Positions 1 to 64,000 are shown, numbered from the stretch's first letter. The stretch: 64,000 nucleotides of DNA from an uncultured Clostridia bacterium (GCA_944392175.1 CALXVT010000006.1:1077-65076), one strand, 5' to 3'. Program-made: numbers and translations. Notes: a model not told the origin generated them from the letters alone.

Positions 1-27
1 TTTAGATAAAATAGAAATTTAGTCTGC

Positions 28-65
28 AAATAGGGATTAAGGGACGGTCCTTAAAATCCCTATTT
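28..65. repeat. REP-like palindromic element, TAGGGAT-arm subfamily
   Basis: AAATAGGGATTAAGGGACGGTCCTTAAAATCCCTATTT. Imperfect palindrome with core AGGGACGGTCCTT, shared with 9 other copies in the window. Confidence 0.85.
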
Positions 66-125
66 TTAAAAATATTAAAATAACTAATAAATTTTATGAT
101 TAAAGCCAAACTATTAATCAGTAAA

Positions 126-168
126 CATAAAATTTGAACTTTAAGGACCGTCCCTAAAGTTCAAAAAT
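126..168. repeat. REP-like palindromic element, TTGAACTT-arm subfamily
   Basis: CATAAAATTTGAACTTTAAGGACCGTCCCTAAAGTTCAAAAAT. Identical to the copy at 5683-5725; same core in the opposite orientation. Confidence 0.85.
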
Positions 169-179
169 CGTAAAAAGCC

Positions 180-208
180 TTGCAAATTCTGATAATAACA
201 GATATAAT
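180..208 (+). promoter_or_regulatory. Sigma-A-type promoter of the tyrS leader
   Basis: TTGCAA (180-185), 17-nt spacer, TATAAT (203-208). The -35 lies in the 3' flank of the repeat copy at 126-168. Confidence 0.55.
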
Positions 209-214
209 ATTAAT

Positions 215-433
215 ACAACTAAATTTAATTGCGTTTTAAAAAGAGACCGAGTAGTAATTTATAGTAACTAATAGAGAAGCAATGTTTGGTGGAAATTGCT
301 AGAATATAAATTTACGAATTACATTTCTTATAGTAATTAACGTGTAGCTACGATAAGCTTGAATGAGGCAATTATTAAATTGTAAATAAAGGTGGTACCA
401 CGACACGTCGTCCTTTAAGGAGACGTGTTTTTT
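215..433 (+). promoter_or_regulatory. T-box riboswitch leader (tyrosine specifier expected)
   Basis: AGAGA motifs and a GGTGGAA distal-loop-like sequence in the stem I region. TAC triplets at about 313-324. T-box sequence AAATAAAGGTGGTACCACG at 385-402. It overlaps a terminator (CACGTCGTCC / GGAGACGTG, 404-427) plus a T-run at 428-433. Lies upstream of tyrS. Confidence 0.8.
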
Positions 434-520
434 GATTTTGTTAGATTTTATGCGAAATAAATAAAATATACTATCGGTTCATATATTACATAGAAACCAT
501 AATTTTTAGGAGGTGATGCT

Positions 521-604
521 ATGACCCAATGGTTTAGAATGAAAACAATAATCCACGGGTTCTTCTACGAAAATTCATATAATATAATCAAAAATTTTAA
601 ATAG
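521..604 (+). CDS. Possible 27-aa small ORF between the T-box terminator and tyrS (MTQWFRMKTIIHGFFYENSYNIIKNFK)
   Basis: AGGAGG at 508-513, 7 nt before the ATG. No homology recognised. Codon choice (ACC, CAC, GGG, TTC, TAC) is atypical for this genome. Confidence 0.2.
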   Translation: MTQWFRMKTIIHGFFYENSYNIIKNFK

Positions 605-622
605 AATGGAGAGAGTATTAAT

Positions 623-1783
623 ATGGATGATAAATTAGATTTGATAAAAAGAAAAGCAGTAGATATTTTTTCAGAAGAGGAATTAGAACAAAAATTAAAA
701 AGTGGAAGAAAACTAACAATAAAACTTGGAGCAGATCCATCAAGACCGGATTTGCATTTAGGACATACAGTTGTTTTAAGGGCATTAAAAACATTTCAAG
801 AAATGGGACATGAAGTAGTATTTGTTATAGGTGATTTTACAGGAATGATTGGTGATCCATCAGGGAAAAGTAAAACAAGACCAGCGCTAACATTTGAACA
901 AACTAGAAAAGCAGGAGAAACATATTTTAATCAAGTAACAAAGATATTGGATAAAGATAAAACAAGAATTGCATATAATTCAGAATGGCTTTCCAAAATG
1001 AATTTTAAAGATATTATTGAATTAACAAGCAAATATACAGTTGCTAGAATTTTAGAAAGAGATGATTTTAAAAATAGATATGAAAACAATTTACCACTAT
1101 CTATGCATGAACTTTTATATCCTTTAATGCAAGGATATGACTCTGTAGCATTAAATGCAGATATAGAAATTGGTGGAACAGATCAAACTTTTAACCTTTT
1201 AGTAGGAAGAGAACTTCAAAAAGATTATGGTCAAGAAAGACAAGTTGTTTTAACATTTCCATTACTAGTCGGCTTAGATGGAAAAGAAAAAATGAGTAAA
1301 TCATTGGATAATTATATTGGAATTGATGAAAGTCCAGAAGTAATGTATGAAAAAGCGATGAAAATTCCAGATGAAGTTTTAATGGAATATTTTAGATTAA
1401 CAACAGATATAGACATCAAGATTGCAGAAGAATGGATAAAGGAAGATGTAGTAAAAGCTCATAAAAAATATGCAGAAGAAATCATAAAAATGTACCATGG
1501 CGAAGATAAAATTGCTATTGCAGAAGAAAGATATAATCAAGTAGCAAAAGGTGGTATACCAGAAGATATAAAAGAATTTAATATTGAAAATAATGATAAA
1601 ATAAATATTTGTGATTTACTTGTAAAAGTTGGATTTGCATCCTCTAAAAGTGAAGCTAAAAGAATGGTTATAGGTAAAGGTGTAAAAGTGAATGGTGAAA
1701 CTATAGAAGATATAGGTTGTACCATAGAACCAAAAGAAAAAATATTACAATTTGGAAAAAATAAATTTATAAAGATAATTTAA
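623..1783 (+). CDS. tyrS: Tyrosine--tRNA ligase
   Basis: HLGH (DLHLGHTV) and KMSKS class I signatures. C-terminal S4-like domain. Preceded by a T-box leader. Confidence 0.93.
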   Translation: MDDKLDLIKRKAVDIFSEEELEQKLKSGRKLTIKLGADPSRPDLHLGHTVVLRALKTFQEMGHEVVFVIGDFTGMIGDPSGKSKTRPALTFEQTRKAGETYFNQVTKILDKDKTRIAYNSEWLSKMNFKDIIELTSKYTVARILERDDFKNRYENNLPLSMHELLYPLMQGYDSVALNADIEIGGTDQTFNLLVGRELQKDYGQERQVVLTFPLLVGLDGKEKMSKSLDNYIGIDESPEVMYEKAMKIPDEVLMEYFRLTTDIDIKIAEEWIKEDVVKAHKKYAEEIIKMYHGEDKIAIAEERYNQVAKGGIPEDIKEFNIENNDKINICDLLVKVGFASSKSEAKRMVIGKGVKVNGETIEDIGCTIEPKEKILQFGKNKFIKII

Positions 1784-1787
1784 AGTT

Positions 1788-1822
1788 AAAGATGTCCTTT
1801 AGAGTAAGGGACATCTTTTAAC
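1788..1822 (+). terminator. Rho-independent terminator after tyrS
   Basis: AAAGATGTCC ... GGACATCTTT stem followed by a T-rich tract. Confidence 0.6.
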
Positions 1823-1918
1823 TTTCGGATATTTAAAATAGTTGCTTTTAGAAGTTAATTACAATATAATAACATAGTAGAAAAAAGGAATATCTCAAAA
1901 TTCCGAAAGGAGATAAAA

Positions 1919-3301
1919 ATGAATTTTTTAGAATTAAGAGAAAAATATCCAGAATTTTCATATAACTGGTATAAAATAGAAGAAAATGAAAATGAATATA
2001 AAATAACTTATGAATTTGAGATAGTAGGACTTTCAAAGTTTAATCCAACATGGACAATTCCAAAAATGAATATTAGCTTAGAAGAGAAGCCAAATTTAAA
2101 ATTGCTAGAAAATATGGTATTTAATTTAGGAATGGTAGAACTTGTAAGTTATTGGAAAATAACTTGTTCACCACATGTAACTGTAAAAAATATATATCTA
2201 AATCAAAAACAAATAAATTGGTGGAAAAAATTATATTTCTATGGTCTAGGGGAATTCTTTTATAAAAACAATATAAAAACAAATATAGAAGAATTTATGA
2301 ATATAACTTCAGGAATAACCAAGTTACAAAAATTTAGCACTAATGCGATAAATGATATAAAACAAGAATTTACAGGTGCATTAGTTCCAATTGGTGGAGG
2401 TAAAGACTCCATTGTTACATTAGATGTAATTAAAGATGATTTTAAGGATAACATGTGTTATGTAATAAATCCAAGAGGAGCAACAGAGGAAACTGCAGAA
2501 GTTGCTGGTTATGGTGAAGATAAAAGATGCTATGTAAAAAGGACATTGGACAAAAATATGTTGGAACTAAATAAACAAGGATATTTAAATGGACATACAC
2601 CATTTTCATCAATTGTAGCTTTTTCAGCACTTATAGTTGCATATTTAAACAAGAAAAAATACATAGTATTATCAAATGAAGCAAGTGCAAATGAATCTAC
2701 AATATATCAAGAAGAAGTAAATCATCAATATTCAAAAAGTTATGAATTTGAACAAGATTTTAATGAATATGTAAAAGAAAATATTTTAGAAGGAATAGAA
2801 TATTTTAGTTTACTAAGACCAATTAGTGAATATCAAATAGCAAAACATTTTGCAAAATTACCTGATTTTTATAAAATATTTAAAAGTTGTAATGTTGGAA
2901 GCAAAGAAAATAAATGGTGTGCAAATTGCCCAAAATGTTTATTTGTATATATAATTTTGTCTCCATTTATGAAAAAAGAAGATATGATAAATATATTTGG
3001 AGAAGATTTATTAGAAAAAGAAAGTTTAAAAGAAACAATGGAAATGCTTTCTGGAATACAAAAAAATAAACCTTTTGAATGTGTTGGATCCAGAGATGAA
3101 GTTAATACAGCAATTTGTGAAACAATAAAAAAATATGAAAATAATGATGAAGAATTACCATTATTATATAAATATTATAAAACTACCAAAAAATTTGAGG
3201 AATATAAAAATAAAGAAAATACATATGATACATTTTATAATGCAGAGAATAATGTTCCTATGCATTACAAAGAAATGTTAAAGAAGAGTGAGATAATATG
3301 A
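1919..3301 (+). CDS. PP-loop ATPase-like protein, candidate UDP-MurNAc-L-Ala-L-Glu epimerase (MurL-like)
   Basis: GGGKDS PP-loop-like motif. C-terminal Cys cluster CNVGSKENKWCANCPKC. Good RBS (GGAGA). Stop overlaps the start of the downstream MurD-family ligase (ATGA). Confidence 0.5.
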   Translation: MNFLELREKYPEFSYNWYKIEENENEYKITYEFEIVGLSKFNPTWTIPKMNISLEEKPNLKLLENMVFNLGMVELVSYWKITCSPHVTVKNIYLNQKQINWWKKLYFYGLGEFFYKNNIKTNIEEFMNITSGITKLQKFSTNAINDIKQEFTGALVPIGGGKDSIVTLDVIKDDFKDNMCYVINPRGATEETAEVAGYGEDKRCYVKRTLDKNMLELNKQGYLNGHTPFSSIVAFSALIVAYLNKKKYIVLSNEASANESTIYQEEVNHQYSKSYEFEQDFNEYVKENILEGIEYFSLLRPISEYQIAKHFAKLPDFYKIFKSCNVGSKENKWCANCPKCLFVYIILSPFMKKEDMINIFGEDLLEKESLKETMEMLSGIQKNKPFECVGSRDEVNTAICETIKKYENNDEELPLLYKYYKTTKKFEEYKNKENTYDTFYNAENNVPMHYKEMLKKSEII

Positions 3302-4614
3302 AAAATACAATACTAGACAAATTTAAACAAGATTTAGAAAATAAAAAAATAGCAATTTGGGGACTTGGTAAAGAAGGAATATCTACTTTACAATTTATAC
3401 AAAACAATAATATAAAATGCAAAGAATTAGCTATTTTAGAGAAAAAAGAATTTCAAGAAATAGAAGGTGCTAAAAAATTAAATGAAGTTGAGGATTTAAA
3501 TAAATATGACTTAATATTTAAAAGCCCAGGAATAGTTGCAGATGCATCTATAGTAAACGCAAATAAACTAACTTCACAGACAGAAGAATTTATAAAAATT
3601 TTATCTAAACAAATAATTGGAATAACTGGAACTAAAGGAAAAAGTACAACATCAAGTCTTACCTATACTATTTTAAAAAGATATTATCCAAACACTGTCT
3701 TAGTAGGAAATATTGGAATTCCATGTTTTAATGCTATAAATGAAATAGATGAAAACACAAAAATTGTATTTGAGCTTAGTTGTCATCAACTAGAATTTAT
3801 AAGATATTCACCACATATTGCAGTAATATTAGATTTATATCCAGATCACTTAGATCATTACAAAACTTTTGAAAATTATATTAAAGCAAAACTTAATATA
3901 AACAAATTTCAAAAAGATGATGATATATTTATTTATGGAGAAACCTGCAAAAAATATATTCACAGCAATATAAAAAATAATATCTGCATAAATGATTATA
4001 TAAAAGATAGAACTATAACAACAGAAAATAATAGTGTTCAAATTTTAGAAGATGAAACAAACTTAGTAGGAGAGCATAATTTCTTCGACATTGCAGTATC
4101 ATACTATATTTGCAATGAGATATATAATTTATCAAATAAAGAATTTAAAACAGTTCTAAAGGAATTTAAAGGCTTAGCGCATAGGCTAGAATATGTAACT
4201 ACAAAAGATGGAGTAAAATATTATGATGATTCAATTTCTACAATAGGAGAAACTACAATAGAGGGAGTAAAAGCATTAAAAGATGTAAATACCTTAATAT
4301 TAGGAGGAATGGATAGAAAAATAGATTACTCTAGTTTAGAAGATTTTATTATAGAAGAGAAAGAATTAGAAAATATAATTTTAATGCCAGACACTGGGAC
4401 AAGAATATATCGCGAACTACAAGAAAAAGGGAATACAAAAAAATGCTTTTTAGTAAATAATTTAGAAGAGGCTGTAGATAAAGCAAAAGAAGTAACAAAA
4501 AAAGGAACAAGTTGTTTACTATCACCAGCAGCAGCAAGCTATGGATTTTTTAAAAACTTTGAAGAACGCGGAAACATGTTCCAGAACTTGGTTTTAAGCG
4601 AAAATGAACTTTAG
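3298..4614 (+). CDS. MurD-family UDP-N-acetylmuramoyl-L-alanine--glutamate ligase (MurD2-like by context)
   Basis: N-terminal Rossmann GLGKEG. Mur ligase P-loop GITGTKGKSTT. C-terminal SPAAASYGFFKNFEERG, typical of MurD. Lies outside any dcw context and is coupled to the PP-loop gene. Confidence 0.75.
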   Translation: MKNTILDKFKQDLENKKIAIWGLGKEGISTLQFIQNNNIKCKELAILEKKEFQEIEGAKKLNEVEDLNKYDLIFKSPGIVADASIVNANKLTSQTEEFIKILSKQIIGITGTKGKSTTSSLTYTILKRYYPNTVLVGNIGIPCFNAINEIDENTKIVFELSCHQLEFIRYSPHIAVILDLYPDHLDHYKTFENYIKAKLNINKFQKDDDIFIYGETCKKYIHSNIKNNICINDYIKDRTITTENNSVQILEDETNLVGEHNFFDIAVSYYICNEIYNLSNKEFKTVLKEFKGLAHRLEYVTTKDGVKYYDDSISTIGETTIEGVKALKDVNTLILGGMDRKIDYSSLEDFIIEEKELENIILMPDTGTRIYRELQEKGNTKKCFLVNNLEEAVDKAKEVTKKGTSCLLSPAAASYGFFKNFEERGNMFQNLVLSENEL

Positions 4615-4637
4615 GGACGGTCCTTAAAGTTCATTTT
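4601..4637. repeat. REP-like palindromic element, TTGAACTT-arm subfamily
   Basis: AAAATGAACTTTAGGGACGGTCCTTAAAGTTCATTTT. Contains the TAG stop (4612-4614) of the ligase gene. The T-run makes it a plausible terminator. Confidence 0.85.
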
Positions 4638-4854
4638 GTATACATAATGCATAAAAATGTTTATAGGCAATACCAAAACGTTAAAAAATATGTGGAATAA
4701 AGTATTTATTATTTAATAAGAAAAGTGGCTTTGCCACATGTACAGATTGCCTTGCAATTGCACAGGCATAGGTAACTTCGGCATTTTTGTATACTTAAAA
4801 AATTGGCGGTTTTCCTATACAAAAAATGTTCACAAAGAATTCACAAAAGCCAGA

Positions 4855-4900
4855 TTGACAAATGACACTGTGTCATATATAATATATGATACAGTGTCAT
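4855..4900 (+). promoter_or_regulatory. Promoter with two palindromic operators (TetR autoregulation candidate)
   Basis: TTGACA (4855-4860), 17 nt, TATAAT (4878-4883). Perfect palindrome ATGACACTGTGTCAT at 4862-4876 and near-copy ATGATACAGTGTCAT at 4886-4900. Confidence 0.65.
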
Positions 4901-5002
4901 TTTTGAAATAAAATTTGTAAAGCAAAATAAACAGAAAAGACACCAAATAAACTAATCAAAATTTTAGAATTATGAATATAATACAAATGAAAGGAGGAAA
5001 AA

Positions 5003-5611
5003 ATGCCAACCAATACATTCTTTAATTTGTCAGAGGAAAAGAAAAATAAGATTTTAAAAGCTGCAAATAAGGAATTTGCAAGAGTACCATTGGAACAAGC
5101 ATCAATAAAGAATATTGTTGAAGATGCTGAAATAGCAAGAGGAAGTTTTTATCAATATTTTGAAGACAAACAAGATTTATTTGAATATCTTATGACACTA
5201 AAAATTGGTAATATGCAAAAAAATTTATTCGATATGATAGAACGTGAAAATGGTAATATTATAAATATTTTTATTAATATATATGATCATTTAATACAAG
5301 TCGGCAAAGTGAGGAAAAATAACAAATTTTTTAGACAGATATTTGAAAATGTAAAAACAAGTGACAACTTAATGCTTATAAAAAAAGATGTAACAAAAAA
5401 CAAAATAGAACAAACATTATATGAATTGTACAGTAAAAACAAGGATATTTTAAATGTAAAAAACGAGGAAGAATTTAAATTAGTAATTGAAATGTTATTT
5501 GCAATTACTAGAAGAAGAATAGTTGCATCATTTAAATGTAATGATTTAGATGAAGCAAGAAAAGACTTTTTAAAGGAAATAGAATTTTTGAAAAATGGAA
5601 TTCAAAAATAA
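5003..5611 (+). CDS. TetR/AcrR family transcriptional regulator
   Basis: N-terminal HTH region (ASIKNIVEDAEIARGSFYQYFEDKQDLF) typical of TetR. About 200 aa. RBS AGGAGG. Confidence 0.85.
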   Translation: MPTNTFFNLSEEKKNKILKAANKEFARVPLEQASIKNIVEDAEIARGSFYQYFEDKQDLFEYLMTLKIGNMQKNLFDMIERENGNIINIFINIYDHLIQVGKVRKNNKFFRQIFENVKTSDNLMLIKKDVTKNKIEQTLYELYSKNKDILNVKNEEEFKLVIEMLFAITRRRIVASFKCNDLDEARKDFLKEIEFLKNGIQK

Positions 5612-5682
5612 ACATATTTAATAAATACTATTAATAATTAACTAAAAAATATATATTTTAGTTTAATTAAATTTATAGTATA

Positions 5683-5725
5683 CATAAAATTTGAACTTTA
5701 AGGACCGTCCCTAAAGTTCAAAAAT
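5683..5725. repeat. REP-like palindromic element, TTGAACTT-arm subfamily
   Basis: CATAAAATTTGAACTTTAAGGACCGTCCCTAAAGTTCAAAAAT. Identical to 126-168. Confidence 0.85.
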
Positions 5726-5748
5726 GTCGGAAAAGGAGAGAATAAGCA

Positions 5749-8214
5749 ATGTTAAAAGTATTAAAGAACTTAAAAGAATCTGCTATTTCTGTAATAGCCA
5801 TTGTTATACTTTTATGTGTTCAAGCTGCTACAGACTTAGCATTACCAACATATACTTCTAAAATTGTTAATATTGGTATTCAGCAAGGTGGTATAGAAAA
5901 TTCTGCACCAGAATACATAGCTAAAAATCAAATGGATAGTCTTTTAAAGTTCACAAATGATGACGAAAAAATACTTAATGACTATGAATTAATTTCTAAG
6001 GATAGCAAAAGTTATGACAAAGCTGTTAAAGATTATCCAGAAATCGCAAATCAAGAAGTATATAAATTAAAAGATATAAATGAAGAAGAACAAGACAGCT
6101 TAAATCAAGCTATAGCTAAACCTTTACTTGCACTTTCTTCATTGGAAGCTCCAGAAGAAGTTAGTAAAGATAATATGGATTTAATGTTAGAATTTACAGA
6201 AAATGATGATAATATATTAAATTCATATACATTATCAGAAGATGGAAATACATACAAGCTAAATGATATTAGCAATATAGAAAAAGGTAAATTAAATATT
6301 GATTTAATAAATGGACTACTTATAAATCGAATGGTATCAAATGAAGAAACTTCTAATAAAATAAAAGATTCTATGTTAGAAAATATTCCTGATGCACAAA
6401 AAGCAGTTATGGAAAATATGTCTTTAACTGAGATAATAAGTGCTATGCCAGAAGAACAAAAAGTAGAACTTATGAATACAATTGAATCAGAATTACCAAA
6501 TACAATTGATACTATGATTAATAATTTATCAGATTCTATGATAGAACAAGCAGCAATACAAGAAGTTAAATTACAATATCAATATTTAGGAGCAAATACT
6601 GATAATATTCAAAACAATTATATTTTTATTTCTGGATTGCAAATGTTAGGTATTGCCCTAATTACAATGATTTCAGCTGTAACAATAATGTTACTTTCAT
6701 CTAGAGTAGCTGCAAAATTAGGAAAAACATTAAGAGAAAAAGTATTCAAAAAAGTATTAAGCTTTTCTACAGAAGAATTTAATGGATTTTCTACAGCATC
6801 ATTAATTACACGTACAACAAATGATATACAACAAATACAAATGTTACTTACAATTTTATTTAGAGTAATTGTTTATGCTCCAATAATAGCAATAGGTGGA
6901 TTTATTAGAGTATTATTTAATAGTGATGCATCTATGGCTTGGATAATTGGTTTAGCAGTTGTTTGCATTATAATAATTGTTTTAACATTAATGATTGTAG
7001 CATTACCAAGATTTAAAATTTTACAAAAATTAGTAGATAAATTAAACCTAGTATCTCGTGAAATATTAACTGGAAGCCAAGTAATACGTGCATTTAATAC
7101 AGAAGAAAGAGAAGAGAATAGGTTTGATAAAGCTAATCTAGATTTGATGAAAACTCAAGTTTTTGTAAATAGAGCAATGACAATAATGATGCCGGCCCTA
7201 ATGTTTGTAATGAACTGTATAACAGTACTTATAGTTTGGGTTGGAGGACACAATGTAAATGATGGAATAATGCAAGTTGGAGATGTAATGGCATTTATTC
7301 AATATACAATGCAAATAGTAATGGCATTCTTAATGATTTCTATGGTATCTATAATGCTTCCAAGAGCTATTGTTTCTGCGGGTCGTATTAATGAAGTAAT
7401 AGATACAGAACCAAAAATTAAAGATAAAGATGAAACAAAACCATTTAAAGAAGACAAAAAAGGATATGTTGAATTTAAAGAGGTATCATTCCATTATCCA
7501 GATGCAGACACAGAAGTTGTATCTGATATAACATTTACTGCAAAACCTGGTGAAACTACAGCTTTAATTGGAAGTACTGGTAGTGGTAAATCTACAATAG
7601 TAAACTTAATTCCAAGATTTTATGATGTAACAGGTGGAGAATTACTTGTAGATGGAGTAAATATTAAAGATGCAAATCAAAAAGAATTAAGAAAAAGAAT
7701 TGGTTTCGTACCACAAAAAGGAGTATTATTCTCTGGAACAATAGAGTCTAACATAAAATATGGAGATGAAAATATTTCAGATGAAAAAATGGTAGAGGCT
7801 GCACAAATTGCACAAGCAGAAGAATTTATAGAAACTAAAAAAGATAAATACCAAGAACCAATAGCACAAGGTGGTGGAAACGTTTCTGGTGGACAAAAAC
7901 AACGTTTATCAATAGCAAGAGCTATTGCAATAGATCCAGAAATATTTGTATTTGATGATAGTTTTTCTGCATTAGACCTTAAAACTGATAAAATTTTAAG
8001 AGAAGAGCTTGCAAAACGTACAAAGGATAAGACTGTAATAATAGTTGCACAAAGAATTAGTACAATTATGAATGCAGATCAAATTATAGTATTAGATGAA
8101 GGTAAGATTGTAGGAAAAGGAACACATGAAGAATTAATGAAAACATGTGAAACTTATCAACAAATAGCTTTATCACAACTTTCAAAGGAGGAATTGGAAA
8201 ATGGCAGAGAATAA
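5749..8214 (+). CDS. ABC transporter permease/ATP-binding protein (type I exporter half) with a large extracytoplasmic insertion
   Basis: Walker A GSTGSGKST, signature VSGGQKQR, Walker B IFVFDD. TM1 is followed by about 260 hydrophilic residues before the remaining TM helices. Confidence 0.9.
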   Translation: MLKVLKNLKESAISVIAIVILLCVQAATDLALPTYTSKIVNIGIQQGGIENSAPEYIAKNQMDSLLKFTNDDEKILNDYELISKDSKSYDKAVKDYPEIANQEVYKLKDINEEEQDSLNQAIAKPLLALSSLEAPEEVSKDNMDLMLEFTENDDNILNSYTLSEDGNTYKLNDISNIEKGKLNIDLINGLLINRMVSNEETSNKIKDSMLENIPDAQKAVMENMSLTEIISAMPEEQKVELMNTIESELPNTIDTMINNLSDSMIEQAAIQEVKLQYQYLGANTDNIQNNYIFISGLQMLGIALITMISAVTIMLLSSRVAAKLGKTLREKVFKKVLSFSTEEFNGFSTASLITRTTNDIQQIQMLLTILFRVIVYAPIIAIGGFIRVLFNSDASMAWIIGLAVVCIIIIVLTLMIVALPRFKILQKLVDKLNLVSREILTGSQVIRAFNTEEREENRFDKANLDLMKTQVFVNRAMTIMMPALMFVMNCITVLIVWVGGHNVNDGIMQVGDVMAFIQYTMQIVMAFLMISMVSIMLPRAIVSAGRINEVIDTEPKIKDKDETKPFKEDKKGYVEFKEVSFHYPDADTEVVSDITFTAKPGETTALIGSTGSGKSTIVNLIPRFYDVTGGELLVDGVNIKDANQKELRKRIGFVPQKGVLFSGTIESNIKYGDENISDEKMVEAAQIAQAEEFIETKKDKYQEPIAQGGGNVSGGQKQRLSIARAIAIDPEIFVFDDSFSALDLKTDKILREELAKRTKDKTVIIVAQRISTIMNADQIIVLDEGKIVGKGTHEELMKTCETYQQIALSQLSKEELENGRE

Positions 8215-10054
8215 AAATGTTAGACCTCCAATGGGAGGCGGTAGAAGAGCTGGAAGAGTAGTAGAAAAACCAAAAGATTTTAAAGGAACTACTAAAAAGC
8301 TGTTAAAGAATTATTTGGCACAATATAAAATACCAATTATAATAGTTATTTTATTTGCTGTTGGAAGTACAATATTTTCTATTATAGGACCAAAAATTTT
8401 AGGTAATGCAACAACAGAAATATTTAATGGTATTGTTAATAAAATTTCTGGAGGTTCTGGAATAGATTTTGGAAAGATTGGAACTATACTTCTTACACTG
8501 TTAGGCTTATATGCTATAAGTGCATTGTTCTCTTTAATACAAGGATTTACAATGACTACAGTAACACAAAAAATTACATACAAAATGCGTAAAGATTTAG
8601 TTCATAAAATAAATAAATTGCCAATGAAATATTTTGATAAAAGAACTCATGGTGAAGTATTATCTATAATTACAAATGATATAGATACAGTATCACAAAA
8701 CTTAAACCAAAGTGTTACACAAATTATAACTTCTATTTGTACAATTATTGGTATTTTAATAATGATGTTTTCTATTAGCTGGCTTATGACAGTTGTTTCA
8801 TTAGTAATATTACCAGTTACAGCATTTTTAAGCTTTTTAATTGTAAAACATTCACAAAAATACTTTAAAGCACAACAAGACTATTTAGGCCATGTTAATG
8901 GTCAAGTAGAAGAAGTTTATGGTGGACACACAATAGTAAAAGCTTTTAATGGAGAAGAAAAAGCTACAGAAACATTTATGAAGGCAAATGATGTATTATA
9001 TAGATCAGCATGGAAATCACAATTTTTATCTGGTTTAATACATCCAGTAACAAACTTTATAGGTAATGTTGGATATGTTGCGGTTGCAATTTTAGGTGGA
9101 TATTTAACAATTCAAGGTAAAATTGCAGTTGGTGATATACAAAGTTTCATTCAATATAATAGACAATTTGTTCAACCAATTACACAAATTGCACAAATAT
9201 CTGGTACATTACAATCTATGATTGCTGCTGCAGAAAGAGTTTTTGAGTTCTTAGAAGAACCAGAAGAAATAGAAACAGCAAAAGGTAATATAGATACAGA
9301 TAAATTAAAAGGAAATGTTGTATTTGATCATGTTAATTTTGGATATGATCCAAACAAAACAATTATCAATGATTTCTGTGCAAATGTAAAAGATGGACAA
9401 AAAATTGCTATTGTTGGACCTACAGGAGCAGGAAAAACTACAATGGTTAAATTGTTAATGAGATTTTATGATGTAAACTCTGGTTCAATTTCTGTTGACG
9501 GACATAATATAAAAGATTTCGAAAGAGGAAACCTAAGAAAAATGTTTGGAATGGTTTTGCAAGATACATGGTTATTTAGTGGTAGTGTAGAAGATAATAT
9601 TAAATATGGTAAGCCTGATGCAACAGATAGTGAAGTAATTGAAGCAGCCAAAGCAGCACATGTACATCATTTTATAAAAACATTACCAAAGGGATATAAA
9701 TCAGATTTAAATGAGGAAACAAGTAATGTTTCTGCAGGGCAAAAACAATTATTAACAATTGCGAGAGTTATTTTAGCAGATCCTAAAATATTGATTTTAG
9801 ATGAAGCTACAAGCTCAATAGATACAAGAACTGAGCAACAAATTCAATCAGCAATGGATAACTTAATGAAAGGTAGAACAAGTTTTATTATTGCACATAG
9901 ATTATCTACAATAAAAAATGCAGACTTAATTTTAGTTATGAACCATGGTGATATTGTAGAACAAGGAACACATGAAGAATTACTTGTAAAAGATGGATTC
10001 TATGCAGGACTATATAATTCTCAATTCGAAGAATGTAATGATGAGATTGAATAG
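8201..10054 (+). CDS. ABC transporter permease/ATP-binding protein (heterodimer partner)
   Basis: Walker A GPTGAGKTT, signature SAGQKQL, Walker B ILILDEATS. Overlaps the upstream gene by 14 nt. Confidence 0.9.
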   Translation: MAENKNVRPPMGGGRRAGRVVEKPKDFKGTTKKLLKNYLAQYKIPIIIVILFAVGSTIFSIIGPKILGNATTEIFNGIVNKISGGSGIDFGKIGTILLTLLGLYAISALFSLIQGFTMTTVTQKITYKMRKDLVHKINKLPMKYFDKRTHGEVLSIITNDIDTVSQNLNQSVTQIITSICTIIGILIMMFSISWLMTVVSLVILPVTAFLSFLIVKHSQKYFKAQQDYLGHVNGQVEEVYGGHTIVKAFNGEEKATETFMKANDVLYRSAWKSQFLSGLIHPVTNFIGNVGYVAVAILGGYLTIQGKIAVGDIQSFIQYNRQFVQPITQIAQISGTLQSMIAAAERVFEFLEEPEEIETAKGNIDTDKLKGNVVFDHVNFGYDPNKTIINDFCANVKDGQKIAIVGPTGAGKTTMVKLLMRFYDVNSGSISVDGHNIKDFERGNLRKMFGMVLQDTWLFSGSVEDNIKYGKPDATDSEVIEAAKAAHVHHFIKTLPKGYKSDLNEETSNVSAGQKQLLTIARVILADPKILILDEATSSIDTRTEQQIQSAMDNLMKGRTSFIIAHRLSTIKNADLILVMNHGDIVEQGTHEELLVKDGFYAGLYNSQFEECNDEIE

Positions 10055-10126
10055 ATTTAGTGAAAGTGGAATAATTAATTTTGTTAGAAAACTAAACAAA
10101 ACATTAAGCAATAGCAAAATCAAAAA

Positions 10127-10154
10127 AAGAATAGGACGATTCCTATTCTTTTTT
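10127..10154 (+). terminator. Rho-independent terminator
   Basis: AAGAATAGGA cgat TCCTATTCTT followed by TTTT. Confidence 0.8.
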
Positions 10155-10191
10155 GATATATCTGTGATAATATATGACCGAGGTGAAAAAT

Positions 10192-10785
10192 ATGCAAAAA
10201 GAATATAAGAGGATGAGCCATGAAGAATTTATAAATTATATAGATAAATTGAGTAATAATTTAGAGAAATACATAAAAGAAAATAATTTAAAAATAGATT
10301 TTATTTGCCCAGTATTAAGAAGTGGGGCAATACCAGCTGTATATATTTCTAATAAGCTTAATATTGTAAAATTTTTGCCTATGCAAGTAAAACATGTAAA
10401 ATATAATAATGGTGAATGCAAAACTGAGATGTTGTTAAATTCATTAGGTTCAATAAGTATTAAAAAAAATGAGCCGGTTTTTTTAATAATAGAAGCATTA
10501 CATAGTTCTGGGGAAAGTGCAAAAATATGTATTGATGCAATAAAAAATAAATATCCTAAAGCAAAAATTTTATATATTTGTTTGGCAAAAGCATTTAACA
10601 GTAGAAATTTTAGGGATATAACTATATATGAAGATAATGCAATATATTATAACAAAAATGGTAAATATACTAAAGATGAATGCTTAAAATTAAATATAGA
10701 ATATTATTCACCACTATTTCCTTGGGAAAAATTAGAAAATGAATTAAATCACCCGGATGATTCACAAGAAAATATATTTTTTTAA
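10192..10785 (+). CDS. Phosphoribosyltransferase-like protein
   Basis: PRTase-like layout (VLRSGAIPAVYIS ... VFLIIEALHSSGES). Start chosen at the ATG preceded by GAGGTG; the ORF track start at 10174 has no RBS. Confidence 0.4.
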   Translation: MQKEYKRMSHEEFINYIDKLSNNLEKYIKENNLKIDFICPVLRSGAIPAVYISNKLNIVKFLPMQVKHVKYNNGECKTEMLLNSLGSISIKKNEPVFLIIEALHSSGESAKICIDAIKNKYPKAKILYICLAKAFNSRNFRDITIYEDNAIYYNKNGKYTKDECLKLNIEYYSPLFPWEKLENELNHPDDSQENIFF

Positions 10786-10797
10786 TAATAAGTTGTA

Positions 10798-10826
10798 TTG
10801 TATATTTAATATTGTAGTGATATAAT
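10798..10826 (+). promoter_or_regulatory. Sigma-A-type promoter for the 10897 ORF
   Basis: TTGTAT, 17 nt, TGaTATAAT (extended -10). Confidence 0.45.
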
Positions 10827-10896
10827 CAAATGAACGAAATGTTGAAATAACAAAGAAAGGAGAGTTGAGCAGTGCTCAACTCAAAGGTAAAAAGTT

Positions 10897-11322
10897 ATGG
10901 AAGTTTTTGTTCGGACTAATATTGATGTAGAAGATTTTGGAGTCAAAGGCAAAAACAAAAAACGTGGCAATCCATTAACGTTAAAAGAAAACCATGAGTA
11001 TGTGGTAAAAGAATTTGCTCACGATATTTATGGCACGTACTATAAATTGTCGGGTAAACAATTGCCTTTTAATACTCAGTGGTTTGAAATTTCTGATATT
11101 GGCGGTGATGCGATATATGTACAGGTAAATGTATATGTAATTGTTGATCTGAATCCTAAAAAAATTCCAAAAGGCACATTAAATCCGGCCAAAGATTTGG
11201 AATTGCGTCATCACTATAAAGTAAAAAGAGCTTTTTGTGATATTCGCGGATGGATGTTTGAATTAGAGGGATTTGAAGATCCGGTGCTTCAGAAATACAT
11301 GGATGTATCACGTGTAAATTAA
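10897..11322 (+). CDS. Hypothetical protein with an internal two-fold repeat, higher G+C than its neighbours
   Basis: ORF of 141 aa with its own promoter and terminator. Halves 1-70 and 71-141 align weakly. 21 G+C in 10921-10980. Confidence 0.55.
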   Translation: MEVFVRTNIDVEDFGVKGKNKKRGNPLTLKENHEYVVKEFAHDIYGTYYKLSGKQLPFNTQWFEISDIGGDAIYVQVNVYVIVDLNPKKIPKGTLNPAKDLELRHHYKVKRAFCDIRGWMFELEGFEDPVLQKYMDVSRVN

Positions 11323-11368
11323 CCAACATGTTTGTTAGGTATGATTGGGTAAAACCAATTAAAAGAAA

Positions 11369-11399
11369 AAGAAGCTGGCAGAAATGCCAGCTTCTTTCA
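11369..11399 (+). terminator. Rho-independent terminator
   Basis: AAGAAGCTGGCA gaaa TGCCAGCTTCTT. Confidence 0.7.
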
Positions 11400-11401
11400 T
11401 A

Positions 11402-11439
11402 CAAATAGGGATTTTAGGTCTGTCCCTAAATTCCTATTG
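11402..11439. repeat. REP-like palindromic element, TAGGGAT-arm subfamily (diverged)
   Basis: CAAATAGGGATTTTAGGTCTGTCCCTAAATTCCTATTG. Confidence 0.7.
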
Positions 11440-11489
11440 AATTATTTTAAAATTATTAGTAAAATTATCTCATAAAAGGAGTGATTAAT

Positions 11490-11693
11490 ATGGCAAATTG
11501 GAAATGTCCAAAGTGTGGAAATGAAGAATTTGATAAAGATCAATTTCAAGCAACAGGAGGGAATTTTGCAAAAATATTTGATGTACAAAACAAAAAATTT
11601 ATTACAGTATCATGTACTAAATGCGGATATACAGAATTATATAGACAAGATACATCAACTGGAATGAATGTATTAGACTTTTTGTTGAATTAG
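11490..11693 (+). CDS. Zinc-ribbon domain protein
   Basis: CPKCG ... CTKCG pairs. RBS AAAGGAG before the ATG at 11490. Confidence 0.6.
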   Translation: MANWKCPKCGNEEFDKDQFQATGGNFAKIFDVQNKKFITVSCTKCGYTELYRQDTSTGMNVLDFLLN

Positions 11694-11704
11694 GAGGCAT
11701 AATT

Positions 11705-12202
11705 ATGAAAATAGCAATAGTATATAAAAGCATTACAGGAAATACAAAGCTTTTAGCAGAAGCAATAAAAGAAGAAATTCCTACAAATCAACTTGTTTAT
11801 TTTGGAGAGCCAAAAGAAAATATACAAGCAGATTTATATATAATAGGTTCATGGACTGATAAAGGAATGTGTGCTACAGAAATTGCTGACTTTATGAAGT
11901 CTATAAAAAATTCAAAAGTTGCATATTTTGGAACAGCAGGTTTTGGCGGATCAGAAGAGTACTTTAATAGATTATTCGAAAGAATAAAAACAAATATAGA
12001 TGATTCAAATGAGATATTAGGAGAATTTTTCTGCCAAGGGAAAATGCCAATGCAAGTAAAAGATAGATATGTTAACTTAATTAAAGAACATCCAGATGAC
12101 AAAAATCTAAAAGTTAGTATAGAAAATTTTGATAAGGCATTAACACATCCGGACAAAAATGATATACAAAATGCAAAAGAATGGGTAAAAAATATCATAT
12201 AA
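11705..12202 (+). CDS. Flavodoxin family protein
   Basis: N-terminal MKIAIVYKSITGNTK FMN-binding motif. 165 aa. Confidence 0.8.
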   Translation: MKIAIVYKSITGNTKLLAEAIKEEIPTNQLVYFGEPKENIQADLYIIGSWTDKGMCATEIADFMKSIKNSKVAYFGTAGFGGSEEYFNRLFERIKTNIDDSNEILGEFFCQGKMPMQVKDRYVNLIKEHPDDKNLKVSIENFDKALTHPDKNDIQNAKEWVKNII

Positions 12203-12219
12203 ATTAAGGAAGTAATAAA

Positions 12220-12738
12220 ATGAACGAAACTATCAAAAATTTAATTGAAAGAAGAAGTTGTAGAAAATATAAAAAGGAACAAATAAAGAATGAAGAATTA
12301 AATCTTATTTTAGAGGCAGGAAAATATGCACCAACTGGTATGGGAAGACAATCTCCTATTATTTTAGTTCTTCAAAATAAAGAAAAAATTGAAAAACTTT
12401 CAAAAATAAATGCTAAAATAATGGGAGTTGATAAAGATCCATTTTATGGTGCCCCAACAGTTTTAATAGTTTTAGCAGATAAAAATATAGGAACATATAA
12501 AGAAGATGGAAGTTTAGTATTAGGAAATTTAATGAATGCAGCACATAGTTTAGGAATTGGTTCTTGCTGGATACATAGAGCAAAAGAAGAATTCGAAACA
12601 GAAGAAGGAAAGAAAATGTTAAAAGAATGGAATGTACCAGAAAACTATGTTGGAATAGGTCATTGCATTTTAGGCTATCCAGAAGAAGTTGGAGAAGCAA
12701 AAGAGCGTAAGGAAGATTATGTAAGATATATAGATTAA
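12220..12738 (+). CDS. Nitroreductase family protein
   Basis: RRSCRKY ... LEAGKYAPTGMGRQS N-terminal signature. 172 aa. Confidence 0.8.
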   Translation: MNETIKNLIERRSCRKYKKEQIKNEELNLILEAGKYAPTGMGRQSPIILVLQNKEKIEKLSKINAKIMGVDKDPFYGAPTVLIVLADKNIGTYKEDGSLVLGNLMNAAHSLGIGSCWIHRAKEEFETEEGKKMLKEWNVPENYVGIGHCILGYPEEVGEAKERKEDYVRYID

Positions 12739-12744
12739 AATATT

Positions 12745-12785
12745 AAGAATTACTTTATATAAAATTATAGAGTAATTCTTTTTTA
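12745..12785 (+). terminator. Rho-independent terminator
   Basis: AAGAATTACT ... AGTAATTCTT followed by TTTT. Confidence 0.7.
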
Positions 12786-12834
12786 TGTGATATATTAAAA
12801 GTATAATTATAAAGAATTAATATAGGAGGCAAAA

Positions 12835-13038
12835 TTGGATAGATTAGAACGATTTGAAAAAGCATTAAATGATATTATTACAGGATATAATGATTTAGGA
12901 AAAGAATTAGAAAAATTAAGAGAAGAAGGAAAAAGTAAAACTACAAAATTTAGAGAACTATTAGGGAAAAAACTTGTATATAGCATGATAATTACTATTT
13001 TTAAAAGATATGATTTGATTGATAAAGATAAAATTTAA
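12835..13038 (+). CDS. Small hypothetical protein (TTG start)
   Basis: AGGAGG 5 nt upstream of the TTG. 67 aa, coiled-coil-like. Confidence 0.35.
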   Translation: MDRLERFEKALNDIITGYNDLGKELEKLREEGKSKTTKFRELLGKKLVYSMIITIFKRYDLIDKDKI

Positions 13039-13048
13039 GGAGTTTAAT

Positions 13049-13567
13049 ATGGATAAAGTGGAAATAAAGGAAATAACAATTGAAGATATCCCGGATTATG
13101 TAAAAGTAAATACTAGAGCATGGCAAGAAACATATAAAGGATTAATAGAAGATAGAATTCTAGAAGAAGTATCAAATAATATAGAAAAATCAATAAAAAG
13201 ACAAATTGATAAATTTGAAGAAGATAAGAAAAATGGTTTGAAAAAATATATTTTAAAAGTAAATAATGAACCAGTAGGAATGATGTCTGTAGGAAAATCT
13301 AGAATTAAAAAGTTTGAAGGAAAAGGAGAACTTGAAGCTTTATATTTATTGGACAAAGTAAAGAAAAAAGGCTATGGGAAAATGCTTTTTAATAAGGCAG
13401 TAGAAGTCTTAGTTACTAAAGGATTTAAGGATATGATCATAGGTTGTTTAGTAAATAATCCATCTAATGAATTTTATAAACATATGGGCGGAAAATTAAT
13501 TGATGTAGTAACCAATAAAATTATAGGTTATGATATGCAAGAAAATATATATTATTTTGAAATATAA
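13049..13567 (+). CDS. GNAT family N-acetyltransferase
   Basis: Acetyl-CoA motif region LDKVKKKGYGKMLFNKA. Start at the ATG after AAGGAG. Confidence 0.75.
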   Translation: MDKVEIKEITIEDIPDYVKVNTRAWQETYKGLIEDRILEEVSNNIEKSIKRQIDKFEEDKKNGLKKYILKVNNEPVGMMSVGKSRIKKFEGKGELEALYLLDKVKKKGYGKMLFNKAVEVLVTKGFKDMIIGCLVNNPSNEFYKHMGGKLIDVVTNKIIGYDMQENIYYFEI

Positions 13568-13590
13568 ATGAATAATTTGGGGATGGAGTA

Positions 13591-14358
13591 ATGAAAAAGA
13601 AACAAATAATAATAAATACAGAAAATTTAGATGAGATGTACAAATTGTATAAAAAATATAAAAGAATTATATATAAAAATACAGAATTTATATATGAAGG
13701 CAAAAATGAAGATGTAAAAAAAATAGTGGATGTTTTAAATAAAAAAACAAGAATGCAGAGATTAGCATATATATTTGATAAATCATGTGAAGAGGTAGAT
13801 AAAAAATTTGAAGGTAAAAATATATGTGGATTTGATTGTAATCAATGTATAGTTCAAAGAAAAGATAAAACAAAAGAGATAAATGGATGTTGCAGATTAT
13901 GTAGGTTTCAAGGGGATAATGGTTGTAAGTCAAAAAACTTAACTTGTAAATTATTTTTCTGTGATGAGATAAAACAAAAATATGATGTAATAGAATTAAA
14001 AGATTTAAAACTAGTAAAATTGCTTACAAGAAGGCAAAGATTAATGTTAAAGTTTGATTTATTTTCTTCCAGAGAAGAAGTAATTATGGATTTATATATA
14101 GGTTTTGCAACAATAGCAGCATTTAGAGAAATATGCACTTTAATTAAAAACTCAATATTTCTAATGTTTAGAAATAAATACGAGAGAAAAGCTAATAATT
14201 TTAAAATAAAAAATATAGTTTTTTTAGCAACAATATTTTTACTTCTATTTTTTGCAATAATTCATCCAATAATGCCATTAGTTATAATTGGAATAGGCTT
14301 AATAGAAGATCTTTTAATAAAATTGAACTTTAGGGACGGTCCTAAAAGTTCAAAATAG
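13591..14358 (+). CDS. Cys-rich protein (CxxC ... GCCxxC, YkgJ-like zinc/iron-chelating pattern) with a C-terminal membrane segment
   Basis: CGFDCNQCIV ... INGCCRLCRF ... CKLFFCDE. Hydrophobic C-terminal segments. The last 12 codons and the TAG stop lie within the repeat copy at 14319-14356. Confidence 0.45.
   Translation: MKKKQIIINTENLDEMYKLYKKYKRIIYKNTEFIYEGKNEDVKKIVDVLNKKTRMQRLAYIFDKSCEEVDKKFEGKNICGFDCNQCIVQRKDKTKEINGCCRLCRFQGDNGCKSKNLTCKLFFCDEIKQKYDVIELKDLKLVKLLTRRQRLMLKFDLFSSREEVIMDLYIGFATIAAFREICTLIKNSIFLMFRNKYERKANNFKIKNIVFLATIFLLLFFAIIHPIMPLVIIGIGLIEDLLIKLNFRDGPKSSK
14319..14356. repeat. REP-like palindromic element, TTGAACTT-arm subfamily
   Basis: AAAATTGAACTTTAGGGACGGTCCTAAAAGTTCAAAAT. 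Confidence 0.85.
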
Positions 14359-14415
14359 ATTAAAAAGACTGGTATTACTTGAATAGGGACTTTTTAAGAC
14401 ATAAAAGGAGAGATC

Positions 14416-14883
14416 ATGGTAAAAATATATAATATTAAAGATAAAAAAGAATATATAAAAGAAGTTGCAATATTAACTCAAAATGAATGGGGAAAACAGA
14501 ATTTAACTAAAACAGAATATGAAAATAAAATCAATAAAAAATGCCAGAAGATAATAAACAATTTAGATAATAATTATTATTGTAAATTAATACTTTTAAA
14601 AGATGATATCCTTATAGGTTTTATATCAATATTTGAGCATGATTGTGAAGAAAGACCTGAGCTTTCACCATGGTATGCAACTATGTTTATAAAGAAAGAA
14701 TATAGAGGAAAAGGCTATTCAAAAATTTTGAATAAAGCAATTTTAGAAGAGGCTAAAAGAAGAAAGTTTAAGAGATTATATTTAAAGACAAAATTAAATA
14801 ATTATTATGAAAAATTTGGCGCAAAATTTTTAGAAACATTAGAAAATGGAGAAAAAATATATTATTTTGATATAGGAGATTAG
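14416..14883 (+). CDS. GNAT family N-acetyltransferase
   Basis: KKEYRGKGYSKILNKAI acetyl-CoA binding motif. 155 aa. Confidence 0.75.
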   Translation: MVKIYNIKDKKEYIKEVAILTQNEWGKQNLTKTEYENKINKKCQKIINNLDNNYYCKLILLKDDILIGFISIFEHDCEERPELSPWYATMFIKKEYRGKGYSKILNKAILEEAKRRKFKRLYLKTKLNNYYEKFGAKFLETLENGEKIYYFDIGD

Positions 14884-14912
14884 GTAAAAAGCTAATTTAA
14901 AAAGAGGATTAT

Positions 14913-15659
14913 ATGGAAAAAGAAGAACTATTAAATAAAGTGGAAAAATTAATAAATTTATACAAAGAAGGTAAGCTTGGAGGAGAAGTAATGCCAGAAG
15001 ATGCTAATCCAGGATTAGAAAAATCTTCTTTAGAAAATTATTTATATTTTACATTGCCAATGGCATTAAATTATCAAAGAAATTCCTACAAATTATGGGA
15101 AAGTGCATTAAAAACATATAATGATAAAGAAACAAACTTTGTTTTTAATCCGAAAGAATGTCTTAAAAAAACATTTGAAGAAGTTCAAAGTTCATTAATT
15201 AAATATAAAGTCGCTTTACAAAAACAAAAGCAAACAGAAATATGGCTAAAATTATGCAGTACATTTATAGAATTATTTGATGGGGATATTCGAAAATTAT
15301 TTAAAGCTCAGGAAAATAGTGTTGATAAAATAAGAAAATATATTCAAATTGAAAATAAAAAGAAATTTCCATATCTATCTGGAACAAAAATATGCAACTA
15401 TTGGTTATATGTAATTTATCAATATACAGATAGAAACTATATTGATATGGAAAATTTGACTGTTGCACCAGATACACATGTATGTAAGGCAACATTGAGA
15501 TTAGGTTTAATTACTGAAGAAGAATTTGGCAAAAATAATGTTCAATTAATTGTAATTGATAGATGGAAAGAGCTATTAAATGGAACAAAATATAATCAAA
15601 TAGATATTCATACTCCTTTATGGCTATGGAGTAGGAATAGATTTAAAATAGAATTATAA
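14913..15659 (+). CDS. HhH-GPD superfamily-like protein (DNA glycosylase fold candidate)
   Basis: LSGTKICNYWLYV followed by APDTHVCKATLRLGLI. This resembles the endonuclease III helix-hairpin-helix region and its VDTHVxRVxxRLGL segment. Confidence 0.4.
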   Translation: MEKEELLNKVEKLINLYKEGKLGGEVMPEDANPGLEKSSLENYLYFTLPMALNYQRNSYKLWESALKTYNDKETNFVFNPKECLKKTFEEVQSSLIKYKVALQKQKQTEIWLKLCSTFIELFDGDIRKLFKAQENSVDKIRKYIQIENKKKFPYLSGTKICNYWLYVIYQYTDRNYIDMENLTVAPDTHVCKATLRLGLITEEEFGKNNVQLIVIDRWKELLNGTKYNQIDIHTPLWLWSRNRFKIEL

Positions 15660-15664
15660 GTGGA

Positions 15665-15707
15665 CATAAAATTTGAACTTTAGGGACGGAGCTTAAAGTT
15701 CAAAAAT
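15665..15707. repeat. REP-like palindromic element, TTGAACTT-arm subfamily
   Basis: CATAAAATTTGAACTTTAGGGACGGAGCTTAAAGTTCAAAAAT. Confidence 0.85.
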
Positions 15708-15744
15708 TGCGGGAAGGCTTTGTAATTTAGTGATAGGAGGAAAA

Positions 15745-16683
15745 ATGAAAGTATTAGTATTTACTCATAAAAGTGATATAGATGGAATGGGAGGAGCGAT
15801 TCTTTCCAAATTAGCATTTGAAAATGTGGATTATGTATTATGTGAAACGTTTACTTTGCAAGAAGAGTTAAAAAAATATTTTGATGATAAAAAAATATAT
15901 GATTATGATATGATATTTGTTACTGACTTATGGCTTGAAGAGCCTACATTAACCAAAGTGGCTGAAGATGAAAAATTAAAAAATAAGTTTTTTGTATTTG
16001 ATCATCACAAATCTGCAATAGAAGAGAATTTTAATAAATATGATTTTACGACAATAAAAATTTCGAATGAAAAAGGTCGTTGTTCTGGAACTAGTTTATT
16101 CTATGAATATTTAATTTCTAATAATTATCTAAAAAATATAAAAGCAATAGAAGATTTTGTAGAACTTACAAGAAGATATGATACTTGGGAATGGAAGAAT
16201 ATATATAATGATGAAAAAGCCCATGAATTAACATTATTTTTTGATGTTTTAGGTTGCTCTGGTTATATAACTACAATTTTCGACAAATTAAAAAATATTA
16301 ATCAAGATGCTAATTTTGAATTTAATAATATTGAGCAAATGATTATTAATAATAAAAAAGCCCAAGTTGAAGAAAAAATAAAAAATTATATTAAAAAAAT
16401 TTATTACAAAGATATTTTAGGATATAAAGCTGGAATAATTTTTATAGATTACGAATATAGAAATGATATCGCAGAATACATAAGACATATGCAAATAGAT
16501 ATTGATTTTGTAATGCTTATAGCACTTGATTATGGGACTATTTCATATAGAAAAATTAAAGAAGGAATGAATGTTAGAAAAATTGCTGAAAAATTTGGTG
16601 GAAAGGGACATGATGGAGCTGCTAGTAGTCCAATTTCTTTAGGTAAAAAAGATAAGCTAATTGATATTTTAACAAATGTTTAA
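15745..16683 (+). CDS. DHH family phosphoesterase
   Basis: THKSDIDGMGG, FDHHKS (DHH motif) and GGKGHDGAAS (DHHA1 GGGH-like). RBS AGGAGG before the ATG at 15745. Confidence 0.75.
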   Translation: MKVLVFTHKSDIDGMGGAILSKLAFENVDYVLCETFTLQEELKKYFDDKKIYDYDMIFVTDLWLEEPTLTKVAEDEKLKNKFFVFDHHKSAIEENFNKYDFTTIKISNEKGRCSGTSLFYEYLISNNYLKNIKAIEDFVELTRRYDTWEWKNIYNDEKAHELTLFFDVLGCSGYITTIFDKLKNINQDANFEFNNIEQMIINNKKAQVEEKIKNYIKKIYYKDILGYKAGIIFIDYEYRNDIAEYIRHMQIDIDFVMLIALDYGTISYRKIKEGMNVRKIAEKFGGKGHDGAASSPISLGKKDKLIDILTNV

Positions 16684-16690
16684 AAAAGTA

Positions 16691-16721
16691 TTGACTTAAA
16701 GTTAACTCCAAGTGGTATAAA
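16691..16721 (+). promoter_or_regulatory. MerR-type promoter with a 19-nt spacer and an operator dyad
   Basis: TTGACT, 19 nt, TATAAA. The spacer contains the dyad ACTTAAAGTTAACTCCAAGT centred on GTTAAC. Confidence 0.6.
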
Positions 16722-16754
16722 AAATATGAAGCAAGCTTAAAAGGAAGTGATAAA

Positions 16755-17138
16755 GTGACAATAGCTGAGGTAAGCAAAAAATATGAATTAACGCCAGATA
16801 CAATTAGATATTATGAAAAAGAAGGATTAATTCCAAAAGTACCTAGAAATAAAAATGGTATTAGAAATTTTGATGAAGAATCATGTGCATGGATAGAGTT
16901 TATTAAATGTATGAGAAGTGCCGGAATGGAAATAGAAATACTTAAAAAATATGTAGAACTATATTGGAAAGGTGCAGATACAGTAAAAGAAAGAAAAGAA
17001 CTTTTAGAAGAACAAAGAACGAGACTTTTAAAGAAGCAACAAGATATAAATGCAACATTAGAAAGATTAAATTATAAAATAAAAGTTTATGATGAGATAC
17101 AACAGGGAAAAAGAAAACATTTTATGGAAAAACCATAA
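16755..17138 (+). CDS. MerR family transcriptional regulator
   Basis: N-terminal HTH MTIAEVSKKYELTPDTIRYYEKEGLI. GTG start after AAGGAAG. Confidence 0.85.
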   Translation: MTIAEVSKKYELTPDTIRYYEKEGLIPKVPRNKNGIRNFDEESCAWIEFIKCMRSAGMEIEILKKYVELYWKGADTVKERKELLEEQRTRLLKKQQDINATLERLNYKIKVYDEIQQGKRKHFMEKP

Positions 17139-17245
17139 CGCTGATACTTAAATATATTAATATACTATGATTTCTAGATATAAAACAATTAACATCACCT
17201 GCTGAAATAGATAATTGGATAAATAAATTATAAGGAGGAATAGTT

Positions 17246-18364
17246 ATGGGATATTTAGGAGAAGATATTAAAAAATTAGGATTTGGATTAATGAGACTTC
17301 CACAAAAAGATGGAAAAATTGACGTTGAACAAACAAAAGTAATGGTAGACAAATTTTTAGATGCTGGTTTTACATATTTTGATACAGCTTGGGCTTATGC
17401 AGGAAGTGAAGATGCCATAAGACAAGCATTAGTAGAAAGATATCCAAGAGATAAATTCCAGCTTGCAACTAAAAATGCTGCATGGATAAATTGTAAAACA
17501 AGAGAAGAAGCAATAGCCCAATTTGATACTTCTTTAAAACAAACAGGTGCAGGATATTTTGATTTTTATTTATTACATAATTTAGGAGAATCTAGAACAA
17601 AGGCTTTTGATGATTTTGATATGTGGAGCTGGATTCAAGAAATGAAAGCTGAAGGAAAAATAAAACATATAGGATTTTCTTTCCACTCAACACCAGAAGA
17701 ATTAGAAGAAATATTAAATAAGCATCCAGAAATGGAATTTGTACAACTTCAAATTAATTATGCAGATTGGGAAAATCCAGCAATTAAATCTAGAGAATGT
17801 TATGAAGTTGCAAGAAAACATGGAAAACCTGTAATAATTATGGAACCAGTAAAAGGAGGAATGCTTGCAAATCCACCAGAGCAAGTTCAAAAAGTATTCA
17901 AAGAAGCTGATCCCAATGCATCTGTTGCATCATGGGCAATTAAATTTGCAGCAAGCTTGGAAGGAGTTATTACAGTACTTTCAGGAATGAGTAATATAGA
18001 ACAAATGGAAGATAATATATCTTATATGAAAGATTTTACTAAATTATCTGATAAAGAAGAGGAAACAATAAATAAAGCACAAGAGATATTAAAAAGTATT
18101 CCTTTAATACCATGTACAACATGTAATTATTGTGCAAAAGTTTGTCCTATGCATATAGGAATTTCTGGATCATTTACAGCCATGAATTATTTAACATTAT
18201 ATAATGATATGGCAGCTGCTAAACATCAAGAAGAATGGCTTGTTGGAGGACATGGATTAAAGAAAGCATCAGAATGTATTAAATGTGGTAGATGTGAACA
18301 AGCATGCCCACAACATATTCAAATTAGAAAAGAACTTGAAAAAGTTGCTGAAAAATTAAATTAA
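17246..18364 (+). CDS. Aldo/keto reductase with a C-terminal 2x[4Fe-4S]-type Cys motif region
   Basis: AKR N-terminus (FDTAWAYAGSE). CTTCNYCAKVCP and CIKCGRCEQACP. Confidence 0.85.
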   Translation: MGYLGEDIKKLGFGLMRLPQKDGKIDVEQTKVMVDKFLDAGFTYFDTAWAYAGSEDAIRQALVERYPRDKFQLATKNAAWINCKTREEAIAQFDTSLKQTGAGYFDFYLLHNLGESRTKAFDDFDMWSWIQEMKAEGKIKHIGFSFHSTPEELEEILNKHPEMEFVQLQINYADWENPAIKSRECYEVARKHGKPVIIMEPVKGGMLANPPEQVQKVFKEADPNASVASWAIKFAASLEGVITVLSGMSNIEQMEDNISYMKDFTKLSDKEEETINKAQEILKSIPLIPCTTCNYCAKVCPMHIGISGSFTAMNYLTLYNDMAAAKHQEEWLVGGHGLKKASECIKCGRCEQACPQHIQIRKELEKVAEKLN

Positions 18365-18390
18365 TGTAAATTATGTGAAAGGAGATTTTT

Positions 18391-19275
18391 ATGGATAGAT
18401 CAAAAGTTTATTTTACAAAAGAAATTACACCGGAAAGAGTAATAAAAATGTATGAAAAATTAGGAAAGGAATTACCAGGAAAAGTTGCTGTTAAATTACA
18501 TTCTGGAGAACAAGGAAATCAAAATTATATTAGACCAGAATTTGTAAAAGCCATAGTAGAAAGAGTAAAAGGAACTGTAGTTGAATGCAATGCTGCATAT
18601 GAAGGAGCTAGAAATAGTACAGAAAAACATAAAAAATTAATAGAAGACCATGGTTGGACTAAATATTTTGATGTAGACATTATGGACGCAGATGGAGATG
18701 ATATGGTTTTAGATATTCCAAATGGAAAAGTTTTAAAACAAAACTTTGTAGGAAATCATATGAAAAATTATGATTCTATGTTAGTACTTTCACATTTTAA
18801 AGGACATCCAATGGGAGGATATGGTGGAGCATTAAAACAATTATCTATAGGTTGTGCTTCATCAGAAGGAAAATCTTGGATACACTCTGCAGGACATACA
18901 AAAGATCAAACTGTAGTATGGGATAATTTACCAGAACAAAATTTATTCTTAGAATCAATGGCAGATGCTGCTTCATCAGTAGTAAATTACTTTAAAGATA
19001 ATATTTTATTTATAAATGTTATGTGTAATTTATCAGTTGATTGTGATTGTTGTGCAATAGCGGAAGATCCATGTATGAAAGATATTGGAATTTTAGCAAG
19101 TACAGATCCAATAGCAATAGATCAAGCTTGTATAGATTTAGTTTATAATTCAAAAGATCCAGGAAGAGATCATTTTGTAGCTAGAGTTGAAAGACAAAAT
19201 GGAACACATACAATAGATGCTGCAAATGAACTTGGATTTGGAACAAAAGAATATGAACTAATTAATGTGGATTAG
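18391..19275 (+). CDS. DUF362 domain-containing protein
   Basis: Recognised family-like N-terminus (KVYFTKEITPE ... VAVKLHSGE) and a CDCC cluster. Confidence 0.6.
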   Translation: MDRSKVYFTKEITPERVIKMYEKLGKELPGKVAVKLHSGEQGNQNYIRPEFVKAIVERVKGTVVECNAAYEGARNSTEKHKKLIEDHGWTKYFDVDIMDADGDDMVLDIPNGKVLKQNFVGNHMKNYDSMLVLSHFKGHPMGGYGGALKQLSIGCASSEGKSWIHSAGHTKDQTVVWDNLPEQNLFLESMADAASSVVNYFKDNILFINVMCNLSVDCDCCAIAEDPCMKDIGILASTDPIAIDQACIDLVYNSKDPGRDHFVARVERQNGTHTIDAANELGFGTKEYELINVD

Positions 19276-19280
19276 GAATT

Positions 19281-19316
19281 AAATAGGGATTTAGGGACGT
19301 TCCTAAAATCACTATT
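19281..19316. repeat. REP-like palindromic element, TAGGGAT-arm subfamily (diverged)
   Basis: AAATAGGGATTTAGGGACGTTCCTAAAATCACTATT. Confidence 0.75.
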
Positions 19317-19326
19317 AAAAAGAAAA

Positions 19327-19357
19327 AATGCACCGGTGTGAACACCGATGCATTTTC
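19327..19357. terminator. Bidirectional rho-independent terminator
   Basis: ATGCACCGGTG tgaa CACCGATGCAT, flanked by an A-run and a T-run, between convergent genes. Confidence 0.7.
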
Positions 19358-19360
19358 TGT

Positions 19361-19690
19361 TTACTCCTCAGTTTCGAGCATTGAGGAGTATTCGAGGATT
19401 TGCGGATACTTCAATCTTTCCAGCCAGCTGATGACATGGATTTCTGCGGCTATTAATTCGGAACTGAATATGTTGAAATATTCAGAACTTTCAGTGGCAC
19501 CCACGTAAATAATTTTTTCGCCATTATTTATTTTGTGCCCATAGATAGTAGATAAATACTTCCATTTACTGTATTTATCTTCCGTGTAGACACTCACAAT
19601 AATGACTCCCTTAGGAGAAATATCATTTATATAAAGTGATATTCCATACCGGTTTTTGTTGACTTTAAAAGTGTATACAATTTTTCTCAT
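19361..19690 (-). CDS. Hypothetical protein, G+C-rich minus-strand cassette
   Basis: 109-aa ORF. RBS AAGGAGG. Consensus promoter upstream. 27 G+C in 19381-19440. Confidence 0.6.
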   Translation of the reverse strand: MRKIVYTFKVNKNRYGISLYINDISPKGVIIVSVYTEDKYSKWKYLSTIYGHKINNGEKIIYVGATESSEYFNIFSSELIAAEIHVISWLERLKYPQILEYSSMLETEE

Positions 19691-19751
19691 TATAAATCCT
19701 CCTTGGCAATATGCCTTTTGAAAAATATAAAATTAATACTACCTAAACTAT

Positions 19752-19780
19752 ATTATATCATAATTTACATAATACGTCAA
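19752..19780 (-). promoter_or_regulatory. Sigma-A consensus-like promoter for the 19690 ORF
   Basis: On the minus strand: TTGACG, 17 nt, TATAAT. Confidence 0.55.
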
Positions 19781-19962
19781 TAAAATGAGTATTCAGAGTA
19801 TGTGTAGCTTGTAAAATCTACATTATTATAGTATAAATATAAAAGAAATTATTTTATAATAACAATATTGACTAACCAAACTGTCTAATACATACAATAA
19901 TCTAACAATTTTTTGAAATAGAAATTATAAGAACCGTATCTAAATGCTTATAGGAGGATAAA

Positions 19963-20490
19963 ATGAATATTTTAATATTAACTGGAAGTCCAAGAAAAAA
20001 TGGAACTTCAAATTTATTATTAGAGAATTTTTTAAATGGATTAAATAAAGAAAAACACAACATAAAAAGATATGATGCAGCATTTTTAAAAATAAGTGGT
20101 TGTAGCGGATGCTATGCTTGTGAAGATGGAGAATGCATAAAGAATGACGATATGAAACAAATATATGAAGATTTATTAACTGCTGATTTAATAGTATTTG
20201 TAAGTCCAATTTATTATTACAATTTTACTTCTCAACTAAAAACTGTAATTGATAGATTTTATGCAATAGATGAAAAGTTACATACAAAAAAAGATGTAAT
20301 TTTACTTTCTACAGCTTGGAATGACAGAGAAATTGTTGTAAAACCAATACAAGCAGAATTAGAAGCTATTTGTAGCTATTTTGGATGGAATATTAAAGGA
20401 AAAGTTTTTGCTATAGGTTGTGGCGAACCAGAAGATATAATAAAAACAAAATATCTAGAAGATGCTTTTAACCTAGGAAAAGAAATTTAA
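19963..20490 (+). CDS. Flavodoxin-like fold NAD(P)H-dependent FMN reductase / iron-sulfur flavoprotein-like
   Basis: MNILILTGSPRKNGTS N-terminus. CSGCYACEDGEC cluster. Confidence 0.7.
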   Translation: MNILILTGSPRKNGTSNLLLENFLNGLNKEKHNIKRYDAAFLKISGCSGCYACEDGECIKNDDMKQIYEDLLTADLIVFVSPIYYYNFTSQLKTVIDRFYAIDEKLHTKKDVILLSTAWNDREIVVKPIQAELEAICSYFGWNIKGKVFAIGCGEPEDIIKTKYLEDAFNLGKEI

Positions 20491-20509
20491 ACAGTAAAGG
20501 ATAGATAAT

Positions 20510-21181
20510 ATGTCAAAAATATTAATTGTTGAAGATGATAAAAAATTAAGAGATGAATTGAAAATATTTTTAGAAAGACATGGATATGAAGTTTTAGTTT
20601 TAGAAAAATTTGATAATTCAATAAAAGATATTTTAGAATATAATGCTAATTTAATTTTATTAGATATTAATCTGCCAAATGTTGATGGTGAATATATATG
20701 CAGGGAGGTTAGAAAAGTATCCAATGTTCCAATAATAATGGTAACAAGTCGTGATAGTGAACTTGATGAGTTATTAAGCATAAATAGTGGAGCAGATCAA
20801 TATATTACAAAGCCATATAATATTCAAATTCTACTTGCAAAAATAGAAAGACTATTAAAAAGAAGCTATGATAGTAATGTAAATCAAGATAAAATAGATT
20901 GTGGCAAATTTATATTAAATCTTTCTAAAAGCATAATAGAAAAAGATGGAAAAATAGTAGAACTTACTAAAAATGAATTTAAGATTTTACATTATTTTGT
21001 TCTAAATAAAGAAAAGATTGTTTCTAGAAATGAAATAATGGATTATTTATGGGAAAGTGAGAACTTTATTGATGATAATACTCTTACTGTAAATATAAAA
21101 AGACTAAGAAATAAATTAGAAGAATTAGGATTAAATGATGTAATAGAAACTAAAAGAGGACAGGGATATATATTAAAATGA
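20510..21181 (+). CDS. OmpR-family response regulator (BceR-like)
   Basis: Receiver domain (ILIVEDD ... LLDINLP) plus a winged-helix C-terminus (TVNIKRLRNKLE). Confidence 0.9.
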   Translation: MSKILIVEDDKKLRDELKIFLERHGYEVLVLEKFDNSIKDILEYNANLILLDINLPNVDGEYICREVRKVSNVPIIMVTSRDSELDELLSINSGADQYITKPYNIQILLAKIERLLKRSYDSNVNQDKIDCGKFILNLSKSIIEKDGKIVELTKNEFKILHYFVLNKEKIVSRNEIMDYLWESENFIDDNTLTVNIKRLRNKLEELGLNDVIETKRGQGYILK

Positions 21182-22188
21182 AGATTAAAGATTATTTAAA
21201 AGATAAATTATTATATGTAATACTTTTAATAGCAGGCATTTTAAGTGTAGAAATATTACTAATACCAATTATAAATTATGTATATATAAAAATATATGTT
21301 GCAATAGTGCCACTTATTTTATTTTTTATTCCATTCTTTATAGAATATTACAAAAAGAAAGAATATTATTCTGAAATTAAAGCTAGAGTAAATGAATTAG
21401 AAGAAAAATATTTAGTAACAGAATTATTGCCAAAAGCTGATTTTATGGAAGCAAAACTTAATAAAGATTTAGTATTAGATATTGGAAAATCTATGTTAGA
21501 AAATGTAAATAAATATAAATATCTTCAGGAAGATTATAAAGAATATATAGAACTTTGGATTCACGAAATAAAAATACCAATTGCAACAAGCAAGATGATA
21601 GTGGAAAATAATAAATCAGAAGTTACAAAAAGTATAGATGAAGAGCTTGATAAAATAGAAAATTATATAGAACAAGCATTATATTATGCAAGAAGTAATA
21701 CTGTGGAAAAGGATTACATTATAAAGAAGAATATTTTAAAAGATATAGTAAATAGTACTATTTTGAAGAATAAAACAATACTTATTCAAAATAATATAAA
21801 AATCGAAACAGAAGATTTGGAAGAAGAAGTTTATACAGATAGCAAATGGTGTATATTTATTTTAAGTCAGATTATTCAAAATTCTATAAAATATAGTAAA
21901 GAGCAAAACAAAGAAATAAAGTTATATGCCGAAAATAAAAAAGAAAATATAATATTATATATTAAAGATAATGGAATAGGAATAGATAAAGCTGAGATAG
22001 GTAGAGTATTTGAAAAAGGATTTACAGGGACTAATGGAAGGCAAGAAAAAAAGTCAACGGGAATAGGTTTATACTTATGCAAAAAATTATGTGATAAATT
22101 ATGTATTGGATTAGAAATTGCTTCAGAAAAGAATATAGGGACAGAAGTAAAATTAGTATTTCCAAAGAATAGCTTTATAAACATGTAA
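21178..22188 (+). CDS. Intramembrane-sensing histidine kinase (BceS-like)
   Basis: Two N-terminal TM helices with a minimal loop. H-box WIHEIKIPIAT. N/G boxes (DNGIGI, GIGLYLCKKL). Overlaps the response regulator gene by 4 nt. Confidence 0.88.
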   Translation: MKIKDYLKDKLLYVILLIAGILSVEILLIPIINYVYIKIYVAIVPLILFFIPFFIEYYKKKEYYSEIKARVNELEEKYLVTELLPKADFMEAKLNKDLVLDIGKSMLENVNKYKYLQEDYKEYIELWIHEIKIPIATSKMIVENNKSEVTKSIDEELDKIENYIEQALYYARSNTVEKDYIIKKNILKDIVNSTILKNKTILIQNNIKIETEDLEEEVYTDSKWCIFILSQIIQNSIKYSKEQNKEIKLYAENKKENIILYIKDNGIGIDKAEIGRVFEKGFTGTNGRQEKKSTGIGLYLCKKLCDKLCIGLEIASEKNIGTEVKLVFPKNSFINM

Positions 22189-22194
22189 TTATAA

Positions 22195-22224
22195 TTGACA
22201 TAATACATAAAAAGAATGTATAAT
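22195..22224 (+). promoter_or_regulatory. Sigma-A consensus promoter, copy 1 of a duplicated promoter
   Basis: ATAATTGACATAA context. TTGACA, 18 nt, TGTATAAT. Confidence 0.6.
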
Positions 22225-22275
22225 AGATAAGACACAAGTAATAAAAAAATTCCAAGGAAATAGGAGGAATGAAGA

Positions 22276-22677
22276 ATGTGTAAAGAATACGAAAAAATGG
22301 ACGAAGCACGTAGGGAGTATGAAGAAAACAGGAACCGGTTAAGCAAAGCGGTTTCTAAAATGAACAAAGTTCTTGAAACAGCGCATCATAAGGCTGCGCT
22401 CATGCAGGAAACACCATTTTTGTTAAAACTTCTTACAGGAAGAGTAGAGTATTACGAGGAAACGGAAGAGGTAATGTTCTGCTATGAAATTTATAATGCA
22501 GACAGAATATCTCTTCATGGAAAAGGCTTGCAGGTCTTTGTTGATTGGGAAAGTGCATTGAAGTATGCGCTTAACTTCTCAGAACCGAGGCTTCCGGAAG
22601 AGCTTTGCTCAGAACTGGTAAAGGCTGTGGAAGAGTTCCGCTTAGCATATGTAAAATATGCTGAGCTCGATGATTAA
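22276..22677 (+). CDS. Hypothetical protein, paralog A (MCKEY N-terminus), G+C-rich
   Basis: 133-aa ORF. RBS AGGAGG. 23 G+C in 22276-22335. A terminator-like hairpin follows (22687-22726). Confidence 0.6.
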   Translation: MCKEYEKMDEARREYEENRNRLSKAVSKMNKVLETAHHKAALMQETPFLLKLLTGRVEYYEETEEVMFCYEIYNADRISLHGKGLQVFVDWESALKYALNFSEPRLPEELCSELVKAVEEFRLAYVKYAELDD

Positions 22678-22747
22678 CGTATTCTGGAAAAGGGGAGAGA
22701 TGACGAAAGTCACCTTTCCCTTTATTCTATTTAAAAAAGACAAATAA

Positions 22748-22777
22748 TTGACATAAATTTCGCTTTGGGTGTATAAT
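22748..22777 (+). promoter_or_regulatory. Sigma-A consensus promoter, copy 2 of a duplicated promoter
   Basis: ATAATTGACATAA context. TTGACA, 18 nt, GTGTATAAT. The 5' UTR shares ACxCGTAGTAA...AATTCCAA with copy 1. Confidence 0.6.
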
Positions 22778-22826
22778 TGCCGAGAAACACGTAGTAAACA
22801 ATTCCAAAAAAATGGGGGAATAAATT

Positions 22827-23246
22827 ATGTGTATAGAATACAGTAAAGAAATGGCAGATGAAAATATATTTAAAAATACCATAAAGGAATTTAATGAATG
22901 TCTTGATAAAATTCGGTTAGAAATGCAATCTAAGACACTTGAATCTCCTTTATGGTTGCATACAGAAATTGAATTTGATTCAAATAAAGAATTAAACCTG
23001 AAGTTTCATTTTCATGAAGTAATTGTAGAGGACTTTTTTTCTGAAAAAGAGCAAAAAGTTACTAAAACATTAAAAAAAGGAGATTGCACTCAAGCTGTTA
23101 TATACAGAGAGGTGTTAGGTTGGTGCGAGGAGTTACAAATGGTAATTGAAAAGCAAGGAAATATAGTTTCAGATGCCAACAAAATCCAGTTAAAAGACAT
23201 TATAGAGAAATTTACTCTTATAAGTATGGAATGTTTATCTGGATAA
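22827..23246 (+). CDS. Hypothetical protein, paralog B (MCIEY N-terminus)
   Basis: 139-aa ORF. RBS GGGGGA. Weak similarity to 22276-22677 (MCxEYxK, E[TS]P[FL]xL). Terminator at 23264-23293. Confidence 0.55.
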   Translation: MCIEYSKEMADENIFKNTIKEFNECLDKIRLEMQSKTLESPLWLHTEIEFDSNKELNLKFHFHEVIVEDFFSEKEQKVTKTLKKGDCTQAVIYREVLGWCEELQMVIEKQGNIVSDANKIQLKDIIEKFTLISMECLSG

Positions 23247-23374
23247 GGAAGTATTCTTAAAAGGAGCAGTACAGAATAAGTATTGCTCTTTTTTCTATTA
23301 TATAAATTACTATTTAAATTAAAGCATTGAAAAAAATATAATGTTGTAATAAAATATCAAAAGAAATCAAAAGA

Positions 23375-24994
23375 ATGTCGAAAAAATGTCGAAAGGAGAA
23401 ACTTGTGGGAAATAATTTAATAAATATAAAATTAAATTCTAAAATTACAAAGGAATATGTAATTTTAAAAGGTTTTTTGTTGATTAAGGACAATGAAAAT
23501 GAAATTAATAGAGAAAATATAAAATTAAGTTTAAATGAGAAAGAATATAATATAAAATTTCCTTTTAAGAGGATTAAAAAGCTAGGAAAATATGGTACCA
23601 TTTTTAATTATTATAAAGTTAAAATACCCATCGAAGATTTAATTACAGAGAAGATTCATAATAAACCTTTTTTTGTATATAAAGAGAATGAAGAAGACGT
23701 GTTAAAAAGATCTTTAAGATATTCTACAATTAATAATAAAAATAAATATTTAATAGATAAATTAAAAATTTTTAAAGATTTAAATACAACAATATATGTA
23801 AGGCAAAATGCAAAAAATAGATTAGTTATTACTGTAAGAAACATTAATAAAACAGATAACAAATTAGAACAAATAAAAATTAATTTGGCTGATTTTATAT
23901 CTAAATTTATGCCAAAAAAGAAAATTATAATGTATGAAAAAAATTCTAGCAGATATGAAGAAAGTGCATCAATATTATATGAAAAACTTATTGATTTAGG
24001 ATATAAAAATATTTATTATATAATAAATAAAGATAATGAAAAATTACCAAAAATAGATGCAAAATATAAAAAACATTTTATTTATAAATATAGTTTTAAA
24101 CATTATTTATATTTTTTTATAGCAAAAACATTGATTGGTACAGAATCACCAGGACATGCAATAGAATTAAGAACTGCAAATAGACATTCTTCAAAACGTA
24201 TATATAGTAATACATTTAATTATGTATTTTTACAACATGGTGTAATGTATATGGTTGCATTAGACTCTGGAGGAAGAAGCTTTTTTAGAAAAGATGGAAG
24301 TATGCCTAAAAATGCCAAAATTGTTGTTTCTTCTAAGGAGGAGAGAAGACATTTCCTAGAAAAAGGTGGAGGTTATACAAAAAATGATTTTTATGTAACT
24401 GGTCTTCCAAAATTTGATAGAAGTATTCGAAACGATAATGCTGATAAAATTGTAATAATGCCTACGTGGAGGCCATGGGAGTTTAATTTAATAAGAGTAG
24501 ATGTACAGCAAGCTCCTTATTATAAAATGTTGGAAGAAATTATATCTGGTATACCAAAAGAATACCAGGATAAAATTGTTTTATTACCTCATCCATTAGT
24601 AATAAATTCAGTTATAAATACACCATTAGGAAAATATTTAGAACAAGATCTTTCATATGATGATATATTAAAAAAGACAGAAATATTAATAACTGATTAT
24701 TCTTCAATAGCTTATGATGCCTTTTATAGAGGTGCAAAGGTAGTATTCTGGTGGAAAGAAAAAGATTTTTGTATGGAACAGTATAATGGAAGTTTAATGT
24801 TAAATGAGAATAATGTTTTTGGACCAGTTTGCTATAATAAAGATGAATTAAATTTATCAATTAAAAAATTGTATAATAGCAAGATTGATGATTTATATTT
24901 AAATAATTATAGAAAAATTGTTGAATTTCATGATGGTAAAAATACAGAAAGAGTAATAGATTGTTTAAAAAAGGATAAGTTAATTTATAAATAA
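23375..24994 (+). CDS. CDP-glycerol glycerophosphotransferase family protein (TagB/TagF-like)
   Basis: C-terminal MPTWRPWE, LLPHPLV and ILITDYSSIAYDAFY motifs. The start may instead be the GTG at 23405, preceded by AAAGGAG. Confidence 0.75.
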   Translation: MSKKCRKEKLVGNNLINIKLNSKITKEYVILKGFLLIKDNENEINRENIKLSLNEKEYNIKFPFKRIKKLGKYGTIFNYYKVKIPIEDLITEKIHNKPFFVYKENEEDVLKRSLRYSTINNKNKYLIDKLKIFKDLNTTIYVRQNAKNRLVITVRNINKTDNKLEQIKINLADFISKFMPKKKIIMYEKNSSRYEESASILYEKLIDLGYKNIYYIINKDNEKLPKIDAKYKKHFIYKYSFKHYLYFFIAKTLIGTESPGHAIELRTANRHSSKRIYSNTFNYVFLQHGVMYMVALDSGGRSFFRKDGSMPKNAKIVVSSKEERRHFLEKGGGYTKNDFYVTGLPKFDRSIRNDNADKIVIMPTWRPWEFNLIRVDVQQAPYYKMLEEIISGIPKEYQDKIVLLPHPLVINSVINTPLGKYLEQDLSYDDILKKTEILITDYSSIAYDAFYRGAKVVFWWKEKDFCMEQYNGSLMLNENNVFGPVCYNKDELNLSIKKLYNSKIDDLYLNNYRKIVEFHDGKNTERVIDCLKKDKLIYK

Positions 24995-25020
24995 ATTTTA
25001 GCTATAAAAAGAACAAGAAA

Positions 25021-25060
25021 AAACGGTATAACACTAGTAATAGTCGTTATACCGTTTTCT
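25021..25060. terminator. Bidirectional terminator between convergent genes
   Basis: AAACGGTATAAC ... GTTATACCGTTT followed by a T-run. Confidence 0.75.
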
Positions 25061-25066
25061 CATTAC

Positions 25067-25534
25067 TTATCCGCCTATATGCTGTTCCATATATACCTGG
25101 AACTCAGGTATATCGGAAGAAAATGGCAAATAATCCAGATTTTGTGTAAAGGTGCCTCCACCACACATACAATGTGTTTCGAAGATAATCTCACCTTTTT
25201 TGTGATTGCCTTCTGCCATTATATATAAAGCCTGTATTTCAGGCTGTTTATATATAATAGCAATCTTTGGTGTTAACAGTTTTCTCGGTTTATTTGCATT
25301 ATACGAGAAAATAAGTGCTTCTGTGTATACAATGTATTCATCTTTAAATGTATCAATTAAATACAACACAAAATCACCTTTAGAGTTAAATCCACCAAAG
25401 CACTTTCGATTACCTACATAAAAAAAAGTGTTGCCTTTTTCATCAGTTTCATAACCAGGAACGTCAAATCCCCAATTTTTAAAGAAACGTTCTAAGGCTA
25501 TCCGAACAATTTCCTTATTTTTTATAGGTTTCAC
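25067..25534 (-). CDS. Hypothetical protein, tandem paralog 2, G+C-rich
   Basis: 155 aa. GTG start 6 nt after GGAGGG. Similar to the 25594-26076 product (LE[RK]FF, FxVGN, C-terminal CxxGGxTF and PE[FV]Q motifs). Confidence 0.6.
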   Translation of the reverse strand: MKPIKNKEIVRIALERFFKNWGFDVPGYETDEKGNTFFYVGNRKCFGGFNSKGDFVLYLIDTFKDEYIVYTEALIFSYNANKPRKLLTPKIAIIYKQPEIQALYIMAEGNHKKGEIIFETHCMCGGGTFTQNLDYLPFSSDIPEFQVYMEQHIGG

Positions 25535-25593
25535 TTTTATCCCTCCATTTTTTATGAAGATAGGTTAATAGTAACTATAACTTTTGGCAAAAA

Positions 25594-26076
25594 TTATGCC
25601 AAAGCTTTAAGTTGTTCTTCAATCCAAGTCTGAACCTCAGGAACTTTGGATTTTAGATCAAGTGTGGATGACTCAAACGTACACCCACCTTTGGGGCATG
25701 AACGATGATATCTTATTGTACCTGCCTGAATCTTTTTCTCAGGAATATCAACAAAATAGACATCCTGACTTTCTGCTGAAAGATGAATGAAAAACTTTTT
25801 AAGTGTTAGAGTATCATCTTCTTTATTAAAGACAAAGACAAATCCTTCGGTATGCTCTGTGTCAGTTTCTCTGAAATTAGTAGCAAGTAATCTTGCAGTA
25901 ATTTCAGTTGAATCTGAGTTGAAAAAACACAGATAAGTGTTGTTACCTACTTCAAAAATTGGATCGCTGTCGTCATCAAGACCAAGAGTACGAACCACTT
26001 TGAAGTCCTTACTTACAGATGCGAAAAACTTTTCTAAATTCTTCCGCACCAATTCCCGTAATAGATAATTCATCAT
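25594..26076 (-). CDS. Hypothetical protein, tandem paralog 1, G+C-rich
   Basis: Start set at the ATGATG 7 nt after GGAGG. About 160 aa. 24 G+C in 25621-25680. Confidence 0.6.
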   Translation of the reverse strand: MMNYLLRELVRKNLEKFFASVSKDFKVVRTLGLDDDSDPIFEVGNNTYLCFFNSDSTEITARLLATNFRETDTEHTEGFVFVFNKEDDTLTLKKFFIHLSAESQDVYFVDIPEKKIQAGTIRYHRSCPKGGCTFESSTLDLKSKVPEVQTWIEEQLKALA

Positions 26077-26120
26077 ATTGTTACCTCCTTTAAAGTGCAA
26101 CAGTTTTTATTAACAAAATC

Positions 26121-26149
26121 ATTATATCACATAGCTATTATAATAACAA
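26121..26149 (-). promoter_or_regulatory. Sigma-A-type promoter for the minus-strand paralog pair
   Basis: On the minus strand: TTGTTA, 17 nt, TGaTATAAT. Confidence 0.5.
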
Positions 26150-26334
26150 CTTTGTAGAATATATCCGACTTAGGTCCAATATTTTTATTATGATATAATT
26201 CTATTATTAAATATGTGATTGTTTTTTAGATAAATTATCAATAAAAAGATATAATATTGCAAAAACTAACATAGCCATATATAATATCTATGTAGCAAGA
26301 AGTTCTAGTTGAATTATGAAAGGAGCTAGCGTAT

Positions 26335-26712
26335 ATGAATATAGACTTTCAAAAAGAAAAGGAACGGATTGAATTAAAACATTCCACATACGTTGGAAGT
26401 ATAGGAATATATATGGAATTTAGTGAAAAAGTAGAAGATACAGCATTTAAATATTATTTATATAATGGAATTAGAGAAGATGAAGCTGTAAATTTCATTT
26501 CTAGTATGTTTTCGAGCATAGTAGAAGAACAAATGAAAGATCAAAAAAGATTAGAAATTGAAAAAAATTTATTCCGAATATGTAACAAGGAATATATTTT
26601 TGATATTTATGTTTATAATGACAAAACTTTCTTGTTCGATTGGAATCCTAAAATAGATGAATTGGACGCGGCGCTGTTATTATATTATGCAACTATAAAC
26701 TTGTCACAATGA
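26335..26712 (+). CDS. Hypothetical protein
   Basis: 125-aa ORF. RBS AAAGGAG. Followed by the long dyad TAAGCCGGTAC ... GTACCGGCTTA (26728-26775). Confidence 0.5.
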   Translation: MNIDFQKEKERIELKHSTYVGSIGIYMEFSEKVEDTAFKYYLYNGIREDEAVNFISSMFSSIVEEQMKDQKRLEIEKNLFRICNKEYIFDIYVYNDKTFLFDWNPKIDELDAALLLYYATINLSQ

Positions 26713-26937
26713 ATATATATTCCAAAGCTATAAGCCGGTACAAAAATCAGTGTTAGATTAATGTACCGGCTTATATTAGTTCAGAATTAACCTTTTACAG
26801 TTTTATTCTTTCTCGTTATAAGAAAAAAGGATTTCTAATTCATTTCGTGAATTTTCATTGTTTGACATTACAATTCTTATACCTCCATTGTAAAATGAGA
26901 ATCTTTAGATATAGTAAATTATTTGATTAATATTAAT

Positions 26938-26965
26938 CTTACAAAAATGTAAGATTATTGTAAGC
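26938..26965 (+). promoter_or_regulatory. Candidate BceR-like response-regulator binding site upstream of the ABC operon
   Basis: Inverted repeat CTTACAaaaaTGTAAG (26938-26953) and direct repeat TGTAAG-N5-TGTAAG (26948-26964). An extended -10 TGTATAAA lies at 26975-26982. Confidence 0.4.
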
Positions 26966-27033
26966 TAAATAAATTGTATAAAAAATAATAAACAGTATAA
27001 TAGAATTAAAGTTAAATAAGAGAGGAGATATAT

Positions 27034-27801
27034 ATGGAAAAAGTATTAGAAGTTAGGAACATAGAAAAATACTATGGGAATAAATCAAACTTAACAAAAG
27101 CAATTGATAATATAAGTTTTGATATACAAAAAGGTGAGTTTGTAGGAATTATGGGAGCTTCTGGCTCAGGAAAAACTACACTTTTAAATTGTATATCTAC
27201 AATAGATAGAGTAACAGCAGGAAAGATAGTTATAAATAATCAAGATATAACTAAACTAAAAGGTAATAAATTAAATAAATTTAGAAGAGAAGAATTAGGA
27301 TTTATATTTCAAGATTTTAATTTATTAGACACATTAACAGCATATGAAAATATAGCTTTAGCACTTACAATACAAAGAGTAAAGCCAAAAGAAATAGAAA
27401 AGAGAGTGCAGGAAATAGCGAAAAAATTAGAAATTACAGATATTTTAAATAAATATCCATACCAAATTTCTGGAGGACAAAAGCAAAGAGTTGCATCAAG
27501 TAGAGCAATAATAACAAAGCCTAAATTAGTTTTAGCAGATGAACCAACAGGAGCACTAGATAGTAAATCTGCAAGACAATTATTAGAAAGTTTTGAAGAC
27601 TTAAATAAAAAATTAAATGCAACGATTTTGATGGTTACGCACGATTCATTTACCGCAAGCTATGCAAATAGAATTTTATTTATAAAAGACGGAAAAATCT
27701 TTAATGAACTTATAAAAGGAGATAGTTCAAGAAAAGAATTTTTTGAAAAAATAATTGAAGTTCAAACTCTATTAGGAGGTGAACTTGGAGATGTTATTTA
27801 A
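27034..27801 (+). CDS. ABC transporter ATP-binding protein (BceA-like)
   Basis: Walker A GASGSGKTT, signature SGGQKQR, Walker B LVLADEPTG. Confidence 0.9.
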   Translation: MEKVLEVRNIEKYYGNKSNLTKAIDNISFDIQKGEFVGIMGASGSGKTTLLNCISTIDRVTAGKIVINNQDITKLKGNKLNKFRREELGFIFQDFNLLDTLTAYENIALALTIQRVKPKEIEKRVQEIAKKLEITDILNKYPYQISGGQKQRVASSRAIITKPKLVLADEPTGALDSKSARQLLESFEDLNKKLNATILMVTHDSFTASYANRILFIKDGKIFNELIKGDSSRKEFFEKIIEVQTLLGGELGDVI

Positions 27802-29857
27802 ATTATCATTTAAAAACATGAAAAAAACTATTAAAGATTTTGCAATCTACTTTTTAACATTAGCACTAGGTGTTGCTATCTTTTATATGTTTAATTCATT
27901 AGATAGTCAGCAAGCAATGCTGCAAGTATCAAATTCTACAAGAGAGTTAATAAAACTAATGATAACAATGCTTGGTTTTGTATCTGTTTTTGTAGCGATT
28001 ATTTTAGGACTTTTAATTGTATATGCAAATAATTTCTTAATAAACAGAAGAAAAAGAGAATTTGGAACATATATGTTACTTGGAATGAGTAAAGGGCAAA
28101 TCTCTAGGATATTATTAATGGAAACAATTTTAGTTGGAATAATTTCATTAATTGTAGGATTAATTGCTGGTATATTTGCGTCACAATTTATGTCAATATT
28201 AGTAGGAAAATTATTTGCAGCAGATATGAGTAAATTTGAATTTGTATTTTCAAAAGATGCTTGCATAAAGACATGTATTTATTTTGCAGTAATGTATATT
28301 GCAGTAATGATATTTAATACATTTACAATTTCAAGATATAAATTAATAAATTTATTAAATGCATCAAAAAAGAATGAAAAAATTAAAATAAAAAATCTTT
28401 GGGTATGTATACTAGTTTTTATTATAGGTGCAGTAATGCTTGGATATGCATATTACAAAGTAACAGGTGGAATTTCAGAATTATCAACAGAAGAAAAAAT
28501 GTTACCAGTTATATTAATGGGAATTATAAGTACAATATTAATCTTTTGGTCAGTATCAGGATTTATTCTTAAAATTGTACAATTAAGAATAAATATTTAC
28601 TTAAAAGATGTTAATATGTTTGTTTTAAGACAATTACACAATAAAATAAATACGACTGTTGTAAGTATGTCTGTAATTTGTTTAATGCTATTTATGACAA
28701 TAACAATATTATCATCAGCATTGTCATTAAATAGTACAATGAGAAGAGATTTAGAAGAAATGACACCTGTAGATTTGAATTTGTACAAAACAGCTAATTT
28801 ACCAGAAAATAAAAAAATGTCAAAAGCTCAAATAGAAGATTCAAGAAAAACAATGGTTCAAACATTAGAAGAAAATGGTTTTGATATGAATAATCTTAAA
28901 GATGTAGTAGAAATTCCAATTTATGCGACAAATAAGTTAACATGGAAAGATACATTAAGCCCGGTATATGATGAAGTGAAAAAACAATTTCCAAATCTTT
29001 TATATGAAACAGCAGAAGAATTAGTTAAGGTATCTGATTATAATAAAATTGCAAGATTATATGGAACTACAGAATATAACTTAAATGATGATGAATATGT
29101 AATTTTATGCGATTTTGATAATATGGAAAATCTTAGAAATCAAGCTTTAAAGGTAGATAGCAGGATAAATATAGCTGGCAAGGAATATAAATCAAAATAT
29201 GACGAGTGCCAAGAAGGATATTTAGAAATGGCAGCTAGTCATATAAATACAGGAATAATATTAGTTCCAGATAATTGTGACTTAACAGAAGATATGAAAG
29301 AAGAAACATTTTTAGCTGCAAATTATAATGCAGATACAGAGGAAGAAAAAGAAGAAATAGAAAAAATTTTTACCGATGAAATGAATTCAGAATTAAATAA
29401 AAATTTAGAAGAAAAAGAAATTACAATAGATGGTATGACAAAAATATCTATTATAGAATCTAGTTTAGGTATTTCAACAATTGTATTATTTATGGCAATA
29501 TATTTAGGAATAATATTCTTAATTGCAAGTTCTGCAATATTAGCATTAAAGCAATTAACAGAAAGCTCTGATAATAAACAAAGATATACAATTTTAAGAA
29601 AAATTGGAGCAGATGAAAAAATGATAAATGGAGCATTATTTAAACAAATAGGAATATTTTTCTTAATGCCATTAATATTAGCAATTATTCATTCTATATT
29701 TGGAATACAATTTGTTTTGAGTATGATGAGTGTACTTGCAGATGCAAAGGAATTATTACCATCAGTTATAGCAACTGCAATAGTAATTGGTGTAATTTAT
29801 GGAGCATATTTTATGGCAACATACCTAGGAAGTAAAAATATTATTAAAGAAGAATAG
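27779..29857 (+). CDS. FtsX-family ABC transporter permease (BceB-like, 10-TM type with a large extracellular domain)
   Basis: 692 aa: TM clusters, a central hydrophilic domain of about 230 aa, then a second FtsX-like TM cluster. The TAG stop lies within the repeat copy at 29853-29889. Confidence 0.85.
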   Translation: MNLEMLFKLSFKNMKKTIKDFAIYFLTLALGVAIFYMFNSLDSQQAMLQVSNSTRELIKLMITMLGFVSVFVAIILGLLIVYANNFLINRRKREFGTYMLLGMSKGQISRILLMETILVGIISLIVGLIAGIFASQFMSILVGKLFAADMSKFEFVFSKDACIKTCIYFAVMYIAVMIFNTFTISRYKLINLLNASKKNEKIKIKNLWVCILVFIIGAVMLGYAYYKVTGGISELSTEEKMLPVILMGIISTILIFWSVSGFILKIVQLRINIYLKDVNMFVLRQLHNKINTTVVSMSVICLMLFMTITILSSALSLNSTMRRDLEEMTPVDLNLYKTANLPENKKMSKAQIEDSRKTMVQTLEENGFDMNNLKDVVEIPIYATNKLTWKDTLSPVYDEVKKQFPNLLYETAEELVKVSDYNKIARLYGTTEYNLNDDEYVILCDFDNMENLRNQALKVDSRINIAGKEYKSKYDECQEGYLEMAASHINTGIILVPDNCDLTEDMKEETFLAANYNADTEEEKEEIEKIFTDEMNSELNKNLEEKEITIDGMTKISIIESSLGISTIVLFMAIYLGIIFLIASSAILALKQLTESSDNKQRYTILRKIGADEKMINGALFKQIGIFFLMPLILAIIHSIFGIQFVLSMMSVLADAKELLPSVIATAIVIGVIYGAYFMATYLGSKNIIKEE

Positions 29858-29889
29858 GGATGAGAGGACAGTCCTTAAAATCCCTATTT
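29853..29889. repeat. REP-like palindromic element, TAGGGAT-arm subfamily
   Basis: AATAGGGATGAGAGGACAGTCCTTAAAATCCCTATTT. Confidence 0.8.
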
Positions 29890-29924
29890 ATGGAAAATAT
29901 TATAATTATGAAAGGATGAATGTA

Positions 29925-30278
29925 ATGGATGATATAAAAGGAAAAATTCCAACGATTATAGCAGTTATAGCAATTATTGCTTTACTTTTTATAGTATTTT
30001 ATTTAGTTTTTGAACAAAAAAGTGAATATTATGTGCAAGTAGATAATTCTAAAATAGAACAAATTTCTAGAACAGATAATATGAAATACAAATATACTTT
30101 AACTGGTTATAATAAAAATGGAAATTCTAAAGAATTAGAATTTAATACAAGTAGAGAATTAAGAGAAGGAGCATATTTAAAGTTAGATGTAATGTTGCTA
30201 AGAGGAGTAATTAATTGGAAAGAAGTCGAATTAAATGAATTGCCTGAAAAAACAAAAAAAGTGATGAATAATGAATGA
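29925..30278 (+). CDS. YxeA family protein (DUF1093)
   Basis: N-terminal TM, then EYYVQVDN ... YKYTLTGYNKNGNSKELEFNTSRELREGAYLKL ... WKEV. This matches the YxeA-type pattern often found beside Bce-type modules. Confidence 0.75.
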   Translation: MDDIKGKIPTIIAVIAIIALLFIVFYLVFEQKSEYYVQVDNSKIEQISRTDNMKYKYTLTGYNKNGNSKELEFNTSRELREGAYLKLDVMLLRGVINWKEVELNELPEKTKKVMNNE

Positions 30279-30313
30279 AAAGACAACTTTAATAAAAGTT
30301 GTCTTTTCATTCA
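30273..30313 (+). terminator. Rho-independent terminator
   Basis: GAATGAAAAGACAACTT ... AAGTTGTCTTTTCATTC. Overlaps the stop codon. Confidence 0.8.
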
Positions 30314-30425
30314 TTAATAAATATTAATTTATTGGATAAAAAAAGAGAAAAAAATAGTAAAAAAGGTTGTCAAAAAATGAACTTAATGATAACATATTTT
30401 ATGAATTAGCAAAGGAGAAGAGAAT

Positions 30426-31499
30426 ATGAGTAAACATGCTAGAAGAATGGCTGAAGATGAGCCAAAAATGGAAAAAAAACAAAGAAAAGGATTAAGAATC
30501 TTTTTAAAAATAATTTTAATTTTAATAATTATTATAGTGGTTTTATTAGGAGCAGGATTTGGATTTATTAATAGTAAATTATCAAAAATGCAACAAGTAG
30601 ATATTAATGAAGAAAACTTAAGTATTAATGAACAAACTAGTGAAAATTTAAAAGAATATAGAAATATAGCTTTATTTGGAGTAGACAGTAGAAGTGATAA
30701 TTTAGGAAAAGGAAATAGAAGTGATTGTATAATAATTGCAAGTATAAATGAATCTACTGGTAATGTAAACTTGATTTCAGTTTATAGAGATACATACGTA
30801 GATATTGAGGGACATGGATTAGATAAGATTACACATGCCTATTCTTATGGAGGTCCAGAACTTGCAATAAAAACATTAAATGAAAACTTAGATCTAAATA
30901 TCACAGAATTTGTAACAGTTAATTTTGATGTTGTTGCAGATGCTGTAAATGCTTTGGGTGGAGTTACAATTGATATTCAAAAAGACGAAATTAAATATTT
31001 AAATAGTTATTTAAATGAAACATCTAAAGTAACTGGATTAAAAACTTCAGAAATTACATCTGCTGGAAAACAAACTTTAGATGGTGTACAAGCAGTTGCA
31101 TATTCTAGAATTAGATATACAGCAGGAGGAGATTACAAAAGAACGGAAAGAATGAGAACGGTTCTAGAAGCAATGTTTGATAAAGTAAAAACAATGAGTA
31201 TTGGCGAAATAAATAATTTAGCTAATAAAATTTTACCAGAATTATATACAAATATTAATACAGGAGAAATATTAAGTTTAATACCAACTGCTCTTAAATT
31301 TAATGTAAATGAGAGTATTGGATGGCCATATAAAACAAAAGGTATAACTTTAGATAGATGGTATGGTGTACCAGTTACACTAGAATCAAATGTTGAACAA
31401 TTACATAAAGAAGTTTTTGGAGAAGAAGATTATGAAGCATCTTCTACAGTAAAAAATACAAGTAAAGATATAATAAATAAAACAGGATATAAAAAATAA
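30426..31499 (+). CDS. LytR-CpsA-Psr (LCP) family glycopolymer ligase
   Basis: N-terminal TM. NIALFGVDSR ... RSDCIIIASIN ... SVYRDTYV motifs. Confidence 0.88.
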   Translation: MSKHARRMAEDEPKMEKKQRKGLRIFLKIILILIIIIVVLLGAGFGFINSKLSKMQQVDINEENLSINEQTSENLKEYRNIALFGVDSRSDNLGKGNRSDCIIIASINESTGNVNLISVYRDTYVDIEGHGLDKITHAYSYGGPELAIKTLNENLDLNITEFVTVNFDVVADAVNALGGVTIDIQKDEIKYLNSYLNETSKVTGLKTSEITSAGKQTLDGVQAVAYSRIRYTAGGDYKRTERMRTVLEAMFDKVKTMSIGEINNLANKILPELYTNINTGEILSLIPTALKFNVNESIGWPYKTKGITLDRWYGVPVTLESNVEQLHKEVFGEEDYEASSTVKNTSKDIINKTGYKK

Positions 31500-31531
31500 A
31501 TTTTTAAATGTAATATAAAGGGGATTATAAA

Positions 31532-32236
31532 ATGAATAATACATATTTTAATATATATAATTCTGAAACAGCTACAAAAGTTGAAAACATAGATAATACC
31601 AAAATAAGAAATATTTCAACCGCTGAAAAATTTGTAAAAAGATTGGGAGATATAATTGCTGGATTAATAGGAATAATTTTATTAATTCCTATTACAATTG
31701 GAATTAAGATTGCCAATATAATTAACAAAGATTATGGACCTGTATTTTTAGTACAAAAAAGAATTGGAAAAGATGGTAAATTATTTAAGTTTTATAAATA
31801 TCGTTCTATGGTTGTAGGAGCAGATAAAAAATTAAAAGAGTTACTTGCAAATGATGAAGAGGCTAGAAAGGAATATAAAAAATATAAAAAATTACGAAAT
31901 GATCCAAGAATTACTAAAGTCGGTAATTTTATAAGAAAAACAAGTCTTGATGAGTTTCCACAATTTATAAATGTATTAAAGGGAGATATGAGTCTAGTTG
32001 GACCTAGACCATATCTTTACAGAGAAAAAAGAGATATGGGACAAGCATATTGGAGAATTGTTAAATGTAAACCTGGTTTAACTGGAATATGGCAAGTACG
32101 TGGAAGAAGTGATGTTGATTTTAACGAAAGAATTGAAATGGATTTGCAATATTATTATGAAAGATCAGCTAGACTAGATATAAAATTAATTCTACAAACA
32201 ATTAAAAAAGTAATTTTAAAAGAGGGAGCAATATAA
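31532..32236 (+). CDS. Undecaprenyl-phosphate sugar phosphotransferase (monotopic PGT, bacterial sugar transferase family)
   Basis: PVFLVQKRIGKDGKLFKFYKYRSM ... DPRITKVG ... LDEFPQFINVLKGDMSLVGPRP. Confidence 0.9.
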   Translation: MNNTYFNIYNSETATKVENIDNTKIRNISTAEKFVKRLGDIIAGLIGIILLIPITIGIKIANIINKDYGPVFLVQKRIGKDGKLFKFYKYRSMVVGADKKLKELLANDEEARKEYKKYKKLRNDPRITKVGNFIRKTSLDEFPQFINVLKGDMSLVGPRPYLYREKRDMGQAYWRIVKCKPGLTGIWQVRGRSDVDFNERIEMDLQYYYERSARLDIKLILQTIKKVILKEGAI

Positions 32237-32256
32237 ATAAGCAGAAAGGAAATAAC

Positions 32257-33051
32257 ATGAAAAATATAAAGATACTTATAGCAGCACATAAGGAATGTAA
32301 AGTTCCAGAAATAAAAGATTTTTATATTCCAATTTTAGTTGGAGCAAAAGGTAAGGATGACATAAAAGGATTTATTCGTGATGATGAAGGAGAAAATATA
32401 TCTGATAAAAACCCATTTTATTGTGAATTAACTGGGCTCTTTTGGGCGTGGAAGAACCTAGATTCAGAATATGTGGGTTTATGTCATTATAGGAGGTATT
32501 TTACATGCCAAAAAAAACTTCCAAAAACTGAAGATGAAAGAATAAAATGTGTTATAACAAAAGAGGAAACTAAAGAAAAATTAAAAAATGTGGATATAAT
32601 TTTACCTAAAAAAAGAAATTATTTAATAGAAAATTTATATTCACATTATAAACACACAATGTATATAGAACCATTAGATATTACAGGGGATATAATTAAA
32701 GAAAAATATCCAGAATATTATAAAGAATTTGAAAATTTAAAAAAGCGTAAAACTGCACACATGTTTAATATGTGTATTATGAAAAAAGAATATTTAGATG
32801 AATATTGTACATGGCTTTTTGATATTTTATTTGAATTAGAAAAAAGAGTTGATATTTCTAAATATGATACATTTCATGCTAGGTTTTTTGGAAGAGTGTC
32901 TGAACTTTTATTAGATGTTTGGCTTTATACAAAAGGCTATAAATATGAAGAAGTAAAAGTAATGGACTTGAAACCAGTAAATTGGATAAAAAAAGGAACA
33001 ATTTTTATATTAGCTAAATTTACTGGCAAAAAATATGATAAGAGTTTTTAA
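32257..33051 (+). CDS. DUF4422 domain glycosyltransferase-like protein
   Basis: KILIAAHK ... PILVGA ... LCHYRRYF pattern, typical of the DUF4422 family in exopolysaccharide loci. Confidence 0.65.
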   Translation: MKNIKILIAAHKECKVPEIKDFYIPILVGAKGKDDIKGFIRDDEGENISDKNPFYCELTGLFWAWKNLDSEYVGLCHYRRYFTCQKKLPKTEDERIKCVITKEETKEKLKNVDIILPKKRNYLIENLYSHYKHTMYIEPLDITGDIIKEKYPEYYKEFENLKKRKTAHMFNMCIMKKEYLDEYCTWLFDILFELEKRVDISKYDTFHARFFGRVSELLLDVWLYTKGYKYEEVKVMDLKPVNWIKKGTIFILAKFTGKKYDKSF

Positions 33052-33106
33052 TAAGAATTTTTATATCAAAATTAGTAAAATTTAGTACAGAAAGGAAACT
33101 AAAAAA

Positions 33107-34534
33107 ATGAAAATCTTGTATTATAACTGGACTCAATTTGATAATAGCAATAATCAAGGTGGAGGAGTTAATATATATCAAAAAAATTTAATTGATTATC
33201 TGATTAAAAATACAAATAATGAAATTTATTTTTTGAGTTCTGGTATATATTATGACATAATAAATAAAAGAACATACATAAAGCAATCAAGAAATATATA
33301 TGGTGATAAATGTAAAACATTCAAATTAATTAATTCAAAATGTTTAGCACCAGCAAATGCGATGCATGATGAGCTTAATACATATTTGAATGATAATGAA
33401 GATTATGAAGTTTTAAAGAAGTTTATAAATAAATGCGGAGGTTTTGATGTTATTCATTTTAATAATATAGAAGGTTTATCATTAAATTGTTTAAAAATAA
33501 AGAAAGATTTTCCTAACACGAAAGTTGTTTATTCGCTACATAATTATTTTTTTTGCTGTCCAAAAGTGAATTTATTTTATAATGACGAAAAAAATTGTTT
33601 AGATTATCAAGGTGGGGAACTATGCAAGAAGTGCTTAAAAAATATTGTATCAAAAAATAAAATTATTATGTTCTATAAAATTGATAGATTATCAGAAAAA
33701 TTACATATGACCAAGCTAAACAATAAAATTAGATGGTATGCAAAAAATTTACTAAAAAAATTAAAAAAGAAAAATAAACAGAAGAATAGCTATGAAAAGA
33801 TAAATATTAATTCTGATTTTAAGAAATTTAGAGAGAAAAGTATAGATGTAATAAATAAATATGTTGATGTTGTATTAGCAGTTTCAAATAGAGTTAGAGA
33901 TATTGCAATAAAATATGGAATACAACAGGAGAAAGTTTTTACAGATTATATAGGAACTAAAGTTGCAGAAACAGAGAATTTGGTTAATAGAATAAATAAT
34001 AGTCAAGAATTAAATATTGCTTATATGGGCTACTTCAATAAGCAAAAAGGATTTGATTTTTTAGTAGATGCACTTGAAAAAATGCCAGAAGAAATAGCAA
34101 AAAAAATAAACTTTTTTTGCTATGCAAGGGTGCAGGATGAAAATGATAAAATAAATGTAGCAAAAATAAAAAAGTTAAATGGAAAATTAAAGTCTGCTGT
34201 TCATTTTAATGGGTATAATCATCAAGATTTACCAGAAATTTATAAAAATATAGATTTAGGAATAGTTCCAGTTATTTGGGAAGATAATCTTCCACAAGTT
34301 GCTATTGAATATGTTGCTTATGGAGTACCAGTTTTATGTAGTGATTTGGGTGGAGCTCAAGAATTATCTGAAGCCAAAGAATTTGTGTTTAAAGCGGGAG
34401 ATATAGAGGATTTTCAAGAAAAAATTGCTAATATTATAAATAATAGGGATTTGTTAAAAAAATATTTTGAAAAAAAGAAGAAACTTACAACGATGGAAGA
34501 ACATGTAAATTCATTAATGAAATTTTATAAATAA
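33107..34534 (+). CDS. Glycosyltransferase family 4 (GT-B)
   Basis: C-terminal E-x7-E region (WEDNLPQVAIEYVAYGVPVLCSDLGGAQEL). Confidence 0.8.
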   Translation: MKILYYNWTQFDNSNNQGGGVNIYQKNLIDYLIKNTNNEIYFLSSGIYYDIINKRTYIKQSRNIYGDKCKTFKLINSKCLAPANAMHDELNTYLNDNEDYEVLKKFINKCGGFDVIHFNNIEGLSLNCLKIKKDFPNTKVVYSLHNYFFCCPKVNLFYNDEKNCLDYQGGELCKKCLKNIVSKNKIIMFYKIDRLSEKLHMTKLNNKIRWYAKNLLKKLKKKNKQKNSYEKININSDFKKFREKSIDVINKYVDVVLAVSNRVRDIAIKYGIQQEKVFTDYIGTKVAETENLVNRINNSQELNIAYMGYFNKQKGFDFLVDALEKMPEEIAKKINFFCYARVQDENDKINVAKIKKLNGKLKSAVHFNGYNHQDLPEIYKNIDLGIVPVIWEDNLPQVAIEYVAYGVPVLCSDLGGAQELSEAKEFVFKAGDIEDFQEKIANIINNRDLLKKYFEKKKKLTTMEEHVNSLMKFYK

Positions 34535-34546
34535 TAGGTGAAAAAT

Positions 34547-35539
34547 ATGAACGTAATAGATTTTGTAATACTTTGGGTGGATGGAAATGATCTGGAATGG
34601 AGAAAAGAAAAAGCAAAATATGAAAATAATGCTACTAGTGATGATAGAGATATTAGATATAGGGACTGGGATAATTTGCAATTTTGGTTTAGGGGAGTAG
34701 AAAAATTTGCTCCATGGGTAAACAAAATTCATTTTGTAACATATGGTCATTTGCCTAAATGGTTAAATAAAAATAATAAAAAATTAAATATCGTTAATCA
34801 CAAAGATTTTATGCCACAAGGCAGTTTGCCAGTATTTAATTCAAATGCTTTAGAAGTAAATTTGCATAGAATAAAAGGCCTTGCAGAAAATTTTGTATAC
34901 TTTAATGATGATTTCTTTTTAATCAATAAAGTTAAAGAAGAAGATTTTTTTATTAAAGGAATTCCTTGTGATTCTGCGATAATGTCTCCAATTATACAAG
35001 AGAACAAAAATGGAATAGGAAACACTTTAACTAATAATGTAGCAATAATAAATGAATTCTTTAATAAAAAAGAGCAAATAAGTAAAAAAATTACGAATTG
35101 GTTTAATATTAAATATGGAATTGAAAACATTAAAAATTTATTGTTACTACCATGGCATGATTTTACAGGATTTTATGAATTGCATATTGCAAATAGTTAT
35201 TTGAAGAAAACATATGAAGAAGTATGGGAAAAAAACAAAAAAGAATTAACAGCAACGACTTTTGATAAATTTAGAAATCCAAGAGTAGATGTTAATCAAT
35301 GGATTTTTAGAGATTGGCAAATAGCAAGTAATAATATAGTCCCTAGGAGTATAAAGTTTGGACATCATTTTAATTTAGAAGAATCATTTGATGAAGCTAT
35401 AAAAGCAATAATAAATCAAAAATATAAAATAATATGTTTAAATGATTCAAATAACATTAATAACTTTGAAGAAAAAAAAGAAAAAGTAAGTCAAGCTTTT
35501 AATAGAATATTACCAAAAAAATCATCATTTGAATTATAG
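34547..35539 (+). CDS. Stealth family sugar-1-phosphate transferase
   Basis: CR1 IDFVILWVDGND. CR2 APWVNKIHFVTYGHLPKWL ... LPVFNSNALE ... FVYFNDDFFL. Confidence 0.85.
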   Translation: MNVIDFVILWVDGNDLEWRKEKAKYENNATSDDRDIRYRDWDNLQFWFRGVEKFAPWVNKIHFVTYGHLPKWLNKNNKKLNIVNHKDFMPQGSLPVFNSNALEVNLHRIKGLAENFVYFNDDFFLINKVKEEDFFIKGIPCDSAIMSPIIQENKNGIGNTLTNNVAIINEFFNKKEQISKKITNWFNIKYGIENIKNLLLLPWHDFTGFYELHIANSYLKKTYEEVWEKNKKELTATTFDKFRNPRVDVNQWIFRDWQIASNNIVPRSIKFGHHFNLEESFDEAIKAIINQKYKIICLNDSNNINNFEEKKEKVSQAFNRILPKKSSFEL

Positions 35540-35547
35540 GAGTTTGT

Positions 35548-37695
35548 ATGGAAAAAATTATTAAAAACAAAGAGAAGCATTTAGAAAATATTTATTTCAT
35601 AGGAATAATCATTTTATGTATAAAGTTTTTTACAGAAAAAAGTACATTGATACATTTTAACGACATGCCAATAGCAGTGGTTTTAGTTATATGTTTTTTG
35701 ATAAAATTAATATTTCAAAATTATACTAAAAGGCAATTGTTAATAACTGCAATTTCTGGAATAATATCAATTTGGGTATCATTCATTACACATGAGTACA
35801 TTGCTCTTTATATATTTCTTGTTGTATTTGCTTCAAAAAATATTGATATTAAAAAAACAATAAAAATATGTTTTTTGAGCATTTCTGTATTATTATCAAT
35901 ACATATAGTTAAATATATAATTGATGGTTTAATAGGAGAAATACCTATAATGTATAGAAACACAGGAAAAGTAAGATATACATTTTATATGTCACATCCT
36001 AATATTGTTGCTGGACTGATTCTATGGCTTATTGCACAATATTCATATTTAAAATATGATAATTTAAAAATTAGACACTTTATTGTATTTTTAGCTATAT
36101 TTATTATTACATATATATTAACACTATCAAGAACTACTTTGATTGCTTCAATTGCATTAATTATTTTATTAATTATATTAAAAAATAAGAAGATGACAAA
36201 ATTCATAGTAAATTTTTCAAAAATAATATTTATTTTAGCTTGTTTTTTTACAATAGGAATTAGTTATATATATAATTTTAACAAGGAAAATGTTGTATTA
36301 CGAGAATTAGATGAGTCTTTTAGTGGAAGAGTGTCTTTATTATCGATAGCAATAAATGAATATGGGATTAGCCTATTACCAAGAAATATAGATTTAACAA
36401 AAGTTGTCAAATGGGATTATGGAGGAGAGGCGGAATTATATCTGGACAGTATATATTCCAGAGTTTACATTAAATATGGTATACTATATTTAATATGGCT
36501 AATATATTTATTTGCAAATTTAAATATTAAAAATAAAAACTCTATATTTATAATTTTATTTGTAATTATAGGAATAACTGAAAGATATATAATGTATCCT
36601 GTAATTGGTTTCCCTTTATTATTCTTCGGAGATTATTTGTGGAATGAAAAAAGAAAGGAAAAAAATAAAAAAATAATATTATCACAATATATTAAAAATA
36701 ATTTTAATGCTGGACCAAAAGCAAAAACAGATATAGAGAAAATAGTTGAAAATAAATTTGATTTTGAAGTAAAGACGATGCCTTTAACTGAAAAAATATG
36801 TAAAAATAAACTAAAAAGAATGATACAATTTGCTAAAAAATTTAAATTAATTTCTTCTATAGCCAAAGAAACTGAAATAGCAATTATTCAATCACCATTT
36901 TCATGCAAGAAGATTATGATGGATAAATTTAAAAATAAAATTGTAATAATTCACGACATAGAAGGACTTAGAAATCAAGATTTAAAAGAACTCGAAGAAG
37001 AAATAAAATTTTATAAATCATGTAATTTCGTGATTGCACATAATAAAAAAATGAAAAAATTTCTCATTAAAAAAGGTATAGATAGTAATAAAATTTATGA
37101 GTTAGAATTATTTGATTATTTATGCGATGGAACAGCTAAAGAAAAAAAATTAGATTATACTTTACCTAAAATTGTGTATTGTGGTAATTTGGATAAAGCA
37201 TCGTTTATTTATCAGTTAGATAGTGAAAAAATGAATTATGAATTATACCTATATGGACAAAAAAGCAAAGAATTTAAAAATGAAAAGATAATATATAAAG
37301 GTAAATATGCACCAGATGAAATGCCAAATAAAATTGATGGAAATATAGGCTTAGTATGGGACGGAAATTTTGATGAAAGTGACGAGGATAAAAGTTATAA
37401 AAATTATACAAAATATAATAATCCTCATAAATTATCTTGTTACATTGCTTCTGGAATGCCTGTAATAGTATGGAAGAAATCTGCTATAGCAGATTTTGTA
37501 AGAGAGAATAATATTGGATATGAAATTTCTAATTTATATGACATTAATAAATTGGATTTTTCAGATTATGATGTGAAAAAGAATAATGTGGAAAAATTAG
37601 AAAAAAAAGTTAGAGAAGGTTATTTTACACAATCAATTTTAGGTAAAATATTTAAGAAATATAAAATTATAGAAGGGAATAAAATTGAAAAATAG
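35548..37695 (+). CDS. Fusion protein: polytopic Wzy/O-antigen-ligase-like membrane domain plus a C-terminal cytoplasmic Gtf3/WbbI-like sugar transferase domain
   Basis: About 370 aa with roughly 10 hydrophobic helices, then a soluble domain of about 340 aa with AGPKAKTDIEKI ... IIHDIEGLR ... YNNPHKLSCYIASGMPVIVWKKSAIADFV. Confidence 0.6.
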   Translation: MEKIIKNKEKHLENIYFIGIIILCIKFFTEKSTLIHFNDMPIAVVLVICFLIKLIFQNYTKRQLLITAISGIISIWVSFITHEYIALYIFLVVFASKNIDIKKTIKICFLSISVLLSIHIVKYIIDGLIGEIPIMYRNTGKVRYTFYMSHPNIVAGLILWLIAQYSYLKYDNLKIRHFIVFLAIFIITYILTLSRTTLIASIALIILLIILKNKKMTKFIVNFSKIIFILACFFTIGISYIYNFNKENVVLRELDESFSGRVSLLSIAINEYGISLLPRNIDLTKVVKWDYGGEAELYLDSIYSRVYIKYGILYLIWLIYLFANLNIKNKNSIFIILFVIIGITERYIMYPVIGFPLLFFGDYLWNEKRKEKNKKIILSQYIKNNFNAGPKAKTDIEKIVENKFDFEVKTMPLTEKICKNKLKRMIQFAKKFKLISSIAKETEIAIIQSPFSCKKIMMDKFKNKIVIIHDIEGLRNQDLKELEEEIKFYKSCNFVIAHNKKMKKFLIKKGIDSNKIYELELFDYLCDGTAKEKKLDYTLPKIVYCGNLDKASFIYQLDSEKMNYELYLYGQKSKEFKNEKIIYKGKYAPDEMPNKIDGNIGLVWDGNFDESDEDKSYKNYTKYNNPHKLSCYIASGMPVIVWKKSAIADFVRENNIGYEISNLYDINKLDFSDYDVKKNNVEKLEKKVREGYFTQSILGKIFKKYKIIEGNKIEK

Positions 37696-39130
37696 CATAA
37701 AAAAGAATTATATATATAATTTAGTATATCAAATATTAGTAATAATATTACCATTAATTACAACACCATATATTTCAAGAGTTCTTGGAGCAGAAAATAT
37801 AGGGATTTTTAGTTATACTACATCCATATCTGCATACTTTATTTTGTTTGGCTCATTAGGTATTAGTTTATATTCACAAAGAGAAATTGCATATCATCAG
37901 GAAAATAAAAATAAAAATAGTAAAACGTTTTTAGAAATTGTTATATTAAGAACTATAACAATGCTAACATCTACCACAATATTTTTTATAACCTTTGCAA
38001 CAAATGGAGAATATAACTTTTTTTATAAGATTTTAATTATAGAATTAATTGCACAATGTTTTGATATAAGTTGGTTTTTTAGTGGATTAGAAGAATTTAA
38101 AAAAACAGTTTTAAGAAACCTTGTAGTCAAATGTACTAGTATAGTAGCAATTTTTTTACTTGTGAAAACACCACAAGATTTATACAAGTACTTTTGGATT
38201 TATGCATTATCTGTTTTTTTGGGTAATATTTCATTATGGTTTTATTTGCCAAAGTACTTAGTAAAAGTAAAACTATCAGAGCTCAATATTACTCAACATT
38301 TAAAGCCAACGTTAGTTCTTTTTATTCCAGAAATTGCGATACAGGTTTATACAATTTTAGATAAAACTATGATAGGTGCAATTTGGGAAGATAAATCAGA
38401 AGTTGGGTTTTATCAGCAAAGTGAAAGAATAATTAAATTACTTTTAACTATTATAACATCATTGGGAACAGTGTTATTACCTAGAGTCGCAAATTGTTTT
38501 GCTAATAATAAAAAGCAAGAAGTTTTTGAATACATTAAAAAGTCTTTTCATTATGTTTATTTTCTGGCATTCCCTATGATATTTGGCATAATAGCTGTTG
38601 CAGATAAATTCGTACCAATATTTTTTGGACTAGGATACGATAAAGTTGCAATATTAATGAGTATTATATCTCCAATTATATTGTTTATTGGAATGAGTAA
38701 TGTAATAGGGAAACAATATTTGCTCCCAACAAAAAGGCAAAAACAATATACAATATCAGTGATTCTAGGTGCAATTGTAAATTTTATTATAAACAGTTGC
38801 TTGATTTGGAAGTATGGAGCTTTAGGTGCATCTATAGGAACAGTAATTGCAGAATTTTCAGTAACATTAGCTCAAGTTATATTTGTAAGAAAAGAATTTA
38901 ATGTAAAAGAAATATTAAAATTTTCATTTAATTATTTAATTTCATCAATTGTAATGTTTATAATTTGTAAATTAGTAGGAATTATTCAAGTCAGCAATTT
39001 GACGTCTATTATTTTACAAATAGCAACAGGAGTTATTGTTTATTTATTATTACTTTTAGCATTAAAAGATAAATTTACTTATGATATGATAAAACAAATA
39101 AAAGATAAATGTTTAAAAATACATATATAG
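37685..39130 (+). CDS. wzx: Wzx-type polysaccharide flippase (MOP superfamily)
   Basis: 481 aa, about 12-14 TM helices. N-terminal NLVYQILVIILPLITTPYISRVLGAENIG. TTG start overlaps the upstream stop. Confidence 0.85.
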   Translation: MKNSIKKNYIYNLVYQILVIILPLITTPYISRVLGAENIGIFSYTTSISAYFILFGSLGISLYSQREIAYHQENKNKNSKTFLEIVILRTITMLTSTTIFFITFATNGEYNFFYKILIIELIAQCFDISWFFSGLEEFKKTVLRNLVVKCTSIVAIFLLVKTPQDLYKYFWIYALSVFLGNISLWFYLPKYLVKVKLSELNITQHLKPTLVLFIPEIAIQVYTILDKTMIGAIWEDKSEVGFYQQSERIIKLLLTIITSLGTVLLPRVANCFANNKKQEVFEYIKKSFHYVYFLAFPMIFGIIAVADKFVPIFFGLGYDKVAILMSIISPIILFIGMSNVIGKQYLLPTKRQKQYTISVILGAIVNFIINSCLIWKYGALGASIGTVIAEFSVTLAQVIFVRKEFNVKEILKFSFNYLISSIVMFIICKLVGIIQVSNLTSIILQIATGVIVYLLLLLALKDKFTYDMIKQIKDKCLKIHI

Positions 39131-39190
39131 CAAAAAGCATAAATGCTTTATTGTTTTTTTAAATAAATTTGATAAAAGGAGTATAGGTTT

Positions 39191-40291
39191 ATGAAATACG
39201 ATTATCTAATAGTAGGAAGTGGATTATTTGGTTCAATATTTGCTTATGAGGCAAATAAAAGAGGAAAGAAATGTTTAGTAATAGAAAAACGTTCACATAT
39301 AGGTGGAAATATTTATACAGAAAATGTAGAAGGAATACAAGTACATAAATATGGTGCACATATTTTCCATACAAGTAATAAAGAAGTATGGGAGTATATT
39401 AATCAATTTGCCGAATTTAACCGTTATACAAATTCACCAGTAGCAAGATATAAAGATGAATTATATAACATGCCATTCAATATGAATACATTTCACGCAT
39501 TATGGGGAGTAATTACACCAGAAGAAGCAAAACAAAAAATTGAAGAAGAGAAAAAAGAAGCTGGAATAACAGAGCCCAAAAATCTAGAAGAGCAAGCAAT
39601 TAGCCTAGTTGGAAAAACAATTTACGAAAAATTAGTAAAAGGATATACAGAAAAACAATGGGGAAGAAAAGCAACAGAACTACCAAGCTTTATAATTAAA
39701 AGACTTCCAGTTAGATTTATATATGATAACAATTATTTTAATGATAGTTACCAAGGAATCCCTATTGGTGGATATACGCAAATTATAGAAAAAATGTTAG
39801 ATGGTATAGAAGTAAGATTAAATTATGATTATTTCGACCACAAAGAAGAAATGAATCAAATATCAGATAAAATCATATTTACAGGACAAATAGATAAGTT
39901 CTATGATTATAAATTTGGAGAATTAGAATATAGGAGTTTAAGATTTGAAACAGAAATATTAAATACAATCAATTACCAAGGAAATGCAGTAGTAAATTAT
40001 ACAGAATATGAAGTTCCATATACAAGAATTATAGAACACAAACATTTTGATAATACTAAAGATATCAATAAAACAATAATAACAAGAGAATTCCCTGCTA
40101 AGTGGGACAAAGATAAAGAGCCATATTACACAATTAATGACGAAAGAAATACAAATTTATATAATAAATATAAAGAGTTATCAGAAAAAGATAATAAAAT
40201 AATATTTGGAGGTAGATTAGGACAATACAAATATTTTGATATGGATAAAGTAATTATAGAAGCTTTAAATTTTGTAAAACAAGAGTTATAA
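39191..40291 (+). CDS. glf: UDP-galactopyranose mutase
   Basis: YDYLIVGSGLFGS FAD motif. GGNIYTE ... HKYGAHIFHT. 366 aa. Confidence 0.93.
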   Translation: MKYDYLIVGSGLFGSIFAYEANKRGKKCLVIEKRSHIGGNIYTENVEGIQVHKYGAHIFHTSNKEVWEYINQFAEFNRYTNSPVARYKDELYNMPFNMNTFHALWGVITPEEAKQKIEEEKKEAGITEPKNLEEQAISLVGKTIYEKLVKGYTEKQWGRKATELPSFIIKRLPVRFIYDNNYFNDSYQGIPIGGYTQIIEKMLDGIEVRLNYDYFDHKEEMNQISDKIIFTGQIDKFYDYKFGELEYRSLRFETEILNTINYQGNAVVNYTEYEVPYTRIIEHKHFDNTKDINKTIITREFPAKWDKDKEPYYTINDERNTNLYNKYKELSEKDNKIIFGGRLGQYKYFDMDKVIIEALNFVKQEL

Positions 40292-40356
40292 ACCTTACCA
40301 CAAATTTCCATACAATTAAATTAAATTATATGCTAATATAATTTTAAGGTGATTGT

Positions 40357-41557
40357 ATGGGAATTTTTAAATTGCATGGTGAAAAATTATTATTAAAAGA
40401 ATTAAAATATAGTGTTAATTTCTTCTTAAAAGAATCAAGCTCAAAAGGGCTGATAAAAGATAAAACAATATTTGCAGATGATATAGCAAGTATTGCTTCA
40501 GTTCGGATACGGTTTAGCTGCACTTATAATTGCAGTAGAAAGAAAATGGCTAAATTATGATATAGCACATAAAAAAGCAGAACTAATATTAGATACATTT
40601 TTAAAAGATGTAGAAGGGAAAAATGGATTTTTTTATCATTTTGTAAATATGCAAACAGGAAAAAGAGAATGGAATTCAGAACTTTCAATAATAGATACTG
40701 CAATTTTTATATGTGGAGCATTATTTGCAGGAGAGTATTTTAGAGGAGCGATAAAAGAAAAAGCAGAAAAATTGTATAAAAATGTTAATTGGAATTGGTA
40801 TGTTGATAAAGAAAAGAAATATTTTTATATGGGATATACACCTGAAAAAGGATTTTGGGGATATTGGGATATGTATGCAGAACAACTAATAATGTATGTT
40901 TTAGGAGTAGCATCTCCAACATATCCTATTTCAAAAGAATTATATGATAATTTTAAAAGACCAGTTTCAAATTATGAAGATATAGAAAATATAATATTTT
41001 CATATGGAGGTAGCTTATTTACATATCAATATTCACATGCATGGATAGATTTTAGAAATCTTATAGATAAAGATGGAATAAATTGGTTTAACAATTCTGT
41101 AAAAGCTACAAAAGCGAATAGATTATATTGCATAAGAAATAAAGAAAGATTTAAAACATTTAACGAAAATTCCTGGGGACTTACAGCATGTGTAGGACCA
41201 AATGGTTATTCAGGTGGATATGGAGCAATGCCATGTTATGCTGATTTAAGTAAAGAAAATGACGGAACAGTTGCACCGTGTGGAGCAATAGGTTCCATAG
41301 TGTTTACTCCAGAAGAAAGTATAAGAGCTATAGAATATTTTTATAATAAATATCCAAGTTTATGGGGAAAATATGGATTAAAAGATTCATATAATTTGGA
41401 AGAAAAAAATAAATGGATTGCCAAAGAATATATAGGTATAGATAAAGGAATAGAAGTATTAATGATAGAAAATTATTTAACAGGTTTAATTTGGCAATAT
41501 ATGATGAAAAATAACTATATAAAAAAAGGACTAAAAATATTAGAAATAAAAAATTGA
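40357..41557 (+). pseudogene. Frameshifted glucoamylase-family protein (DUF3131 / beta-1,2-glucanase-like)
   Basis: ORF 40357-40560 ends ...DDIASIAS. ORF 40493-41557 continues in the +1 frame as FGYGLAALIIAVERKW. One extra base near 40501 joins the two into a single family-typical sequence. Confidence 0.6.
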
Positions 41558-41610
41558 AAAAAAATAAGTAATATAATAAAATATAGTAAATAATTTTTTA
41601 GGAGGAAAAA

Positions 41611-41853
41611 ATGAACCAAAAAAGTTTAGAAATAGCAAGTAAAGTTTTAAATATGTCAGAGGAAATTCTTAAAGAAAATTATAAAATTCTAGAAGATGAT
41701 AATGCTATATTATTTTGGGAACCTTGTCGTGGTGGACGTAACATTATAGTAGCAGAAGATGGGTCTTATTTAGTTGGAATATCTGCTGTAGATCCTAGTA
41801 TACTTTTAGATCAATTTAGAAATGGTAGTAGGACAGACAGTAACAAACAATAG
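41611..41853 (+). CDS. Hypothetical protein
   Basis: 80-aa ORF with an AGGAGG RBS. Confidence 0.5.
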   Translation: MNQKSLEIASKVLNMSEEILKENYKILEDDNAILFWEPCRGGRNIIVAEDGSYLVGISAVDPSILLDQFRNGSRTDSNKQ

Positions 41854-41870
41854 ATAAAATTTCAAAGGAA

Positions 41871-41899
41871 GTAATTGATAATTACTTCCTTTAGTGTTA
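41871..41899 (+). terminator. Rho-independent terminator
   Basis: AAAGGAAGTAATT gat AATTACTTCCTTT. Confidence 0.75.
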
Positions 41900-41930
41900 T
41901 CATATAGAAAGTTAATAATTAGGAGAAAAT

Positions 41931-42527
41931 ATGGAAAATACATTTATAGATAAATTAGAAAAAGAAGAAGAATTAAATAATGAAATAATAGAAGAAATTT
42001 CTGAAAAAAATTTGGATATTTATAAAAAAGATATAAATAATTGCAAATTTATACATACAGAAATATTAGATAGTAATTTTGAGAAGGTATATTTTAAAAA
42101 TGTTATTTTTGATAATTGTAATTTCTCCAATACTACATTTACAGAATGTAGTTTCATAAATTGTAAATTCAAAAACTGCAAAATGATTGGTTCAAATTTT
42201 ATAGAAAATATATTCATAGATGTGGAAATAAAAGATTCTAATTTAAACTATGTAAATATATCAAATACAAGTTTTAACAATGTTAGTATAAAAGATACAA
42301 CATTAATAAATTCATATATGCAAGATACAAATTTAAAAAATACAAAATTTAATAATATAGATTTTACAAAATCTCAAATATTTAAAACAAGATTAAAAGA
42401 TATAGATTTATCAAATTCTAAAATAGAAGGATTATCAACTACTTTAGAAGATATAAAAGGAGCTAAAGTCACAGAATTTCAAGTTATGGATTTAGCATAT
42501 TTATTAGGTGTAAAAATAAAAATTTAG
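41931..42527 (+). CDS. Pentapeptide repeat protein
   Basis: Long run of A(D/N)LxX-type pentads (NFSNTTFTECSFINCKFKNCKMIGSNF ...). Confidence 0.85.
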   Translation: MENTFIDKLEKEEELNNEIIEEISEKNLDIYKKDINNCKFIHTEILDSNFEKVYFKNVIFDNCNFSNTTFTECSFINCKFKNCKMIGSNFIENIFIDVEIKDSNLNYVNISNTSFNNVSIKDTTLINSYMQDTNLKNTKFNNIDFTKSQIFKTRLKDIDLSNSKIEGLSTTLEDIKGAKVTEFQVMDLAYLLGVKIKI

Positions 42528-42539
42528 GGAGGAATAAAA

Positions 42540-42821
42540 ATGATTAAACATGTTGTAATGTGGAAATTTAAAGAAAATACAGAAAAAGAGATGGATGAAT
42601 TCCTAGAGGGATTAAAAAGCTTAGAAAATCAAATACCAGAAATAAAAAGTATGCAGGTTGGAAAAAACATAGATAATGATGAATATGATGCAATATTAAT
42701 TTCAGAATTTGAATCTGTAGAAGATATGAATAAATATAAAACAGATCCAAGACATGTTAAAGTCTCAAACATGTGTAAAGAAATAAGAACAAAAAGAACT
42801 GCATTTGATTTTGAAGAATAG
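42540..42821 (+). CDS. Dabb family stress-responsive alpha/beta-barrel protein
   Basis: MIKHVVMWKFKE N-terminus ... HVKV. 93 aa. Confidence 0.75.
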   Translation: MIKHVVMWKFKENTEKEMDEFLEGLKSLENQIPEIKSMQVGKNIDNDEYDAILISEFESVEDMNKYKTDPRHVKVSNMCKEIRTKRTAFDFEE

Positions 42822-42842
42822 GCTTTTAGTCTATTCTTTTTT

Positions 42843-42877
42843 TAGAGATTTGGGGACGGTCTTAAAATCCCTATCTA
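42843..42877. repeat. REP-like palindromic element, TAGGGAT-arm subfamily (diverged)
   Basis: TAGAGATTTGGGGACGGTCTTAAAATCCCTATCTA. Confidence 0.7.
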
Positions 42878-42924
42878 TTAAAAAATAACTTAAATAAAAA
42901 AATGATTACTAAAGGAGGGAAAAA

Positions 42925-43296
42925 ATGACAGAAGAAGAGTTCATAAAAAATCAATTGGAAGCATTAAGTAAATCAAAGTTTAGAAGTAGTTTTAATTTAA
43001 AAGAAAAAGATAAAAAATATATACAAGATAAAGGATTAGATAAAATAGAAGAACATGCATATGATTTTATAACAAAAAGGTTGGCACCAAAAGATATTCC
43101 AAATGATGGAAAACAAACTCCAATGAGAGGGCATCCAGTATTTATTGCTGAGCACGCAACTGCAACATGTTGTAGAGGTTGTTTATATAAATGGCATAAA
43201 ATTAGAAAAGGAAAAGATTTATCAGAAAAAGAAATTAAATATGTAGTAGATATAATAATGGAATGGATATCAAGACAAATAAAAGACGAAAACTAA
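42925..43296 (+). CDS. DUF4186 domain-containing protein
   Basis: NDGKQTPMRGHPVFIAEHATATCCRGCLYKWH matches the family signature as I recall it. Confidence 0.7.
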   Translation: MTEEEFIKNQLEALSKSKFRSSFNLKEKDKKYIQDKGLDKIEEHAYDFITKRLAPKDIPNDGKQTPMRGHPVFIAEHATATCCRGCLYKWHKIRKGKDLSEKEIKYVVDIIMEWISRQIKDEN

Positions 43297-43316
43297 TCTG
43301 TATAAAGGAGGTAGAG

Positions 43317-44792
43317 ATGTCACTGATTAAAATTAATAATTTAACATTTAGATATGACAGAGATTTTGAAAATATTTTTGAAGATGTAAATTTAAATATA
43401 GATACAAATTGGAAACTTGGTTTAATTGGAAGAAATGGAAAAGGAAAAACTACATTTTTAAAATTACTTACAGGAAATTTGAAAGGAAAAGGAAATATAA
43501 GCAAAACCGTTGAAGTTACATATTTTCCGTATAAAGTAGAAAAAGATGATTTAACCTTAAATATTATTCAGGAAATTTGTATGGCTGAAGATTGGGAGAT
43601 TATTAAAGAAATTAATTTATTAAAAGCAAATGTAGAAATATTATATAGAAATTTTAGTACATTAAGTGGAGGAGAAAAGGTAAAAGCATTATTATCCGCT
43701 TTATTTTTAAAAGACAATAATTTTTTATTGATAGATGAACCAACAAATCACTTAGATACTAATGCAAAAAAAGATATTGAAGAATATTTAAAAAGCAAAA
43801 AGGGATTTATTCTAGTTTCACATGATAGAAATTTGCTAGATAATGTAACAGATCACATTATTTCTATAAATAATTCTAATATAAATATCGTTCAAGGTAA
43901 TTATTCCGTTTGGAAAGAAAATTTTGATAGACAAAATAATTTTGAAATAAAGCAAAACGAAAAGTTGCAAAAAGAAATTGGAAAATTAGAATTGGCAAGT
44001 AAAGAAACTAGTAAATGGTCACATTATGCAGAAAAAGAAAAGCAAAGAAAAGAAGCGAATGATAAAATTGACAGAGGCTATTTAGGTCATAAATCAGCTA
44101 AAATCATGAAAAAATCTAAAGTTTTAGAAGAAAGAAAAAATAAAAACATAGAAGATGCAAAGAATTTGCTTAAAAATATAGATAAAGCAGAAGAATTAAA
44201 AATAATTCCATCAAAGTGTGATAAAAAAGAATTAATTATTGCAAATAATTTTCAAATTATTTACGATAAAACTATATTTGCACCAGTTTCATTTGTAATT
44301 GAAAATGGTGATAGATTATTATTAAAAGGTAAAAATGGAATTGGAAAATCCAGTGTAATTAATGCAATATTAGGTTCAAAAATAAAATATGAAGGATTAT
44401 TAAAAATTAATAATAATGTTAAAATATCATATGTAAAACAGGATACTTCAGACTTAAAAGGAACAATAAAAGAATTTATTCAAGATAACAATGTTGATGA
44501 AAGTGTCTTCAGAGCAATGCTTATAAAAATGGGAGTAGATAAAAAAGATATAAATTCAAATTTAGAAGATTTAAGTGAAGGGCAAAAGAAAAAGATTCTA
44601 ATTGCAAAAAGTATTTCTGAAACAGCAGATATATACATATGGGATGAACCTTTAAATTATATTGATATAATTACAAGAGAACAAATAGAAAATATGATTT
44701 TAAAATATAAACCAACAATGTTATTTATTGAACATGATGAGACTTTTTCAGAAAAAATTGCAAATAAAACAATAGAATTAAAGGAGTGTTAA
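43317..44792 (+). CDS. ABC-F family ATPase, Lsa-like (ribosomal protection type candidate)
   Basis: Two ABC domains with no TM segment. N-terminus MSLIKINNLTFRYD ... WKLGLIGRNGKGKTTFLKLLTG. Charged inter-domain linker. Start at the ATG after AAGGAGG. Confidence 0.8.
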   Translation: MSLIKINNLTFRYDRDFENIFEDVNLNIDTNWKLGLIGRNGKGKTTFLKLLTGNLKGKGNISKTVEVTYFPYKVEKDDLTLNIIQEICMAEDWEIIKEINLLKANVEILYRNFSTLSGGEKVKALLSALFLKDNNFLLIDEPTNHLDTNAKKDIEEYLKSKKGFILVSHDRNLLDNVTDHIISINNSNINIVQGNYSVWKENFDRQNNFEIKQNEKLQKEIGKLELASKETSKWSHYAEKEKQRKEANDKIDRGYLGHKSAKIMKKSKVLEERKNKNIEDAKNLLKNIDKAEELKIIPSKCDKKELIIANNFQIIYDKTIFAPVSFVIENGDRLLLKGKNGIGKSSVINAILGSKIKYEGLLKINNNVKISYVKQDTSDLKGTIKEFIQDNNVDESVFRAMLIKMGVDKKDINSNLEDLSEGQKKKILIAKSISETADIYIWDEPLNYIDIITREQIENMILKYKPTMLFIEHDETFSEKIANKTIELKEC

Positions 44793-45676
44793 TATTGCAT
44801 GATATTTGGAATCCTTGGCATGGATGTAAAAAAATAAGTGAAGGTTGCCAAAATTGCTATATGTATTATTTAGATAAAGCAAGAGCTGATAAAAGTGGAG
44901 AAGAAATATATAAAGTAAAAAATAATTTTGATTATCCATTGCATAAAAATCGACAAGGAAGATATAAAATTAAATCAGGAGAAATGATAAGAATATGTAT
45001 GACATCAGATTTCTTTTTAGAAGAGGCAGACAAGTGGAGAGAAGATGTATGGAAAATAATAAAAGAACGTAGTGATGTAAAATTTTTTATACTTACTAAA
45101 AGAGCAAACAGAATAAAAGAAAATCTTCCAATAGATTGGAATGAAGGATATGAAAATGTAATATTAAACGTAACATGTGAAAATCAAAAAAGAGCGGATG
45201 AAAGAATTCCAATATTATTAGATATTCCTGCAAAACATAAAGGAATTATGGTAGCACCTATGATTTCTAATTTAGAAATTAATAAATATTTAAGTACTGG
45301 TCAAATAGAACAAGTTTTATGTGGTGGTGAAAACTATGATGGAAATAGAATTTGTAGATTTGAGTGGGTTCAAAATTTAAGTAAACAATGTAAAAAATAT
45401 AATATTACATTTAATTTTATAGAAACAGGCACAAGATTTGTAAAAGATAATAAACTATATGTAATTCCGAGTAAAAAGGTGCAAAGTGAAATGGCATATA
45501 AATCAGGAGTTAATTTTAAAGGTAAGGATATTGATTTTAAGTTATATAATATATTTGGAAAAGAAATAAAAAGAGAAGATTTATATGTTCCTAAATTTGG
45601 TGAGAATTGTGAAAAATGTGCGAGCAGACTTACTTGCAATGGATGTACTAATTGCAAAAAATGTGTTATGAAATAA
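44786..45676 (+). CDS. DUF5131 (phage Gp37/Gp68) family protein with an extra C-terminal Cys cluster
   Basis: WNPWHGCKKISEGCQNCYMYY N-terminal signature. C-terminal CEKCASRLTCNGCTNCKKC. GTG start overlaps the ABC-F stop. Confidence 0.65.
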   Translation: MLILHDIWNPWHGCKKISEGCQNCYMYYLDKARADKSGEEIYKVKNNFDYPLHKNRQGRYKIKSGEMIRICMTSDFFLEEADKWREDVWKIIKERSDVKFFILTKRANRIKENLPIDWNEGYENVILNVTCENQKRADERIPILLDIPAKHKGIMVAPMISNLEINKYLSTGQIEQVLCGGENYDGNRICRFEWVQNLSKQCKKYNITFNFIETGTRFVKDNKLYVIPSKKVQSEMAYKSGVNFKGKDIDFKLYNIFGKEIKREDLYVPKFGENCEKCASRLTCNGCTNCKKCVMK

Positions 45677-45702
45677 ATTTTGAATACCATTTGTTTTTTG
45701 GC

Positions 45703-45731
45703 TTGAATAAAATAACTAAAAAGAGTATAAT
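45703..45731 (+). promoter_or_regulatory. Sigma-A-type promoter upstream of rsmE
   Basis: TTGAAT, 17 nt, TATAAT. Confidence 0.5.
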
Positions 45732-45761
45732 AAGTACGAAAAAGAAAAACGGGAGAGATAA

Positions 45762-46508
45762 ATGCCAAAATTTTTTATAAAATCAGAAAATTTAAAAGAA
45801 AATGAAGAAATTTGGATTACAGGAAATGATGTAAATCATATTAAAAATGTTTTAAGAAAAAAGCCAGATGATTTATTAAATGTATGTAATTCAGATACAA
45901 GTCAAAATTATGAAGTTAAAATATTAAAATTATTTGATGATAAAATAATTTGTAAAATTATTTCAGATAAAATATCAAATTCAGAGTCGGAATTAAATTT
46001 AACTATTTATCAAGGATTGCCGAAAGCAGATAAGATGGAGTTAATTATTCAAAAATGCACAGAATTAGGAGTAAAAGAAATAGTTCCAACAATCATGAAA
46101 AGATCTGTCGTAAAGCTTAAAGAAAAAGACAAGGAAAATAAGATTAATAGATGGCGAAAAATAGCAGAAGTTGCAGCAAAGCAATCAGGAAGAGATTTTA
46201 TTCCTAAAATTAATAATATCATTAATTTTAATCAAATAGATTATCTAAAATATGATAGAGTACTAGTTTTATATGAAAATGAAAACAAATTAAGCATAAA
46301 ACAGGTAATAAATGAATTAAAAAACGAAGAAATTTTAAATTTAGCTATTGTAATTGGACCAGAAGGCGGATTTGACGAAAAAGAAATTCAAGATTTAAGT
46401 CAGCCAAATGTAAATATCGTTACATTAGGAAAACGTATATTAAGAACAGAAACTGTAGCATTAGTTGTTAGCGGAATATTAATGTATGAATTAGGAGATT
46501 TAAATTAG
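45762..46508 (+). CDS. rsmE: 16S rRNA (uracil1498-N3)-methyltransferase
   Basis: RsmE architecture: PUA-like N-terminus, C-terminal IGPEGGF ... LGKRILRTETVAL. Confidence 0.88.
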   Translation: MPKFFIKSENLKENEEIWITGNDVNHIKNVLRKKPDDLLNVCNSDTSQNYEVKILKLFDDKIICKIISDKISNSESELNLTIYQGLPKADKMELIIQKCTELGVKEIVPTIMKRSVVKLKEKDKENKINRWRKIAEVAAKQSGRDFIPKINNIINFNQIDYLKYDRVLVLYENENKLSIKQVINELKNEEILNLAIVIGPEGGFDEKEIQDLSQPNVNIVTLGKRILRTETVALVVSGILMYELGDLN

Positions 46509-46519
46509 GAGTGTGTTAT

Positions 46520-47614
46520 ATGAAAAATAAGACAGATGTTAAAGAAAATAATAAAGAAACAAAAGAAGCAGTTTTAGATAAGAAAACGGAAAAAATAGTG
46601 GAAGAAATTGCAGAAGAAAAGAAAAAAGAAAAGAAAATGTCTAAAGAATACGAACAAAAAGCTAATAAAGCTATTTTTAAGAATATTATAATAGCAATAG
46701 TTATATTAGCATATTGTATATTAAAAATCTTAGGATTTATGAATATAAGAGAAGAAATATATATAGTAGACTTAAAAGTATTTAGTTTGTCTATACTTGT
46801 ATTTTCTATAATTATATTTGAAAGAAGTTATAAAAAAATAGATTTAACGTTATTTACACATGGATTAGAAGCTCTATTTGTTGCAATAGCAACATTGTGT
46901 GAAGTTTATGTATATCAAATATTCATAGAACAATTTGTTGTTGTTATAGCAATAGAATCTTTAATTATTGCGGTATATTATATTGCTAAATGTATAAAAA
47001 TATATGGTAAATACAAAAAAGAGTATTTAAAAAGTTTAAGCGATATTAGTGAAATCGTAAAAGAAGAGAAAATTATTAAAATAGAAACAAAAAGACAAAA
47101 AAAGAAAGAGAAAAAAGAAAACAAAAATGAAAAAAATGAGAAGAAAAATATTGAAAATAAGAAAGTAGAAAAATCAAATAAAAAAGAAGAAAAGAAGAAA
47201 AAGAAACCAGCGAAAATAGTTAAATTAAATAGTGAGGTAAAAGCTGAAAAGGACAGCAAAAATGATAAAGAAAATGAGGATAATAAAAAGAAAAAAGTAG
47301 AAGAAGTAAAAACAGAAGTGGATGATAAAAAAGATAAAAAGACTAAAACAAAAAAACAGACAAAAACTAAAACAGAAAAAGTTGAGGCAGAAGTAAAACA
47401 AGAAACTAAAACCAAAGTAGAAAATGATAAAAAAGTATCAATTCCTAAGAAAAGAACAAAAAAAGCAGAAAAAACAGTAGAAGATAATAAAAAAGAGAAT
47501 GAAAACAAAGAAGAAAAAGTAAAAGAAGAACCAAAAAAAGAAAAAAATGAAAAAACTAATCAAACTAAGGGAACTAATAAAAAGAAAACAACAAAAAATA
47601 ATAGTAAGAAATAG
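46520..47614 (+). CDS. Membrane protein with a Lys/Glu-rich low-complexity tail of about 190 aa
   Basis: Charged N-terminus, four hydrophobic helices, then a K/E/N-rich tail encoded by purine-rich DNA (about 47050-47610). Confidence 0.6.
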   Translation: MKNKTDVKENNKETKEAVLDKKTEKIVEEIAEEKKKEKKMSKEYEQKANKAIFKNIIIAIVILAYCILKILGFMNIREEIYIVDLKVFSLSILVFSIIIFERSYKKIDLTLFTHGLEALFVAIATLCEVYVYQIFIEQFVVVIAIESLIIAVYYIAKCIKIYGKYKKEYLKSLSDISEIVKEEKIIKIETKRQKKKEKKENKNEKNEKKNIENKKVEKSNKKEEKKKKKPAKIVKLNSEVKAEKDSKNDKENEDNKKKKVEEVKTEVDDKKDKKTKTKKQTKTKTEKVEAEVKQETKTKVENDKKVSIPKKRTKKAEKTVEDNKKENENKEEKVKEEPKKEKNEKTNQTKGTNKKKTTKNNSKK

Positions 47615-47626
47615 GAGATAATAATA

Positions 47627-48508
47627 ATGATTAGAAGTATGACTGGATTTGGAAGAGGAACTTTTGCAAATGATGAAAGAGAATATATTGTAGAAATAAA
47701 ATCTGTAAATCATAAATATGCTGATGTAAGCATAAGAATGCCTTATGTCTTAAGCTTTTTGGAAGATAAAATAAAAAAACATATTCTAGAAAAAGTTGCT
47801 AGAGGTAAAATTGATGTAAGTATTACATTTAATAATAATAGTAATATTGGAAAAACAGTAACATTAAATCAGGAAATGGCAAAGGTATATATTAATGAGC
47901 TAAAGAAAATGGCAGAAGAGAACAATATTATAGATGATATTTCGATAATGAAGATTTCTAGATTGCCAGATGTACTTAATGTTATACAAGATGACAATAC
48001 AGATTTATTTTGGAATGAATTAGTAATTGCAATTGATGAAGCTTTAAATGGTTTTATTCAAACAAAAGAAAAAGAAGGAACTAAACTTGCAGAAGATATG
48101 CAAATTAGATTGGACAATGTGTTTCAAAATATTTCAAAAATTTCAGAATATTCTTCTGGACTTATCGAGCAATATGTAGTAAAATTAAGGGACAGGATAA
48201 AAGAAATGCTACAAACAGATATTGTGGACGAAGCAAGAATTGCACAAGAAGTAGTTATATATGCAGATAAAACTTCAATAGAAGAAGAAGTAACTAGATT
48301 AAAAAGTCATATAGCACAATTTAAAGAATTACTAAATACAAAAGATATAGTAAAAGTTGGTAAGAAACTAGATTTTATTATACAAGAGATGAATAGAGAA
48401 ACTAATACAATAGGTTCTAAATCAAATTGTTTGGAAATAACAAATTTAGTAATAGAAATAAAAACTGAACTTGAAGATATTCGTGAACAAGTTCAAAATA
48501 TAGAATAG
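47627..48508 (+). CDS. yicC: YicC family protein
   Basis: [11 protein letters not shown]-terminus. C-terminal [14 protein letters not shown] ... IREQVQNIE. Confidence 0.9.
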
Positions 48509-48519
48509 GAAGTGATTAT

Positions 48520-48771
48520 ATGAAACTAATTAATATAGGTTTTGGAAATATAGTTTCTGCAGATAGAATTATAGCAATTGTAAGTCCAGAATCTGCACCA
48601 ATTAAAAGAATGGTGCAAGAGGCGAAAGACAAAGGAACCGCTATAGATGCTACATATGGTAGAAGAACTAGAGCAGTACTTGTAACAGATTCAGATCATC
48701 TAATACTTTCTGCACTTCAACCAGAAACTGTAGCTGCAAGATTGGACAAGAGTATGGCTAATAAAGATTAA
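48520..48771 (+). CDS. remA: Extracellular matrix/biofilm regulator RemA (DUF370)
   Basis: [28 protein letters not shown] ... [12 protein letters not shown]. Confidence 0.9.
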
Positions 48772-48791
48772 TAATTAGGAGGTAATGTTTT

Positions 48792-48980
48792 ATGTTAGTA
48801 AAACCATCAGTTAACGAATTATTAACAAAAGTAGACAATAGATATACATTAGTAATAATGGTATCAAAAAGAGCAAGACAAATTGCTTCAGGATCAAAAC
48901 CAGTAACAGATGTTAAATCAAATTCAGTAATTTCATTAGCAACAAATGAAGTTGCTGAAGGTAAGGTGGTATTATGCTAG
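48792..48980 (+). CDS. rpoZ: DNA-directed RNA polymerase subunit omega
   Basis: MLVKPSVNELLTKVDNRYTLVIMVSKRARQI. Confidence 0.88.
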   Translation: MLVKPSVNELLTKVDNRYTLVIMVSKRARQIASGSKPVTDVKSNSVISLATNEVAEGKVVLC

Positions 48981-49549
48981 TTATTTTATCCGGTGTTGCT
49001 GGAGCTGGAAAAAATACAATACAAAAAGAAATCATTAAAAGAATGGAAAATGTAGTTGCTATTCCTTCTTTTACAGATAGACCAATTAGACCAGGTGATG
49101 TACCAGGAGAAACTTATAATTTTGTTACAACAGAAGAATTTGAAAGAATGATAAAAGATGGAGAATTATATGAATATGATATTCATCATAATCATTATTA
49201 TGGTACATCAAGAAAAGTTTTAAATGACAAAATTAAAGAAGGAAAAGTTATTATTAAAGATATAGATGTTAATGGAACAGAAAACTTAATAAATCTTTTA
49301 AAAAATGACACAAAAGTAATTACAATCTTTTTAAGAGTTCCAAAAGAAGAATTAGAAAAAAGATTAGAAACTAGAATAGATAAGCCAAGCCCAAAAGAAA
49401 TTAAATTAAGATTAAATAGGTTTGATTATGAAGAATCTAAAATAGATTTATATGATTATGTTTTAAAAAATAATGATTTAGAAAAAACAGTTTCTATTAT
49501 ACAAAAAATAATAGAAGAAGAATTAAAAGTAAAAAATCCAGAGTTTTAA
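48974..49549 (+). CDS. gmk: Guanylate kinase
   Basis: P-loop GVAGAGKNT. TDRPIRPGDVPGETYNFVTTEEF ... YYGTS. Overlaps rpoZ by 7 nt. Confidence 0.75.
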   Translation: MLVILSGVAGAGKNTIQKEIIKRMENVVAIPSFTDRPIRPGDVPGETYNFVTTEEFERMIKDGELYEYDIHHNHYYGTSRKVLNDKIKEGKVIIKDIDVNGTENLINLLKNDTKVITIFLRVPKEELEKRLETRIDKPSPKEIKLRLNRFDYEESKIDLYDYVLKNNDLEKTVSIIQKIIEEELKVKNPEF

Positions 49550-49601
49550 AATGGGGAGGGTATTTATAAATATCTTCCTTTTTATTTTTATAGGAGAAAA
49601 G

Positions 49602-51842
49602 ATGATAGCAGAAGTAATAGTTAATACAAATGTAAAAAGTTTAAATAAAATATTTGATTATAATATCCCTAAAGATTTGGAAAACAAGGTAGCAATTGGA
49701 AGTATAGTACTTATTCCATTTGGAAGAAATAAAAAATTAGAAGAAGGTTTTGTAACTAATATAAAAGAAAGTACTTCATTTGAAGTGAAAGATATTGCTG
49801 GAGTTGAACAAGCTTCATTATCAGAAGAAAAAATAGCTTTGGCAAAGTGGATGTCTAAAAAATATTTTTCAAATGTTGCAGAATGTATGAAATTGATGCT
49901 AAAACCAGGAACGACTAGTAAAAATTTCGCGAATAGAATTACAGAAAAACAAGCAACATTTGCTAAATTAAATCTTCCTAAAGAAGAAATTTTATCATAT
50001 ATTCAAAATAAAAAAATAAAATCAGAGAAACAAATTTCGATATTAAATTTTTTGATTTCAAATGATAATTCACAAGTTACTGAGATTATTGAGAAAACCA
50101 ATACATCAAGAGCAATTATTAAGACATTAGAAAAAAATGGTTTGGTAAATTTGTATAAAGGGCAAATTAAAAGAAATCCTTTGTTAAATAAACAAATAAA
50201 TAGAACAACAAATTTAAAATTTACTGAAGAGCAAGAATATGCATATAATAAGGTTTTAAGTGCGATAGAAAATAAAGAACATAAAGAATTCTTGCTATAT
50301 GGTGTAACTGGTTCAGGAAAAACAGAGGTTTATTTGCAATTAATAGAAGAAGTTATAAAAAAAGGAGAAAGTGCAATAGTTTTAGTTCCTGAAATATCAC
50401 TTACTCCTCAAATGATAAATAGATTTATTTCTAGATTTGGAAAAGATATTATCTCTGTTTTACATAGCAAATTATCAGTAGGAGAAAGACATGACAGTTG
50501 GGAAAAAATAGAAAATGGTGAAGCTAAAATAGTAATAGGAGCTAGATCTGCTATTTTTGCACCTGTACAAAATTTGGGAATTATTATAATAGATGAAGAA
50601 CATGATTCTTCTTATAAATCAGAGATGTCGCCAAGATATAATGCAAAAGAAGTTGCAAGTCAAATAGCTGAATATAATAATATTCCTGTTCTACTTGGAA
50701 GTGCAACTCCTGATATAAGCACATTTTATAAAGCGAAGATATCTAAAATAGAATTATTAAGACTTACAAAAAGAGCCAATAATTCCAATATGCCAAATAT
50801 CAAAATAATAGATTTGCGAAAAGAACTAGCAAATGGAAATAGAAGTATGATTAGTGTCCAATTATATAAAAGTATATTGGAAAATTTAAAGAACAAAAAG
50901 CAAACTATTTTATTTTTGAACCGTAGAGGTTTTTCAACTTTTATAATGTGTAGAGACTGCGGATTTGTGGCAAAATGCCCTAATTGCAATATAAGTCTTA
51001 CATATCATAAAAAAGAAGAAAAATTAAAATGCCATTATTGTGGTCATGAAGAGAATTTAATGAATATTTGCCCAGTATGTGGCAGTAAAAAAATAAAGCA
51101 TTTTGGAACTGGTACACAAAAATTAGAGTTAGAAATAAATAAATTATTTCCAAAAGCTACAACTATTAGAATGGATATTGATACTGTAACTAAGAAAAAT
51201 TCACATGAAGAAATTTTACGAAAATTTAATGAAGAAGGAATTGATATTCTTATTGGAACTCAAATGATTGTAAAAGGACATCATTTTCCAAAAGTCACAT
51301 TGGTTGGTGTAGTATCAGCAGACGGAAGTTTAAATATTGATGATTATAGAGCTAGTGAAAGAACTTTTGATTTACTTGTACAAGTAGCCGGAAGAGCAGG
51401 AAGAGAAGGATTACAAGGCAATGTAATTATACAAACTTATAATCCAGAAAATTATAGTATAGAATATGCTAAAAAACAAAATTATGAAGACTTTTATAAC
51501 GTAGAAATAAAATTACGTAAACAATTGAGATATCCTCCATTTTGTGATATAATAATGCTTGGAATGAGCGGAGAACAAGAAAAAAATGTTTGTGAAATTT
51601 CAAATAAAATATATGAAAAATTATCGGCTCAAATTAAAGAAAATAATATACAAGCAAATATATTAAAACCTTTACCAGCACCAATAGACAAAATAAAAAA
51701 TAGATATAGATGGAGAATAATTATAAAAACAAATTTAAGTGATAAACTAATAGAAATAATTAATGAGTGTCTATATGATGAAGAAATAACAAAGAGCAAT
51801 GTAAGAGTTATTGCAGATACAAATCCAACAAATATGTTATAG
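49602..51842 (+). CDS. priA: Primosomal protein N' (replication restart helicase)
   Basis: Walker A GVTGSGKTE, DEEHD, zinc-binding CxxC x4 (CRDCG, CPNCN, CHYCG, CPVCG). Start at the ATG after GGAGAAAAG. Confidence 0.93.
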   Translation: MIAEVIVNTNVKSLNKIFDYNIPKDLENKVAIGSIVLIPFGRNKKLEEGFVTNIKESTSFEVKDIAGVEQASLSEEKIALAKWMSKKYFSNVAECMKLMLKPGTTSKNFANRITEKQATFAKLNLPKEEILSYIQNKKIKSEKQISILNFLISNDNSQVTEIIEKTNTSRAIIKTLEKNGLVNLYKGQIKRNPLLNKQINRTTNLKFTEEQEYAYNKVLSAIENKEHKEFLLYGVTGSGKTEVYLQLIEEVIKKGESAIVLVPEISLTPQMINRFISRFGKDIISVLHSKLSVGERHDSWEKIENGEAKIVIGARSAIFAPVQNLGIIIIDEEHDSSYKSEMSPRYNAKEVASQIAEYNNIPVLLGSATPDISTFYKAKISKIELLRLTKRANNSNMPNIKIIDLRKELANGNRSMISVQLYKSILENLKNKKQTILFLNRRGFSTFIMCRDCGFVAKCPNCNISLTYHKKEEKLKCHYCGHEENLMNICPVCGSKKIKHFGTGTQKLELEINKLFPKATTIRMDIDTVTKKNSHEEILRKFNEEGIDILIGTQMIVKGHHFPKVTLVGVVSADGSLNIDDYRASERTFDLLVQVAGRAGREGLQGNVIIQTYNPENYSIEYAKKQNYEDFYNVEIKLRKQLRYPPFCDIIMLGMSGEQEKNVCEISNKIYEKLSAQIKENNIQANILKPLPAPIDKIKNRYRWRIIIKTNLSDKLIEIINECLYDEEITKSNVRVIADTNPTNML

Positions 51843-51904
51843 TGATTTGTGTATCAAAATAAAATCACATTGTTATAAAAAATTACTAAAAGGAGGAAAG
51901 TAAA

Positions 51905-52384
51905 TTGGCTATTAGAGAAATTAGACAAGCAGGAGATGAAATTTTAAGAAAAAAAGCAAAAGTTATAGAAACTTTTGACGATAGGTTAAAACAATTAGCA
52001 GAAGATATGATTGAAACAATGCACAAAAATAATGGTGTAGGATTAGCAGGTCAGCAAGTTGGAATATTAAAAAGAATAGTTGTAATAGATATTTATGATG
52101 GAAAAGGACCAATTGTTTTTATAAATCCAGTAATTACAAAGACTAAAGGAGAACACGAAGTTGAAGAAGGATGTTTAAGTTTTCCAAATCAATTTGCTGT
52201 TCTTAAAAGACCTAAAGAAGTTGAAGTAGAATATTATGATTTAGAAGGCAAAAAGAAAAAATTAAAGGCTAAAGATTTATTAGCTCAAGCAATTTGCCAT
52301 GAAACTGAACATTTAGATGGAATATTATTTATAGATAATATGATTCCAGGAACTTTAGAAATTGTAAAACCAGAAAATAATTAA
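51905..52384 (+). CDS. def: Peptide deformylase
   Basis: GVGLAGQQVG, EGCLSFP and HETEHLDG motifs. TTG start after AGGAGG. Confidence 0.92.
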   Translation: MAIREIRQAGDEILRKKAKVIETFDDRLKQLAEDMIETMHKNNGVGLAGQQVGILKRIVVIDIYDGKGPIVFINPVITKTKGEHEVEEGCLSFPNQFAVLKRPKEVEVEYYDLEGKKKKLKAKDLLAQAICHETEHLDGILFIDNMIPGTLEIVKPENN

Positions 52385-52402
52385 AAATAAGGGGGATGTG
52401 CC

Positions 52403-53389
52403 ATGAAGATATTGTTTATGGGAACACCGGATTTTGCATTAGAATCTTTAAAAAGTATATATGATGCAAATTTTGAAATCATAGGAGTTGTAACAAATCC
52501 AGATAAGAAAAAAGGAAGAGGAATGAAATTAACAGCTTCACCAGTAAAAGAATTTGCATTAGAAAAGAATCTAAAAGTTTATCAACCTCAAAAGGTAAGA
52601 AATAATGAAGAATTCATTAGTGAAATTAAAAATTTAGCACCTGATGTTATATGTGTTGTTGCATATGGAAAAATTTTACCAAAAGAAATTTTAGATATTC
52701 CAAAATATGGTTGTATAAATGTACATGGCTCTTTACTTCCAAAATATCGAGGTGCAGCTCCAATACAATGGGCAGTTTTAAATGGAGATAAAGAAACTGG
52801 TATAACAACAATGTATATGGATGAAGGTATGGATACCGGAGATATGATTTTAAAAGAAAAAATAGAAATTGGAGAGGAAGAAACTACTGGAGAGATTTGG
52901 GATAAGCTTGCTAAAATAGGAGGTAATCTTTTAGTTAAAACTTTAAAATTAATAGAAGAAGGTAAAGCCCCAAGAGAAAAACAAGGAGCAGAGTTTACTA
53001 TGGCTCCAATGCTAAGTAAAGAAATGGCAATTATTAATTGGCAAGATAAAACAGCAGAAGAAATACACAATTTAATAAGAGGATTAAATCCTATAATGGG
53101 AGCATATTCATATTTAAATGGTAAAAAAATTAAATTTTGGAAATCACAAGTTATTAATAAAGACGAATTTTTAAACAATAATCCAGAATTTAAAGAATAT
53201 GAAATTAAATTTAATGGATTAGAGCCAGGTACAATTATTATTTCAGATCAAAAACAAGGATTATATATTAAAACAATAGATGATGTTTTAAAAATAACAG
53301 AAATACAGGGCGAAAATGCTAAAAGAATGAAAACTGAAGATTTTTTAAGAGGAAATAATTTAATGGCTGGTTCAATGTTTGAGTATTAA
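52403..53389 (+). CDS. fmt: Methionyl-tRNA formyltransferase
   Basis: MKILFMGTPDFA, NVHGSLLPKYRGAAPIQWA. Confidence 0.93.
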   Translation: MKILFMGTPDFALESLKSIYDANFEIIGVVTNPDKKKGRGMKLTASPVKEFALEKNLKVYQPQKVRNNEEFISEIKNLAPDVICVVAYGKILPKEILDIPKYGCINVHGSLLPKYRGAAPIQWAVLNGDKETGITTMYMDEGMDTGDMILKEKIEIGEEETTGEIWDKLAKIGGNLLVKTLKLIEEGKAPREKQGAEFTMAPMLSKEMAIINWQDKTAEEIHNLIRGLNPIMGAYSYLNGKKIKFWKSQVINKDEFLNNNPEFKEYEIKFNGLEPGTIIISDQKQGLYIKTIDDVLKITEIQGENAKRMKTEDFLRGNNLMAGSMFEY

Positions 53390-53426
53390 GAAATAATTTT
53401 TATAAAATGGTTGTAAAAAAACATAT

Positions 53427-53470
53427 AAATTGATATACTTTATACAGATTTTAAGTATATCAATTTTTTT
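53427..53470 (+). terminator. Rho-independent terminator after fmt
   Basis: AAATTGATATACTT ... AAGTATATCAATTT followed by TTTT. Confidence 0.8.
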
Positions 53471-53519
53471 GATTATATGGAAATATAAGTAAAAAATATC
53501 TAATCTTAGGAGGTCTATT

Positions 53520-53909
53520 ATGGAAGAAAATAAAGAAAATATTGTAGAAAATATCCTAAACGAAGAAGAATATGTAATAAACATTTCTGATGAAGTAGTA
53601 ACAACTATAGCTGGAATTGCAGTAGCAGACATACCAGGTGTAGCAGAAATGGCTGGAGGCATTGCCGGAGGAATACAAGAAGTACTTAGTGGCAAAAAGA
53701 ATTTTAGTAAAGGAATTAAAGCAGACATAGATGGTAATGATGTAAAAATTGATGTAAATATAATCGTGAATTATGGTGTACGTATACCAGATGTTGCTTT
53801 TGATATACAAACAAAAGTAAAAAAATCAGTTGAAAATATGACAGGACTTAATGTTGAAGAAGTTAATGTACATGTTCAAGGTGTAAATGTAGAAAAAACA
53901 GAAGATTAA
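53520..53909 (+). CDS. Asp23/Gls24 family envelope stress protein
   Basis: ISDEVVTTIAGIAVADIPGV ... V ... VNVHVQGV pattern. Confidence 0.85.
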   Translation: MEENKENIVENILNEEEYVINISDEVVTTIAGIAVADIPGVAEMAGGIAGGIQEVLSGKKNFSKGIKADIDGNDVKIDVNIIVNYGVRIPDVAFDIQTKVKKSVENMTGLNVEEVNVHVQGVNVEKTED

Positions 53910-53926
53910 AATTAGGAGGAATATTT

Positions 53927-54475
53927 ATGAAGTTTTTAGATAGATTTATTTTAGTTATATATTCAATAGTTATGTTTTTATTATCAGTTCTAACAGCAGT
54001 TTTATTATTTAGATGGTTAGATATAGAAACAGTTCATACTTTTGTTAGAGATACATTATTTACAGAGCCTTATTCTAGTATAGTATTAGGTGTTGTAATT
54101 GTATTTATATTGTTTTCTATTAAAGCATTGTTTTTTAAAGGAAAAGATGAAAGAGCAACAAAGGATGGAGTATTACTACAAAATGATAATGGTAAATTAT
54201 TAATTTCTAAAGATACATTAGAAAACCTTGTTATAAATATTGCCAGAGGTTTTGAAGGAACAGAAAATGTTGTAGCTAAAGTTGGATTAGATAAAGAAAA
54301 TAATCTAATAGTATATGTAACTTTATATGTACATCCTAATGTTGTAATAAAAGACTTAACAACAAATATTCAAAATAGAATTAAAGATGCAATCAAGAAA
54401 ACTTCAGATTTAGAAACAAAAGAAGTAAATGTAAGAATTAGAAATATTACTCCAGAAACAAAAGTAGAAGCATAG
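53927..54475 (+). CDS. Alkaline shock response membrane anchor protein AmaP-like
   Basis: N-terminal TM helices plus a C-terminal Asp23-like region. Sits immediately after the Asp23 gene. Confidence 0.65.
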   Translation: MKFLDRFILVIYSIVMFLLSVLTAVLLFRWLDIETVHTFVRDTLFTEPYSSIVLGVVIVFILFSIKALFFKGKDERATKDGVLLQNDNGKLLISKDTLENLVINIARGFEGTENVVAKVGLDKENNLIVYVTLYVHPNVVIKDLTTNIQNRIKDAIKKTSDLETKEVNVRIRNITPETKVEA

Positions 54476-54489
54476 AAGGGAGGATTAAT

Positions 54490-54693
54490 ATGAATAATTT
54501 TAAGGATTTTTTATATGAATATAGAGGCGCAATAATAGGAGCAATAGTTGCAATAGTAATATTAGTAACAAGACTTTACCAATTAGTTATCGGAATTATT
54601 TTAATTGGTATGGGAATCTTCGTTGGAAATTATATACAAAGAAATAAATATGTTGTGAAAGAAAAATTAAAAAATTTTATAGATAGAATGTAG
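54490..54693 (+). CDS. DUF2273 small integral membrane protein
   Basis: 67 aa with two TM helices. Conserved position in the Asp23 operon. Confidence 0.6.
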   Translation: MNNFKDFLYEYRGAIIGAIVAIVILVTRLYQLVIGIILIGMGIFVGNYIQRNKYVVKEKLKNFIDRM

Positions 54694-54704
54694 AGGGGAA
54701 ATAG

Positions 54705-55112
54705 ATGGAAAAATCAGCCAAAAGAGAATTAACTTTTAAAATTTTATATAGTCTACAAATAAAAAAAGAAATCAATAATGAAGAAATTGAACTATTTTTA
54801 GAAGATAATAATTTAAGAGAAAAAGACAAAAAAGAAATAGAAGAAGATGTGGCAAATATAAATAAGAACATAGAAGAAATACAAAATAAAATTGCTTCAA
54901 ATTTAAAAGATAATTGGACAATTGACAGAATTTCAAGAGTAGATAATGCAATACTTACACTTGCAATTTATGAAATAGTGTATAAAAAAATACCTTTTAA
55001 AGTAGCAATAAATGAAGGTGTAGAGCTTGCAAAAAAATATGGTGGAGATTCATCTTCTTCATTTGTAAATGGAGTTCTTGCAAATATTGTTAAGGAGTTA
55101 AATTTAGAGTAA
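54705..55112 (+). CDS. nusB: Transcription antitermination factor NusB
   Basis: R..A.. ILY motif region. C-terminal [14 protein letters not shown] ... FVNGVL. Confidence 0.88.
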
Positions 55113-56299
55113 TGGAATATAAAGCATTAAGTGTTACAGAATTAAATAAATATATAAAAGATAAAATAGCAACAGACGAATTTTTAAATAATGTATTAAT
55201 TAAGGGAGAAATATCTAATTTTAAGCATCATTATACAGGACATATGTATTTTACATTAAAAGATGATAACTCTCTTATTAAATGCATTATGTTTAAATCA
55301 TATACAACAAATTTAAAATTTGTACCAAAAGATGGTATGAGCGTATTAGCTTTTGGTACAATTTCTGTTTTTGAAAGAGATGGAGTATACCAATTATATT
55401 GTAAAGCTATGCAAGAAGATGGTTTAGGTAGTTTATATAAAGCATATGAGGAGCTAAAAGAAAAATTGCAAAAAGAAGGGCTTTTTGACGAAACACATAA
55501 AAAGAAATTACCTAAAGCCCCAAAGGTAATTGGTGTATTATCATCTAATACAGGTTCTGTTATTAAAGATATAATTAATGTTTCTACAAGAAGAAATCCC
55601 AATGTATATATAAGGTTATATCCAGTTCCTGTGCAAGGAGAAGGTGCAGGAGAAAAAATTGCTGAAGCAATTAAAATAATGAATGATAAAAATTTAGCTG
55701 ATGTTTTGATTTTGGCAAGAGGTGGAGGTTCTTTAGAGGATTTATGGCCATTTAATGAAGAAGTAGTTGCAAGAGCAATATATGATTCAAAACTACCAAT
55801 AGTTTCTGCAGTTGGACATGAGACAGATTTTTCAATTTCAGACTTTGTTGCTGATTTAAGAGCACCAACACCATCTGCAGCAGCAGAATTAGTTGTACCA
55901 AATGTAGCGGAGTTAAGTCAAAAACTTGATGTATATAATTTAAGATTGAAAAATGCATTAAAGAAAAAAATTGACATTATGAAAATGAGATATGAGAAAT
56001 GCATGAAAAGTAGAGTTTATACAGATCCACTAAAAAATATAAATGATCAGTATTTAAAATTAGATATTTTTCTAAAAAGCATGACTAATAGTGTACTTAC
56101 TAAAATTCAAAAAAGTAAGACTGAAGCTACAAAGAATATAGCAAAATTAGATGCATTAAGCCCACTAAAAACATTAGCAAGAGGATATTCTATTGTTCAG
56201 AAAAATGAAAAAGTAGTAAAAAGTGTTAATGAATTAAATAAAGATGATATTATAAGTTTACGACTAGCAGATGGGAATAAAGATGCCAAAATTATATAA
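55112..56299 (+). CDS. xseA: Exodeoxyribonuclease VII large subunit
   Basis: OB-fold N-terminus (GEISNFKHHYTGHMYFTLKD). ARGGGSLEDLWPFN. GHETDFSISDFVADLRAPTPSAAAE. Confidence 0.93.
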   Translation: MEYKALSVTELNKYIKDKIATDEFLNNVLIKGEISNFKHHYTGHMYFTLKDDNSLIKCIMFKSYTTNLKFVPKDGMSVLAFGTISVFERDGVYQLYCKAMQEDGLGSLYKAYEELKEKLQKEGLFDETHKKKLPKAPKVIGVLSSNTGSVIKDIINVSTRRNPNVYIRLYPVPVQGEGAGEKIAEAIKIMNDKNLADVLILARGGGSLEDLWPFNEEVVARAIYDSKLPIVSAVGHETDFSISDFVADLRAPTPSAAAELVVPNVAELSQKLDVYNLRLKNALKKKIDIMKMRYEKCMKSRVYTDPLKNINDQYLKLDIFLKSMTNSVLTKIQKSKTEATKNIAKLDALSPLKTLARGYSIVQKNEKVVKSVNELNKDDIISLRLADGNKDAKII

Positions 56300-56312
56300 T
56301 GGAGGTTATAAC

Positions 56313-56531
56313 ATGGATTTTGAAGAAATAATGAAAAAATTAGAAGAAATTACGGCTGAATTAGAAAAAGGAGAATTAACTTTGGATGAATCTGTAAAGA
56401 AATTTGAGGAAGGAATAAAACTTTCTAAAGAATGTAGTAAAATATTAGAAGATTCAGAAAAAAGAATTAATATATTAATAAATAATGATGGAAATATATC
56501 AGAGGAAAATTTTTTACCGGAGGAAGGATAA
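56313..56531 (+). CDS. xseB: Exodeoxyribonuclease VII small subunit
   Basis: FEEIMKKLEEITAELEKGELTLDESVKKFEEG. Start at the ATG after GGAGG. Confidence 0.88.
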   Translation: MDFEEIMKKLEEITAELEKGELTLDESVKKFEEGIKLSKECSKILEDSEKRINILINNDGNISEENFLPEEG

Positions 56532-56538
56532 TTTTAAG

Positions 56539-56979
56539 ATGGATGTTTTAGGACAGATAGTTACAAATAAATTTATTTATATACCATTTTTAACATGGTT
56601 TTGCATACAATTGTTTAAAGTAATATGGGATTTAGTTACTACTAAAAAGTTTAATTTTAAAAGAATTATGGGAGCAGGAGGAATGCCAAGTTCTCATAGT
56701 GCAGTTGTTATGGCACTTGCAACTTTAATTGGAAAAACTGAAGGTTTTGATAGTACGATGTTTGCATTATCTATAATTTTTGCATTTGTTGTTATGTATG
56801 ATGCAGCAGGAGTAAGGAGAGCTGCAGGAAAACAAGCACAATTATTAAATAAATTAGTTGAGACACCTGGACTTACAGGATTACAAGTATCAGAAAAATT
56901 AGTCGAAGTATTGGGGCATACACCATTACAAGTTTTAGTTGGAGCAATTATAGGTATTATTGTTGGATGTATATTTTAA
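56539..56979 (+). CDS. Divergent PAP2 family protein (DUF212)
   Basis: GGMPSSHSA ... MYDAAGVRR ... GHTPLQV motifs. Confidence 0.8.
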   Translation: MDVLGQIVTNKFIYIPFLTWFCIQLFKVIWDLVTTKKFNFKRIMGAGGMPSSHSAVVMALATLIGKTEGFDSTMFALSIIFAFVVMYDAAGVRRAAGKQAQLLNKLVETPGLTGLQVSEKLVEVLGHTPLQVLVGAIIGIIVGCIF

Positions 56980-57015
56980 TCTTTAGATTAAATCCAAACG
57001 AAAGAGAAGGAATAT

Positions 57016-58737
57016 ATGAAAAAAACAGAATTTAAAATATTTAAATTTAATAATAAAGAATATGTATTAATAGATGAATATGTTTTTGAGAATAAGAAAA
57101 TCTATTTCTTTTTGGCCGATGAAGAACTATTCTGTACGAAAGAAAATGAAAAATATAATCCAATCCTAGATAAAGAAAAAATTAAACAAATAAAAGAAGC
57201 TTTTGGATTAATTGAAATACCAATTCTTTTTGACAGACTACTTTCATTTTTAAAGTCTGATAATATTATGGCAAAAATTATGAGAAATTTAATAATTAAA
57301 ACTTTAAATATAAAGACATATGAAGATTTTGATTGGGTAGAAATTAGTGATGATGAAAAAGAAAAAATAATACGAGAATCAACAGAGGCATTAGAAAAAT
57401 TAAAGGATAAAGGAATACGTTCTAAAGATTTTTATAATAGAGTACATGATGTAAAAATCAAAACAGGTGATAACAAAAATTTTGAATATTTTAAGGTTTT
57501 TGGATCTTTTGTTCCAAAATTAAATACTGTTTTTTTTCAAGAGAAATTTTTGAAGCAAGATGATATAACTGCTAAAAGATTAAAATTACATGAATTACTT
57601 CATAAGTCTTCAGGAGATGAATTTTTAAAAGAATATAAATACGTAAGAGGCTTAGAAGAAGGAATGACAGAAAATGTTGTTGAAAAGGTTTATGGCGAAA
57701 AAAAATCAAAGATAATAACAAATAGTGATGGCAAAAAAAATATTCATTTTAATTTTAATGATGATAATTATTCTACTCTTGTTTCAATTGTACAGCAAAT
57801 GGAATATTTAACAGGTAAGGATTGTTCTTCAGATGTAGTATATGGAAAAGATGAAATGATTAAGGCTTTTTCAGAAAAATATGGAGAAAATTTAATTACA
57901 TATATAATAGGAAAGACATTTTTGCTTACCAGTAAACGAACAAATGATTTAGATAAAAGAATATCAATATTTGAAGATTTACAAAATGTAATATTAGAAA
58001 CCGCTTTTAATTCGGAATTTGAGCAAATTGAGAATATCGAAGATGCTAAAGAATATATGAAAAAATTGAGAGGATTTGAAAAAATAAGAGGAAGTATTTA
58101 TATAAGAAATGACAATTCATTTGACTTTGTTGAGGATAGTACTTTTAAAGATTATTACAATTTAATGCATCAAGAAATAAAATCAAAAATGCTATTAAAA
58201 GGATATTCTGCTAAGCAGGTAAGTGAATTAGATGAATATACATATAAAAGACAAGAAAAATATCCTATGGATTCTATAGAAGATTTACAAAAAAGCAGTA
58301 AAGATCAGCTACTTGGAAATATAGCTTCTAAACTAGCAAAAGGAGAAGAAGTAGATATTTCAAATTTGAGAGTTGAGGAAACTTATGAAAGTAATATGAT
58401 ATATTTAAGAATATATGATAAAGATGGAGAAATAGTAGATAAATTTTTTCAGGCAAGTAAAGAAAGATTCTTAATAAAAGAGCAATTTGAAAAAATAATA
58501 AAATTAAAAGAAGAGTTAAAAACAAGGCCAATAACTAGAGTATATAAATTAGATGATTATGATATAGAAACCATAATGAAGTATAAGAAAAAAATAGAAG
58601 ATTTTGCAAAGGAAAAAGAAGAACTAAAGGAAATTGCAAAATGTGAAACGCAAACAAGAATACAAGGATTTGTAGGACGTGTAAGAAACTTTTTCGTTGA
58701 TTTAGTAAAAGACAATCAGGCTAGAGGTGAAGATTAA
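57016..58737 (+). CDS. Hypothetical protein with an HExxH...E zincin-like motif
   Basis: 573 aa. HELLH at residues 192-196 (nt 57589-57603), then EEGMTE 18 residues later. No signal peptide or TM seen. Rest of the protein not recognised. Confidence 0.6.
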   Translation: MKKTEFKIFKFNNKEYVLIDEYVFENKKIYFFLADEELFCTKENEKYNPILDKEKIKQIKEAFGLIEIPILFDRLLSFLKSDNIMAKIMRNLIIKTLNIKTYEDFDWVEISDDEKEKIIRESTEALEKLKDKGIRSKDFYNRVHDVKIKTGDNKNFEYFKVFGSFVPKLNTVFFQEKFLKQDDITAKRLKLHELLHKSSGDEFLKEYKYVRGLEEGMTENVVEKVYGEKKSKIITNSDGKKNIHFNFNDDNYSTLVSIVQQMEYLTGKDCSSDVVYGKDEMIKAFSEKYGENLITYIIGKTFLLTSKRTNDLDKRISIFEDLQNVILETAFNSEFEQIENIEDAKEYMKKLRGFEKIRGSIYIRNDNSFDFVEDSTFKDYYNLMHQEIKSKMLLKGYSAKQVSELDEYTYKRQEKYPMDSIEDLQKSSKDQLLGNIASKLAKGEEVDISNLRVEETYESNMIYLRIYDKDGEIVDKFFQASKERFLIKEQFEKIIKLKEELKTRPITRVYKLDDYDIETIMKYKKKIEDFAKEKEELKEIAKCETQTRIQGFVGRVRNFFVDLVKDNQARGED

Positions 58738-59201
58738 TGGAAGATATTGTATTAAAAAATGCTATGTTTGAAGCGTATGAAATAATCATAAACTTAAATG
58801 AAATTTTAATGAATAAGATTCCAAACGAAATTATGCTATTTTTATATGCTAATAAAAATGATAATCACAAGTTTTTATATGATGAAAATAAAAGCATATT
58901 AGATCAAAAAATTCTTCCAGAAACTAAACAATTAATTTCTATAATATATCATGATTATATTTGCGAAGACGAAAAAGAAAGATTAGAAATAGAGGAAGCA
59001 TGGAATACTAATCAAAAAAATTTAGAATTTGATACTAGAAAATTTTTTGAAAACAGAAACAACTCAATAAATAAAATAGATAATACAAAAGAGGTAAAAG
59101 AAAAATCTATAGCCAAAATTGATAATGAAAATGTATTTACAAAATTATTAAAAAAAGTACTTCACAAGATTTACAAATTGTTTCACAATCACACTGACTA
59201 A
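58737..59201 (+). CDS. Hypothetical protein, translationally coupled to the 57016 ORF
   Basis: 154 aa. Its start overlaps the upstream stop (TAATGG). Confidence 0.5.
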   Translation: MEDIVLKNAMFEAYEIIINLNEILMNKIPNEIMLFLYANKNDNHKFLYDENKSILDQKILPETKQLISIIYHDYICEDEKERLEIEEAWNTNQKNLEFDTRKFFENRNNSINKIDNTKEVKEKSIAKIDNENVFTKLLKKVLHKIYKLFHNHTD

Positions 59202-59265
59202 GGAACGTGTTATAAATATACAAATTAAAAAAGTTTTTCCAAAAAAAATAAAAGGAGGTTTTATT

Positions 59266-60912
59266 ATGGAAGATATAGAAATTGCAAGAGGTTCAAAATT
59301 AAAAAATATAAATGAAATTGCTAAAAAAGCTGATATTCCAGAAGAATATATAGAGCAATATGGAAAGTATAAAGCAAAAATCTCCTTAAATTATTTTGAA
59401 AAAATAAAAAACAATAAAACTGGAAAATTAATATTAGTTACATCAATCAATCCGACACCATTAGGAGAAGGAAAAACAACTGCTTCAATTGGAATAGTTG
59501 ATGCCTTTAATAAAATAAATAAAAAAGCAATTTTAGCATTAAGAGAGCCATCTCTTGGACCTGTATTTGGAATTAAAGGAGGAGCAACTGGTGGAGGATA
59601 TTCGCAAGTTGTTCCAATGGAAGATATTAATTTACATTTTACTGGTGATATTCATGCAATTACAACAGCAAATAATCTATTAAGTGCAATAATAGATAAT
59701 CATATTTTTCATGGAAACGAACTAGGAATAGAAAAAGTTACTTGGAAAAGATGTCTAGACTTAAATGATAGAGCTTTAAGAAAAGTTGAAGTTTCACTTT
59801 CTGGTGAAAAAAATATGAAACCAAGAGAAGATGGTTTTGATATAACTGTTGCATCAGAGATTATGGCAATTTTATGTTTAGCCAAAGATTTAAAAGATTT
59901 AAAAAGAAGATTAGGCAATATTGTAATTGGATATAATAAAGAAAATAAACCAATTACATGTAGGGACTTAAAAGCAGATGGAAGTTTAACTGTTATTTTA
60001 AAAGATGCTATAAAACCAAATTTAGTTCAAACAATTGAAAATAATCCTGTAATAATACATGGCGGACCATTTGCTAATATTGCACACGGATGTAATAGTG
60101 TAATTGCAACAGAAATGGCTTTAAAAATGAGTGATTATGTAATTACAGAAGCTGGTTTTGGAGCAGATTTAGGCGCAGAAAAATTCTTAGATATAAAATG
60201 TAGAAATTTAAGCACAAAACCAAATGCAGTAGTGATTGTTGCAACTTTAAAAGCATTAAAATATCATGGAGGAGCAACAAAAGAAGAATGCACATTAGAA
60301 AATGTAGAAGCACTAAGAAAAGGAATTCATAATTTAAAAAGACATATCGAAAATATTAAGAAATACGGAATTGAACCTATAGTTGCTATTAACAAATATA
60401 CTCAAGATACACAAAATGAAATAGAAGTATTACAAGAAGAACTTAATGGAATAGCTAAATATAGCCTTTTAGAAAATTGGGCTAAAGGCGGAGAAGGAGC
60501 AGTAGATTTAGCTAACAAACTTATTGAAATTTGTGAAAATAAAAATGATTTTAAATATATGTATGAGCTAAATGATACAATAGAAGAAAAAATAGACAAA
60601 ATTGCAAAGAATATTTATGGAGCTGAAAAAGTTGAATATAGTGATTTAGCTAAAGAACAACTTAAAGAAATAAATCATTTAAAAATTCCTGTATGTATTG
60701 CAAAAACACAATATTCATTTTCAGATGATCCTAAAAATTTATTATGTGATAAACCATTTAATATACATGTATCAGAATTAAAATATAAAGCTGGTGCAGA
60801 ATTTGTAGTTGTATTAACAGGTAAGGTAATGACAATGCCAGGACTTCCAAAAGTTCCAGCAGCAGAAAAAATTGATATAGATGAAAATGGAAATATAGAA
60901 GGAATATTTTAA
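59266..60912 (+). CDS. fhs: Formate--tetrahydrofolate ligase
   Basis: DIEIA N-terminus. INPTPLGEGKTT P-loop. PSLGPVFGIKGGATGGGYSQV. Confidence 0.95.
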   Translation: MEDIEIARGSKLKNINEIAKKADIPEEYIEQYGKYKAKISLNYFEKIKNNKTGKLILVTSINPTPLGEGKTTASIGIVDAFNKINKKAILALREPSLGPVFGIKGGATGGGYSQVVPMEDINLHFTGDIHAITTANNLLSAIIDNHIFHGNELGIEKVTWKRCLDLNDRALRKVEVSLSGEKNMKPREDGFDITVASEIMAILCLAKDLKDLKRRLGNIVIGYNKENKPITCRDLKADGSLTVILKDAIKPNLVQTIENNPVIIHGGPFANIAHGCNSVIATEMALKMSDYVITEAGFGADLGAEKFLDIKCRNLSTKPNAVVIVATLKALKYHGGATKEECTLENVEALRKGIHNLKRHIENIKKYGIEPIVAINKYTQDTQNEIEVLQEELNGIAKYSLLENWAKGGEGAVDLANKLIEICENKNDFKYMYELNDTIEEKIDKIAKNIYGAEKVEYSDLAKEQLKEINHLKIPVCIAKTQYSFSDDPKNLLCDKPFNIHVSELKYKAGAEFVVVLTGKVMTMPGLPKVPAAEKIDIDENGNIEGIF

Positions 60913-60981
60913 TATTTTGTATAAAGACACCATATATGGATAAAATAATCTTAACATTATTTTAAAAGTGTGGTGTTTTTT

Positions 60982-61674
60982 ATGTTTAAAAGGAATAAAA
61001 AAATATTAATATGTATAATAATGATAATAGTTACTATAGTATCTTTTATATTAATTTCAATATATCCTAAGGAGAATGAGGTAGAAGCACTTTCTAAATA
61101 TGGATCAAGAGGAAGTGAAGTTACACAAATTCAAACAAAATTGAAAAGATGGGGATATTATAAAGGAAATGTAGATGGAATATTTGGTACACAAACATTA
61201 GAGGCTGTAAAATATTTTCAAAGAAAAAATGGACTAGTAGTTGATGGTATTGCAGGTAAAAAAACATTGGAAGCAATGGGAATTTTTAATTCGTCATCAT
61301 CATCGAGTTCTTCTAGCTCCAATTCTAGTGATTTAAATTTACTTGCTAGACTTATTTATGGAGAGGCAAGAGGAGAATCATATACTGGACAAGTTGCAGT
61401 TGGTGCAGTTGTTTTAAATAGAGTAAAAAGCAGTTCTTTTCCAAATACAATTTCAGGTGTAATATATCAAAGTGGAGCATTTGACGCTGTTAAAGATGGG
61501 CAAATTAATTTAACACCAAATTCAACCGCTAAAAAAGCAGCACAAGATGCATTAAATGGTTGGGATCCTTCTTATGGTGCAATTTATTATTTTAATCCTG
61601 CTACTGCAACGAATAAATGGATTTGGTCTAGACCTGTGACTGTAACAATAGGAAATCATAGGTTTTGCAAATAA
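60982..61674 (+). CDS. Spore cortex-lytic enzyme family hydrolase (SleB/CwlJ-like) with a peptidoglycan-binding domain
   Basis: Signal/TM N-terminus. PG_binding_1-like region (VTQIQTKLKRWGYYKGNVDGIFG). Poly-Ser linker. Hydrolase_2 region (ARLIYGEARGE ... VLNRV ... GAFDAV). Start uncertain (60970 or 60982). Confidence 0.8.
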   Translation: MFKRNKKILICIIMIIVTIVSFILISIYPKENEVEALSKYGSRGSEVTQIQTKLKRWGYYKGNVDGIFGTQTLEAVKYFQRKNGLVVDGIAGKKTLEAMGIFNSSSSSSSSSSNSSDLNLLARLIYGEARGESYTGQVAVGAVVLNRVKSSSFPNTISGVIYQSGAFDAVKDGQINLTPNSTAKKAAQDALNGWDPSYGAIYYFNPATATNKWIWSRPVTVTIGNHRFCK

Positions 61675-61771
61675 ATTAAAAAGCTGAAAAAATTGGGAGT
61701 AATAATATATATTCTTGACAAAAACATAACATATTGATAATATTATGGCATACGATTAGGAGGATAAACGG

Positions 61772-62272
61772 ATGTTATTATATCCCGATTTTTATTTTAA
61801 AAATGTAAAAGAAGTAGATATAAAATTATTAAAAGATAATAATATTAAAGCATTATTATTAGATGTAGATAATACTTTAATAGATTTAGATAGAAATATA
61901 TTAGATGGTGCAGTAGAATGGTGTAATAACTTAAAAGAAGAGGGAATAAAATTCTGTATACTATCTAATTCAAATAAAAAAGATAAAGTAGAAAAAGTTG
62001 CTAAAGTTCTTGATATTCCATATATATTTTTCGGAACTAAACCTTTAAAAAGAGGATTTAAAAAAGCAAAAAAATTATTGAATGTAGATTTTAAGAATAT
62101 GGCAATAATTGGAGATCAAATATTTACAGATGTAATAGGTGGAAATAGATGCAAAATGTATACAATTTTAGTTGAGCCAATTAGTACAAGAGAATTATTT
62201 ATTACATCAATAAAAAGAGGAGTAGAAAATAAAATTATCAAAAATTACTATAAAAAAAGTAACAGCAAGTAA
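61772..62272 (+). CDS. yqeG: YqeG family HAD-IIIA phosphatase
   Basis: ALLLDVDNTL ... ILSNS ... IGDQIFTDVIGGN. Confidence 0.85.
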   Translation: MLLYPDFYFKNVKEVDIKLLKDNNIKALLLDVDNTLIDLDRNILDGAVEWCNNLKEEGIKFCILSNSNKKDKVEKVAKVLDIPYIFFGTKPLKRGFKKAKKLLNVDFKNMAIIGDQIFTDVIGGNRCKMYTILVEPISTRELFITSIKRGVENKIIKNYYKKSNSK

Positions 62273-62309
62273 AGCTAATCAAAATAATTAATAAGAAAGA
62301 GGAATTACA

Positions 62310-63062
62310 ATGTATTTTAATGATGTACATGTTATGATATATGTTGCATTTGGAATCTTAGGATTATTTGTAGGCAACATATTACCACATATAAATCAAA
62401 AATTAATTGAACATAAAAAAATAATTACAAAAGATTTTTTTAAGGATTATATTAAGAATTTTAAACCACATTATATACATATGATATTAATAGCAATTAT
62501 ATATATGGCTTTAGTATATAAATTTGGAATATTTCCAACTTTTATTCAGAATTTAGAATTAATTAAATATTGTTTATTAACACCTATGTTATTTTCAGTA
62601 GCATATATAGATTATAAAGAAAATATTATACCTAATAGATTAGTACTTACAATGGCAGAAGTAGGAATGTTAGTAACATTTATTTTTGGATTATCAGATA
62701 TTAATCTTGCAATGGATATGCTACTTGGAATGGTTTTAGGAACAGCTATTTTTGGTATACTAACTATTCTTGGAAGAATGGTTTCAGGAAAAGATTCTAT
62801 GGGATTGGGAGATATAAAACTTATAGCTGCTTTAGGATTATTCTTTGGTTCTTCTAATATATTAGCAATATCAATAATTTCATTTTTAATTGGAGCAATA
62901 ATTAGTATAATATTAATTATTGCAAAGAAGAAAAAGATTAATGAGTACATACCTTTTGGACCTTTTATTGTAATAGCAAGTTTTATTTCCATATTTGTAC
63001 CGTTTAGTACAATATTATATGTTTTACTCAAGATTTTTACTTTAGGAATGTATAAAGTATAG
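62310..63062 (+). CDS. Prepilin peptidase (A24 family)
   Basis: Polytopic. IDYKENIIPN and GLGDIKL catalytic Asp contexts. Confidence 0.8.
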   Translation: MYFNDVHVMIYVAFGILGLFVGNILPHINQKLIEHKKIITKDFFKDYIKNFKPHYIHMILIAIIYMALVYKFGIFPTFIQNLELIKYCLLTPMLFSVAYIDYKENIIPNRLVLTMAEVGMLVTFIFGLSDINLAMDMLLGMVLGTAIFGILTILGRMVSGKDSMGLGDIKLIAALGLFFGSSNILAISIISFLIGAIISIILIIAKKKKINEYIPFGPFIVIASFISIFVPFSTILYVLLKIFTLGMYKV

Positions 63063-63081
63063 TGATGGGAGATGCTAAACA

Positions 63082-64000
63082 ATGAACGAGAAAATAAAAG
63101 AATTAAGAGAAAAATTATCAGAAGTAGATATGGATGGGATGATAGTTTCTAATCCAATAAATATTAAATATCTAACTGAAATAGATGCTGATATTGAAGG
63201 AGTATTATTAATAACTAAAAAAGAGAATATTTATATAACAGATGCAAGATATACAGAAAGAATTAATTGCATTTTAACAATAGAGGATGAAATTATTCCA
63301 TATGATTTTAAAGATTTAGATCCAATAGATTATGAAAATATGTTTATGTTTTGTAATAATGTTGGTTTTGAAGAAAATTATGTAACATATGCAAAATATA
63401 AAGAATATAAACAATTATATAAAATTAATAATTTATTAGAAACAGATGGAATAATTGAAATGTTACGAATTATAAAAGCACCTGATGAAATTAATTATAT
63501 TCAAAGAGCTTGCAAAATAACAGACGAGTGCTTTGAGCATATTTGTAAATTTATAAAAATAGGTATGACAGAAAAAGAAATTGCATATGAAATAGAGAGA
63601 TATTTTAAAACACATGGTGCAGAAGGAGTATCTTTTGATACAATAGTTGCATCAGGAAAAAATTCTTCTATGCCACATGCAGTTCCTACAGATAAAAAGA
63701 TAGAAGAAGGAGATCCTATAACTATTGATTTTGGATGCAAATATAATGGATATTGTTCTGATATGACAAGAACTATTTTTGTGAAATACGTTCCTGAAGG
63801 AATAAAACCTATATATAATTTAGTGTTAAAAAATCAAAAATTAGCATTGGATGCTATTATGGAAAATGCAAATTCTCGTATTTTAACTATGATGGTAGAA
63901 AGTGATTTTAAAGTAAATGGTTTTACATTAGATCATAGTTTAGGACATGGAGTTGGTTTAGATATTCACGAAAGACCATATATTGGAAGAAAAGATTATT
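63082..64000 (+). CDS. Xaa-Pro aminopeptidase/dipeptidase, M24B (3' end outside the window)
   Basis: Manual translation: MNEKIKELREKL ..., creatinase-like N-domain, then DFGCKYNGYCSDMTRT and GHGVGLDIHE metal-ligand motifs. Open to the window end. Confidence 0.85.
   Translation, partial: MNEKIKELREKLSEVDMDGMIVSNPINIKYLTEIDADIEGVLLITKKENIYITDARYTERINCILTIEDEIIPYDFKDLDPIDYENMFMFCNNVGFEENYVTYAKYKEYKQLYKINNLLETDGIIEMLRIIKAPDEINYIQRACKITDECFEHICKFIKIGMTEKEIAYEIERYFKTHGAEGVSFDTIVASGKNSSMPHAVPTDKKIEEGDPITIDFGCKYNGYCSDMTRTIFVKYVPEGIKPIYNLVLKNQKLALDAIMENANSRILTMMVESDFKVNGFTLDHSLGHGVGLDIHERPYIGRKDY

Follow-up and report, generated by a model that had tools for sequence, protein, structure and literature searches.

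Dispersed hairpins in low-GC gut Bacillota resemble the repeats of REP/RAYT and TIRtron systems

The REP and REPIN elements of proteobacteria (E. coli TnpA_REP, Pseudomonas REPINs) are numerous short extragenic palindromes, located mostly after genes and found either alone or as doublets in direct or inverted order. They belong with RAYTs, class-2 Y1 HUH transposases (Y---NP) of conserved position that are flanked by inverted repeat copies, and the repeat variant is specific to the transposase lineage. RAYTs are reported to be vertically inherited and to keep their chromosomal position (PMC5581495), and secondary mRNA roles are known for REPs (PMC3733652). TIRtrons and their TIRYTs were described by Di Nocera et al. 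2013 (PMC3733652); among the TIRs are self-complementary ones whose families are dispersed and moderately abundant, e.g. S. maltophilia ORF1152. Quentin et al. equated TIRYTs with TnpA_REP subclass 2.1 and RAYT group 1, and REP-like structures were not found next to subclass 2.1 genes (PMC6006769). Only about 12 occurrences of the flanking 16-mers of group 1 were given by Bertels et al. No abundant REP family in low-GC Bacillota was reported in two surveys (PMC3733652, without Firmicutes, and PMC5581495), and group 1 RAYTs alone were noted in Clostridia (PMC5581495).

A 64-kb stretch of DNA from an uncultured Clostridia bacterium, referred to as the window, carries a hairpin family which, together with a transposase found in related genomes, resembles the REP/REPIN-RAYT systems in the number, placement and arrangement of the palindromes, in the conserved position and inverted flanking copies of the transposase gene, and in the lineage specificity of the repeat variant; the predicted fold of the enzyme is also closest to 4ER8. 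The elements are likely dispersed REP-like, or self-complementary 'TIR', hairpins of a REP-RAYT system found in one clade of uncultured, low-GC Bacillota from the gut. By analogy, the system would be a TIRtron-like REP/RAYT able to mobilise its repeats. The hairpin family is previously undescribed, and the kind of system, selfish or domesticated DNA, is already known. Unlike their proteobacterial counterparts, the elements reside in low-GC Bacillota, their inner stem and apex are conserved while the outer stem varies, and the enzyme has a putative C-terminal HTH. The GAACT class in the window has ACATAA in place of the unpaired GTAG. The elements of the window thus differ from the GTAG and CGTC superfamilies of REPs (PMC3733652) in lacking either tag: GTAG was absent from the copies, and CGTC occurred solely within the paired core (AAGGACCGTCCCT).

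The ten palindromic copies listed by the sequence-only reading of the window were all recovered at their positions (Table 1). With up to two mismatches, the 13-nt core AGGGACGGTCCTT was matched seven times against 0.10 expected, an excess of about 70-fold that was reached in none of 100 shuffles. With up to three mismatches, all ten copies were found, as claimed, together with one decayed copy at 19929-19941. On the same contig (L204), the 2.2 kb preceding window base 1 contain three further perfect copies. The identity of 126-168 and 5683-5725 over 43 nt was complete, as reported.

Table 1. Hairpin copies in the window
Copy	Coordinates	Strand	Class and core	Layout or context
28	28..65	+	GGGAT arms, perfect core AGGGACGGTCCTT	Upstream of tyrS leader
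126	124..168	+	GAACT arms, RE type	ACATAAAAT tag, then TTGAACTTT, core (AAGGACCGTCCCT on +), AAAGTTCAAAAA
4601	4601..4658	+	GAACT arms, LE type	ATGAACTTT, core (+), AAAGTTCAT, 7 nt, ACATAA
5683	5681..5725	+	GAACT arms, RE type	43 nt same as copy 126
11402	11402..11439	-	GGGAT arms, degenerate core AGGGACAGACCTA on -	Directly 3' of canonical terminator 11367-11398
14319	14319..14356	+	GAACT arms, RE-like flank, core on + (AGGGACGGTCCTA)	Traversed by ORF 13591-14358
15665	15663..15707	+	GAACT arms, RE-type flank (ACATAAAAT), flipped core, GGAGC variant (AGGGACGGAGCTT)	
19281	19281..19316	+	GGGAT arms, degenerate core AGGGACGTTCCTA	Adjoins bidirectional terminator 19323-19358, convergent genes
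19912	19912..19958	-	Decayed copy, AGATACGGTTCTT on -	Absent from the sequence-only reading; core scan, up to 3 mismatches
29853	29853..29889	+	GGGAT arms, degenerate core GAGGACAGTCCTT	Overlaps stop codon
42843	42843..42877	+	Most degenerate GGGAT type (GGGGACGGTCTTA), left arm AGAGAT	Directly 3' of canonical terminator

The unit is a near-perfect palindrome of 33-45 nt, with a conserved inner stem and apex (TTT-AGGGAC-G-GTCCTT-AAA) and an outer stem of either GGGAT/ATCCC or GAACT/AGTTC. The GAACT class has an additional unpaired ACATAA tag on one side. The two arm classes distinguished earlier are real and are the main classes in other genomes too. Intact copies form hairpins of 15-17 bp. 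Folding as single-stranded DNA was distinct from that of shuffles in seven copies (z -4.2 to -7.1), among them copy 28 (-10.7 kcal/mol, z = -5.05) and copy 4601 (z = -7.13), with z values of -3.87 and -3.32 for copies 19281 and 29853. The two most degenerate copies did not fold distinctly from shuffles (11402, z = -1.99; 42843, z = -0.22). The outer arms change with compensation on both sides (GGGAT/ATCCC versus GAACT/AGTTC, and A-T versus C-G just outside), indicating that pairing rather than sequence is kept.

A scan with exact 16-mers matched at least 113 stretches, with at least dozens of tiles per MAG. Among the matches listed, 84 stretches had less than 34% GC, nearly all from gut MAGs, and the same arm classes recurred in other MAGs along with direct or inverted doublets resembling BIMEs and REPINs. 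The carriers are gut Bacillota of low GC content (25-30%), represented by at least 28 MAGs at species level, with orthologue identities of about 50-99%. No match was found among 2.9 million viral contigs, and no copy in about 138 kb of other low-GC contigs with homologues of the window's ABC transporter (59-66% identical, one 90%). Rfam held no corresponding family and gave solely spurious miRNA-type hairpin matches below threshold.

In related genomes, one conserved 255-aa Y1 HUH transposase, presumably encoded by a single-copy gene, lies between two inverted copies of the element. The L098 ORF in this position matched Pfam Y1_Tnp with 39.9 bits (cut-off 23), and its best NCBIfam match was the REP-associated tyrosine transposase (E = 4.8e-17), at a score of 62.2, which is under the equivalog cut-off of 80. 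HUH (NHAHFLV) and Y---NP (YIHNNP) motifs are present. The top Foldseek match of the AlphaFold model (pLDDT 86) was 4ER8, E. coli TnpA_REP in complex with a REP hairpin (E = 3.5e-6, TM 0.69), followed by ISDra2 and IS608 TnpA; by sequence, the match to 4ER8 was marginal (E = 0.1). Residues 229-254 at the C-terminus scored 23.0 bits against Sigma70_r4 (cut-off 24.1) and 21.3 bits against HTH_19. The C-terminal domain is helical and confident in the model and is a candidate helix-turn-helix. Ten lineages were examined, namely L098 and homologues at 84, 68, 65, 59, 56, 55, 50, 50 and 49% identity. Inverted core-bearing hairpins were present on both sides of the transposase in nine of them, and in the most distant lineage (49%) the flanking hairpins had diverged. 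The gene order glycosyltransferase-RAYT-QueH or RAYT-PolA was kept across lineages of 50-84% identity, which argues for a vertically inherited RAYT with a fixed chromosomal position. The RAYT-like gene flanked by copies considered by the sequence-only reading was thus found in ten lineages of related genomes, and the 64-kb window has none. The window's own genome probably has a RAYT as well, because related genomes do and the GGAGC variant is common to both.

The left flank of the RAYT gene consists of the hairpin, 7-8 nt and ACATAA, and the right, downstream flank of ACATAAAAT followed by the hairpin. The same layouts, tag included, were observed in GAACT copies of the window, the left in copy 4601 and the right in copies 126, 5683 and 15665. 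The GGAGC variant of copy 15665 occurs in RAYT flanks (L207 LE, L212 RE) and in L114, and in a doublet in L048 the LE and RE types are joined via a single ACATAA. Cores (GGTCC/GGAGC, GGACC, GTTCC, AGTCC/ACTCC) and arms (GAACTTT, GCAATTT, GCACAAA) are lineage-specific, and core and arm variants track the transposase lineage. No GGGAT-arm copy flanked a RAYT among those examined. For this class, mobilisation by that enzyme or by a paralogue is an assumption.

The resemblance to TIRtrons lies in a RAYT-like gene whose product has a putative HTH-type extension at the C-terminus, with subclass 2.1 as a candidate placement of the protein, and in flanking inverted repeats with a GGGGWSAS-like motif, here [A/G]GGGACGG. 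This motif agrees with GGGGWSAS at 6-7 of 8 positions, and the variant GGGGACAG at 8 of 8 (L002, L221). Classical TIRs of 37 nt, with GGGGACGT and an identical ACATAAAAA end, accompany a more distant paralogue in L105. Unlike in TIRtrons, the hairpins at the flanks are compact and also occur in abundance across the genome, with 13 copies counted over about 69 kb of the contig that holds the window.

Copies were found to be present, absent, decayed or replaced by an ordinary hairpin when orthologous loci were compared between strains and with a sister species. In the sister species L114, a GGGAT-class copy (core at 3694) occupies the place corresponding to copy 28, the site of copy 126 is empty, and an extra 38-nt copy lies near window position 1890. 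Copy 4601 is conserved in L114, L194, L196 and L197, and strain L195 has an ordinary hairpin (GAGCAAAGA..TCTTTGCTC) at that site instead. The orthologue of copy 5683 has a GGAGC core variant in L114; in strain L195 its arms are kept and its core is A/T (CTTTAGAAAAAAATTCTAAAG). Conversely, L195 has an intact GGGAT-arm copy (ATAGGGATTTTAGGACCGTCCCCGAATCCCT) at the site orthologous to decayed copy 19912. Decay ran from GC to AT in both cases (copy 5683 in L195, core 19929 in the window). Three core positions of copy 11402 are polymorphic among conspecific strains and its flanks are nearly identical, and strains differ in the core of copy 14319, which is either GGTCC or GGAGC. These differences are unpolarised by an outgroup and all could be losses. 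No target-site duplication was seen at the cleanest presence/absence site, nor was a target-site signature found. The earlier proposal of a REP/MITE-like mobile or protein-recognised element is supported by the turnover and the RAYT flanking; its mobilisation and binding parts are inferred.

All copies of the window are at gene boundaries, as had been stated. In three copies (4601, 14319, 29853) the stop codon of the preceding ORF lies within the repeat or overlaps it; TAG 4612-4614 ends a Mur-ligase-like gene (3298-4614) and TAG 29855-29857 an FtsX-like gene (27779-29857). Copy 5683 lies between a TetR gene and the SD of an ABC transporter gene (5749-8214), copy 15665 just 5' of the SD of a DHH gene (15730-16683) and copy 19912 directly 5' of the SD of gene 19963-20490. 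Across genomes, about 40% of copies follow the preceding stop codon by no more than 20 nt, and about a quarter abut the SD of the following gene, 20-37 nt from its start codon. Between co-directional genes 111 copies were counted, between convergent genes 15 and between divergent genes 4, versus 106, 8.8 and 15 expected from intergenic length. This placement is REP-like. The proximity to stop codons, the enrichment between convergent and depletion between divergent genes, the GC-containing stem in AT-rich DNA, the A-run and T-run beside copies 28 and 4601 (such runs accompany few copies) and the hairpin replacing copy 4601 in L195, which suggests an equivalent function, would also fit a family of intrinsic, possibly bidirectional, terminators, similar through selection for termination and only incidentally adjacent to transposases. 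However, a consensus terminator scan made no sense-strand call among copies in 1-20 kb and called copies 126 and 5683 on the antisense strand alone; most copies have no sense-strand U-run. Copies 11402, 19281 and 42843 directly adjoin canonical terminators already, and efficient termination just 5' of an SD would shut off the gene that follows. The core is oriented independently of gene direction (36:28), and single copies decay while flanks are conserved. An invariant 13-19 nt apex across genera exceeds what termination requires and, like the flanking of RAYTs in ten lineages, is left unexplained. Terminators as the origin of the family are therefore very improbable, and the earlier view that the elements are more than bidirectional terminators is upheld.

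Similarly improbable are transcript-selected cis elements acting in RNA, i.e. stabilising or processing hairpins at operon junctions (RNase J/PNPase protection, RNase III sites). Many copies are intercistronic and abut an SD, hence transcribed, the core, with its G.U-compatible asymmetry, is better suited to RNA from one strand than from the other, and 13 of 16 tagged copies are co-oriented with genes. Against this, the near-random core orientation, the decay and loss between close strains without replacement, the missing Rfam family and the unexplained RAYT association have to be set. For some copies, a function as mRNA hairpin could have been co-opted secondarily; it would not be how the family arose.

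Very improbable is the reading of the copies as MITEs or solo terminal repeats of an autonomously mobile conventional IS, whose transposase and flanks move together and leave miniatures. As in an IS, inverted repeats enclose the transposase gene, the L048 doublet resembles an internally deleted element, and many RAYT homologues are on contigs of about 1 kb, as for repeats that break assemblies. Yet the neighbours (glycosyltransferase upstream, QueH or PolA downstream) are constant across the lineages, and the gene is therefore not hopping. Target-site duplications were not found, and the enzyme is of the RAYT class (HUH) rather than a DDE transposase. A MITE of a DDE-type IS was rejected on the last two grounds and because no transposase ORF recurred beside copies in 84 loci. 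With the ends of IS200/IS605 and their miniature derivatives (PATEs) the elements share subterminal hairpins, presumably recognised by a Y1 HUH enzyme here, distinct left and right ends, a short motif directly oriented at both ends and perhaps a strand bias, the coding strand bearing the tag in 13 of 16 cases. They differ in the stationary, syntenic transposase gene and in being single hairpins of about 40 nt instead of full ends, and a true IS200 in L114 has unrelated end hairpins.

Double-stranded operators for a dimeric palindrome-binding regulator can be given almost no credence: the near-perfect palindrome with its conserved centre and the intergenic copies near promoters, e.g. of tyrS, would suit them, but compensating arm changes preserve pairing and not sequence, and copies are mostly 3' of genes, depleted in divergent promoter regions and overlap stop codons.

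For the preferred REP/RAYT reading, a mechanism can be modelled on E. coli TnpA_REP and IS200/IS605 TnpA. To our knowledge, no experiment shows in vivo transposition of REPs by any RAYT, and the mechanism is therefore drawn by analogy. The RAYT would bind the hairpin in single-stranded DNA at the replication fork, and cleavage and rejoining near the hairpin would seed new copies. Copies may later decay by GC-to-AT mutation and deletion, and some could come to provide a stop codon, to stand in for a terminator or to form an mRNA hairpin between cistrons.

Two narrower claims fared less well. Confinement to the accessory half holds in that no copy was found within 43-64 kb of the window in the core scan (up to three mismatches), but this is only mildly unusual when intergenic space is allowed for (P ~0.02-0.05). 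Copy 126 was said to supply the -35 of tyrS; TTGCAA (180-185) lies outside the repeat unit, and the element is not the source of the -35 of the tyrS T-box promoter, since TTGCAA is conserved in the copy-free site of L114.

All ten hairpin elements of the sequence-only reading were located in the window (GC content 25.9%), as were its two arm classes, GGGAT/ATCCC and GAACT/AGTTC, and the 43-nt identity between copies 126 and 5683 (copies are named by their first base in the window). A search with the core AGGGACGGTCCTT allowing up to two mismatches gave seven matches in the window against 0.10 expected, a number attained in none of 100 shuffles, and with three mismatches all ten copies were recovered together with one decayed copy. 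No convincing copy was found between 43 and 64 kb by the three-mismatch core search. The claimed confinement to the accessory half holds in that 43-64 kb is free of copies, but the effect is mild (P about 0.02-0.05, given the smaller intergenic space there) and has no sharp boundary. Folding as single-stranded DNA resulted in hairpins of 15-17 bp for seven copies (z = -4.2 to -7.1), with z = -3.9 for copy 19281 and -3.3 for copy 29853; the most degenerate copies, 11402 and 42843, were no longer above background. Copies with GAACT arms are mostly perfect and those with GGGAT arms mostly degenerate, which fits a GAACT class that is active at present. Three further perfect copies are located up to 2.2 kb upstream of window base 1 in L204, identified as the window's own contig by 100% identity across 7,783 nt. 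The window's species is present in human-gut samples (ONAT22-1 / ERZ16268xxx). An ordinary terminator, AAAAAAGAATAGGAATCGTCCTATTCTTTTTT, has a loosely core-like centre, AGGAATCGTCCT, and matches the core at four mismatches; it was rejected as a family member.

Coordinates of the hairpin copies and of neighbouring or related features
Feature	Location	Type or remark
Copy 28	window 28-65	
Copy 126	window 126-168	RE type (RAYT downstream-flank layout)
Copy 4601	window 4601-4637	LE type (RAYT upstream-flank layout)
Copy 5683	window 5683-5725	RE type (RAYT downstream-flank layout)
Copy 11402	window 11402-11439	
Copy 14319	window 14319-14356	RE-type flanks, core flipped
Copy 15665	window 15665-15707	RE-type flanks, core flipped
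Copy 19281	window 19281-19316	
Copy 29853	window 29853-29889	
Copy 42843	window 42843-42877	
Decayed copy	window 19912-19958	core match at 19929-19941
Ordinary terminator	window 10123-10154	
TetR unit	window 4601-5725	TetR gene at 5003-5611
Second repeat, about 112 nt	window 4715-4826	
Promoter with 26-nt palindrome	window 4855-4907	
tyrS T-box promoter	window 180-208	
tyrS T-box leader	window 235-418	
IS200-type TnpA gene	L114 5376-6159	about window 1800
RAYT 5'-UTR motif	L098 4985-5005	
RAYT 5'-UTR motif	L207-L227	about 20-40 nt upstream of RAYT start
RAYT-like paralogue	L105 2030-3060	
DUF2383 module	L204 3242-3869	
DUF2383 module	L114 3117-3694	inverted relative to L204

A 16-mer scan with AGGGACGGTCCTTAAA, using one genome per species, returned at least 113 stretches. 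The GC content was below 34% in 84 of the 113 listed, and nearly all of these 84 came from gut MAGs (chicken, human and others). The low-GC carriers represent at least 28 species-level genomes, with the labels uncultured Clostridia, Clostridium sp. (including CAG:354, UMGS1531 and HGM13681) or Candidatus Caccenecus. Carrier genomes share about 50-99% identity in their orthologous proteins, so the core is common to genomes well beyond the species level. About 138 kb of other low-GC contigs with homologues of the window's ABC transporter (59-66%, one 90% identical) contained no copy, and the absence of any match in 2.9 million viral contigs indicates that the element is not phage-borne. The other carriers have the same two arm classes, rarer arm classes and direct or inverted doublets, in which an alternative hairpin forms between the 3' half of a core and the 5' half of the core that follows. 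Covariation was confined to the first pair outside GGGA/TCCC (A-T or C-G), which was 91% paired against a shuffle maximum of 81%; pairing further out was at chance level, so that the family has a few arm classes instead of freely compensating arms.

Rfam scans of the window and eight doublet-bearing loci, at gathering and E-value thresholds, gave no genuine family match and did not support the doublets as TwoAYGGAY motifs. A full-text literature search with the core sequence returned unrelated eukaryotic and viral primers only. Resemblances to dif/Xer, LexA (GAAC-N4-GTTC), Rex and Noc sites were dismissed due to misfits in spacing and sequence. Insertion of the core into pre-existing target palindromes was rejected because no empty GGGAT or GAACT arms were found in the window, in the sister species L114 or in the strains L195 and L196.

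The suggestion that the element is more than an ordinary terminator was borne out. Canonical terminators directly adjoin copies 11402, 19281 and 42843. In a consensus terminator scan not one copy in 1-20 kb of the window was called on the sense strand, and copies 126 and 5683 qualified only on the strand antisense to all neighbouring genes. Core orientation was independent of gene direction, with 36 same and 28 opposite in 85 low-GC loci plus the window (86 sequences in all). For about 40% of the copies the upstream stop codon is no more than 20 nt away; in 16 cases the stop codon is the TAG of TTTAGGG, as it is for copy 4601. About a quarter are found 20-37 nt before the next start codon, immediately 5' of the ribosome-binding site. 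Divergent gene pairs were depleted in copies (4 against 15 expected by length) and convergent pairs enriched (15 against 8.8). The same placement, few between divergent and many between convergent genes, has been described for REPs (PMC3733652).

Comparison of orthologous loci, which had been proposed as a check, revealed absence, decay and replacement of copies among conspecific strains (L194-L206) and in L114 (about 86-91% nucleotide identity). Copies 4601 and 5683 are kept in L114 and copy 126 is lacking. At the place of copy 28, L114 has a GGGAT-class copy of uncertain orthology, the flanks being unalignable and the adjoining gene module rearranged. An extra 38-nt copy in L114, at about window position 1890, is missing from the window, and a decayed copy at this site in L195 suggests that the window's lineage has lost it. 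Where the window has copy 4601, L195 has an ordinary, unrelated hairpin, and copy 5683 of L195 retains its arms around an A/T core. This seemingly core-less hairpin is more plausibly a product of GC-to-AT decay, like site 19929, where the copy is decayed in the window and intact in L195. Three core positions of copy 11402 vary among strains between near-identical flanks, and recurrent replacement of GGTCC by GGAGC at orthologous sites, a double change, suggests conversion between copies. Single copies are thus not strongly conserved, being lost by decay towards A/T or by deletion, yet the consensus is common to genera, and continuing renewal is therefore needed. A module consisting of a GAACT-type copy, a 144-aa DUF2383 gene and a GGGAT-type copy is inverted between L204 and L114 and is bracketed by inverted GAACT copies in the window's genome, which suggests recombination between repeats.

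A search for a RAYT-like gene (REP-associated tyrosine transposase) flanked by copies had been suggested, and such genes were found in related genomes. ORF clustering within 8-kb tiles gave no recurrent family, and tblastn with the L114 IS200 TnpA as query gave no match near copies. The gene was located by listing ORFs bracketed by two copies, and at L098 a 255-aa ORF was observed between two inverted GAACT-class copies. The protein scored 39.9 bits against Pfam Y1_Tnp (cut-off 23), and its best NCBIfam match was REP-associated tyrosine transposase (E = 4.8e-17), with a score of 62.2 bits that falls short of the cut-off of 80. An HUH motif (NHAHFLV), a class-2 tyrosine motif (YIHNNP) and an HTH-like C-terminal tail are present. 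Against E. coli TnpA_REP, a profile of 26 homologues reached E = 0.1, a marginal match at the sequence level. The best structural match of the AlphaFold model (pLDDT 86.2) was 4ER8, TnpA_REP on a REP hairpin (E = 3.5e-6, TM 0.69), followed by ISDra2 TnpA and IS608 TnpA.

A total of 2,311 homologues were obtained at E <= 1e-10, and the genomic context was taken for nine of them (84, 68, 65, 59, 56, 55, 50, 50 and 49% identity). Core-bearing inverted hairpins, single or doublet, are located on either side of eight of the nine; the flanks of the 49% homologue are diverged hairpins (GTGAAATTTAGGGACGCTTGAAAAATTTCAC). Both the core variants (GGTCC/GGAGC, GGACC, GTTCC, AGTCC/ACTCC) and the flank arms (GAACTTT, GCAATTT, GCACAAA) are lineage-specific. 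The background density is about one copy per 4 kb; chance therefore does not explain why each lineage has copies less than 250 nt from the gene on both sides. The conserved neighbours, a glycosyltransferase upstream and QueH or PolA downstream, argue that the gene is inherited in place and not hopping, as described for RAYTs (PMC5581495). The flanking inverted copies, the TnpA_REP-like predicted fold and the turnover of copies all support the earlier reading of a REP/MITE-like element. The rare GGAGC variant is common to the window copies and the flanks of two RAYTs (P0008 and P0014) and links the two; a RAYT is presumably present in the window's own genome. A 5'-UTR motif, GTGGGGGCAAAAATTAAT, is conserved just 5' of the SD in nearly all RAYT homologues examined (TTGGGGGCAAATTT in the 49% homologue, weaker in P0043, absent from P0056) and may be involved in regulating the transposase.

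The RAYT flanks define two hairpin types. The upstream flank, or left end (LE), consists of ATGAACTTT, core(+), AAAGTTCAT, 7-8 nt and the unpaired tag ACATAA, and the downstream flank, or right end (RE), of ACATAAAAT, TTGAACTTT, core(-) and AAAGTTCAAAAA. Together they cover most GAACT-class copies of other genomes. In co-directional cases the tag was mostly on the coding strand (13 of 16), a bias that is suggestive only. At locus L048 an LE and an RE are fused via one ACATAA, and this doublet resembles a REPIN or an internally deleted element. The distinct LE and RE identities of dispersed copies and the shared, directly oriented ACATAA would imply that single ends are handled strand-specifically, as in IS200/IS605. 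More boldly, LE...RE pairs might bracket cargo, such as the TetR gene of the window, which lies between an LE-type and an RE-type copy in the arrangement of the RAYT elsewhere. The stop codon of the upstream gene is within the LE, and the SD of the downstream gene follows immediately after the RE. In L195 the TetR gene shares only 77% identity with that of the window, and neither flanking copy is intact, each being missing or decayed. The arrangement could represent cargo between transposase ends or a coincidence.

The element is a new family within the known REP-RAYT kind and not new biology. It would work like REP-RAYT systems and has their structural features. Described REP superfamilies have GTAG or CGTC tags and the element has neither (PMC3733652), so that membership of the CGTC-tag REPs was rejected. 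By its features, the RAYT of related genomes is likened to the HTH-bearing TIRYT class, which has GGGGWSAS in its flanks. Quentin et al. equated this class with subclass 2.1 and RAYT group 1 and found no REP-like structures for subclass 2.1 (PMC6006769); for group 1, Bertels et al. reported flanking 16-mers of low abundance only (PMC5581495). A distant RAYT-like paralogue at L105 (35% identity) has classical 37-nt TIRs, CCAATTGGGGACGTTTCTTT.TGAGACATTTTTATGT, which contain GGGGACGT and have GGGGAC and the ACATAAAAA end in common with the hairpin family. This paralogue bridges the TIRYT and hairpin-repeat descriptions. REP-RAYT systems have been studied almost exclusively in Proteobacteria, and to our knowledge the large HTH-bearing RAYT group has so far had no convincing repeat partner. 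Among low-GC gut Bacillota, the present family is the first of REP-like type that is well populated and comes with its RAYT. That it is the first clear case of an HTH-bearing, TIRYT-like RAYT driving an abundant genome-wide hairpin population, in reduced, 26% GC gut Bacillota, single-end handling and the cargo extension included, is considered rather unlikely. An IS200-type TnpA gene of L114 (154 aa, HUH), inserted in the tyrS terminator loop, has end hairpins (CCCCCAGCTAGGCTGGGGG) unrelated to the element.

The most likely mechanism, modelled on TnpA_REP and IS200/IS605 TnpA, is that a Y1 HUH enzyme, whose gene keeps a fixed and conserved position, would recognise the hairpin in single-stranded DNA and would cut and join near it, by which new copies would be seeded. 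These would decay afterwards, and a few might be recruited to provide stop codons, replace terminators or form intercistronic hairpins. Binding, cleavage and mobilisation of the hairpin are putative activities of the RAYT in this model. The family provides a series for enzyme-hairpin co-evolution across many uncultured gut species, in which a constant apex is combined with arms and core variants that change from one enzyme lineage to another, and is also useful for choosing oligonucleotides for biochemistry. The repeats probably break MAG assemblies, and many RAYT homologues are on contigs of about 1 kb. Gene calling is affected because the repeats give genes stop codons and C-terminal residues, and the repeats could easily be misannotated as terminators or small RNAs.

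Other features were observed near the copies. A second repeat of about 112 nt and higher GC is present in the window and its closest strains (L196, L197, L204 and L205), the same site being empty in L114, L194 and L195, and other MAGs (L010, L072, L113) contain copies of 77-84% similarity. Its minus-strand end is the terminator-like GTGGCAAAGCCAC followed by a T-run. It had no Rfam match and may represent a small RNA gene or a further mobile element. The tyrS T-box leader scored 92.3 bits against a gathering score of 93 and is therefore missed by a default Rfam scan; its promoter, TTGCAA-17-TATAAT, is conserved in L114. A perfect TTGACA-17-TATAAT promoter overlaps a 26-nt palindrome, TTGACAAATGACACTGTGTCATATAT / ATATATGATACAGTGTCATTTTTGAA, and is kept in all strains and L114; the palindrome is probably the TetR operator.
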